From assembly GCA_958009085.1 (NCBI GenBank), contig OY253683.1:930001-977003 (forward strand): a DNA stretch of 47,003 bases, given 5' to 3'. A model generated the notes under the pieces. It was given only the letters and a program-made list of their open reading frames with translations. It searched no databases and was not told the origin of the DNA. Positions within the stretch are counted from its first letter, which is position 1, and each line of letters starts with the position of its first letter. This document shows, in pieces, positions 1 to 47,003 of this stretch. The translations under genes were made by a program, and so were the position numbers. The stretch comes from Protoeuglena noctilucae (Eukaryota).

Positions 1-266
1 ACCCTACCCGCCAAAAGAGAAGCTTTGTTGGAAATGAAGGGATACGCGTGCTGTGTATCACTGACACATGGCTGCGGTAGCTAGGGCGGAGGTTGTCACT
101 CGCGAGAAACGGCGTACATTGGCAACGTGGCGCACACAGGTTTAGCATCCAGCGCTAGCGGGCAGGCATAAAATCTTTCCCGTTGCTGAACAGTGCGTAA
201 GAGTTCCATCGACGCCTTGTTTGGGCGGCCCAGGGTGGCCCCCGGCCTGGGCAGCTCGCCGCAGCG

Positions 267-3015
267 ATGGAAGGCCCGGCGGGCGGCTCCCCCGAGGGGC
301 TGACGGTGGCGGTGGAGGGCTGCGGACACGGGGACCTTGATAACATCTATGCGACGATCAAGGACATCGAGGTGACCCTGCACGGCGCCGGGAGGACCGT
401 GTGAAGAGGCACGGGTTCTGCGAGGCCGCTTCGAGCCGCACAGCCCTCTGATGTGCCTGCCGCTGCAGTCTGCGAGTTCTATTATGCCACCAGAATGCAT
501 CGGGATGGTATTGCTGCCCTGAACCGCGCGCGAGGCCGAATACACTCTTCCACGCCTCGCTGCCCCTCTGCACTCGATCCCCGCCGCGTCTCCTGGCTCC
601 GCAGTCCCGTCAGCGCATCAAGGTCGATCTTCTGATCATCTGCGGGGACTTTGAGGCGGTGCGCAACGAGCAGGACCTCGAAACCATGGCCGTTCCTCCC
701 AAGTACCGCCACATGGGGGATTTCCCGAAGTACTACGCCGGGGAAGCGCAGGCGCCGGTACCCACGCTGTTCATCGGAGGGAATCACGAGGCCTCGGCGC
801 ATCTCTGGTGAGCAAGCCCTCGCCGGCGCGCAGGACCACGCGCGTTTCACACGAACAAAGTGTTGTTGATTTGCATATCAACAAGCTGTTGATATGCAAA
901 CTGTACATTATAACGTATCGCGCATGCTTCACATCGTGCGAGTCGATTATCGCTTGCAGGGAGCTCTACTACGGTGGCTTCGCTGCACCGGGGATGTATT
1001 ACCTGGGTCACGCAGGGGTGGTGCGCTTCGGGGGACTTCGCATCGCGGGGCTGAGCGGGATATTCAAATCCCACGACTATCGGAAGGGCCACTTTGAGAG
1101 GCCACCCTACACGGCGTCCACCATGCGCAGGCGAGGGAGGGAGGGTGGCAGTGGGGGTACGGGGGTATGGCGGAGAGAGGGGGGCGATTAATTGGTTGTG
1201 TGCACTATGCGCGCTGCAGTTATGCATATATATCGTGCTGTGTCTCTCCCGCAGTGCGTATCACGTCCGTGAGCTGGAGGTGTACCGGTTGATGCAGCTG
1301 AGGGAGCCCGTGGACGTGGGGCTGTCCCACGACTGGTGAGCGCGTCTTGTTAGTGTGTATGTGGTATATGCTAACATGTGTGCTAGCATGTATGCTAACT
1401 GATGGTGGTTTTGATGATCTGACCGGGTACCATTGGATGCACGAGATGACATAGCATACCCCACTGATACATTTGAACCGTTGCATACCCCGTCCCCCCA
1501 TCACCACCCATGCACTCAGGCCGTCGGGCATTGTTGAGTACGGCGACAAGCACGCGCTGCTGAGGGCCAAGCCGTACTTCCGGGACGAGGTGGAGGCGAG
1601 TGACGGGGGGTGAAATAGGATGGGAATGAGCAGGCGACATCACTCACTTCCACACTCAGTCCCTCCCTTACTCACTCGCATTCATTCCCACTCAACCCCA
1701 CCCCCCGCAGCGCAACGAATTGGGCAGCCCCCCCGCCATGTCCCTCCTCCGCGCCCTCCGCCCCCGCTTCTGGTTCAGCGCCCACATGCACTGCAAGTTC
1801 CCAGCAGTCGTGCACCACGATGACAGTCACAGTCACGATGTGGGCGCTAACAACCACGGCGACAATACCGATATCGACATCAACAATGACCATCCGCACT
1901 CGACGCGCTTCCTGTCTCTGGACAAGTGCCTGCCCAAGCGACACTTCCTGCAAGTGAGAGTGAATTGCTGGGTGTGGGTGTGCAGCCTATTGCACATGAG
2001 ATGGGTGTTGCTTAAGCGACACTTCCTGCAAGTGAGAGATGTCGATGTGTGGATGTGTGGGTGGGGGTGCGGGTGTGGGTGTGCTTCAGCACCCCTCACT
2101 TGACCGCCTCTCACCCTATCAACTCCTTCCCCCAGCCTCTCAGATCGTCCACTTCCCCGACGCTGGTAATCTTATTTATCAAACCAACCGCACCTAGTTA
2201 TCCTATAAGTAACATTTGTAACCTTTACCCCCTCAACGTCTACCCTTTCAGATCGTACACTTCCCCGAGGCCCGCGGCCCCCGTGAGTTCCGATACGACG
2301 CCGAGTGGCTGGCGGTGCTGAGGGGGACGCACCACTTGATGTCGACACGCATGCACGCGCCGCCCATGCCCACCAACGCCGACGGAACGCTCGCCAGGTG
2401 AGAGGGCGGATGCGGATGACGCTTTGCTTAGTGTGGATGCGAGGTGAGAGCGGATGCGGGTCACGCTTTGCTCACTAGCTTGGATGCGAGGTGAGGGCAG
2501 CTCACCACTGCAGCTCACCTGCTTCATCTCTCACCACCACCTCCCCTCTCACCACCCCCTTCCCCCTCCACCCACTCCTCACCTCCCCTCCCTCACCACA
2601 AACCCGCTCCCCCCTCCCCTCCCCTTCCAGACCCGGTGCATCTCCCGAGGATAGAGCCTACGTGGATGCGGCACTGGAAAGGGAAGGGCCGGGAGTGGCA
2701 CCCTTCACACCCACCGTCCCACCCCACCGATCGGGGCAGATGGGCAGTCGCCCACGGCAACCTGAATCAGTCCCGGTCAATCCCCAGGCGGTGCATCTGA
2801 TGTCGCTGATCGGGAGGGACTACAACCTCAGCTCTGGGGGGGGTGGGGGGGCCGATGGGGCAGCGGGGGTGGGGGCGGTGGGGGCGGGGATGGTGAGTGA
2901 AAATCCAGAAGAGATCGATCTGGGCGATGACGTTATTGACGGAGATGATTGTTTGAAAGTCACGGAGGACGTCGTGGGGAATGAGGAGGAGATTGCCATC
3001 GACGAGGAGGGGTAG
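267..3015 (+). CDS. DBR1: Lariat debranching enzyme (metallophosphoesterase), 8 exons
   Basis: The spliced product has [45 protein letters not shown] and [12 protein letters not shown], plus an acidic [16 protein letters not shown] tail. Exons are about 267-371, 605-807, 960-1130, 1255-1335, 1520-1595, 1711-1953, 2252-2397 and 2631-3015. Two GC donors (1131, 1596). Confidence 0.96.
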
Positions 3016-3168
3016 GGGATCGGTGGGGGTGGGGAAGATGTGAGCGGGTCGCGTGCATGCGTGCAGCGAGGGAGCTCAGCGAGGGATTGGAGATCGTTTC
3101 GACGCAAGCGCCGTGGCCCTTTGGGTGTTTGAAAACTATCGGTGCGAGTTGGATCTGCTTTCTGGCTC

Positions 3169-3173
3169 TGTAA
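3169..3173 (+). promoter_or_regulatory. Putative chlorophyte TGTAA polyadenylation signal of DBR1
   Basis: TGTAA lies about 155 nt after the DBR1 stop. UGUAA is the established chlorophyte poly(A) signal. Confidence 0.5.
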
Positions 3174-3354
3174 TGCCAAGGAGATTCTGTGACAGACAGC
3201 GGGACCAGGGTTTGCACCTTGTGAGCCTGAGTCGGGCGAAGATGATGGCTAATGAGTCACGACGAGTGTCTGTTGCAAAACTTACAGCGTGCGGAAGTCA
3301 TCTTCGTTCGCATCGTCAAAGCGCTGGGCCACCGCGGGATCCGTTGCAGCGACC

Positions 3355-6300
3355 ATGCCCGCGCGGGCCTCGCGCAAGGGCCCCAAGTGAGATACCGGAA
3401 ATGCTAGCGCAGTTACAATGTCCTTATTATAGATTCGACTCATACAAGCCCGCGCCGCCCTCCTCGTCAGCTCCCGGGCGCGCGCGGGACGACGAAAGCG
3501 GGCGTGGCAGCCGCCAGGGGGGCGCGACCCGCGAGCGCGTCATTGCCTCTCGCGCCGCAGGAAGGGAGCCGATGGGAAGAAGAGGAAGCGCGAGAGGGAA
3601 CTGGAGGACGCGGCGGTGCCGGACGAGGAGGCGGGGGGGCTGTTTTTCCAAGACAGCGACGACGAGGTGCGCGGCGGCCTGCAGTTGCCATATACGCGCG
3701 CCTCGACGTACCCGGCACATATCTGATAGTAACCTCTACTCGTCACGGCGTGCGCGCGTGCGGATATCCCCGCCCCGCGCGCAGCTGCACATGGCAGGGC
3801 GCCGCGGCGAGGGTTGCCCGAGAATGGCGCCGTAAAACGCATCGCGACCGCATTATTCGCGCGCAGGGTGGCGCTCGCGATGATATAGATGCCGTGGACG
3901 GCGCCGGCGCCCGCGACGAGGAGACGGCGGAGCAGAAGCGGCTCCGATTGGCGAAAGCGTTTTTGGACAGATTGCAGCGGGAGCGCGCGCTGGATGACGA
4001 GGGGAGGGAGGGCCACGAGGATGCACTGGGAGACAGGCGAGGATAAGGGATGAGATTCTTTGGGTTGTTATGTGTACATATCGGAACAAACCTCGTGAAG
4101 TGCGAGCGAGCCCGTGTTTGCTGTAATACTAGCCTAGTACTACCTATACAGATGACGAGACAGATAATAGCAATTACTAGCAATTCATTATTTCCGCAGA
4201 CTCCGTCGCGCTGCTGACCTGGAGAGCGGTGCGGTGTTTCGTCGGGTGGCGGATGGGGCGGGGCGGTGGCTGGGGGGGCCAGGCGTGTGCTGCACAGCGG
4301 GTGGGAGGATGCTGAGGGGACACCGGTGAGAATCGAAGACGAGACCTATGGTGTATGCGGGGATGGTGTCATATCACTGCACTCGCTTCGCACCGCAAAC
4401 AACACGCCACCGCCCCACCATCCCCACCACCCAGTCACCTCTTGCCGCAACCCCGCTCACCATCTACACCATCTCTCAACACCTGCACCACCCCACCACC
4501 CTCAACACCCGCCCACCACCTCAACCACCCCCGCTCACCTCATCACCCACTCACCCCCCCCCCACCCCTCTCCCCCCAGTCTCTCCGTCACCGCCGTGTG
4601 TCTGACAGACGACGATTCCACGGCCTATTCCGTCTCCAAAGACGGCTCTATATTCCAATGGGACATCCAAACGCTCACGCGCACCCGGCTAGACAAGCAC
4701 AGGCGGGGGGGAGCTCAAATTCAAAATTCAAAAGGAGATATGGATGGGGTGGGAGCAGTTGGGTCCGCGCCGTGGGTGGCTGCGCCTGCGAGGAGGGCCG
4801 GGCCGAGGGGTGGGCTGCTTGCGTGTGCGGTGTCGAGCGACAGGCGGTACTTGGCGGTGGGGGGGGGGAGCCATGAGGTGATGGATGGGGGGAGAAATGG
4901 GGTTGTATTCGGGTTGTGGCGAGGTTTGGAGTGGTGCATGGATGTTGAGGGGGGTGATGGCGGTGTGTTTGCATGGTGCGATGGGGGGATTGGCGAAGGT
5001 CAGGTGCTGTCATCTGTGGTAGCCACACTCTTCCCATCCCTCTCTCTGCACACCACTCACCACCCCTCTCTCTTTTCTCACCATATTCCACCCCCCACTC
5101 CCCCACAGATCACCATCTACGACGTCCGCACCCACTCCCCCGCCGGCACATTGCGCGGCCACAAGGACGCAATCTCCGGCCTCGCCTTCAAACACAACAC
5201 CCACGACCTCTACTCCACCTCCCTCGATCGCTCCGTGCGCATCTGGAGCGTGGGCGCGATGGCCTATGCGGACAGTCTGTTCGGGCATCAACAGGAAGCG
5301 CTTTGTGTGGATGTGGCGCCTGGGGGGGCGGAGAGGGCGTTGACGGGGGGGATGGACAGGACGGTCAGGCTGTTTAAGATTCCGGAAGAAAGTCATCTGG
5401 TGTTCCGGTGAGCATTTGGGATATGGGTGATGATGTGGTTGAGATAAGGGAGGGATGCTTGAGATGGGAGGCGTTGATTTGGTGGAGAGATGGAGTTCAA
5501 AAAAAAATGAGGGAGATGGTGATATGCTTGGCATTCATTACTTACTCACCTTCTATTTCTCTCTCTCTCCCTCACCCCCAGTGCCCCCAGCTTAGTGACT
5601 GAGAGCGTGGCATTCATTACCGGCAGCCAGTGGGTGGCGGGGGATGACGACGGATGCGTGTGTGTCTACAGCAACACCAAGAAAAAGGCCATTCAGACTG
5701 TCAGAAACGCGCACCCAGTTGACGCAACGGAGGGCGCGGGGGGGGTGCAGCAGCCGTGCGCGGGGTGGGTGACGGCGGTGGGGGTGGCGAGGTGAGGGGT
5801 GGGGGTGCGAGTGGGGTGGGGGTGCGTGTGTGGTTTGCGGCAGTTGCTTGTCCTGTTTGTTCTTGTTTGCATCGATGGAGTGGTGAGGTGTGAGGGGCAA
5901 GAGAGCGGGTGGTGACGGCAGTAGTGTGTGTGCGATTGTCCCTGGTTTGGCGTGGTTGTGACCATGCAACCACTCGCATCGATTAATTATCCATATGAAC
6001 ATTAATATATAAACATCTTTATTGTGTCTGTCTTGTCCCCAGGGGCACGGACCTGGTGGCTACGGGCGCGGGCAATGGGGTCGTGCGGGTGTGGAGGGCG
6101 GAGGGGGAGCCTGCCAAGGGGGGGGTGACGGGCATTGCACGTGAGTGGCGATGGGGGAGGGGGAGGATGGGGGATGGATGGGGGGAGAGAGAGAGATGCA
6201 TGATGTATGGTTGTGTGCGACGATGGGTGATGGTATCTGTAAGCGTGTATGTCCAGCAATCAGGCAGCCCCCCACCCACCCCATGCACACGCCTTCTCAC

Positions 6301-6598
6301 CACCCACCCCACTACTCATACCCCCCTCACCCCCACTCACCCCACCCCCACTACACACCCTCACTCACCCACCCCCCCCACAGCCGTGGGATCCTTCGCC
6401 CTCCGTGGCTTCTGCAACGGCCTGGCTCTGGCATCTTCTGGCAGATTCCTTCTGGCAGCGACGGGGCAGGAGCCGCGCATGGGGAGGTGGGCCAGGGACC
6501 GGGACGCCAGAAACGGGGTGTGGGTGCAGGAATTGGGGGAGGGGGCGGGGGTGGGGGCGGGGGGTGGGGTTGAAGAGGGGGACTCGGGGAGTGAGTGA
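3355..6598 (+). CDS. RRP9: U3 snoRNP WD40 protein RRP9/U3-55K, 9 exons
   Basis: Basic N-terminus MPARASRKGPKKGADGKKRKR, then ETAEQKRLRLAKAFL, LRGHRLSVTAV...SVSKDG, LRGHKDAISGLAF, DSLFGHQ, DRTVRLFKIPEESHLVFR and GQEPRMGRW. Donors at 3387, 3667, 4037 (GC), 4326, 4878, 5408, 5792 and 6141. Confidence 0.94.
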
Positions 6599-6756
6599 TT
6601 GGGGGGTATGGGGTGGATGGGTTTGCTTTGCATGGTGTGATATATGGGGCGCGTGTGTTGCTTGTTGGCTATGACGGTGGGTGCCGAGGCTGGTTGGTGT
6701 CTGGCCATCTAAGGGCGATGTCCTGGTCTTTGAAACCATGAAACGGGTCAGCGCTA

Positions 6757-6761
6757 TTACA
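6757..6761 (-). promoter_or_regulatory. Putative TGTAA poly(A) signal of COG6
   Basis: TTACA on the + strand is TGTAA on the minus strand, about 160 nt past the COG6 stop. Confidence 0.45.
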
Positions 6762-6917
6762 ATTTGCGATACATGAACACGGGCATTGACGGATGGGTGA
6801 CGACCCCACTCGCGTCATCCCCGCCACCGCCGCTCCCGTCGTCATCCACCATCACTTCTTCCACACCCTTCCATTCCCGTCTCTTTCAAACCGTACATCC
6901 CTCCACCATCACACATT

Positions 6918-9900
6918 TCAAATCTCAACCCCCCCCCTCTCCACCCCCACGACCGTCGCGAACTCCCCCGGTGTCGCCTCCGCCCCCGCCACGTCAGAGG
7001 GGTCATACCCGCACCCGGTGTCAGACAGGCAGTGCCAGACGTAGGCATACGAGTCGACGAGGCGGGACAGGGCGCGGCGGGAGAGGTGGGAACTGGGGGG
7101 GGGGGAGGGGTGTGGGGTGAGTGGGGGGGCGGCTGATGGGTAGGTAGAGCATGGGGTGTGTGGGTGTATAGATGCGCATGCTTGGGTGTGGTGGTTAGTT
7201 AAGTACAGTTGAGTAAGTTACTCGCATTACCCCACCCATCACATTCACCCACTCACCGCATTACTGCATCTGTCACCCTCTCCATCTCCGGCAGTGCGCC
7301 CGGCATGGCGGCCCTCTGGAACAGCGCCCGCAGGCACCCCGCCACCCTCGCCCCGCGCAATGCGGGGTCGGATGCCATCGCCGCTCTCTGCCCCTCGGAT
7401 TCAAACGCCCGCATGCGCCCCTCCACGTCCGCCACACCGCAGCTGCCCAGCAACACGCCCACCTGGGAGAGAGGGGAGTGGGGGAGTGGGGGAGTGGCGT
7501 GAGTGGTGTGAGTGGTAACACAGTGGTGCCACAGTGCAGCTGCCCAGCAACACGCACATTTGGAGAGGGGGAGGGGGGAGGGGAGTGGGGGACTAGAGGA
7601 GGGGAGTTGGTGGATAGAATGAAGGAGTGGATGAAGTGGAAGTAATATTACTGTTGGGTCGACCAGTGCACCTCCTTCTACACCACACACCACAACATCC
7701 CCCCCGATCCCCCAACCCACCTCACCACCACCACCACTCCCCACTCCCCACCCCACGACCCACAACAACACACAACACACATACCCCCACCTAACCTTCC
7801 CCCCCCACCCCCCTCACCTCCCCCTCCACCGCCTCTACAACACACCCCTCACCCCTCAACCAACCCCACACAACACCCCAACACCCCCCATCCCCATCAC
7901 CTCCCCCTCCACCGCCTCCGCCCCGCCCCTCTCCTCCATCGCCGCCACCTCCCCCTCCCACCGTTTCAAACACCCGGCCTGACGCAGGGCTTGGCGAAGC
8001 GGAACAGCACAATTCACCAGCAACGCCCCTCTAGCAGACAGCGCCTGCCCCTCTGCCACAGCTTGCGCGGCTGGGGGGGCGTTTTCTGGCACAGAGGTCG
8101 GTGCCAGAGTGGGTGTGTTAGGGGTGTTGGGGAGTGGGGGTGGCGGTCGGGATGTGGGGTGGGGGTGGCTGCCCTGTGTCACCCTCGCTGCCAAGGCGTC
8201 ACCCAAAGTGGCACTGCGATGGGGGAGGGGGCGGGGGGGGGGTTATGTAAGTTAGTGATGAATGGGTGACATGGATGCAGAGAGAGGGGCGATGGTGAAA
8301 GGCGAACGTCAGTGCAGCCACGTCATGCACACATGCGCACTCATGCACACCCCACCCCCGCATCAGTGGCTGCAGGTGTGATATACTGACACACATACAC
8401 ACACAGAGAGAGAGAGAGAGACTCGACAATCACTCACCACACGCGCATGAGTGGCTGCAGGTACCCCCCCAGTGCGTCGCTCATCGCCTCCCCCACCCAC
8501 GCGTCGCCCTCCCCCACGCTGCCCCGCCACTCCCGGCACATCTGAAAACGAGCGGGTGCGAGCTTGTTACAGATAATAGATCACAGTTTCGAAAACAGGT
8601 AGCGATGATTTAGTCACTATGTGTGCTTACATGAATCGCAACGACCAGCGATGCAATCTACCCCACACCCCATCCCACCCACCCAGTCACCCCCTCCACC
8701 ATTGCAGTCAAACAGCAACAAACCATGCATCAACTAAACAAACAACGCACCCACCCACCCCACCCACACCCACTCACCGCCTCCACCACCCCCGCCGCCT
8801 CCACCACCGCCGTCGGTGCAGCCGGGGCAGCGATGGGCGGCAGCGGCGGCGGCCGCTCCTCCACCCCCCTCCCTTCCCTCGCCAACCCCTCCACCAGCCG
8901 AGCGCGCGCCCTGTCGCGACACCCGCGCACAGCGTCCGCCAGCCGCAGCGATGGCGAGAGGACGCCACTTGCCCGACCTGCCCCATCACCACGTTCGCCC
9001 CCACCCTCCCCCTCGCCACCGCTATCGTCACTCCCACTCCCACTCTCAGCACCCACTTCCTTGCTCCTCTCTTCTGTTGTATTCACCCCCGTCACGGCTG
9101 CCAGCGTCTGACAGTAAAACGCCAGCACTTGCATCAGTCGCAGCGTCAGAATGGGCGATGCGTCGGGGGATGCCAACACGCGGCGGATGCGGGCGCTGGG
9201 GGAGGGGGAAGAGGGGGAGTGTCGGAGAGTGGATGGATGATGAAGGGGTGGTGCGGGGGTGGGGCCAAGGCGGGTGTTGTGAGAGAGATGGGGTGGCTAT
9301 CTCATCTCATCCCATCACATCTCATCTCTCATCTCTAATATCATCCCAACTCTCGCCTCCCATCTCACCTGAGTGGCTCGCTCAGCGCCTCCATCACCGC
9401 ATTCAAAGCCTCCGTTGGTGACGGAGACAGGGACACCGACGATGATGCCCTCACTGCACCATTCGTGCCATTGCCACCCACAGCGCCCTTCACAGCACCA
9501 CCCCCCTCGTTGCTCCCCTGACCATCGCCCTCCCCCGTCTCTGCTCCCTCATTTGGGTATAGGCACTCCAGGAGCTCCTTCTCCTGCAAAGTTCTCAAAT
9601 ATCACTACTATTCATGAATTCTGTACTAGTATTGGATACGCAGAGATGTGGTCGTGATACTTAGCAATGGCTGCGGGGTGTGCCGTGTTTGCATGAACCG
9701 CATGGCTCACCTGCGCGGTCGCCTGGTGCACCCACGCCAGCATGTCCGACACGTAACTGCGACGAAGCAGAGGGAAGGAGAGTGCGACAAACTGAAAGAG
9801 AGCCACCACCCGCACCATCCCAGTCACCCCCGCCACATCGCCAAGCGTCAACGCAACTCCCCTCCCCAATACCCATCCCCTGCCACACACACACATCCAC

Positions 9901-11529
9901 CCAACATCCCCACCCTCATCACCCCCATCGCCACCCTCACCGCACGGGGTCGCCCGCCCTCATCTCCAGCGCCCGTGGCCCCTCCGTCAGTGCTCTGGCA
10001 AATGCACGGAACATTGCCCTCCCCCTCTGCGCGCACCCCGCGTGCATGGCGTGGCGGAAGAGGGGGGGGCGGGCGTGGAGGGTGGCGGACGCGCGGCGGA
10101 GGAGGGTCGGGTCGGGGTCGGGGGGGGTGGTCTGCGGATGGGGGAGGGGGGGGGTGAGGGAGTGAGTGAGAGTGAGTGGGTGAGGTCGGGGTCAGGGGTG
10201 GTCTGGGAGTTGAGGGGGGGGGGGGGGGGAATGGGGTGTGACGAGGAGAGTGAGTGAGTGAGTGAGTGAGTGAGTGAGTGAGTGAGTGAGTGAGGAGTGA
10301 GTGAGGGAGAGCAGACGTGGGGGTGACGCAAATGATGCTGATGTGCCGGCAGTCTGCTGTCCCCTCACACACCTCCCCACACCCTCCCCACCAGCCATTC
10401 CCCTCATTTACTCAAACCCCCACCCACGCAACCCCCACCTGCTCGCCCGTCCCCCCCCAGGCGTCCACCACCCACGTGCACAGCCGCTCGAGCGCCACCT
10501 CGTGATGAGACGCCACCGCCTCCACCAACTCCAATCCCGCACCCTCCCCGCGCTCCGCCACCAACGCCCTGGGAGGGACAGATGGGAGGGGGTGCGTAGT
10601 ACTAACATGTTGTTGGTACTAACATGCATGAAAGCATGTTACCACCCTGTTACGACTTCCACATGGTTCCCATGCACATCGTCGCCTGCATTACATTACT
10701 GAACCTGCACCCCGTCTCACAACTCATGCCCTCTCCCACTCGCCTGCACTTGGCCTGTGCTCTGTCCACGGCCTCCAATGCTGCAAAGAAGGCATCGCCA
10801 ATCGGACCCTCCCGCACCGCAGCCACCTGCTCGTCTCGCAGCTGGTAGTGGGCGAGGAAATCACGCACGCGAGCCTCGCTGTGGGGAGCGGAAGGGCCGG
10901 GGCGGTCGCTGCGGCTTAGGGCGCGCGGGAAACAACACAATGTGCACTTCCCAAGCCTTCCGGGGCCTCACCGGGCCTCTGCGCGCTGCGCCTGCGCTCG
11001 CAGCCGCGACGTCTCCATAAGAAGATCCTGCGTCGACGCGCGGCTCGCCTCCAGCGACGCCCGCACCGTCGCGCACGACCCCGCCAGCGCGTCCGCGTCT
11101 TCCGCCACCGCCTCGACCGCGGACGCCACGCGGCCCACCTCCGACAGCAGGCGCTGGTACTGCGCGAGACGCGCCTGCAGAACCTCGGAGCGCAGGTCCC
11201 GGCGCCCGGCGGGGTCGCTGCGGGGCGGGACGGACTGGAGCTCTCAATTCCCGCCTAAAGCATCTCCCCGGGCGACCGAGAAGGCAATCCGGACAACTCA
11301 GTCGCTAGATATGTTGACAAAGGCAGCGAAGAGGTAGCGCGATCCTGCATCGCGGTTCGAGGCGCGGGGAGCTGGCCAAGTTTTCGTTGCGCTGCGATGC
11401 GTCCCACCTGGCGAGGGAGACGTCCCCGAACACGCGCAGCGCCTCGACCCGTTCCCCCGTTTCCTTGATCTCAAGGACACGGCGGACCTTGCGGACAAGC
11501 GCGGGCGGGGCCGCGGCAGGGTCAGCCAT
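6918..11529 (-). CDS. COG6: Conserved oligomeric Golgi complex subunit 6, about 12 exons
   Basis: The spliced product has LVRKVRRVLE, RRDLRSEV, FLAHYQL...DAFFAALEAVDRAQAKCR and [38 protein letters not shown] (the COG6 signature HDPxRYVGDMLAWxHQ), with C-terminal LVDSYAYVW...TPGEFATVVGV. GC donor at 10743. Confidence 0.9.
10248..10305. repeat. (GAGT)11+ microsatellite in a COG6 intron
   Basis: 11 perfect GAGT units at 10248-10291, followed by degenerate units. Confidence 0.95.
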
Positions 11530-11806
11530 GCTGGCCCCGCTACCAGCGCCTCGCTCGCCGGGTGTCCCGATGCCCTGTTGAACGAGTCGCGATGCAGGAC
11601 GTTGGCCACGGACGGACAGCTCCGCGCGCTGCCCGGGAGCGCTCATGGAACTACATCCCGCACCGACACGCCAGTGGCCATGCAGCGCTGGAGGGTCGTC
11701 TGATGGAGCTTTGGACAAGGACGTATAAACATGTCGAGAAGCAGCATCCGATAAAAGCATACGCTCTTCTATCGTTGCGTGTCAACGCCGGACCGCGAGC
11801 TCCAGC

Positions 11807-13552
11807 ATGGCTGACAAGGTCGGGGACGCAGCGCGCGAGAGACGATACGACGCGCTCCATCAGCCTGCTAGTGAGGGAGAATATTATATATTTAACACAG
11901 CGATGCCACTGGCGCCGCGCGGCGTGTCCGCAGGGCTCGGAGGGGGAGCGGCGTTCGGGGCCGGACGCTGCAGCTGGCCCCTCGCGGCCGGGGCCCCTGG
12001 GACGACTCGCCACGGACCATCAACTGCGGAATGCCATCGCCGGGGCCGTGGCAGGTGCGAGATGCGGTGTCTAGTCGGTCGACGATCGCCCGTTGCATCC
12101 GCGTCAATACTCGCGTGCTCCCACCTGTTTACGCTTCACCATCGTCCCCCCAGGCGCCGCGACCGCTGCGCTGGTCTGTCCCCTGGACGTTCTGAAGACT
12201 CGCGCGCAGGTGATGGGCCGCGGCGAGCGTGGTATCGCGGGGTCTCTGGCGGACCTTTGGCGCAGAGAGGGGCGAAGTGGGTTGTTCCGGGGCCTTTCCC
12301 CGACGATACTTGCATTGCTTCCCAAGTGGGCCGTCTATTTCACGACCTACGATCGCATAAGGCGCGCGGCGGGGCCGTGGGCGGCGAGGGGCGGTGCGCG
12401 GAGGGAGAGGGTGGCGGACGTGGCGGCAGCGGGGGGCGCGGGTGCTGCGACGCTCGTGGCGACAAATCCCCTGTGGGTGGCCAAGACAAGACTGCAGACG
12501 CAGAGGTGGGATGGTAGCACTGCGCTGTCGAGGATGCTGGTCGTGTAACTCAAATGCTGCCCTGCCACTACCTGAACACCCACTTACTCATGCCACTACC
12601 TGCTCACTTGCACCACTGCCTGCACGCTTGCTCACTCATGCCACTACATGCACGCCCACTGCCACTCCCCGCACACTTCCTCATTCATGCCACTACCCAT
12701 GCACACCACACTTGCTCACGCATGCCGTTACCCATGCACATCACTCTTGTTCACGCATGCCACTCCCACCACCCCCCCAGCGTGACGGATGGCAAGTGGT
12801 CTCACATGGCGGGCGGCGCATACCGCTCCCCCACCAGTGCCCTGGTCCGCATTGCCCGTGAAGAGGGCTTGCGTGGGCTGTACAGTGGCTTGGGGCCATC
12901 CCTGGTGGGAGTGACGCATGCGGCCATTCAGTTTCCGTTGTATGAAGAGACCAAGCGCAGGGTGGGGAGGGCCATTGGCACGCATCCGGACGCACTGCCG
13001 GTGAGGGGAAGGGGTGGGGTGGGAGAGGGGTGGTGTTGAGAAGGGGGAGTGGTGACGAGAGCTGCTGTATGAGAGGGATGGTGTTATTTAAAAGCAGTGG
13101 TAATCATGGGCAATGGTGACGAGGGGCAGTGACGATGTGACTGTGGCCAGCACACTCCCATAGCCCACCTCCACTCTCACTCTCACCCTCACCCACACTC
13201 ACCCGCCCTTCACGTTCACACTCACCCCCCTCCTCACCCCCAGCTCCCCTGGATTGCCGTAGCCAGTGCTGTTTCCAAGGCAGTGGCATCCGCAGCCACG
13301 CACCCCCATGAAGTCATACGCTCACGCATGCACGTGGCGGGGTCAGGACCCTTCCGGGGGATGAAGCGAATCGTCACGCAGGTGTATCGCAATGGTGGAA
13401 TAGGCGCTTTCTACGCCGGGTGCTTGACCAATCTGGCCAGGACGGTGCCCGCGGCGGTGCTGACCGTCACGACGTACGAGGCGGTGGCGAGGGGGCTGGC
13501 GGCGCTGGGGGAGGGGGGGGGTGGGGGGGCGCAGGGGGGTGGGCGTGGATGA
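11807..13552 (+). CDS. NDT: Mitochondrial carrier family protein, NAD+ transporter (NDT1/NDT2-like), 5 exons
   Basis: Three carrier repeats with PxD/ExxK/R motifs: [22 protein letters not shown] and [10 protein letters not shown]. Also [20 protein letters not shown] and [24 protein letters not shown], typical of the NDT/folate clade. The short first exon (MADK) is inferred. Confidence 0.88.
12580..12765. repeat. Degenerate intronic minisatellite (CTCATGCCACTAC / CACTTGCTCAC units)
   Basis: Repeated ctcatgccactac and cttgctcac motifs inside NDT intron 3. Confidence 0.7.
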
Positions 13553-13823
13553 CATGAGAGGGTGAGGGTGAGGGGAGTGTTGATTGGGGGTAGGGCGTAG
13601 ACGGTGCAAGACTGATGTGGGCGCCGCTTGGTATTCTAACGCGCACTCCAGAGCGCCATTGCCCCTCATTTGCGAGTCGTGCCGCATCGTCCCATCGCTG
13701 CGCTGCGCGTGTGTGTTTTCAAAAATGCACTTGCGCATCCACGTCACGCCCCCTCGCTAACAACAACGTTCGTTTACTGCCCGGGCATCTCCCATACGGC
13801 AACCTTCACGTGCGTCATATGCG

Positions 13824-16800
13824 TCACGCCCTCTCCCTCGCCACGAGCGTCGCCTCCCTCTCCCCCGCCTGCTCCCCCCTCTCACGCATCGTGAGCGTCA
13901 CCGCCCCATCCGCCCCCAGAGCGTACTCCCACACCCACGAGGGCTCGTCCCCCGCCAGCCGCTCCACTTGCACTTTGAAACCCTCGGGACTGGCAGCGTC
14001 TGGCAGTACCGTCATTCTGGCACCGTCTGGCACCACGAAGGTGTGAGACCCGGTAAAGGTCACGTCTCTGGCGTCGAACTCGGAGCGGCCCTCTAAAAGC
14101 ACCAGCATGCCCTCCTTGCGGGAGACACTGCGGAAGGGGGGAGAGGAGAAGGGGAGTGGGTGAGATGACATCACGGTGGCAGTGGCATGGTGAATCGATG
14201 CCAACCCACCCACGGTTGCGTACTAGCTCAGACCGCACCGTTGCTTCCAGTGCACATGAACAGCGCAATCCAGTCCTCTCCCACACCACCACCCCACACT
14301 CACCGCAGCTTCCAGTGCACATGAGCTGTGCAATACAACACTCATCTTCCCCACTACCCACTCACCGCTGCTTCCAGTACACGTTGGCGGGTCGTCCCTG
14401 TCACCCCCGCGTTGACCACGCGACACCCCACCATGCGACAACGCGCGCCGCGGTCCGAGAACACCAGGCGACGCTCGTCGGAGTTAGCAGAGTCATTGGC
14501 ATTGGCATTGTTATTGTCATCGTTTGCATTAACAGCCTCGGTGTGGCCCAGGGGACAGGATGCCTCGACGCGCAGAGAGCCGTCCAGGTCCNNNNNNNNN
14601 NNNNNNNNNNNNNNNNNNNNNNNNNNNNNNNNNNNNNNNNNNNNNNNNNNNNNNNNNNNNNNNNNNNNNNNNNNNNNNNNNNNNNNNNNNNNNNNNNNNN
14701 NNNNNNNNNNNNNNNNNNNNNNNNNNNNNNNNNNNNNNNNNNNNNNNNNNNNNNNNNNNNNNNNNNNNNNNNNNNNNNNNNNNNNNNNNNNCCCACCTCC
14801 CTCACCTCCACCAGCACGTTGATGCCCTCGGATGCCCCGTACGCCCTCCCGCACGACGCGAACCCGAACGCCTTGTTGCCCAGGCACCCGGCACCCGCCA
14901 GCGCAAGCAGGTTGGCGTCCGTGCCCGCCATGGGGTTGGAGATCTGCCGAACGATGGCGGCGGTGCGGCCGCGGGACGCCAGCCACGCAAACGCGCCTGC
15001 GCGCGAGAGGGGTGGCGAGGCCGTCACACGTGATAGCTCCCTGTTACACGAGACTGACACACACGCAGCGGATGGCTCGCAGTGCGCAGGGCGCAACCGG
15101 CACTGTGCAGTGTGTTATGCACAGCCGGCCCTGTGCCGGCGCACAGTGTGTGACCCACTGCCACCCGGCGCCCATCCCTCGCCCTCCCTTCCCACTCGCC
15201 TTCGTCCTCCATGAGCTTCCACAGGGCCCCGTGCCCCCCCGGCTTGAGCATGGGAGACAGCGCCCCCTCCAGCAGCCACGCCCCGTCCTCCGCCGACACC
15301 ACGGGCACCATCGGCTGCTCTACCAAATAGAAGGACTCACGGCCACGGCCCATCCACCCACTGCGGACAGGCCATGGGTGGAGTGAGAGGTAATTCGGGT
15401 TATGAGCGAAGTGAGATGTGCAATGGCATAGTGGGAGCCTCCGGCAGCGAAGTGAGACCGCAGCTGCCCACTGTGTGGTAGAGCGAGGTCCCACAACCCT
15501 CGCGTCCCGCACCACCACCCCCGCACCCCTCCCTTGTACCCCTCACCACTCCTCAAGCAGCCCCACGATCCGCGCGTGGTTCCCCTTGGCCTGGCTCGTC
15601 ATCATCACCACGGGCGTCGTGTGCTGCTCCCCCGTCACGCGCCAGTGAAGGTACTCCCGCGCCTCCAAGTCACGCACCAGCCCTTCCAGCAGTGACCGCC
15701 CCGCATAGGGCAGCACCGCCGTCGGCAGCGCCTCCCCCGTCGCCTCGTCCACCAGGCCCAGGCGGTCACCCGCGCCGCCCACGGGATAGATCTCCGCCAG
15801 GCGGGGCAGCACGCGGAGGCCCTCCCCCGCCCACCGCCGACGGCGCTCTGGGTGTATATTATGGGGGGGTGGGTGTGGGGTTACGGTATGGTGGACGCGC
15901 TTTCGGATGCTGTTGGCGGCCTCGCTGCGTGCAGGGCGACGTCGTTGCGTGCCCACGACACCCAGCGCTACCCACCTGGCCCCTCGGCGCACGCGTCGCT
16001 GATGTCCGGCCCCGTGGGGGTGTGGAAGGCCACGCGCGTGACCCCCGCCCCCGCCCCCGCCTCCTCGCGGCCCTCGATCAGCTGCAGCGCCTTAATCTGG
16101 TAGCCCACCAGGCCGCCGATCGAGTCGTAGAAGCGCTCGGCACGCGACAGCGTGCGCACCAGACCCGCCAGGGCCATTCCCAGGGGGTCCCCACCCGACG
16201 CGACCCCTGCGAGCGACAACCCCGATTGCGTAGCGATAGCAGCGCGTGCGTCACGCGGCAGGTGTTGTTGTTCATTCACCATCACTACTGTCGCCCTCAC
16301 CGTCGCCCCAGTCCACGCTGTAGGTGCTGTCCGCGGCAGAGGCAGACGGCGAAGGGGCCGGGTGGTCCGTCTCCGCAGTCGGCAACACCGACAGGACGTG
16401 CCCCTGGCCCATGGCCGGCAACAGCAGCAGCACCGCCAGCCCGTCCGCGTCGAGGGCGCCCTCCGCAGCAGCCAGGATGGCGCGGCCAGCGGGCGTCGCG
16501 GCCCAGGAAGACACGAGAGGGTCGCGGCGCAGCATCGACAGCCTCGCGAGGGGGTCGGATGCCGACTCTGCGGGGGGCGAGGGAGGGGCGCGTTCGATTC
16601 TGCGGTGCAGGGCCGGGAAGACGCTTCACGCGTCGCCGGCGACGCGCAACCCACCGAGCCTCTTGCGGAGGTCTTGCAGCTGAGATATCTGCGCAGCGAT
16701 GGACCGCCCCGCCTGCACGCTCGCCTCCGCGACCGCTTGAGTGCGCCGTGACATCGGCCTGCAGGGAAGGCGTGCGGGGGCGCGGTACGCGGGGCTGGCG

Positions 16801-16976
16801 GGCGTGCGGGTGCCTGCGTCTGACCCACTGTGAACTGAGGGAGTCCGACGAGGCCGGCGCGGCTGGCGACGCGGATGCTGGGGCACCCTCTGTGGCAGCG
16901 TGCCGGCATGTTGTGCCCCGCGGCCGATGTCAGCGATTAGCGCGGCGCGCCCGGGCGCGCATGGTCTGTCCGCCAT
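13824..16976 (-). CDS. UGP3: Plastid UDP-glucose pyrophosphorylase 3 (sulfolipid pathway); partial because of the gap, start uncertain
   Basis: ERFYDSIGGLVGYQ, EIYPVGGAGDRLGL, GRSLLEGLVRDLEAREYL, PVVMMTS, KPGGHGALWKL, VRQISNP, EGINVL, DLDGSL and NVYWKQ...EF.A..VTF.G.HTFVVPDG match plant UGP3 as I recall it. The gene is interrupted by the N gap and has an apparent frameshift near 14390. An alternative start is near 16754. Confidence 0.9.
14592..14791. other. Assembly gap (200 N placeholder)
   Basis: Run of exactly 200 N inside UGP3. Confidence 1.
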
Positions 16977-17574
16977 TTCCTTGCCAGATAGTTGCGTCGG
17001 ATCCTCTGCGGCCCGGCACGGTGACCCGGCGCGGCGTGTCACCTGGGCTGCGGCCCGGGGAAGGCATCCTGGCCGTCCCGCACCGCGCGCGCGAGGACGT
17101 CCCGCGGGCGACATACTTGTCGGTCGCATCTGCCGCTCTCGTCCTTCCGCAGCCAGATTCGCCGCGAGGCCACGCGGGTGGGGGGACGGAAGGACCCACT
17201 ACACGATAGAGGCGGATGCGTCGCCATGGCCGCGCCATGGGGCAGGTGCTGACACAACGACATCTCGTGTTACGCAAGGTACAATCCCAGCATGCATCGA
17301 TAGGCATCCGCGCGCAGCGGCGAGTCGAGTGTGACGGCCCCAGCGGACGAGCAGGGGCAGGCAAACAAGGGATGAAAAAAGCAATGGTTCAACGCGACTG
17401 CGCTCCGGGGGCATCGCGGATCCCCATCGCCCGGACACGCGATTCTCTGGATTACCCCAGGGGGCAAACCCTGGGCGAGGTGCTACAACGGGTTATGGGC
17501 TCTATCGACCCCGTCAGCCCCCGACCCGTGTCATACGAGCCCCGGGGCACGCGCTGAGCAGATGGGAGTCCATG

Positions 17575-20188
17575 TCACAGCTGGTACAGGGCGGCGTACT
17601 TGGTCTTGAGGTGGCGCAGGAAGACGGACGGGTCCAGGGGCGCCCCCGTCACGGCGCGCATGAGGTCGTCGCCCGACGGGTGCAGAGACCCGACCGAGTG
17701 CACCTTCTCCCTCAGCCACTCGCGGAGGCCCTGGAATTGCCCCGCAGCGATGTCCTCGTCCAGGGTTGGCAGGGCAGCACGTGCGGCCTCGAAGATCTGG
17801 CAGGCGGCGATGGCCCCGATGAGGTAGGTGGGGAAGTACCCTGGGCTCAGAGGCAGACAGGAGCGCATAAGATGTGCTTCTTTGGAGGCAGCGCCACGCT
17901 CGTGTTGCGACCCAACATGCCGGCCTCTGTGAGGTGTGCACGCGTGGCCGCCTGTGTCGTGCGGCTCACCAAAGACGCCCGCGGACCAGTGGACGTCCTG
18001 CAGCGCCCCCTGCGCGTCGCTGCCCGGCCTGCACCCCAGCAGCTCCTCCATGCGGCGATTCCACAGGGCGGGCACGTCCGCCACCCTCACCGACCCGTCC
18101 AGGAGACCCTTCTCGATCTCGTACCTGCGGGGGAGCAGAACAGACCCAAGTAAACCCGATCGTTCGCATATTCAGGTGGTTCCTGTGACATCCTCTGTCA
18201 TCTGACACCTTCCACCATCTCTGACATCTCCTTATCATCTGTGATACCACCCAGCATCTGCAACACCTCTCTGTCGTCTGCTTACCTGAGCACAATGTGC
18301 AGAGGGTACTGCACCTCGTCCGATTCCACGCGGATGAGGGGCGGGTCCGTGAGCTGGTTCATGGCGTGGTAGAGGGCATCGGGGGAGGCACTGGCCAGGG
18401 AGGGGAACACCGACGCGGCCTTGCCTGCCAGGTACCTGCGAGGGCGAGAAGAGAGATGGGTGGAGGGATGCGACACGGCCCATGTCGAGGGACAGTGAGA
18501 GACCGACTTCGCCTGTCATGAGCAACAACAGCTGCGCCCTGCTTTTTCCTGCTGTCGTGAGCAGGGTAGAGCCAAGGTGGTGGTCTGTCGCTCTGTCGCT
18601 CAACGCTCCTTACTCCCATCCCTCACCGGCTGAAGGGCAGGGACAGCCCGACCATGCGCTCCCAGAGGAGGCTCTGCGACTCGTGGATGCCCATGCTCAG
18701 GGCCTCGTTGACGGGGAGGCCGTCGTAGGACAGGTTGCGGCCCTGCTCGTACAGGGCGTGGCCCGTCTCGTGGATTGTGCCTGCGTGCGTGGAAGTGCGC
18801 GTGCCTTTGTTACGATGGTGCCCAGCACGCATGCCGCCCATGAAACGCGTCCTTTACGTCTCTGCATCAACACTCTTGCCCAGTCTTGCCCAGCACGCAC
18901 GCCGCCCATGCAGTAGGTCCTTCACATCTCTGCATCACACACCGCTCCCTCGCCTGTCAGCCCTTCCGTGAAGTCCGTCTCCTTGTACCGCGTCGTCATG
19001 CGCACGTCCGTCGGGTGTGCGCCGCCCGTGAAGGGGTGCACTGACACATCCAGGCGGCCTGCGATGGCAAGGGGCGCGTCACGCTCACTCGCAAACTATC
19101 ACATCCCACCCCTGCATGCAGTACCTCAGCAGCGCGGCCCCTCGCCCTTCTGCAGGTCGAATCCGATGTCGAGCGCCACCTGCCGGCACAGCGCCGCCTG
19201 CTTGTCGACGTCGAAGGTCCCCGCCAGCACCGACGCGTCCGGCTTGACCCCACGCTCACGCAGCTCCTTGAGGAATGGCACCAGTTCCTTCTGAACCTGC
19301 TGGAACACCTCATCCAGTCGGGCTGAGGTCATACTCCGCTCAAATTCGTCCAGGCAGACGTCGTAGGCGGGGCGGGACGGGTCGATGCGCTGGGTCTTGT
19401 CGAGGGTCACGTCCACCCACTGCTGGAGGAAGGGGGCGAACGCGGCCCAGTCGGACGCCTTGCGTGCGCCCACCCACGCCTCAAACGCCTCGGACTCCAA
19501 ACTGCAAGGGTTCGAGTGGCGACACGGTGAGGGCAAAAGGGGTGACACGGTGAGGAGCGGCCATGGTGCGGTATGCATGCGCACAGCACGCGGTGCGCAG
19601 TGGGACCAGTCACAGCAGGGAGCGTGAATGCAACGGCCTCGCCACGCACCGCGCGATGCGCTGGGCCAGGTCCTTGGGGATGGCCGTCTTGCGCTTGTAG
19701 CGGATGGCCACGTCGCGCACCACCGCCTGCTCCCACTGGTCCAGATGGGTCGCGCCCTGCTGCAGCCGCTCGAGCAACTTGCCCAGCTCGGGGTTGGTGG
19801 CTTTCTCATGGATCACGCCGGCCAGCGCGGCCTTCTGCGCGCCCCGAGAGGCGCTCGCTTGCGCGGGCATCATCACTTGCTCATCCCAGCCGAGCAGCCC
19901 CGAAATGCCCTCCAACGACGCCGTCTCCTTGACGAGATCGCAGAGTTTGGCGTAGTCATCCTTGACCGATGCCATGGCTGCGAGGATCGGGGCGGCATCG
20001 GTGCTTTCGCCGGAGGCATTGCGATCGACCTCCACAGACGGATCTCGCGGTCCGGAAAGTCTCGCAGGTAGCGTACTACCTGCAGTCGTCATTTTTCGGC
20101 GGTATGCGACTTGAGACCGCGACGAGCCGGGAAGCTGGCGGAGTCGGAGGAGTCCACGCAGGGCACCACGAGCGGCCAGGACAGACAT
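17575..20188 (-). CDS. Carboxypeptidase Taq family (peptidase M32) with N-terminal presequence, 8 exons
   Basis: [39 protein letters not shown] (HExxH), [25 protein letters not shown] and GYFPTY are the M32 signature motifs. The N-terminus [18 protein letters not shown] is Arg/Leu-rich. GC donors at 19145 and 18953. Confidence 0.94.
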
Positions 20189-20463
20189 GGGAGGAGAGAG
20201 GCACGCCGTCGGCAAGCGAGAGAGGAATTGCAGGGATTTTTGCAAAGCTCGGGGTGGGACAGGGCCTGCATCTCTGCTCTGGCTTGTCCCACTGGCGTGT
20301 CCTGGCGTGGCGATGACGCAGTCGAGGGCGCGCTTTCCGAGCAGTCCGCGGCTCGCCCTCACTGAGTTCGGCATTGCGGTTATTGGTTCTCGGAGAAAGA
20401 CTGCACCTGGCCCGCGGCGTGTGTACGTGCCATTCTGGTCGACGGTCCTTCGTGGGACAAAGG

Positions 20464-21214
20464 ATGGGGTACGCAGGGTACGTCCCGGCCAAGCTTCCCC
20501 CGGCTAAGCTCACGGGCGTGCAGGCGCTGCTGAAGCAGGTGCGGCTTGCGGTGCCTGCAGAGGGCGCCACAGCTCTCAAACGTTGTCTCCGCGCCACGAA
20601 TAGCCAGGCGCGCGCACGCGGACAACGAGCAGCGCTGCAAGAGCGTTACTGCTCGCAAAGAGCAACAACGCGCTTCCATTTTCGCCATGCGCCTGCGCGA
20701 ATTCGCTCGCATACGTCGTCTTGTCCGATGTCGGTGCGAAGCGGTCGAGCAGTTCCCCCGGGCGCGCAGATAAGCAGTCCCGAGGCTCTGGAGGTGCTCT
20801 ACAAGCTCATTTACAACGTGGTCGTGTCGCCCGCCGAGGAGAAGTTTCGGCGCGTGCGTCTCAGTAACCCACGGATTAACGCCGCGGTGCTGGGCACGGA
20901 GGGGTCGCTCGACGCGCTGCGGGTGACGAGGCTATGCGTAAGGAGCTGATTTACATGCTTGCGGGGCCAGGCGGGCGAAACTCGCATCGCATCTGCTCGC
21001 TGCGCAGGAGCTAGGGTGGGAGCGTGTGGAGGAGGGGGGCGAGGACTGGCTGGTGTTCCCGGCTGGCCGCACGCTGTCGATGCGGGAGGCGCGGTGGGTG
21101 CAGGAGCGGCAGGAGCAGGTGGCCAAGGATGCGCGGGAGGAGGCGCGGTTCGGGAAGGGGCGGTCAGCTTCCAGTTCCACCATTTCCAGCATGGCAGCCA
21201 CCGAGGCAGGGTGA
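20464..21214 (+). CDS. Small PUB (PUG) domain protein, 3 exons
   Basis: ALEVLYKLIYNVVVSPAEEKFRRVRLSNPRINAAV...LDALRELGW matches the PUB consensus (NxxxxPxEEKF/YRxxRLxN...GF/W). Exons 20464-20538, 20770-20922 and 21008-21214. Confidence 0.85.
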
Positions 21215-21302
21215 CGGGGCGCGAGCATAGCGTAACAACGTGCGATTTCAATTGGCAGAGTCACGGCGGAGCAGGCCGACGATTGAATTGAGGAGCCGCT
21301 CA

Positions 21303-22983
21303 TTACAGGGCTGTGGGGAAGGCAGCGCCCGAGGTGCCGGGGAGGAGGCGGAAGGAGAGGGCGCATTGCCGCAGGAGGTCGCCGTCGCGGGGCCAGTCGG
21401 CCTCCGCACACTGCAGAGCGCACGGCAATGCAGGGGAATGAGAAACAATAGTTGGTAGCCAGAACCTTACATCCTCAGCCACGACACGCCGTGCGCCACG
21501 TCAGCTTGCCTGGCCGTTTGCTTCACCCTAACCCATGCAGGTCACCCTGCTCAATACTAGTATTAGGCAAGCACGTGTCTGTCATGTCACCTGGGCGTTC
21601 ATGGTGGACAGGATTCCGTCCCTGGCAGCCACGACCGACACGTTGTGCCTCTGCCATTTGTCCGTCAACACCACGTACTCGAGCCACACGTAATCGTCAG
21701 GGAGATCGCCCCCACCCAGCCGCCCCGCTGCGCGCAATTCAGCGCGCTTGCCCGACCCCTCGGGGGCAACGAACGCCCCCAGGATGCGCCCTGCCGCCTC
21801 TTCTGCATTGGCCATAGTGATGAGGCATGGTATGTACTAGCACTGGTCATAGAGCTCAGACAGTGACTGTCTGACTGCGGCAGAGTGACGGTCAAGAACG
21901 ACTGGCGAGGAGGCACCTCTCCCCGCCATTGCATGCGCGACGCGAGGCCTGCCCTGCTGCCGGCCGCGCATACCTGGCTCCCCCAGCGACCGTATGCTGA
22001 AGCCGGGCATGATGGGTGCCACCACTACCGACACGTTCTCCTCCCCCGTCCCGCCCATCGGGCCAAACGCCGCCGTGGGCTGCGGGTCAAGCAGCTCATG
22101 TCAGGACATCTCGTTGCCTGTCACCCCCCCCCCATTCACTCCCATAGCCCAGCTAGCATCTCACGCAACCAACCACGCCATCCCCTCACCTCGGTATACG
22201 TCCTTCGCCGCCGCCGCGCATCGCGAAGGGACGGGGGGTCCAGGGCCTGCTCCATGCGCTGCAGGGTGGAACACGGGGCAGGCGTGACATTGGTACACAG
22301 ACAGGGTGAGGCCACAGCACGGTGACTGCATGCCCTGGGGTCCAAACGTGGCAATCTAAAAAAGACAGGGTATGGCCACAGCACGGTGACTGTATGGCAC
22401 CTTCAGTGTGGCTGTGCTTTGCGCCCCACCTCGGCGTTGCGGCGGGCGATGGTCTGGTCCGCCAGCCACCGCGCGGGGTACAGGAACTCGAACCCATTCC
22501 CCGTGTCCCTGCACCGCTTGAACCCCTTCACCGGCACCACCATGTCCAGCCCCGTGGCTGCCGCCACGCGACCGCCGTCCAAGGAGAGCAGTGCGCTCGT
22601 CACGCCCCCGAGGTTGCCACCCAGGGCCACGAACGAAGCCAGGCTCAGCCCGATGATGAGGCGGCGACGGGACGGCAGGCGCCCGCCCCACGCCACGGCT
22701 CCCACGGGGTCCGAGGGCGGCCTAGTGCTTGCGCCACTGCTGGTCGCGGACGTGGACGGGCCATCGTCGCCGGCGGCACAGACGGGGCGGGGCAGGCGTC
22801 GCGCCGTGCTTGTCAGGACCATGCATCCGCAGATGGGCCTGCGCGCGCGGGACCGGAGGCGTCGCGGGCGAGCAGTGGATTGGACGAGCTTGTGGTGTCG
22901 TGGATTCATGCCCACCTCGCGTCGATGGTCATCTTGCGCTGCTTGATCGCAAGAGCATGTACGTTCGTAGCCATCGCGGCCAT
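21303..22983 (-). CDS. PsbP domain-containing thylakoid protein (PPD7-like), about 6 exons
   Basis: Transit-like N-terminus, SRRRLIIG, ALGGNLGGVTSALL, PVKGFKRC, FEFLYPARWLADQT, AAFGPMGGTGEENVSVVV, RHNVSVV and MNAQCAEADW. Start 22983 is inferred via an intron; alternatives are 22909 and 22822. Confidence 0.85.
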
Positions 22984-23405
22984 CGAGGCGTGGAGAGACG
23001 GTGAGTGAGGCCGGGGAAAGCTTGGTCCCTGCGTGGCCACCCTGTTGCGAGCGGTCGGGGCGGAGGGACAACTCAGGAATGCGAGTGCAGGTCACAACCA
23101 GCTATCAGTGACGACTGAAGCTGCGCGGGAGGTTCCCCAGACGCAATTTACGGACGCCCAGCAGCATTCTGACTGGCACTGGCCGTGCTCGAGCCCGTGC
23201 ATGAGATTGGATGAAGATATGTCCACAGCCGAACGATGTCGGCGTCAATCATTGCGTCTGGAAGCGCAGCACAGTCCCCAGAGTTCCCCTCGCATCACTG
23301 CTGGCTGGCCATCGCACAACGCACATCTGTTCCCCGCCGACGAGCCTTTTTTGTGGGATTCGCGAGATTCACAGAAGCGCTGAACCATCAAACGTTGCAT
23401 GAGCG

Positions 23406-25655
23406 ATGGGAGACGCGGAGGGGATCCAGGCGTGCCACATATGCCTGCCCAGCGCGCGGCAGCTGCTGAGCCTGCTCGACGCGCGCAGGGCCACCGACAG
23501 CAAGAAAGCCAAGCATTTACCATGCATTGTGAGACTCTGCGCTGCAATAGCGATGCATGGACCGGCTTGCCGCTATGCGCTGCGCCGCGCAATGCCACGC
23601 GCTCGGCACGCTCACACGCTGCGCGCGTCCCCGGCCTGCACAGATGACCATCGGGCCCGCCGGCCTGGCGGTGCAGTGGATGGACGCCTCGCGCACGCTC
23701 CAGTGCTCCGCATCGCTCAAGCCGGAGCACTTCACGAGGTGCGCACGGCGTTGTGCACGTGGGCGCATCGTGCACCCGTCCCCTCTGCGCCCTGCACCGC
23801 CCCGCGCCCCTGCGTCCCTCCCCGCAGCTTTTCCAACCCCGGTTACTCGACGCGCAAGTTTTCTGTGGGTCTGTACGCATTGATGGGTGCCCTGGCGGTG
23901 CTGGAGGCCCACCGTGCGCCGTTGCAGCTGAGGCATCCGGGGCCAGACGGGTGAGGGTGGGTAGGGTAGGGGTAGAATTGCAAATGGAGAGTGGCCACAC
24001 ATGAGAGAGGTGAGCAGGGATGGGGAGGGCTGTGGCGCACCGCACCGCGTGACTTGACACAGAATGAACATCATTCTGGATGTTCAACATGCACTTGCGA
24101 TGTTTGAAATCAACCATATCTACCCTCAGATGCCTGGTTCTGGAAGTGGAGGAGCTCCTGGGGGACCGTGGGGGCGAGGGTGCGGCTGCGGGTCACGATG
24201 ACGCTGACCCTTCCATCTGCACCTACGCCCACGTGGCGGTGCTCGACGAGGAACTGACGGGGGACTTGAGGTGAGAGCGTGGCTCAGGGCGATGGATGGG
24301 ACTGGTGGTGGTGTGATGGGTGTGGTGGCTGAGCTGGTCGCAGTGGTGATGAGCGGGTGTCATGGCTTGGTTAATGGCGTGATGCTTCCGCTTATTGCAT
24401 GGACTGGCCTTGGCTAAAACTGCGCATTCTGCATCCCCTTCGTCCCCCTCCCCAGCCTCTTCTGGCAGGCGCCAGAGACCAGTTTCGTGCTGCGCGGCCC
24501 CATCCTCCGCGACGCCGTGGACTCTCTGCGCTGGGCATCCCACGACGTGCGGCTGACTGCGGACGGAGCCACCGTGACCCTCGCGTCGGGGGCCGTGGGG
24601 GCCAACGCACTCACCGTGCGCATACCTGAGGTAAGTAACCCTAAGGTTACTTCCTAAGTAACCTTAGGGGGGTGCCGCGTGTCGGTGGATGCAATGTGCG
24701 ATGATGTTGTGTCTGTGGTGACTTACGCGGGATAAGGGCTGCTGTTGCATCTAGGCGTATGGATGGCTGATGATGTGCCAATAAGCTACACGACAGCGCT
24801 GGGAGTGTCGGCAGCGGTGTACCATCGCTTGCTGCATCGCCGATCAGTATTAACGACAGTTCTTCCATCTCCGCAGTCTCTGGTTGAGTCCCCCAGCTGC
24901 CCCCAGGGCGTCGTCTCGTGGACATACAGGCAAGGCAATGCAATCGAAGGGACACAACATGCGAGATGCACGAAGGCCCTGTAGTCTCGAGCAAATTCGC
25001 ATTTCACTTCCACTCTCTCTCTCTTATCCCTGTTATTATGTTTATTACATTTACCAATGCTGCCATGTGTGTCTCGTGACACAGGTGGAGTCATCTGGAG
25101 GCGGCGGCGGGTGTGGTGTCTGCGCCTGCGCATGGGGAGCGAGACACAGAGGGGGAGGGGGAGAGGGGTGGCGCGGGGGCGGGGGCGGGTGCGGTGCTGA
25201 GCAAGGTGTCGATGGACAGGCACGGGCTGCTGAAAGGTGAGGGGAGCGGGGTGGAAGTGGGAGGGTGGGAGAGGGAGGGGCGCCCTGCTTGGTTACCAAC
25301 TGATGTTTCAACAATCCCAAGCGTTGATGCACATATCCAAACACTTCATTCTTCCCATACTCCCTCGCAGTCATGCACATGGTGCTTATATCTGCCATCA
25401 ACACACCTCTCCCCATCTCCGCACTCCCTCGCAGTGATGCACATGGTGCCGATGCCGGGCGCGGCAGGCGCGTCTCCCCCCACCCCCGCCGTGGTGCATT
25501 TCGTGGCCACGCCCGTCGAGGGTGCGGCGGTGGATGCGGCGCCGGGGACGCCGGGCAGCGCGGGGACGCCGGGCAGCGCGGGGGCGGAGGTGGAGGGCAC
25601 GGGGGAGGGGTATGGAATGGGGCCGTCTCTGATGGAGACGGACGAATCCGATTGA
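23406..25655 (+). CDS. RAD1: 9-1-1 checkpoint clamp subunit RAD1, 8 exons
   Basis: PCNA-like pattern with SARQLLSLL, TLQCSASLKPEHF, ICTYAHV, LRDAVDSLRW, VSWTYRWSHL, SKVSMDRHGLLKVMHMV and VVHFVATP, resembling plant RAD1. GC donor at 24930. Confidence 0.75.
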
Positions 25656-25847
25656 GCCATGGTCACACCATGGGTGTGGATAGACATGCAGATATCCTCT
25701 TGTTATGACACCAACAGATAGCGTAGCATAACCGCTCTTTCAAACCAGTAGCGGACTCGTCAATAGCAATGTCCAACCCCACTCTTTTAGCAGAAAATGT
25801 GGTGCCTCATCGCCATCCCACCCACCCCCCCCTTCCATCCCATCCCA

Positions 25848-28800
25848 TCACAGCGGCAGCGCCCCCAGCCTCGCCACCAGCCCCTCCGCCCCCCTCACCC
25901 CCCCCAGTGACCCCCGCAGCCCCGCCGCCACCTCCCTCACCCCCGCAAGCGCGACCCGGAACGACCCATCCGCCCCCAGCTCCCCCGGCACTGCACCGGC
26001 CACGTCCTCCAGCGCAGCCACGCAAGCGCCGGCTATCACCGGGTCCCCCGCCGCTGCCGGCCCCCCCGCGAGCGCCCGCAGTGCCGGCACCACGCACCGA
26101 TCCAGCAAGTGGCTGGCGATGAGGGGCGCAAGGGACGCGGGCCTGAGCACCTCGTGCCACCGGCACGCGCACGCCAGGGCGATGACGGCGCGTGCGAAGA
26201 GGGTGGAGGCGAGGTGGAGGAGGTGGGGGCTGGCGTGGAGGGCCGCGGCGGGCCAGGGCATCAGCCGCACCGACTCCAGGCGCTCTCTGTGGGTGGGGAG
26301 TGGATGAGAGTGGATGGGGTGAGTGGACGAGAGTGGATGTGAGAGTGGGTGGTGAGCGAGTGTGGTAATTGTGAGTAACAGTGAAGCAGTGGGGAGTGCA
26401 TGGCATCGATCACACCGACTCCACCCCCCACGACCCTTCCCTCCCCATCTCTCTCTTTCGTCACCTGAGCCTCCCCTGCACGGTGTCCAGCAGCCCCGCC
26501 AGCCCCGGTGCCTCTGCCGGGAGATACACGAGCAGATCCGACACCGCACCCACCATCTGCGACGCGACACGCAAGGGGGGGTGATGAGCGACGAAAGCAT
26601 TTGCACACACATGTTGAAGGACATGCACTGACACAGACACATTCGGGGCAGGCCACCTGTGCCGTCAACGCACATCTCTTGCTGCCCCTCATGTCACATG
26701 CAGACTCGCCCCACCCCTCTCACATCCTGTCTCACTATATGACCCCCATGCATACAGTCTCCCTCACAAATACACACCCCATTTCGCCCCAAATCTCACT
26801 CTCCGCATGCAGTCTTACTCCAAACCCCCCATGCATACAGTCTCATCACATCACATCTCACCTGGTTCGTCTGCGCGGGGTCGATGGGGTCCCATGCTGT
26901 CTTGAGCATCTCCCCCACATACGGCAACACCAGCTGCTCCACCAGGCGAGGCATCAAGTCCGCATCCGGGTCACCCTGAGATTGTGAGCAGGAATTGTGA
27001 GTAGGAAAAGGTGCATGGGTTGATGGATGCAGGGACAGGTGAGGATCGACAAAGACGGATTGGCACAGTAAGCACTGACCCCCCCCCCCCCCCCCCCCCA
27101 TCCCCCTTTCCGATTGTCTCCTCGCCTGCTCCCCGTCGGCCCCGAAGTCGAACAGCTCCTTGTACCACCCCTGGGATTCAAACCCGCCACCCCCCGACGC
27201 GCCGTACAGGGGGCCCCACTGCAGCAGCTCCGATCGCACGAAGGGGGCCAGGAGCACCGCGGCTGCGTCGGAGGCATACGCGTCTCTGTAGGTGGAGGGG
27301 AAGCGGCGCTTCCACTCCTCCAGGAGAGATCGCACGGCCTGGGGGGGAGGGGCGGGGGTGGGTGGGAGGCGATGAGAGGTGTGCTTGTGGCTGGCAGGGC
27401 AAGGGTGGTTTGCGAGGTGTGCCTATGGTGCTAATGCAGGCGTGACATGAGAGGTGTTAGTAGTGACGTGGCAGAGGCAAGCAAGGTATGCTCGTGGTGG
27501 CAGGGCATGGGAGGCATGATGGGAGGCAACTGCTGTGGCACGACCAAGAGGTATTGTGATAATGGTGGCAGGGATGAAGAGGCAATGAGAGGTGTAATGG
27601 CAGTGGCAGGGCAGGCGAGGCGGCAATTGCGGACACACCAAAGACGACAGCACGGCTGCTGTCACAACCGGTGGCACCCCCCCACCCATCGTCTCCCCCT
27701 CACCTTGAGCGATGCGTATTTGTCCGCCACGTCCGCAAACACCGCCGGCACCGTGCGCACGATCTCCTCCCTCCGGCGATGGAAGGCCGACATGTGAGAC
27801 GCACGCACACTGCCACCCCCCTCCGCGCCCTCCCCCAACGCCCCGTGTCTCATCTGCGCCCTCTGCCACCCGCTCCCATTCCACCTCCCCTGCGCCTGCT
27901 TGGCCATCTCCTGCGCCTGCCTCCTCCTCACGGCGTTCATGTCACGCCCAGTCTCATCCACATCGGCCGGCACAGAGGCACCCGACAGCGCCTCCCCCAC
28001 CGCGCGCTCCCACTCCGCCGACGCAGCGTGGGACGCAGAGGTGGATACTGACACAGAGTTGCCCACTCCAGCTGCGATGGCACCCAGCGCGGCCCTGACC
28101 ACCCGCTGCCCCAGTGCAATGTCCATGTCCACCTCCTCCTCCCAGGCCCTCCCCAGGTCCTCCGCACACTCCGCCACCACCCGCATCACGTGCAGCTCCA
28201 TCTCCTCCACCACCGGCGCCTTGCTGCCCAGGCAGTCGCACAGCGCGTCGATGTCCGATCGCAGACCCTGCAGATACTCGTACCGCTCGCCCACGCGGGA
28301 GAGGGAGGCCTCGAGAGACTCCACCTCGTCCACTGCATAAGGGGAGATGGGAGAGGATGGTATGAGTGCATGATGTAGAACATTTGGGACGGGCAATGAC
28401 AATGCACGTAAGGGACGAGGCAACGACTGTTGCAAAGCGTTTCCCACTCTTCCCACTCTCCATCCCTCCCTTTCCACCCCCCTCCCCATTCATAACCACC
28501 CTCTATCCCTCCCCATTCCCATCCCCATCACCCCCCTCCCCTCACCCATGGCAGCCAGTTGCTCCCCCGCCCTCTTCCATCCCCATTCACATCCCCATCC
28601 ATAGCTGCTCTCTATCCAATTCCCTCTCCATCTCTACCCCCACCATCTCACCCGTGGCAGCCAGTTGCTCCCCCGCCCTCTCCCTCCTCCTCTGCACCTC
28701 CTCCCCCTGCACCCGCAGCCGGCGCACCCCGTCCTCCAACGCAGCCAGCACCTCCAATGGGGACAGCTCCACGCGGGGAGGGGGGTGGGCGGAAGAGGGG

Positions 28801-30445
28801 TGCGCGTGGGAAGACGCCTGGGGGGAAGAGGGGAGATGAGATGACTATAACGGGATGAGACATGCTGCGGAGTAGTACTAGCACTCGCGAGCAACGACAG
28901 ACCATGCATTCAAGTCACAGACCAGGTGCGCAACTCACACTCGCCAACAGCCACCACTACCCCACCCCCACCCACTCATCCCGCCTCACCTTGCGCCTCG
29001 CTTGCACGTCCTCCAGCTCCCTCCCCCTCAGCGCCCGCCGCATCTGCCTCTCATCGAATGCCCCGTCCCCATCCTCATCGTCAACACCCTCATCCATCGC
29101 ATACACACCGCTGCGGGGACCCACGGGAGCGTCTGACCGCAGACCCAGCCCAAACGCCGTGCGAGGGCCCTCCTCCCCACTCCCACTCCCGGACTCATCC
29201 TCGCCGTTCCCCTCTCCCTCCCCCTCGCCCTCTCCCTTTCCACTTGCAGCGTCCCTCCCCCACTCGCGCTCCCCGCGCCCCCCATCCGCCGGCAATCGCA
29301 CGTAATCTCCTGCCAGCCCCGCCCGCCGCATCCGCTCCCGCCGCGCACGCGCCGCGCGCACCAGCGCCTCTCCCGGGAACGCAGCCGCGCCATCTTTACC
29401 CTCCCCACCCCCGTCATCATCCTCATCATCATCAAATCCCTCCACCACCACCTCCCGGCCCTCCCGCACCGCAGATAGGTCTACTGACTCTGGCAGGCGC
29501 GTCAGGTCAATGTCCCCGGCAGGGCGCGGCGCCGACCCCAGCCCGCGGAACCCACGGCCGGCCGATGCGGGCGCGGGTGCGGGTGCGGGTGTGGATGTGG
29601 ATGCGGTGGCTTGGGAGGGAGCGGCGGTGCCGTTCGCGACGTTGAGGCCGCGGAAAGACCCCGCGAGTCGGAAGGCCGGCTCCTCCTTTCCGCTCGTCGC
29701 TGCCACGGCATGGTCGGGGTCGTTGGGGGGTGGGGCGCCGTGTGCAAACGTGGCCTCCTTCAGTTTCGCCAGGTCCGCTGCGGAGTAGGCGCCCCCTCGG
29801 CGGACCCCGGGGCCTTCGCTGGGATCGCCGGACGCAGCGGCGACGGCGGCGGCGGAGTCGGGCGCTGCGGAGACCCAGGAAGGGGCTACGATTGAATGGC
29901 GAAGCACACACAACACGCCGATTGTATGCAATGCAATCCCAGGATGCAGCCACGTGTCACCTGCGCGGCGCCCCTGTCGTTCCTTCTTTCGTTTCTCCTT
30001 CCCCGATGCCTTCTTCTGGGGAAAGAGACTCCCCTCCTCCTCCTCGTCGCCCCCAAAGCTGAGCAGCGTGGACGGCGCCTGCGAGGGGGATTGTAGGGGC
30101 ATGGGAAGGATGCAGCGCGAATATCAGACCGATGAATTGCGCCAAGAGCGTTCCGGCCACTCGCGCGGTGGCGCCGGTCGCGCGTGGGAGCTCTCGCAAC
30201 GTGCGCGGCCTCCTGTCGCGCGAGACACGCGTGCGATGGAGCGCACTCTCTGTCCACGGCCTCCAGAAATACATGAACATGCTGGGGCCAGGATGCCAGG
30301 GCGCCGCGCTCGCCTTCGGGGCCAGCCCAGCGAGCCGAGCGCCGAGCGTGCCCGCGCCCCCAGCCGGCGCCGCTACGCCTGCGTCGTCCTCCTCGGCGTC
30401 CCCATCGTCTTTCTTGCGTAAGTTGCGCTTACGGAACGTGCTCAT
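25848..30445 (-). CDS. GC-rich sequence DNA-binding factor family protein (GCFC2/PAXBP1/ILP1, NTR2-like), 9 exons
   Basis: MSTFRKRNLRKK, LLSFGGDEEE, ERYEYLQGLR..IDALCDCL..KAPVVEEME, VFADVADKYASL, WKRRFPSTYRDAY, APFVRSELLQW.PL and DADLMPRLVEQLVLP. GC donors at 30313 and 27125. Confidence 0.9.
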
Positions 30446-31099
30446 CTCGACCCCAGACCCCGTCCTCGATGCATGAAAGTCGTCCGCAGCAGAGGCTAAG
30501 AGAAAGCGATGCGATCCCCGCAGAACTTGCGCCACTCACGTCACCATCCCATCCCGTGCACGATGAACTACCCGCAGCATCTAGCCCGGAAGGGGCTCGA
30601 AAGCCAGCGGCGCGGATCTCTGGCGCGGTCTGGCACACCGGGCTTGCCCTCTGCGATGAGCCTGAGGTCCCCTCGATCCCGCGCATCCTTACCGCTGCAT
30701 ATAGGTTGCAACTACCTGCATGCGCGAGGATATCCATAGAATTTGAGGGATTTGACAGGAACGAGTCAGCGTGGCGCTCCGTTAGCCATTTTCAACCGCT
30801 TTCGCGCGCAACTGGAGTGAAAACGACCGCGCTGAATCCTTTAGGATTGTCAAAGTCCTCGTGGCGTTCGTTCTTCGCATAGAATCGCGTTCAGGCACGT
30901 GCAGGCTGGGAAAGGTGCGTTGCGTGCGCTGCATGGGGCACGGCTGCCCCCCGCCTCCTCGCAAAATGATCTCCCATGGTTTCATTCACAAGAACAAGTC
31001 GCGCGGTAGCTAGATAGCCGCCCTTGCGATCCACAGCGAGAGAGCTGAGCCCCTCGCAGGTCGTCTGCGTGCGCCCCTCCCGGGGATGGCCGCTCCCCG

Positions 31100-34000
31100 A
31101 TGTCTTCCCTGGCGGAGCGGGTGCAGCGGGTGGCGGTGAAGGAGGTGCCCGGGACGCGGGAGCAGGCCGAGGAGGAGCAGGCGGTGCTGGAGGACTTCGC
31201 TGTGCAGCATGGCAGCACGTACGACTTCCGCGGAGAGGTGGGGCCCGCGAGCTGCGAACTGCGAGTGGAGATGCGAATGTGAACGTATTTATTGTGATAT
31301 GTTCTCTCTGTCCATGTCGCAGGGCGAGCATTACACGGCGCAGGCGCTGCTGGGCTGCCTGGTGCGTCACCGGCTGACGAGCGAGGCGTGGCAGCGCACC
31401 TGCTCTGGTCCGCACCTGCTCTCAGCCCTGCAGTGCGTGCGGGTGCTGTCGCGGGATGCAAACCTGCACGGCGCTTTTGATGACGACCGATGGCACGGCG
31501 CGCTGGCGGGGATGCTCGCACGTTTGGGGGCACTGCACCTGGGTCACCCGGTGGGAGCAGTGGGTGCGCGGCCGGGGTCGGAGAACGGCGACGATGGCGA
31601 CGAGGGATCAGTTCAGGAGGACGGCGTCGATGACCAGGCATTGGACGCCTATGCCGCGGACCTTCTGGTGGAGGCCGTCAGCATCGTGCGCCATTTGTCA
31701 TCCAGCCGCCCCCTGCTGTCCCGCATGCTGTCGGCCGGCGTGCCCCACCGCGTGTCGGTGCTGTTGAGCAGCAGGGACCCCGCCTTGGTCCCCGTGGCGC
31801 TGCTGTCCTTGGCGGCCATGGCGCGCGACAGTGAGGGACACGAGGCGGTGGTCACGCAGGCGAGGGGGGGGTGTGATGGAAGGGGTGTGAGTGGTAACAG
31901 GTCGCTCGTGCGGGGCTGCTTTTGCGGCGCTGTGTGCGTGGCTGTCTTGGATGACACACGTCATGGGTCTGTCCCAAGCCACGCATGCGTCTGCTCTGCC
32001 ACATCCATGCTTGCCAGATAATACACACAGTATACACAATCTCTGCTCTCCTACCCACTCCCCCCAGGGCACCGTGGAGTCGCTCCTCCGCATCGTCCGC
32101 GACTACCGCCCCGAGCTGCAGAAGCTCAGCGCGTCGCTGCTGCTGGGCGTGTGCAAGTCCCGGCGGGGCCGCGCCCTGGTCATGGATGCCTTGGGGGCAG
32201 GCGCCCTCCTCAGCGCGCTCCCCGGTGCCGATGCCGAGCTGGGCCACCTGGCCCTCCGCGCCCTGCATGCACTCGCGCAGGACCGCGCCGGCGCGCAGGA
32301 GCTGCGGCAGACGGGCGCCGTGCCCGTGCTGCTGCAGCATTTGGCCGATGCCCGTCGCCCCCCCGGTGCATCCCTCGAGCACCTGGCCATGGAGGCGTGC
32401 TCTGCATGCTCGGTGCTGGCACGCATGGCGGAGGACCTCGAGTGCGCCTACCACATCCGCGCATGCAACGGCGTCTACGTCCTCGGCAGGCGGCTGCTGC
32501 ACCCCGTGCCAGGCGCACCCACGGGACCGCAGGGCGAATGCAAGTGGGAGCACAGAGTTGTGCTGCACGCCCTACGCGCACTGCGCGCCGTCTTCAGCAT
32601 GGAGCGCAACCGGGGGGTGTTTAAAGCCCTGTTCCCGCCTGATGTCTTCGGCCCCTTCATTGACGTCGGTCATTTCCAGACGGACCTCGATCGATACAAG
32701 CCCGTGGCGGAGAGGGTGGCGGCGATGGGGGACGCGGCGCGGCAGAGGGTCGAGGCGGCGCTGGAGGAGATCAACCTCGCCAGGGACGGGCCCTCCCGGT
32801 TCGTCAAGGCGAGTGGGGGGGTGGGGTTGGAGATGCGGGTTGAGATGGGGGGGGGGGGGGGTGGAGATGCGAGCAGTGTTGGGGGCGGCGGATATGGCAG
32901 TGATGTGGCAGTGCTGGAGTCACTGGATCGATGATGTGTGACAAATTAATGCTATGCTATTTAACTCATGTCGTGTTTCCCTGCACCAGGGTTACGAGAT
33001 TCTGGAGTTGCTGGGGCGCGGCGGGTACGGTGCGGTGTTCAAGGCGCGGCGTGGGAAGGAGGGGCCGCTGGTGGCGCTGAAGGAGATGCCGATCGCAGAT
33101 AACGGCGCACTGGTGAGTTGGTGGTGAAGAGTGGAGTGGAGAGGGGCAGAGGTGCGTTCAAGCACAAACGCCACTCATGATCCATCTCCGCTCCCTTGCT
33201 TGCTCATGCACCTCCACCCACTCCCTCGCCCATGCACCTCCACTCTCACTCCCTCGCCCATGCACCTCCAATCTCACTTCCTCGCCCATGCACCTCCACA
33301 CATTCACTCCCTCGCCCGCCTCCTCAGTTCGGGATGGGCAACCTGACCATGGAGCAGAAGGCCGCGGAGGCGGGCCATATGTGCCGCGAGGTGGAGATCC
33401 TGTCCAAACTCGACCACCCCCACATCGGTGAGGGCCGTTGCTTGGCTGTGGGTGTCACTGCTACCGCCGCTGCACTGCTTGTAGGCGATCTCATGACCAG
33501 TGGGTGTGTTCCGATCAACACCCGGCAGCCGTGGGGTATCTATCTCACACATGTGATTACACATGTAACTCCATCTCCCCTTCTCTCCCCTCACCAGTCA
33601 AGTACCACGAGAGTTTCGTGGAGTCCGACCACCTGTACATCGTGATGGAGCTGGCCGAGGGCGTGTCCCTGCAGGACTACATGACGGCGATGAGGGAGAG
33701 CAACCGGGTCATGTCGGAGGACGACGTGTGGCAGATCCTGTCCGCGGTCATGCTCGCACTCGACTACATCCACAACACCCACAAAATCATACACCGGTGG
33801 GTGACAGGGGGTGGCGGGGTGGCATGGGTGGCATGGGTGGCGAGAACTGTGATTTGGCTGGTAGTATATTCTATACAGTTGCATATCCACCCACCCATTC
33901 CCGCCACTCCCTCAGGGACCTTACCCCCGCGAACATCGTGCTGGGCAGCGGCGCCGACATGCTGGGCCGCGCCAAGGTGACGGACTTCGGCCTGGCGCGG

Positions 34001-34981
34001 GAGTTGACCAACACGGTGTCCGTGGCGGCCAGCATGGTGGGGACGGTGCCGTACATGTGCCCGGAGATCATCGAGAACCAGGCGTACAGCGGCAAGGCGG
34101 ACGTGTGGTCGCTGGGATGTATACTCTATCACATGATGGCGGGGGTGCCGCCGTTCCAGGGGTCCAACCCCCTCGCGCTCGCCTCCCGCATCGTCGAGGG
34201 AGACTACGTGCCGCTGGACAGGCTGCCGCGGTGCGCGGCGTACTCGGCCGATCTGAGGGAGCTGTGCGCGCGCATGATGTGCCCGGAGCAGGGGAGGCGC
34301 CCGGGGGTGCGGGAGGTGGCGGCGCTGGCGAGCGCACGGATGCTGCAGGCGCTGCACGCGGCGCGGCGGAGGGAGCTGGATCTGGAGGGCGTGCTGGAGC
34401 ACGAGCGGCAGCAGCGGAGGCAGACACAGGTCATCGTGTCGCGCAAGAGGGACGAGTACCAGCGCGTGGCCAGGGACGCGTCGCCGGACACGGCAGCGGG
34501 TGCAAACGCGGGCGCGGATGCCGGGGCTGCCACCGTCGCAGACCCGGGCGGCCGCGTGCGCATCGCCGGTCGCACCGTGGCCATCGCCAGCCACCGCCTG
34601 CGCCCCATCCACGACCCCATCGCCCAAGCATTGGGCGCCCTTCACAAGCTCGAGTTCGTCACGCACCTGCCCCCCGGTCCCTCCCGCGACTGGCGCCGCG
34701 CTTGCCTGGAGCGTCTCCGCCGCCACCTCTTCTCCCTGCGCCAGCACGGGGGCTCCATCAAGGCGCACCTGGTGAAGCTGTCCGAGGGATCGCAGGAGCT
34801 ACTTGACCTGCCTTTCGTGGCTGACGCACGCAGCGGGGCGCGGCCCCCCGGCAACGTGTCCCTCTCCTACGACGGACTCCTGGCCATCCTCGAGGAGGTG
34901 GCGGCCGAGTCGGGGTTCCAGCAGCGCACGCTCACCGCGGCGAGGGCGTCGAGCGGGTTCGGGGGGAAGGGGGACGGGTAG
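31100..34981 (+). CDS. NEK10: NIMA-related kinase NEK10 (ARM repeats + kinase + conserved C-terminal domain), 7 exons
   Basis: ALRAVFSMERNRGVFKALFPPDVFGPFIDVGHF and RPIHDPIAQALGALHKLEFVTHLPP are NEK10-specific blocks. Kinase motifs are GRGGYG, VALKE, HRDLTPAN, TDFG and YMCPE. GC donors at 31860 and 32809. Confidence 0.9.
33205..33317. repeat. Intronic minisatellite, 26-28 nt unit (CATGCACCTCCA...CTCCCTCGCC) x4
   Basis: CATGCACCTCCA at 33205, 33231, 33259 and 33287. Confidence 0.9.
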
Positions 34982-35652
34982 CTGCGACCAGCGGGTGCAG
35001 GGCTGCTTTGGGATCCGGAGGGGGAGCAATCCGCCGCTCGTGGCGGTTGATGGTTGCTAGCAGGCCTTAGATGATAGCCGTGAATATGTGGTGGCGAGTC
35101 AGTCGGCGGGGAATGCCGCTTTTTGGGCCCGCGGCGAACAATTCTGGCGCCAACTGGCACCTCGCTAGTCGCGTCCGTTGCGAATCATGCCCCGATGCGG
35201 TGTGCGGCGGTGAAATTTGGTTACATTGGGTGCATCGGGCGACGGGGAGCGGCTTGAGGCCGGTCAGTAGACCTGACAAGGCCGCGCTCCCGCGCCCGCG
35301 CAATACGCAGCGGGAATTGAGGCATCCGTCCCCGCCTGTGACGTAGGGTTGCGATAGGAAGGCGCTTGTTAGGTGGGTGAGGTCTCCTTCCCTCGCGTTC
35401 GCCCAGAGAGCACAACACATCTCGCTTTGAGTGCAAAAGCTCGCTGCTGCTTGGGAGATCGGCGAGCGGGGCGGGTGGTCCTCGCCCTAGTGATGCCTCT
35501 CCACTCCGCTGCAGGGTCTGCCCGCGTCGCGGCCCCGAGCAGTCCGCGCTGCGAAATTTGACGTCGTGCTTCTGCAGGTGTCAGCCCGCGCTTGATGGCG
35601 GGGCTGGAATAGGGCAGCGTCGCGTGCCGCGAGGTGCAGGAAGACCGTCACC

Positions 35653-38600
35653 ATGACGTGGAAGTTTAGTCTCCGGAAAGGGAATGAGGGGCAGGCCCAG
35701 GAAGCCCGGTGCGCGCGCTCTGCCCTGCCTGCGCCGCTCCCGGCGTCCCCTGCGCCCGCCAGCGCGCCTGCGCTGCGGTGGATCACACTCAAAGCCATCC
35801 ACGACTCGCAGGCGCGTCGATGTCGCGCCCCCGCGTCCCCCACCCGGGTCCCCCGAGGCGCAGGAGATGATGCGCCACCGTCGCCACCTCTTCCTCAACA
35901 ACTCGATCCGCACCACCAAGTACAACGCCTTCAACTACTTCCCCAAGGTCAGGGTGTGCTTGGCGCGCGGGCTGGCGGCATATGGGCACTGTTGCGTAGC
36001 CCTGCAGTTGTGCGTACCTGCCAGCGCTCCGCAGTGCCGGCGCCCACCATGCCCCTCGCCCCTGCGCCCCGCAGTGTCTGTACGAGCAGTTCCGCCGCCT
36101 TGCCAACCAGTACTTCCTCCTCGTGGCCATCATCTCCCTCACTCCCGTGTCCCCCGTGACGCCCTTCACCAACGTCATGCCCCTGGTGTTCGTGCTGGGC
36201 GTGTCGCTGATCAAGGAGTACTTCGAGGACCGCAAGCGGCGCAAGAAGGACAGGGAGATCAACGGGCACCTCGTGCAAGTGCTGGGGAGGGACGGGTGGC
36301 AGCCCACGCCCTGGCGCGACGTCATGGTCGGAGACATCGGTGCGGCATGCGGGGGGCTGTGGGAGTTGAGCTGTTGGGGTTGAGACGGACCCCGCGCATG
36401 TCTGACTAAACAAAACCTCTACACCTTCTGTCGTCTCGTGTCCATGTCTAACGAAGCCAATTTCTTACCTCCTTCATCTCTGCATGCTTGCTTACGCCAA
36501 TCTCTCATCTACCTCCACATCTCGTGTCCCGCAGTGTGCGTGAGGAACAACGAGCAGTTCCCTGCAGATTTGGTGCTCCTGTCAACGGGGGTGCCCGAGG
36601 GGGCGGCCTACGTGGAGACGTCCAACCTCGACAGGGAGACGAACCTGAAACTGGTCAAGGCGCAGGGTGAGAGAGAGAGGGGCGATGGGATAGGGGGAGG
36701 ACGCTGTGTGCTCAATGCGCTCTGCTTGATGCTGTCGGTTCTGTGCTCTCTCTGGGCTCCGCTCACTGCTCACTCACCATCTCTCTGCTCCCTGCTCTCT
36801 GCTCACCGCCCACCGCCCATCTCTCTCTGTTCATTGCCCCCGCTCCCTCACCCTCACACCATACCCTCACCCCCCCCTCCCCCCTTATGATGTAGACGAC
36901 ACGTGGGCGTACGACTCTCCCGAGAAGCTCAGCGCCCTCGAGGGCTCCTACGTCGAGTGCGACCCCCCCAACAACTCCCTCTACACCTTCACCGGCAACC
37001 TGGTGCTCAAGCGCGAGGCGGGGCAGCACACGGTCCCTTTGGGCCCCGCCAATGTCGTCTTGCGCGGGTGCATGCTGCGAAACACCCCCCACATCCACGG
37101 CCTGGTCATCTACACGGGCCACGAGTCCAAGATCATGCTCAACTCCTCCGCCCCCCCCTCCAAGCGCTCGCACCTGGAGCGCAACCTGGACAAGCTGGTG
37201 GCGGTCATGTTCAGCATCCTCTTCTCGATGTGCTTTATCGGCGCGGTGGTGCTGGGGGTGTGGATGCAGCAGCACGGCAAGCAGCACTGGTACTTGGAGT
37301 TCAACAGCCCCTACGACGACCCCACGACGGCCAAGGTGTGGAACGTCGACAAGCCGGTCACGGTGGCGCTGCTCAACTTCCTCACGCTCATCACGCTGTA
37401 CTCGACGCTCATCCCCATCTCCCTCTACGTCTCCATCGAGATCATCAAGTTCACCCAGGCCACCTTCCTCATCAGCATGGACCCCCACATGTTCCACAAA
37501 GAGTCGGGCACGCCTGCCCTGGCGCGCACCTCGAATCTGAACGAGGAGCTGGGGCAGGTGGAGTACGTCTTCTCGGACAAGACGGGCACGCTCACCCAGG
37601 TGAGGGTGGGCGCGGCTGCGGGTGCGATGCAGGAGTGCGATCGACCATCCGCAGCGACTGACTGGTTGGCATGGATGCTCGGATGCAGAGTTGCCGTATC
37701 GACCATTGGCAGTGACTGGTTGCTGCCGTGGATGCCGGGTGCTAACACTGAGCAACTCTGACCTCGCTCACTGCTTGCCCTTCTACCCCAGAACCTGATG
37801 GAGTTCTTCAAGTGCTCCATCGCGGGGGTCAAGTACGGCGCGGGGATGACGGAGGTGCAGAGGGCCATGACGGCGCGCAAGAGCGGGCGCACCCTCGCGG
37901 ACGTCATGTCCTCGGAGCCACCTCGCCGCCCACCCCGCGAGCGGGGCATGAACTTCGAGGACGCGCGCGTCATGGATGGGGGGTGGCGCCGGCAGCCGTC
38001 CGCGGGGGTCATCGAGGAGTTCTTCCGGGCCCTGGCGCTGTGCCACACGGTGGTGCCCGAGGGGGGCCAGGAGTTCTCGAACATCAAGTACCAGGCGGCG
38101 TCCCCCGACGACGTTGCCCTGTGTTTGGCCGCCAAGCACGCCGGGTGGTTCTTCCAGCGCCGCACCACCGCCAGCCTCACGCTGCAGGTGGCCGCGAGCG
38201 TGATGAGCGCCGGGGGGGGGCGCGGGGAGGAGACCTACCAGCTGCTGGCCACGCTGGAGTTCAACTCGACGCGCAAGCGCATGAGCGTGATCGTGCGGGA
38301 GCCGTGGAGCGGCAACATCAAGCTCTACTGCAAGGGCGCGGACAACGTCATCCTGCAGCGGCTGGGCAAGAACGCGAGAGCCACGGCGAGGGGCGCAGAG
38401 ATGATGTGGCGTAGTGATTACGAATAGATTGGCGCAGACATGCACAGCTGCATGCGACGCGCCCGTCACACAGCGTCGCTCGTCCCCAGCCATGCCCGTC
38501 TATGGTTCCCTGATCTCCCTTCTCTTTGCTTCTCTCCCGCAGCAGTACAAGGGTCAGACGGTGGAGCACCTGGAGGAGTTCGCGCACGAGGGCCTGCGGA

Positions 38601-41170
38601 CGCTGTGCATCGGCGTGCGCTCCCTCAGCGAGTCGGAGTTCCAGTCGTGGTTCGCACGGTTCACGCAGGTGAGGCGGTGGGTGGTGGGATGACTGGTAAA
38701 TGCTGTATGTGGTCACATATGGTTGACAGCATAAGGAGAGGATGCTATGATCTGGGTTTGGATGCTGTGTCATGGGCGGAGAGCACGTGATGGGTCTGAA
38801 TGCGATGTGGTGGGTGGATGCCATGGGAAGAATCACGGTCGCTATGCCGAGAGACGGGGCCGCATGCGGAGACTCGGAGTGTCACATCCTCGTTGCTGGC
38901 CCCCTCTCTGCCATTGCAGGCCAAGCAGAGTCTGACGGAGCGTGAGGCGAAGATCGAGGCAGTGGCGGAGGAGATCGAGCACTCCCTGGAGCTACTGGGG
39001 GCCACGGCCATCGAGGACAAGCTGCAGGCGAGAGAGAGATGGGTGATGACAGGGGATGGCTGTGGAGGTGGAGGGGTTGTTAGTGCTGAGAACACGGCTG
39101 CAAGTGAGTGGGGTTTGGTGCTGCTGCGAAAAGAGCTGCGGTTGAGAAGGGGTGTTACCATTGAGATCAAGTCGCGTCATGCTACTCGCTCCCCCCCTTG
39201 GTGTCCCAGGTGGGCGTCCCCGCGTGCATCGAGCGCCTGATGCGCGCCAACCTCAAGATTTGGGTGCTGACGGGCGACAAGATCGAGACGGCCATCAACA
39301 TCGCCTTCGCATGCTCGTTGCTGACGGACGACCAGGAGCAGCACATCGTGCAGAGCACCACGGCGCTGGTCAAGGCGGCGGAGAAGGAGGCCGCGGAGAT
39401 GGCGGAGAAGGAGGCGAGGAATGGAGAGGGGAATGGGACGGGACGCATGTGACATGGACTCGCGCATTGTGGGCGATGCGCGCGTGTGCCATGTGGGCAT
39501 GGACCTGTGCATTGTGGGCATGGCCTCGTGATGCGCGTGTGTGCTGCAGCTCACCAACACCCTCCCTGTAGCCCCTCCCCGCCCCAGGGCCGCGCGCATG
39601 TGTCCGCGATCCGCGCCGCCGAGGTGGCCCGGCAGCTGCGCGAGATCCAGGAGTCGATGCGCGCGTCCCCCAAGCAGCCGTTCGCGCTGGTCATCGACGG
39701 GGCGGCCCTGGAGAGCGCCCTGGGGGACGATCTGAAGCTGACGCTGCTGGACGTGGGCCAGCGGTGCCGCGCGGTGGTGTGCTGCCGCGTGAGTCCCCTT
39801 CAGAAGGCGCTGGTGACGCGGCTGGTGCGCGACAACGCCGGCAAGGTCACGCTGTCGATCGGGGACGGTGCCAACGATGTGTCGATGATCCAGGCGGCGC
39901 ACATCGGCGTGGGCATCTCCGGGAACGAGGGCATGCAGGCTGTGATGGCCAGCGACTTCGCCATCGCCCAGTTCCGCTTCCTGACCGACCTGCTGCTCGT
40001 GCACGGCAGCCAGATGTACCACCGGGTGTCGCGCGTGGTGGGCTACTTCTTCTACAAGAACTTCGCATTCACCATCACGCAGTTCATCTACGGGGCGTAC
40101 CAGGGTGAGAATGAGAGAAGAGGAGGGCTGCGACAGCCATGTGCTGTGACAGCCATGCGCTTGCCGTGGGCGTGCCGCCACGCAGTGACACCGCTCTCTG
40201 TTACCGTCGCAGTGTACTCTGGTCAGACCATCTACGACGACTGGTTCACCACCACTTTCAACCTCTTCTTCACCAGCGTCCCCGTCCTGGTCGTGGGCGT
40301 GTTCGACCAGGAGGTCCTCAAGCACACGGCGCGCACCGTGCCGCAGCTCTACGCATTCTCGCAGAAAAACGCCAACTTCGACCTCGTCACCCTCGGGGGG
40401 TGGCTGGCCAACGGTGCGTGTGTTTGTCTGTGTGTGGGGGGGGGGGTTGGCGTGATGCGTGGGCGCTCGGCAGTGTTGTGGCGCTTGCAGTAGCGACACA
40501 ACAGCGGGCCACCCATCCACCCCCCACCTCCCACGCCGTCTGCCCTCACCATCACTCTCTCAGGTCTCCTCCACGGCGTGCTGTGCTTCTTCCTGCCCTT
40601 CTACTCCCTCTCCGAGAGCACGACCGCCGTCGACCGCCATGGCCGGCAGCTGGACATGTACGCGACGGGCATCATGTGCTACACCATCATCATCACCACC
40701 GTCAACCTCCGACTGCTCATCCAGACCACCCACCAGACGCTCTGGCACCAGGTCGCCATCTACGGCTCCATCGCCATATGGGTCGCCTTCATCCTGGCCT
40801 ACTCCGCCTTCACCCCCAACTTCCTCTCCAAGTTCAACTCCTCCCACGCCACCGTATACCTCGTCTTCTACCAGCTCCTCGTCACGCCGCGCTTCTGGTG
40901 AGGCCGGGGCAGGGTGTGCGGCACAGAGACGGCAGCAGTGCGCGCTGCGCTCTCTCCGCCCACCTCGCCCCCGCTCACCCCCCCCCCAGGCTCGGCACGG
41001 CGGCCTGCACGGTCATGTGCCTGCTGGTGGACTTCCTGTTCCTGCTCCTGCGGCGCACGCTGCGCCCCTGGGACTGGCAGGTGGTGCAGGAGTACCAGAC
41101 GCGGCACAAGACGCTGTGGGTGCCGAGGTGGGCCGTGTACGGGGGGCCCAAGAACGAAGACACGGTCTGA
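35653..41170 (+). CDS. ALA: P4-type ATPase phospholipid flippase (ALA/DRS2/ATP8A type), 13 exons
   Basis: [84 protein letters not shown] and [12 protein letters not shown]. The actuator motif reads DRET rather than DGET. Confidence 0.96.
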
Positions 41171-41403
41171 GGGAGGCACGCATTAGATGCCACGCGTTGC
41201 ATGCCATGCGCTTGGTGCTTGGTGGTAAGAGTGGGGCCGGGGTCCGTGACGCGCGTTTCAAACGAGCCTAGGCACGGGCACTCGAGCCGACGCGCGGCCA
41301 CCCCGCCCCGGCAAGACAGCTGGGGCGCGGGGACACCCAGGCTGCGCAGAAGAGAAGCCACCACGCCCGCCACCCACGCGCCACCCCGGCCGACCGTGCA
41401 TGC

Positions 41404-42055
41404 TTAGAGGGCGTTCTCACGCACGATGTCGTAGGGCACCGCCGTCACCGTCGTCATCTTCTCCAGCACGCTCGTCATCGTGAAGCCGTCGCGGGGGCTC
41501 TGAGAGCAAGCAAGGCACAACCGTCACGCAGCCTCCCACCCGGCCGATGGTCAGCCAGCAGCAGCCGCACCCTGCCCCTGGCCAGCAGCAGGCCCACGTC
41601 ACCACCCGACAGCAAGCAGTCAACCATCGTCGCCCCCGCTCGCGCACCTGGGGCAGGCGCTTCACGTCCTTGGTGGAGAAGGTCTTGCCGGCCTTCTTGG
41701 CGGCGATGCGGGCCTTGTCGTTCTCCTCGCGGCGCTTGAGGAAGTCCTCCCGGCACCTCGACGGGCGCACGTGCTCGACGCGCACGTGGATGCGCTTGCG
41801 GATGATGCGGTTGCCGACCTGCTTGTTCACCTCGACGCCCAGCGCCCGCTTGGTGATGTTCCAGATTCTCCCCGTCCGCCCGTGGTAGAACTTGTGCGGC
41901 ATGCCCGCCTGCACCGCCGGGTTGACCTTGATGTCCACATAGTCCCCGAGCTTGTACTGCCGCAGGTACGTCGTGAGGTTGATGTACCCATGCTCCCTGT
42001 AGCCCCGCTGGAAGAGGTCGCGGGTGTTACTCCGCAGACCCCCCGACCGCACCAT
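41404..42055 (-). CDS. RPL21: 60S ribosomal protein L21 (eL21), 2 coding exons
   Basis: [34 protein letters not shown] and [18 protein letters not shown]. Intron 41500-41647; the last exon ends [12 protein letters not shown]. Confidence 0.98.
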
Positions 42056-42061
42056 GTCTGC

Positions 42062-42537
42062 CTGCGAGCCAGGGGGCGGGGGGGCGGCGAGGTCGGCCGG
42101 GGCGGCCGGCCCAGGCCCGGGGACCCGCACCCGAGCCGCGCGGGGGGCAAAGTGTCGCTTGCTGGGCAAGTTCCAACAGGTAATGGCCCCGACGGGGCTC
42201 CTGAGGAAGATGGAATCAGCGTTCGGCCCAGCTGGGAAACCCCGAGGGGTCTCGACCAGGGGGACTCGCTGTGCGGCGCCGGTGCTGGGATATGGGCCAT
42301 GCGGACGGCGCCGGTTCACACGGCCTCCGAAGAGACTGCGGTACCGACGCCAGTGGCACCCCGGAAGCACCTAAGAAGCGGAACGCCGGGGAAAGCAAAT
42401 GGCAGAGGTGGGGCGCACGGGAGGGACGCGCGCCCCCCCGATGAGCCAGAGATCGGTGGCAGAGAGGCCGTGGTGCGGTCCCGCCACGCCCGCGAGGTCC
42501 CCCGCGGGGACCCGGCGCTCGGGCAGGCGGCACTCAC
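42062..42537 (-). other. 5'-UTR intron of RPL21
   Basis: GTGAGT donor at 42537 and CTCGCAG acceptor 6 nt before the ATG. Upstream pyrimidine runs (CCTTTCTTC, about 42595-42587) resemble a ribosomal-protein TSS. Confidence 0.7.
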
Positions 42538-42848
42538 CCCCCCTCTCTCGAAGCTGCCGCGAGGGGCTACGACGAAAGGACTGGTCGAAGAAAGGACCGA
42601 CCGGGGGCCGGCGCGGTGGCCCATCGCGGGGGGCCAGGTTTCCGTGCAAGAAACACGCAGCAGCGTGGGTCTGACTCGCTCCTGAGGGGACCCGGGCTCC
42701 TGCAGCCGTTTCGGATGCACTCTGACGCTCGAAGGACTCGGCCGGCCGACTCTCGGGGCTTCTCACGCGCCCGTCGCTCTCCACGGGACAGCCGCCCAGG
42801 GTTCGTGGCTCGCCGCGCCGGCTGAGCGCGCCAGTCCTCGCGCGCGGA

Positions 42849-42879
42849 TTTATACAGGCACATCGCTGTCACGTACGTG
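42849..42879. promoter_or_regulatory. Candidate promoter elements between the divergent RPL21 and RH47 genes
   Basis: TATAAA on the minus strand (42849-42854) and a perfect palindrome CACGTACGTG (42870-42879). Confidence 0.3.
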
Positions 42880-43013
42880 TGAAGGAGTGTGAGGCGGCGG
42901 GTGAGGGTGCGGGAGGAGTGCGCTTTGGTGCTGTGCGCATTGCGAGCAGTCTCCACGGCCTCGGGACGCGAGACTTACCGTCAGGGGGACTCCCTCGTCG
43001 ACCAAATTGGCGA

Positions 43014-45686
43014 ATGAATGCGTTCGCGAAGGCCGCCGAGCTCCGCTGCGCCGCAGGGCCGCGGAGGTCTGCAGGGCGTCCGATGTCCCTCCCGTGTGCG
43101 TGCCTCCGGCACGCGGCCGTGCGGGCGCTGCGGCCCCTGACCGTGGCCGTCCCCGCGCGTCGCGGCGCAGCGAGTGTGACCGCGTGCTCCCCGCGCCGGC
43201 GCCCCACTGGCAGCCCCGTGCCCTGCCGTGCCGTGGCTGCCCCCGGGGAGGGCGTGGAGGGGAGCGTCACGCGCGAGGGATGGGCCGAGGAGGGCGATGG
43301 GGTGGCTAGGGAGCAGGCGGACGCCGCGCAGGGGTCGACCGGCAGCGCGGAGGCGCCCGGCAGCACTGCAGCGCCCTCGCCGCCCCGCAGCTTTGCGAGC
43401 CTGGGGCTGCTGCCGGCGCTGGTGTCGCGGTTGGCGGCGCAGGGCATCCGCGAGCCCACGGACATCCAGATGGCCGCCGCGCCCGTGCTGCTGCAAGGCC
43501 GCGACGCGGGCCTCCGTGCCCACACGGGGAGCGGCAAGACGCTGGCGTACCTGCTTCCCCTTTTGACCGGGGTGCTGTCGGGGGCGCGGCTGGACAAGCC
43601 GCGGAGGGGCCGCGGGGAGGGGACCGCGGACGACAACGACGTGCGTGTGGTGGTGGTGGCGCCCTCGCAGGAACTGGCCATGCAGATCGGTGAGCAGGGG
43701 ACGGGGGGGCAGGGCAGGCCCAATGCCAAGCCCGAGGCGTTGACAAGGCGCAGTTGCTGCTCTGCTTTTCTTCACTCGCTCCCCACCCCCTCTCTCTCCG
43801 CAGTGCGCGTGGCCCAGGGCCTGCTCCCGGACGACTGGTCCCGTGCCGTGCAGCAGCTGATCGGTGGTGCCAACATCGCCCGGCAGGTCGAGGCCCTCCG
43901 CATGCACCGCCCCCTTGTCGTCGTTGGCACCCCCGGCAGACTGGCCGAGCTAGACCGCCTGGGTCGCCTGGGGCTGCACCGCGTGCGTGCGGTGGTGCTG
44001 GACGAGGCGGACCAGCTGCTGGCGGACCACTTCCGGCGGGACATGGAGAGGATCATGGAGCACGCGGGGAGGAAGGCGACGGTGAGGGGCTAGGGGAGCG
44101 TGACACATGAGGCGCATGCGCATGCGTGTGTGGGCCACAGCGATGCCATACATCCCCCCTTCGTCCACCCCCAGGGCGGCCGTCAGACGGTGATGGTGTC
44201 TGCCACGCTGTCCCCCGCGTCCATGCGCCGTCTGTCCCGCTGGGCATCACCTGGCCGCGAGGAGGCGCAGCTGGTGGCGGCATCCACCGCGCCCCTGCGC
44301 CCCTCCCCTGCCGTGGCGGCCGGCGCCCCCCGCCGCGCGCCCGGCACCCCCTCCTGGGGCTGGGAGCAGGCAGAGGAGGGCTGGAACCGCGACATGGGGG
44401 TCTTCACCGAGGCGTCCGCGGGGGGGCGCTTCTCGGACGACGTCGTGGGGGAGATGCCGCCCAACGTCGGTGAGTGCGAGATGCCATGCGACGTGGGTGA
44501 GAGGCAGTGATGTGGCTGCTCGCATGCAGCTCACATCCCCATGCGTTCGTGCGCTTGCAGAGCACCGCTTCGTGGTGGCCCCTGCCGCCCGCAAGGTGGA
44601 CGCGCTGCGGCGCGCCATCCACGCCCTGGACGCACGCAAGGCTTTGGTTTTTATGAACTTCGGGCGCCGCCTCCAGGACACGCAGTTTAAGCTCGAGGCG
44701 CGGGGGATGCGGTGAGGGGCGGGGTGCCATGGCATGGGCGTGGGCAAGGGCCTGCCGCTGCCTCGAGTTCGCCTGCCCAACCTTGCATGCGCTCGCGTCC
44801 CTTCTCCCCAGCGTGGCATGCCTGCACGGGGAGATGCGCAAGGAGCAGCGCAAAGCGGTGCTGGACGGCTTCCGCGATGGGGACACGCGCGTGCTGGTGG
44901 TGTCGGACGTGGCGGCACGCGGACTCGACCTGCCAGGTGATGCTGGCTGGGGATGCTGGGGCTGATGAGTTGCGGGGGGGTGCGTGTGTGTCAGCTGTCG
45001 CCACTGCCTGCCCCTTGCGTCGCTGCCGAAGAGAGTGCCACACGCCGTCACCCACCCTGTCTCCCCCCGCAGCGGTTGATGCCGTTTTCAACCTCGAGCT
45101 CCCCAGCAATGCACCCCACTTCGTCCACCGGGCGGGGCGCACGGGCCGCGCTGGCCGCCCCGGCGTGGTGGTGTCGGTGGTGGAGCCGAGGGAGCGGTTC
45201 GTGGTGGGGAAGCTGGCGAAGGGGCTGCAGTGCGAGATGGTGGAGGCGGTCGTGGAGGGGGGGGAGCTGCGGGAGGGGAGGGAAGGGCCGAGGGGGGAGG
45301 GGAGTGAGGGGCGGGGGGGATCGCCCGTGTCGCGGAGAGGGAGGGGGCGCGATGAGGATGAGGGGAGTGATGGGGATGAGGGAAGCTTAGATCGTGAGGG
45401 GCGTGAGGGACGTGAGGGACGTGGGCGGGGACCATCGCCGGTGTCGGGGAGGGGGGCCGGGGAGCGGGCGGGGGGAGGCCGGTACGGGGCAGGGGCGGCA
45501 GGGCGGGGGCGGGGAGGGCGGGGCTCTGCGGAGCGGGGCTCCCCGAAGTGGGTCGCTGGAGAGCGGGTCATGGTGGAGCGGGGGTCTGCAGAGCGGCTCT
45601 CGGTGGAGCGGAGGTCTGGGGAGCGGGGCAGGGGTGCGGGGCATGGCAAGGCGCCCGGTAGGCCGCAGCGCAGCCGCGGGGAGTGA
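43014..45686 (+). CDS. Organellar DEAD-box RNA helicase (RH47/ISE1-like) with RG-rich tail, 6 exons
   Basis: Q motif FASLGL...PTDIQ, then TGSGKT, APSQELAMQI, VQQLIGGANIARQ, GTPGRL, LDEAD, SAT, DVAARGLD and HRAGRTGR, preceded by a transit-like N-terminus. Start is 43014 or 43083. Confidence 0.92.
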
Positions 45687-45888
45687 CGTGCTGCGCCGAG
45701 ATTGAAGGCGCGTGGTTAGGTTGTTGGTGTCTCTCGCCCATGCTTGGCAGGTACAGCTGTTGGCACGCGCATGCAGGGCCAGGGGGCGCCGGCCTGGCTG
45801 CAGCTGCGCTGGGCCCCGGTCCGGGTACGGCCTGGTGGCGCTGGGGCTGATGGGGGCGGCCGCGGCGAGCGGCCAGTCGCAGGTGCCC

Positions 45889-46063
45889 CTGACTGACTTT
45901 CCTTCAACAAGGCTCACAGCTAAGGTCGCTGACCTATCTCTTGCCACTCTTGCCCGGGGCCCTCGAGCAGTGGCTTCAGCTGCTTTGGCAGCGCCAGGGC
46001 CAGCAGCTACCAACACCAGGGAAGGTCGCATCAACGGTGTAGCATACATCACCACCGCCTAGC
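45889..46063 (-). ncRNA. Structured RNA-like repeat, copy 1 (family not recognised)
   Basis: Diverged copy of 46180-46363 with helices conserved by compensatory changes. G-U pairs indicate the minus strand. Confidence 0.6.
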
Positions 46064-46169
46064 CAAAAACAGGGCGAGGCCCTGGACCCGGCGAGCCGGT
46101 CAAGGGAGGGGTCTCTTGGGAAGTTACTGAGCAGGGCGAGGGGCCCTGGAGAGGAAAAGCCCCCTGAGG

Positions 46170-46363
46170 GACTGACTGACTGACTGACTCGCTTCAAAGG
46201 GCACACAGCTTAGGCCTCGGGCCTATTGCTCGCCAGTTCTAGCCTATGACTAGGGGTCCGGTCCCTGGACCTGGCTTAAGCCGCTTTGGCAGCACAAGGG
46301 CCTATGCTACCAACACCCAAGAAGTTCGCATCGGCTGTGTAGTGTACATCGGCACAGCCTAGC
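46170..46363 (-). ncRNA. Structured RNA-like repeat, copy 2, with (GACT)5 tail
   Basis: Its distal part aligns to copy 1 at an offset of 300 nt. Same helices plus one extra hairpin. Confidence 0.6.
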
Positions 46364-46725
46364 TTAGAGGTGGAACCCGAGGGAAAAGCCACCCGAGGGC
46401 AAGGAGGGCAAGCCCCCCTGTGCCGGGGAAGGCACATGCAAGAAGCAAGCGCAAGACCCCCAGATACGAGGGCGGGTGCCCGCTAGGCGGGCTCAAAGGG
46501 CTGCAGCAAGGCAGCGGGGGCAGCTGCAAGACGGCGGGTAGGCGGCGCGGCGGCTGCCACTCCCCCCGACTCGCAGGGCCGGGCTGGGGTGGCGGGCTCA
46601 GTGGCTCACCGCTTGAGAGCCCTGGTGCATGGGGAGGTGCCCCTGGGGCGCCGCCCTCTGCACCCTGGGCCCGGCCGCCCCATCATGGCGGCGCTCGGGC
46701 ACGAACGCCGATGGGGAAGGGGAGT

Positions 46726-47003
46726 GGGTGAGGGTTAGGGTGGTTAGGTAGGGTTAGGGTTAGGTTAGTTTTTTTGGTCAGTTTTTTAGGGTAGTTTTTT
46801 GGGTTAGGGTTAGGGTTAGGGTTAGGGTTAGGGTAGGGTTAGGGTTAGGGTTAGGGTTAGGGTTAGGGTTAGGGTTAGGGTTAGGGTTAGGGTTAGGGTT
46901 AGGGTTAGGGTTAGGGTTAGGGTTAGGGTTAGGGTTAGGGTTAGGGTTAGGGTTAGGGTTAGGGTTAGGGTTAGGGTTAGGGTAGGGTTAGGGTTAGGGT
47001 TAG
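46726..47003 (+). repeat. Telomere (TTAGGG)n with degenerate proximal zone
   Basis: Near-perfect TTAGGG array from about 46801 to the window end (two TAGGG variants). Degenerate, T-rich units at 46726-46800. The G-rich strand runs toward the end. Confidence 0.98.

Follow-up and report, generated by a model that had tools for sequence, protein, structure and literature searches.

Introduction

GC-AG introns account for about 1% of the introns of plants and animals. The accessible part of one survey puts their mean at 1.2% across 121 plant genomes (PMC6310983). A much larger share is in print for the haptophyte Emiliania (Gephyrocapsa) huxleyi, where, in the available sections of the report, 135 of 241 curated junctions (56%) carried a GC donor and these donors were ascribed to genomic GC content (Feldmesser et al. 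2014, PMC4028052). For the pelagophytes Aureococcus anophagefferens and Pelagomonas calceolata, the accessible portion of a preprint gives predicted GC-AG shares of 14-17%, also ascribed to high GC (bioRxiv 10.1101/2024.10.30.620910). In the green lineage, a supplementary table (Pucker & Brockington 2018, PMC6310983, MOESM7) counts 7067 GC-AG against 117336 GT-AG introns in Chlorella sorokiniana (5.7%), 8046 against 106289 in Micractinium conductrix (7.0%) and 495 against 8087 in Micromonas pusilla (5.8%); the accessible main text of that survey does not single out these three algae, and our literature search for abundant GC-AG introns specific to chlorophytes found nothing apart from this table.

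Here we analysed a window of Protoeuglena noctilucae DNA, meaning the whole stretch of 47,003 nucleotides, whose host clusters with chlorophyte green algae in a quick tree. E. huxleyi, as described in the sections available, is likewise a marine alga of high GC content (65%), with GC donors common, AG acceptors kept and GT-biased gene models wrong; it differs in that GC is its majority donor and in being a haptophyte, whereas in the window GC is a minority donor (~18%) in a chlorophyte-like host of an unrelated lineage. The pelagophytes have a GC-AG share in the same range, but they are stramenopiles described in the accessible text as having fewer than one intron per gene, as against ~7 per gene in the window. 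C. sorokiniana, M. conductrix and M. pusilla share with the window the green lineage and a raised GC-AG share in annotated introns; the window share is ~2.5-3 times theirs (p = 5e-4 against 7.0%), their figures being annotation counts that may under-call GC. The novelty implied by a previous, sequence-only reading of this DNA was overstated, because comparable or higher shares have been published for other GC-rich algae. We suggest tentatively that, if the window were representative, its share (~18%) would be by far the highest on record for the green lineage, where the tables consulted go no higher than 7%, and of independent origin beside haptophytes and pelagophytes. Were this true, the uniform AG/GCGAG donors (the slash marks the exon-intron boundary) would offer a tractable green system in which to set GC-biased substitution against U1/U6 change in GT>GC turnover.

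GC donors verified by RNA, homology or an in-frame stop

Direct reading of the window letters found GC at +1/+2 on the appropriate strand at 16/16 coordinates listed in the sequence-only reading, and 15/15 claimed introns had GC..AG ends. The donors proposed there held up, 14/15 reading G/GCGAG and one, at 24930, G/GCAAG. Support came from RNA at three sites, from homologue best-junction tests at six and from an in-frame stop at one.

Metatranscriptome contigs were placed on positions 1-20000 of the window, and 15 of 33 joints were listed. After resolution of alignment ambiguity, 12 of these 15 joints were GT-AG and three were GC-AG, which against a 1% background has P = 4e-4 for at least 3 of 15 (CI of the RNA-only share 4-48%, for the joints listed). 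An RNA alignment that allowed GC-AG had been proposed as a check, and for this part of the window it placed GC donors exactly at 15199, 18953 and 19145, all on the minus strand, with a GT-AG placement impossible inside the ambiguity range of each joint. Runs X1 and X4 yielded RNA contigs that skip precisely the intron of the UGP3-type gene (14997..15199, donor AAG/GCGAGT), the sole GY-AG placement in a 5-nt ambiguity range. In the M32 carboxypeptidase gene, intron 2 (19059..19145, donor AGG/GCGAGG) was spliced in contigs of X1, X3 and X4, and intron 3 (18781..18953, donor CAG/GCGAGG) in contigs of X1 and X4. The Pfam Peptidase_M32 profile passed from positions 102-219 to 222-254 across the intron 2 junction and from 222-254 to 257-305 across that of intron 3, the removal of which left the ORF unbroken. 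GC donors are therefore used in vivo at these RNA-covered sites. A separate RNA joint, 16759-17042, fell outside our own gene model.

For the homology test, each frame-keeping combination of a GT or GC donor with an AG acceptor within ±45-60 nt was scored, with whole-protein scoring. The claimed GC junction ranked first at 1131, 1596, 27125, 38386, 39028 and 39414, and the predicted proteins are collinear across the GC junctions wherever homologues exist. In DBR1 (lariat debranching enzyme, plus strand), the donor of intron 3 (1131..1254, CAG/GCGAGG) was the best among 13-20 frame-keeping alternatives, 27.5 units over the best GT with eight DBR1 homologues, and its junction aligned without gaps to 8/8 of them. 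Intron 5 (1596..1710, donor GAG/GCGAGT) ranked first of 9-15 alternatives, 18.3 units over the best GT (1590), and its junction too aligned with homologues without a gap. In the GCFC-domain gene on the minus strand, intron 7 (26976..27125, donor CAG/GCGAGG) ranked first of six alternatives, none of them GT. Its junction, GADGEQ/GDPDADLMPRLV, aligned with the GDPDxDLVPxLV motif of eight homologues, and forbidding this donor broke the gene, with a drop of 11.2 nats.

The P4-ATPase gene (ALA3-like flippase, plus strand) contributed three such introns, and its model formed one collinear tblastn segment (1150 aa, 69% identity) against metagenome contig L001, where the ORF is uninterrupted. Intron 6 (38386..38542, donor ACG/GCGAGG) ranked first of 35-54 alternatives, 36 units over the best GT with the intronless orthologue (P0002/L001). 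Its donor had been left as 38374 or 38386, both of which read GCGAG; the choice is settled in favour of 38386, since 38374 was not in the top four junctions. Intron 8 (39028..39209, donor CAG/GCGAGA) ranked first, 14 units over a GT at 39043 whose use would add five residues, and IEDKLQ/xGV at its junction was invariant in 10/10 aligned homologues. Intron 9 (39414..39587, donor GAG/GCGAGG) also ranked first, 27 units over the best GT, with an in-frame stop 36 nt downstream of the donor and a gapless alignment with P0002. The metagenome relatives L001-L005 share the flippase gene alone, with no synteny, and in L001-L003 that gene is intronless, which left no orthologous introns to compare.

Intron 3 of the RRP9/U3-55K WD40 gene (4037..4199, plus strand, donor CAG/GCGAGG) is forced by a stop, which lies in frame 7 nt downstream of the donor, the closest GT being 78 nt upstream; forbidding the donor truncated the gene model, with a drop of 10.6 nats. 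The exon upstream of 4037 gave a weak match to human U3-55K residues 72-107 (7mq8_SG, E 0.16), a PDB search with exon 4 gave no usable junction match, and no joint at 4037 was seen among the RNA joints listed (15 of 33, window 1-20000).

Putative GC-AG introns

Five further donors, at 10743, 24930, 30313, 31860 and 32809, are regarded as putative on the basis of our own gene model and the consensus. In COG6 (minus strand), forbidding the donor of putative intron 3 (10569..10743, CAG/GCGAGT) in our own gene finder cost 5.9 nats, and a GT 6 nt upstream took its place; Pfam and PDB searches with the COG6 exons yielded no usable junction match. In a clamp-like gene on the plus strand, which had been read as RAD1, forbidding the donor of putative intron 5 (24930..25084, CAG/GCAAGG) cost 7.6 nats, and an in-frame GT 12 nt upstream (TC/GTGGAC) may be the donor instead. 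As to the putative RAD1 identity of this gene, no Pfam match was found and PDB gave a weak PCNA-like match (E 0.73), with no usable junction match for its exons.

Intron 2 of the GCFC gene (30079..30313, minus strand, donor AAG/GCGAGC) is a probable GC-AG intron by weak homology and the model. It ranked first of 42 alternatives in a poorly conserved region, by a weak margin of 1.6 units over another GC donor, while the best GT alternative scored 9.7 units lower; when 30313 was forbidden the model took a GC donor at 30304. Two putative introns lie in an ARM-repeat/NEK-like kinase gene on the plus strand. Forbidding the donor of the first (31860..32067, CAG/GCGAGG) cost 6.8 nats, and the exon that follows (32068-32808), used as a query, found no homologues at E <= 1e-5. 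The second (32809..32989, donor AAG/GCGAGT) lies directly upstream of the kinase domain, its acceptor being set by Pkinase profile positions 1-34, whose match begins at the second residue of the exon downstream; forbidding its donor cost 1.5 nats, the replacement being a GC donor at 32869. A Pfam search at E <= 10 with 12 junction-flanking exons added nothing new.

Frequency of GC donors

In our curated census of 12 genes, 15 of 81 introns had a GC donor (18.5%, 95% CI 10.8-28.7%), a figure whose denominator is soft because the gene finder behind it had a donor prior that let in GC at about 20% and because eight dubious introns were taken out by hand. Introns dropped as dubious included COG6 introns 7, 10 and 11, GCFC intron 1 and UGP3 intron 6, which spans an N run. 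The census agrees with the estimate from sequence alone of ~17% (about 15 of 90), and likewise with the view that the share is far above the norm of ~1%, since at a 1% background the probability of at least 15 of 81 is 4e-15. Among independently validated junctions, GC donors numbered 9 of 36, or 9 of 37 with the RNA joint 16759-17042; a conservative count of 10 verified or forced sites over 89 modelled introns gave about 11%. They occurred on both strands and in 9/12 genes, the other three having none. The window is 64% GC, ranging from 0.59 to 0.73 per 2 kb, and thus shows, over its 47 kb, GC-AG enrichment of several per cent or more at a GC content of at least ~60%. GC-AG introns fall short of the majority (>50%) of the E. 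huxleyi type, both in the census (15/81) and among the listed RNA joints (3/15).

Our gene finder also proposed four GC donors that we rejected. Around 2671, the NPQ motif of the homologues lies in one continuous exon (2631-3015); the proposals at 4703 and 31386 were in-frame, stop-free and had weak signals (93 and 48 nt); that at 35812 (46 nt) lay in an unconserved N-terminus and was not the best alternative.

Donor consensus

The GC donors surpassed the GT donors in consensus at every position besides +2. Positions -1 and +5 were G and position +4 was A in 15/15, and position -2 was A in 13/15. Scored by a position weight matrix without +1/+2, GC donors reached 7.92 bits and GT donors 5.66 bits (Mann-Whitney p = 4e-5), a comparison with some circularity, since GC donors with weak signals would have gone unproposed, and we ourselves rejected four weak ab initio ones. 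The pattern AG/G.RAG was found in 13/15 GC donors against 14/66 GT donors, and in the validated subset in 7/9 against 6/27 (p = 0.005). These results bear out the proposal that the GC donors are the dominant G/GTGAG donor with T>C at +2. The heptamer AGGCGAG had 20 copies over both strands, 12 at modelled donors and two inside exons in sense. No difference in length or in GC content separated GC from GT introns, which therefore constitute one intron class.

U12-type donors have an ATCCTT-like box. After their GCGAG or GCAAG start, the GC introns of the window continue with G-rich sequence and have no such box, so that U12-type introns are ruled out; in the accessible part of one survey, the minor spliceosome was not found in Chlorophyta (PMC11347168). 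The introns are like ordinary U2-type GC-AG introns in having GC at +1/+2, an AG 3' end and a stronger remaining donor consensus, but ordinary ones amount to ~1%, whereas their frequency in the window is an order of magnitude higher. Thanaraj and Clark are said to have found, in 2001, that the remaining donor positions of GC-AG introns are closer to consensus than those of GT introns. An Rfam search of the window for snRNAs at the gathering threshold gave 0 matches.

Origin of the frequent GC donors

We consider it probable that the frequent GC donors are explained by the ordinary major spliceosome, together with compensation within the donor and a property of a GC-rich lineage. The ordinary major spliceosome would recognise these donors, with full pairing at -2, -1, +1 and +3 to +5 making up for the U:A pair at +2 that is lost with U1, and later with U6. 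A T>C change at +2, arising by GC-biased mutation or gene conversion, would be retained where the rest of the donor is strong enough to bear it. On this view GC donors would be frequent as a trait of a lineage with a GC-rich genome, with parallels in E. huxleyi and the pelagophytes and milder ones in Chlorellaceae and M. pusilla.

The window might instead over-represent GC-AG introns, the genome-wide share being a few per cent as in Chlorellaceae and the excess coming from sampling noise, from clustering at this locus or from errors in the models of the five putative sites. The sample is small (47 kb, 12 genes), five sites rest on model and consensus, the CI of the RNA-only share for the joints listed is as wide as 4-48%, and 3/12 genes have no GC donor. 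Against this, the conservative count of verified or forced sites still comes to about 11%, GC donors occur in 9/12 genes and on both strands, and at a share of 7% the probability of at least 9 of 37 validated junctions is 9e-4, making this explanation an improbable one.

Scarcely different in probability, and if anything a little less likely, is an altered spliceosome in which a variant U1 5' end, U6 ACAGAG box or Prp8 reads +2C as well as +2U, leaving GC donors effectively neutral. The share of 15/81 is indeed well over the 5.7-7.0% that annotation tables give for other green algae rich in GC (p = 5e-4 against 7.0%), but under a neutral +2C weak contexts should hold GC donors no less often than GT donors, whereas GC donors are confined to the strongest, near-perfect contexts (AG/GCGAG). 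This confinement fits ordinary U1/U6 pairing rather than a rebuilt spliceosome. Thus, between the special +2C-tolerant spliceosome and the GC-biased erosion of GT offered in the sequence-only reading, the evidence leans against the former.

An artefact of assembly errors or wrong exon boundaries, with nearby GTs as the true donors, is very improbable: our own finder did give four spurious weak GC donors (2671, 4703, 31386 and 35812) and frame-compatible GC sites arise by chance, because GC dinucleotides are abundant at 64% GC, but the RNA joints admit no GT placement, six junctions are fixed by an intronless orthologue and conserved motifs, one extended motif is common to 15/15 sites, four runs of organism A (run type unspecified) contain 100% of the words sampled from window positions 200-9000, and the artefact is already contradicted for 9-10 sites.

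The window supplies a green-lineage example of the association of GC donors with a GC-rich genome, and the confinement of GC donors to otherwise perfect contexts in one locus constrains models of tolerated GT>GC turnover.

Consequences for annotation

When our own gene finder was restricted to GT donors, it broke the flippase, GCFC and M32 genes into two pieces each and gave DBR1 a lower homology score, in line with the expectation that GT-only gene finders mis-annotate this DNA. An annotation of the genome with GT donors only would leave a large share of genes split or truncated. A database protein, P0241, already shows read-through of a GCFC exon: it is 100% identical to exon 6 and runs through into both flanking introns, and was rejected as junction evidence, being a genomic read-through ORF.

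GC-AG junctions in RNA

An abundance of GC-AG introns had been claimed in a sequence-only reading that named 15 GC donors, and a GC dinucleotide was present at each of these on the strand given, within G|GCGAG at 14 sites (at both 38374 and 38386, between which one donor had been left undecided) and within G|GCAAG at 24930. The strongest test of GC donors was provided by RNA joints, for which contigs from four metatranscriptome runs, all belonging to one study and representing no more than three samples, were compared with positions 1-20000 and each joint was slid through its ambiguity range. Among the 15 joints listed, beyond which lay 18 further joints, 12 were GT-AG introns on the minus strand and three permitted GC-AG only (14997-15199, 18781-18953 and 19059-19145), the latter matching exactly the donors that had been read from the sequence in the UGP3-type and M32 genes. 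Once spliced at the RNA joints the M32 open reading frame is unbroken (503 residues in the gene model), and the Peptidase_M32 profile (102-219, 222-254 and 257-305) continues over both GC junctions.

Gene models and host

The window is a tight packing of intron-rich nuclear genes, with a GC content of 59-73% per 2-kb bin across the 47 kb. Genes were modelled with a purpose-written small Viterbi gene finder, which was trained on RNA-confirmed exons first and then by iteration, and in which GC donors were permitted at a handicap of 1.9 nats. An exon-by-exon Pfam scan bore out the gene names proposed earlier, apart from that of 'RAD1', and identified the lariat debranching enzyme DBR1 (Metallophos and DBR1 C-terminal domains), an RRP9-like gene (WD40), COG6 (N and C domains), a mitochondrial carrier, a UGP3-type gene, an M32 carboxypeptidase, a PsbP-domain gene, a GCFC-domain gene, an ARM and protein-kinase gene, a P4-ATPase flippase and a DEAD-box helicase. 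The clamp-like 'RAD1' gene had no Pfam match, and a PDB search returned only a weak PCNA-like match (E 0.73). A 200-N assembly gap lies within the UGP3-type gene (14592-14791), so that its exon structure and reading frame are not resolvable across this interval.

A quick tree built from the flippase alone grouped it with a metagenome orthologue, a second protein and Pedinophyceae sp. YPF-701 at an SH-aLRT of 100, separately from streptophytes, and the nearest full-length DBR1 homologues were those of Haematococcus and Chromochloris. Because of this placement and these homologues, the host is treated here as a marine, chlorophyte-like member of the green algae; its sequence was present in RNA runs that were marine metatranscriptomes.

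Homology tests of individual junctions

Alternatives to each modelled junction were formed from every frame-keeping pair of a GT or GC donor and an AG acceptor within ±45 to 60 nt. Those of the flippase were scored as whole proteins against P0002, the closest of 120 homologues retrieved and an unbroken open reading frame on metagenome contig L001, with which residues 53-1201 of the model aligned in one tblastn segment of 1150 residues (69% identity). All 11 conserved flippase junctions ranked first, including the GC donors 38386, 39028 and 39414, which exceeded their best GT alternatives by 36, 14 and 27 homology-score units, respectively, and 38386 rather than 38374 was thus chosen as the donor. 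In DBR1, donors 1131 and 1596 ranked first against eight homologues, 27.5 and 18.3 units over the best GT alternatives, and the protein restored at these junctions aligned to its homologues without gaps. For the GCFC gene, tested against homologues taken from a representative search, donor 27125 ranked first with no GT alternative, and 30313 ranked first by just 1.6 units in an unconserved region, a weak result. Donor 4037 of the RRP9-like gene is forced by the sequence itself, an in-frame stop lying 7 nt beyond it and the closest GT 78 nt upstream; the exon upstream of this donor weakly matched human U3-55K residues 72-107 (E 0.16).

The sites 10743, 24930, 31860 and 32809, together with the weak 30313, are putative GC donors, backed by the gene model and the consensus only. 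Banning these five one at a time cost 1.5-7.6 nats, in the same range as the 2.2-11.2 nats for verified sites, and the replacement chosen when 32809 or 30313 was banned was again a GC donor. At 24930, an in-frame GT 12 nt upstream may be an alternative donor.

Frequency of GC-AG introns

The gene finder modelled 89 introns across 12 genes and gave 18 of these introns GC donors. Its GC donors at 2671, 4703, 31386 and 35812 were rejected as spurious, because their signals were weak, because the 'introns' were short, in frame and free of stops, or because homologues conflicted with them; 2671 had gone before the 89-intron table through re-modelling of DBR1, and the other three were among eight introns dropped later, the remaining five being other doubtful introns. 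The resulting census gave 15 GC introns out of 81 (18.5%, 95% CI 10.8-28.7%), a share whose denominator is soft because it depends on gene models of our own and on a prior permissive of GC donors; ten verified or forced sites among the 89 modelled introns would still amount to about 11%. The 15 GC introns of the census are exactly those of the sequence-only reading, and its observation that such introns are abundant was confirmed by the RNA joints, the homology tests and the census together.

Of the tabulated junctions with RNA or homology validation, 9 of 36 were GC (9 of 37 when RNA joint 16759-17042, not part of the model, is counted), a subset biased by the picking of genes for their claimed sites; the unbiased, RNA-only share was 3 of 15 among the joints listed. 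Against a norm of 1%, the probability of at least 3 of 15 is 4e-4 and that of at least 15 of 81 is 4e-15.

A mean GC-AG share of 1.2% is given for 121 plant genomes (PMC6310983). In E. huxleyi, 135 of 241 curated junctions were GC (56%), which was ascribed to its 65% GC genome (PMC4028052), and shares of 14-17% in Aureococcus and about 14% in Pelagomonas are quoted in a preprint (bioRxiv 10.1101/2024.10.30.620910). In a supplementary table of PMC6310983, the share expressed as GC-AG/(GC-AG + GT-AG) stands at 7.0% in Micractinium conductrix, 5.8% in Micromonas pusilla and 5.7% in Chlorella sorokiniana, and at 1.7% in Coccomyxa and 0.7% in both C. variabilis and M. commoda; a non-canonical site is recorded for 43.8% of C. 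sorokiniana genes in a second supplementary file of the same paper. The share in the window is greater than the 7.0% of Micractinium conductrix (p = 5e-4). A literature search with GC-AG and green-algal terms, incomplete in coverage, returned no report of a chlorophyte at such a level, though the host's genome paper may report one. The window is a further case of the GC-AG-enriched, GC-rich algae already known, and possibly the most extreme in the green lineage.

Donor context and recognition

GC and GT introns were alike in median length (173 vs 178.5 nt) and GC content (0.59 vs 0.60). The GC donors carried G at -1, A at +4 and G at +5 in all 15 cases and A at -2 in 13, and their mean strength was 7.92 bits compared with 5.66 bits for GT donors (Mann-Whitney p = 4e-5), on a matrix built from GT donors with +1/+2 ignored. 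The context AG|G.RAG was found at 13/15 GC and 14/66 GT donors, and within the validated subset at 7/9 and 6/27, respectively (p = 0.005). This stronger context is partly a matter of ascertainment, since weak GC donors would escape proposal, yet it persists in genes with all junctions fixed independently. Of the 20 copies of the heptamer AGGCGAG on the two strands, 12 coincide with modelled donors and only two lie in exons in sense, at 16724 (-) and 11048 (-), neither being modelled as a donor. An RNA contig passes uncut through the whole 103-nt exon containing 16724, and a perfect GC-donor motif is therefore insufficient for splicing.

The sequence-only reading had proposed either a spliceosome unusually tolerant of C at +2 or erosion of GT by GC-biased substitution, an interpretation that was partly supported. 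Because the donor pattern is the compensation expected of U1/U6, we favour, by inference, ordinary major-spliceosome recognition in a GC-rich genome. The normal U1/U6 machinery would read the GC donors, the lost +2 pair being compensated at other donor positions, and T>C changes at +2 would persist where the donor is strong. On present evidence, a new mechanism is not indicated.

Consequences for annotation

A warning that standard gene finders would mis-annotate this genome was upheld in a toy test, since repeating the same finder with GC donors banned split genes and lowered scores. Without GC donors the summed score was 1974.6 instead of 2105.8, the flippase was broken into 819 and 423 aa (homology scores 2672 and 1574 vs 4247), the GCFC gene into 715 and 207 aa and M32 into 233 and 261 aa, and for DBR1 a homology score of 958 replaced one of 1006. 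GT-biased gene models were likewise mis-predicted in E. huxleyi, as described in PMC4028052. At 27704-28330 (minus strand), the database protein P0241 (271 aa) matches GCFC exon 6 with 100% identity and runs on into both flanking introns; it is a genomic read-through ORF call rather than a spliced product, and an example of mis-annotation at this locus. The finding is useful for annotation and of moderate interest for splice-site evolution.

Intron sequences and an intronless flippase in relatives

Introns throughout showed marked strand asymmetry and low complexity, with G-runs and (GAGT)n after the donor and long CCCCTCACC-like tracts before the acceptor, and most repeat families in the window consist of such tracts. 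C-rich examples lie at 4500-4586, 6304-6390 and 7700-7950, and G-rich ones at 5779-5833 and 10107-10294. A 12-nt tandem array (family D1; 12 overlapping copies of a 105-nt register, 66-100% identity) extends from 46762 to the window end at 47003.

Inside DBR1 intron 6 (1954-2251), the end of the upstream exon together with the GT donor recurs as a perfect 25-nt duplicate (1936-1960 vs 2014-2038), and the acceptor with the first downstream-exon bases recurs as an 18/20 copy (2142-2161 vs 2250-2269), so that the intron holds decoys of both its own boundaries. In two further cases, families D18 and D19, an exon-intron boundary is likewise repeated within the intron next to it: an 88% 49-nt copy lies across GCFC donor 28651 (28530-28578 vs 28636-28684), and three units of about 62-65 nt lie across the RNA-confirmed UGP3 acceptor 14365/14366 (14236-14421). 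These GCFC and UGP3 repeats could bear on intron origin by local duplication.

The flippase orthologue is a single unbroken open reading frame on the metagenome contigs L001 (10001-13474), L002 and L003, of about 67% GC, with 69% identity to the spliced model for L001 and 56% for L002 and L003. There are therefore related GC-rich picoeukaryotes with none of the 11-12 introns of the window's flippase.

Follow-up and report, generated by a model that had tools for sequence, protein, structure and literature searches.

A transcribed RNA module with a conserved fold near a chromosome end, from an unrecognised multi-copy family

A structured RNA module of about 185 nt is present in two diverged copies near a chromosome end, in a 47,003-nt stretch of DNA that was analysed as a whole (the window). 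The module is real, transcribed and structurally conserved, and it belongs to an unrecognised multi-copy family. Comparison of its copies supports selection acting on the RNA fold of the minus strand. The module is most likely derived from a retroposon; that it moves by retroposition, that a reverse transcriptase recognises it and that it acts in any way at the chromosome end are what we infer from its features.

Copy 1 (type 1) occupies 45889-46069 and copy 2 (type 2) 46170-46363, both on the minus strand. A MAFFT alignment gives a mean column identity of 81%, and the two diverged copies described earlier from the letters alone (the sequence-only reading) are present where that reading placed them. 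Their gap-free repeat blocks are offset by 300 and 301 nt. Both copies lie 370-840 nt from the TTAGGG telomere. The bounds of both copies come from the alignment, and contigs from other loci break at the ends of copy 1. Similarity goes a little beyond the bounds first given, reaching 46069 in copy 1 and a (GACT)5 run (46170-46189) in copy 2. Read on the minus strand, both copies begin at GCTAGG. In copy 1 a T-rich lead (46064-46069) stands before it and the last letters are AGTCAGTCAG (45889-45898), whereas copy 2 has one hairpin more (46239-46253) and its (AGTC)5 tail, at 46170-46189, is longer. This minus-strand AGTC tail has 2.5 units in copy 1, 5 in copy 2 and about 2 at other loci. The 47-kb window holds four matches to (CTGA)n, all at the two element tails, with 0.56 expected. 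The 5' boundary is the same in these two copies and in a third copy, described below, from public sequencing runs: a pyrimidine-rich run followed by CUAG/G (the stroke marks the boundary).

Further copies in the window were sought by blastn (7-nt words) and, as the sequence-only reading had proposed, by a covariance model built from both copies. Blastn found none, and the model recovered only those two, scoring copy 1, one of its training sequences, at 206 bits. Tandem Repeats Finder called no array with a period near 300. The two units are of two diverged types, and there are other loci at which one type occurs alone. The tandem arrangement, which had been taken as a defining property, is therefore incidental. 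We also rejected a tandem subtelomeric satellite, given two units of two types and no regular array.

The minus-strand RNA is predicted to open with hairpin A at its 5' side and to continue into a closed multi-branch domain, where helix B would enclose hairpin C and helix D, and D would enclose helix E (with hairpin G) and hairpin F. In copy 1, helix A (46033-46039 / 46053-46059) closes a 13-nt loop with seven pairs, of which one is changed on both sides between the copies and two are changed from G-U to G-C. Helix B (45902-45905 / 46021-46024), a long-range CUUC/GAAG pairing, can be read directly in both copies, as had been claimed; it is only 75% paired in the MAFFT alignment, where it is displaced by one column. 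Of all the helices it is the weakest, and RNAalifold favours a nearby three-pair closure. Helix C (45985-45992 / 46006-46013) is invariant between the two copies and has GGCCCU in its loop; RNAalifold lengthens it by four pairs into this loop, two of them compensatory. Helix D (45916-45921 / 45978-45983) encloses helices E (45943-45947 / 45970-45974), G and F (45923-45927 / 45931-45935), and both E and F contain a single pair that differs on both sides between the copies. Helix G (45951-45956 / 45964-45969, loop AGGGCCC) is misaligned by MAFFT and was taken from direct reading of the sequence, in which a stem surrounds a 7-nt loop in both copy 1 (45951-45969) and copy 2 (46255-46271). Single-sequence folding forms it as well, together with the extra hairpin of copy 2 (46239-46253), so that both features of the sequence-only reading can be read directly and are also folded.

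Helices A-F, as originally written, comprise 35 pairs, and 97.1% of the 70 cells of the two-copy alignment are paired. Pairing is complete in both copies for helices A, C, D, E and F, and the two unpaired cells both lie in helix B. Three pairs have changed on both sides and four on one side only, by way of G-U. The claim that both copies share one minus-strand fold is borne out by the full pairing of helices A and C-F and by these three double-sided changes. When the 3' partners were slid by 1-3 columns, pairing fell to 30-44%. A pairing-based column-shuffle control gave 60/500, and with two rows such a control has no discriminating power. We therefore used shuffles scored by RNAalifold consensus energy. 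In 300 column shuffles that preserved the pattern of identical, differing and gapped columns, the minus-strand consensus energy was -28.6 +/- 4.0 kcal/mol, compared with -51.2 kcal/mol for the true alignment (z -5.6, 0/300 as good); on the plus strand z was -2.0, and 7/300 shuffles were as good. RNAalifold also found helices A, C, D, E and F unprompted, in a consensus of 41 pairs with six changed on both sides. Differing columns amounted to 12/70 of the paired and 42/110 of the unpaired columns.

Evidence against the fold comes from the single sequences, whose predicted stability did not exceed that of dinucleotide shuffles: z was +0.81 and -0.92 on the minus strand and -0.52 and -0.18 on the plus strand. 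Thermodynamic stability was therefore not counted as support; the fold signal is structure common to the copies, not unusual stability. The covariation is drawn from only three or four sequences.

The third copy served as an out-of-sample test, as the helices had been fixed before it was seen. It covers 45907-46069 with 16 differences and occurs in all four public runs examined. The test took 10 of the 16 differences, the other six being within 30 nt of the alignment ends. Five of these 10 fall in paired places and touch four pairs, two of which have partners (45918 and 46058) in those unlisted end zones. None of the four touched pairs is broken on the minus strand, compared with two of four on the plus strand. 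The changes 45992 C>T and 46006 G>A together form a double change, from G-C to A-U, in helix C; those at 45951 and 45981 give G-U, and that at 46034 makes a G-U into G-C. In a simulation with 10 random changes of the same transition/transversion split, no pair was broken in 641/20000 trials (P about 0.03). The selection on RNA structure proposed in the sequence-only reading thus gains support both from the consensus energies (z -5.6 on the minus strand vs -2.0 on the plus strand) and from the pairs kept by the third copy. Its remark that mismatches resolve on the minus strand only also agrees with the data, since changes are compensated or become wobble pairs there. The GAUGCGA motif that it called conserved is altered in the third copy (46027 C>T). 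At another type-2 locus, the two listed differences, 46219 and 46262, lie in loops F and G, and the latter converts the AGGGACC loop to AGGGCCC, the form of copy 1.

A kissing-loop pseudoknot had been proposed between loop G and the GGCCCU of loop C, and we regard it as an unproven candidate. The loops are indeed complementary, the match being 6 nt long in copy 1 and 4 nt long in copy 2 of the window, and a 6-nt match between loops of this size has a chance of about 0.003 per loop pair, and hence of a few per cent over all loop pairs. Against the proposal, the contact is backed by no covariation, and the RNAalifold extension of helix C pairs part of the GGCCCU loop and so competes with the contact. 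Loop G also includes the self-complementary GGGCCC, so intermolecular pairing is equally possible. Dimerisation loops are known from retroviruses and retroelements, and by a speculative analogy, drawn from the letters of the loop, loop G could pair between two molecules.

Dispersal of the module was assessed in public sequencing runs. Among 24 runs listed, 12 contain all or part of the stretch, and seven of these at least half of its words; the runs holding it, four of them RNA, come from three studies and represent organism A, marine metagenomes and metatranscriptomes. Four runs were compared over 44500-46730: X1 (organism A, kind unknown), X5 (a DNA metagenome), and X9 and X10 (metatranscriptomes). 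This evidence consists of contigs, in which neither strand nor true level is readable, and our statements cover the pieces and loose ends listed. Zones of X10 without cover, e.g., 44725-45399 and 46225-46374, were not used as evidence.

Depth over the element rises from 59.7 to 560-830 in X1 and from about 14 to 200-310 in X5, and in X1 a 92-nt contig that matches 45890-45981 letter for letter has a depth 5.6 times the baseline. These jumps indicate a multi-copy element, with about ten copies per genome by a crude k-mer depth estimate. In the four runs, contigs end at 45889/45907, 46069 and 46177 and then continue unlike the window and unlike each other. Because they break at the same places, several loci have common element ends and differing flanks; the same sharp ends, with unrelated flanks on both sides, occur in at least four loci. 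No relation exists among the sequences that lie upstream of the module in the window's two copies and in the third, and the ~185-nt module stands behind at least three different upstream bodies. A 268-nt contig of X5 matches 45952-46174 (copy 1 plus spacer) with one difference and then departs from the window; as it has copy 1 without copy 2, the two copy types are not always neighbours. Among the pieces listed, a single-copy 1316-nt contig (X1 and X5) shares with the element no more than the tail-proximal 67 nt (45889-45955). This one case has the appearance expected of a 5'-truncated insertion. Exact-pattern scans for the conserved core gave no matches in metagenome, prokaryote genome and viral contigs. 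The minus-strand frame of the element (residues 1-60 of the 45390-46058 translation) had no protein match with E<=0.01 among 276 candidates of 122-391 residues.

Transcription of the minus strand is indicated by an RNA 3' end. A contig of the third copy, of 875 nt in X9 and 358 nt in X10, ends in both RNA runs in 36 loose letters, which on the plus strand comprise 16 or more consecutive T and then GACTGACTCTCTTC. Where the T run starts in the RNA runs, X1 and X5 have C. We interpret the T run as non-templated poly(A) on minus-strand RNA, added right after the AGUC repeat; it falls exactly after the conserved AGUCAGUCA. A minus-strand transcript, whose absence would have counted against the sequence-only reading, is therefore supported by a poly(A) end in two RNA runs. 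The same contigs extend past 46069 by 676 nt (X9) and 159 nt (X10) of sequence unlike the window. RNA contigs cross both element ends, and the sole break that they have in common is the poly(A) end, although contigs are not able to reveal cleavage. No spliced joints at the element boundary were seen in the contigs of the four runs, from which rare forms may escape. The RNA contig retains the pyrimidine run, so the third-copy RNA is unspliced at its 5' boundary.

The surroundings of the two copies are themselves repeated in part. The telomere occupies 46729-47003 on the plus strand, as degenerate T-rich variant units and then (TTAGGG)n to the window end; Tandem Repeats Finder reports 46801-47003 with period 6 and 34 copies. 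The spacer between the copies (46070-46169) has about 3.4 times the baseline depth in X1, contains an internal direct repeat (46070-46087 / 46132-46150, read by eye) and accompanies copy 1 in at least one other locus. Around copy 2 there is a direct repeat, whose 22-nt left member (46149-46170) directly abuts the tail and whose right member (46379-46399) is 15 nt beyond the GCTAGG boundary. Its members are identical at 19/22 positions with one gap, and none of 3000 control pieces scores as high; a local tandem duplication (X-tail-E, X-tail-E, X) accounts for it equally well. A search for a duplication flanking copy 1 gave nothing significant, its best repeat being matched by 366/3000 controls. 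Upstream of copy 2 in the minus sense, 46364-46728 is multi-copy (X1 depth 190-229, baseline about 60). A 1698-nt RNA contig of X9 matches 46177-46728 with nine differences and runs on past both ends, and elsewhere the repeated unit joined to copy 2 extends for 1.2 kb or more. Beyond 46728, all four runs read the same non-telomeric letters, which indicates that the telomere here cuts off a longer repeated unit. In addition, an X10 contig matches 46018-46126 and then switches to telomere repeats, suggesting that some natural cells end this chromosome about 600 nt earlier. The G+C content of the window is 64.7%. For the pelagophyte Pelagomonas calceolata, the genome report gives TTAGGG telomeres, a G+C content of 63% and six chromosomes (PMC9481584), with which the stretch would be compatible.

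The last protein gene before the module is a DEAD-box helicase (42726-45686, plus strand), with a PF00270 match on 42726-44093 (E 1.2e-26) and a low-complexity Gly/Arg/Glu-rich tail (ORF 44691-45686). Its stop codon is about 200 nt before copy 1, and the gene is convergent with the element RNA. Codon-position GC gave no clear coding signal in 46362-46682 and the spacer, and the stop-to-stop ORFs are low-complexity.

The sequence-only reading had recognised no known family, and searches against Rfam agree with it. Rfam 15 gave no matches at gathering thresholds in the whole window, with ribozymes, snRNAs, SRP and RNase P/MRP included; no hammerhead, HDV, twister, pistol, hatchet or hairpin ribozyme reached its Rfam 15 threshold. 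At E up to 10, the region 45600-46750 gave only noise, in which the best score overlapping the element was 16.3 bits against a threshold of 55. ARAGORN found no tRNA-like gene. Several known identities were considered and rejected. A classical SINE is not indicated, as there is no tRNA, 5S or 7SL-like head and there are no Pol III boxes. CTAG after a plus-strand hairpin recalls a Helitron end, and its neighbouring bases and the other end do not fit. Terminal inverted repeats were absent by eye and not listed at the element ends, and a C/D-box or k-turn in loop A lacks a CUGA partner. The Penelope-like telomeric elements Athena and Coprina have a 3' tail that can pair with the telomere repeat, along with a hammerhead motif; the present element gave no hammerhead match, and its tail is AGTC, not CCCTAA. 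Within the library searched, the literature on pelagophyte and stramenopile retroelements, introners and subtelomeres yielded no description of such an element.

The sequence-only reading had offered three identities, a candidate new ribozyme, retroelement RNA or telomere-associated ncRNA, and of these retroelement RNA fits best, because the element is multi-copy, has sharp ends, differing flanks and a repeat tail, stands behind different bodies and is represented by a 3'-terminal fragment; the ribozyme fares poorly, as discussed below. More specifically, we see an even prospect that the element serves as the 3' recognition module in a retroposon family of SINE-like or non-LTR type. The module, which would be either SINE-like itself or a 3' end common to several longer elements, ends in a short (AGUC)n repeat after which its transcripts are polyadenylated. 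In families of this type, a partner reverse transcriptase recognises the structured 3' end together with the simple-repeat tail and copies the RNA at a nick in the target or at a DNA end that is free. It is proposed that the fold is kept by compensatory changes between subfamilies because the reverse transcriptase recognises this 3' structure. Several findings weaken this reading: no reverse-transcriptase gene linked to the element turned up in the 26 ORFs covered of the window's 67 of at least 200 aa, a flanking repeat stands out around copy 2 only, and a Pol III-type head is lacking. The copy number is low, and exchange between chromosome ends can also spread sequences.

The closest parallel is provided by the eel elements UnaL2 and UnaSINE1, whose 3' tails carry simple repeats. 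The published account of UnaL2 describes SINE/LINE pairs with a common conserved structured 3' tail that is needed for mobilisation (PMC1636434). The likeness lies in a conserved 3'-terminal structure with a simple-repeat tail, different bodies, dispersed copies and sharp 3' ends, and the main difference in a single stem-loop there versus about 185 nt and seven helices here. The present element also differs in its AGTC tail unit, in having about ten copies and in that no partner reverse transcriptase was seen.

The main alternative is that the module is a cellular, Pol II-transcribed and polyadenylated structured RNA, or a 3'-UTR or terminal-exon module, with a role, for example, in forming transcript 3' ends, in stability, in localisation or at chromosome ends, and that it has been spread by DNA duplication. 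We consider this unlikely but deserving of serious attention. A fold conserved on the minus strand and poly(A) placed exactly after AGUCAGUCA are expected of such an RNA, and the pyrimidine run with CUAG/G at the 5' edge resembles a splice acceptor. The subtelomeric position, with transcription directed inward from the telomere, also fits, as does the result that no reverse transcriptase was found in the 26 of the window's 67 ORFs of at least 200 aa that were covered; the five Pfam matches were all host-type. However, sharp ends in at least four loci with unrelated flanks are hard to obtain by duplication alone, and the 67-nt tail-proximal fragment sits within unique sequence. The splice-acceptor resemblance is further weakened by the lack of any spliced joint at the boundary and by the unspliced third-copy RNA contig.

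On a further reading, the retroelement or ncRNA family whose 3' end the module forms would act at the chromosome ends of a telomerase-bearing organism. We find this doubtful, at a small chance. In this scheme, the RNA would be copied onto broken or eroded ends, with the DNA end priming at the (AGUC)n tail. It would explain the unique sequence that abuts the tail and the head-to-tail copies with tails centromere-ward, as well as natural end variants that stop at different points and are capped by TTAGGG (X10, at 46126). Telomere-associated retroelements include HeT-A and TART of Drosophila, Zepp of Chlorella and the Penelope-like elements Athena and Coprina. The copies described here resemble these in lying less than 1 kb from the telomere, head-to-tail and with the RNA 3' end centromere-ward, the orientation expected from chromosome-end-primed reverse transcription, and in the unique sequence abutting the tail. 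They differ in the ordinary TTAGGG repeats, in a tail that is not telomere-complementary and in giving no hammerhead match, and two copies in one orientation could be due to chance.

It is improbable, in our estimate, that the module is a plain subtelomeric repeat, with a fold that is a by-product of GC-rich palindromes seen in few sequences and with transcripts that are read-through noise. Single-sequence folding that is no better than shuffles agrees with this idea, as do the two full sequences only, the pairing shuffle control (60/500), the adjoining multi-copy block (46364-46728) and the X-tail-E periodicity in the window. On the other hand, a by-product would not be expected to give a consensus z of -5.6 with 0/300 shuffles as good and a clear asymmetry between strands, helix changes that are compensated or pass through wobble on one strand only, a third copy that passes an out-of-sample test, or a substitution rate in paired columns half that of unpaired columns. 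Known subtelomeric repeats and transcripts include the Sultan elements of Chlamydomonas, which form subtelomeric arrays, and the inward subtelomeric ARRET transcripts of yeasts. The likeness to these consists of a repeated unit just inside the telomere and transcripts that run inward from the telomere side; in contrast to them, the window has two units of two diverged types and no array, and the module occurs elsewhere with other flanks. To our knowledge, a conserved RNA fold is not a described property of Sultan-type or ARRET repeats.

Very improbable is an introner-like or other DNA-transposon-derived element (MITE) that came to lie near the telomere by chance. At about 190-210 nt, the element approaches in size the peak of 210-bp introns ascribed to introner elements in the Pelagomonas genome report (PMC9481584), and copy 1 is bounded on the plus strand by CAG/GT... 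and ...CAG/G. However, of the three copies only copy 1 has such splice-like ends, terminal inverted repeats are absent, and the 47 kb of gene-rich sequence contains no further copy. Moreover, the element stays in the RNA contigs, whose poly(A) ends fall within it, with no joints in four runs, and an introner was rejected on these grounds. Finally, a new self-cleaving ribozyme, possibly processing element RNA out of longer transcripts, would suit the compact multi-helix fold with its possible loop-loop contact and the sharp 5' boundary of a module whose RNA contigs extend upstream, yet it is extremely improbable given RNA contigs uncut across that boundary, no Rfam 15 ribozyme family even at E up to 10, loop-loop pairing without covariation and GAUGCGA altered in the third copy (46027 C>T).

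On either of the two leading readings, retroposon or cellular RNA, the element has no Rfam model. Should it prove a cellular ncRNA, it would represent a new family of structured RNAs linked to subtelomeres. If the favoured retroposon reading is true, the element would be the previously undescribed 3' module of a retroposon from a marine GC-rich picoeukaryote, abundant enough to show up in ocean metagenomes and metatranscriptomes, with a conserved fold that is unusually large and situated right at a chromosome end. Were the chromosome-end scheme to hold, the seven-helix fold would be a new recognition structure, possibly with a self-complementary dimerisation loop. The retroposon module would also offer a compact RNA with compensatory changes for studying template recognition by a reverse transcriptase or some other partner, and it would serve as a marker of how chromosome ends in this lineage are rebuilt.

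Downstream of the DEAD-box helicase, the last protein gene before the telomere, block 46364-46728 has approximately 3.5 times the baseline depth in X1, a run of unspecified kind. At other loci this block is carried onward beyond 46728 into non-telomeric sequence. It therefore belongs to a longer repeated unit, of which the window's end holds a truncated copy with the telomere as its cap. The innermost telomere units, at 46729-46800, are degenerate and include T-rich variants in which 6-7 T precede AGGG or GGG; these are followed by a regular TTAGGG array.

The C-terminal part of the helicase ORF (45271-45643) is of low complexity, rich in Gly, Arg and Glu, and composed of short tandem repeats with periods of 9, 15, 24, 30 and 41. 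A contig from the metatranscriptome X10 that matches window positions 45697-46015 at 100% links the helicase 3' region with copy 1 of the structured repeat-RNA element, which is read on the minus strand. The contig comes from an RNA run and does not itself give the strand; it represents either a helicase 3' UTR that extends antisense into the element, or a transcript of the element that reads through towards the helicase.

Copy 2 carries a T at position 46262 in the window versus a G in all X1 contigs that cover the site and in most of those from X5 (a DNA metagenome) and X9 (a metatranscriptome). Since the family form of this helix G loop is AGGGCCC in the minus-strand sense, the AGGGACC read in the window could stem from a difference between strains or from a mistake in the assembly. 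By eye, the spacer between the two copies contains an imperfect direct repeat (46070-46087 and 46132-46150, CAGGGCGAGG..CCCTGGA) flanking a 44-nt segment.

A further X10 contig matches window positions 46018-46126 and then continues into telomere repeats. Some members of the natural population thus have a version of this chromosome end that is approximately 600 nt shorter and lacks copy 2. As the contig's source is an RNA library, it may derive either from a transcript that contains telomere repeats or from DNA carried over into the library.
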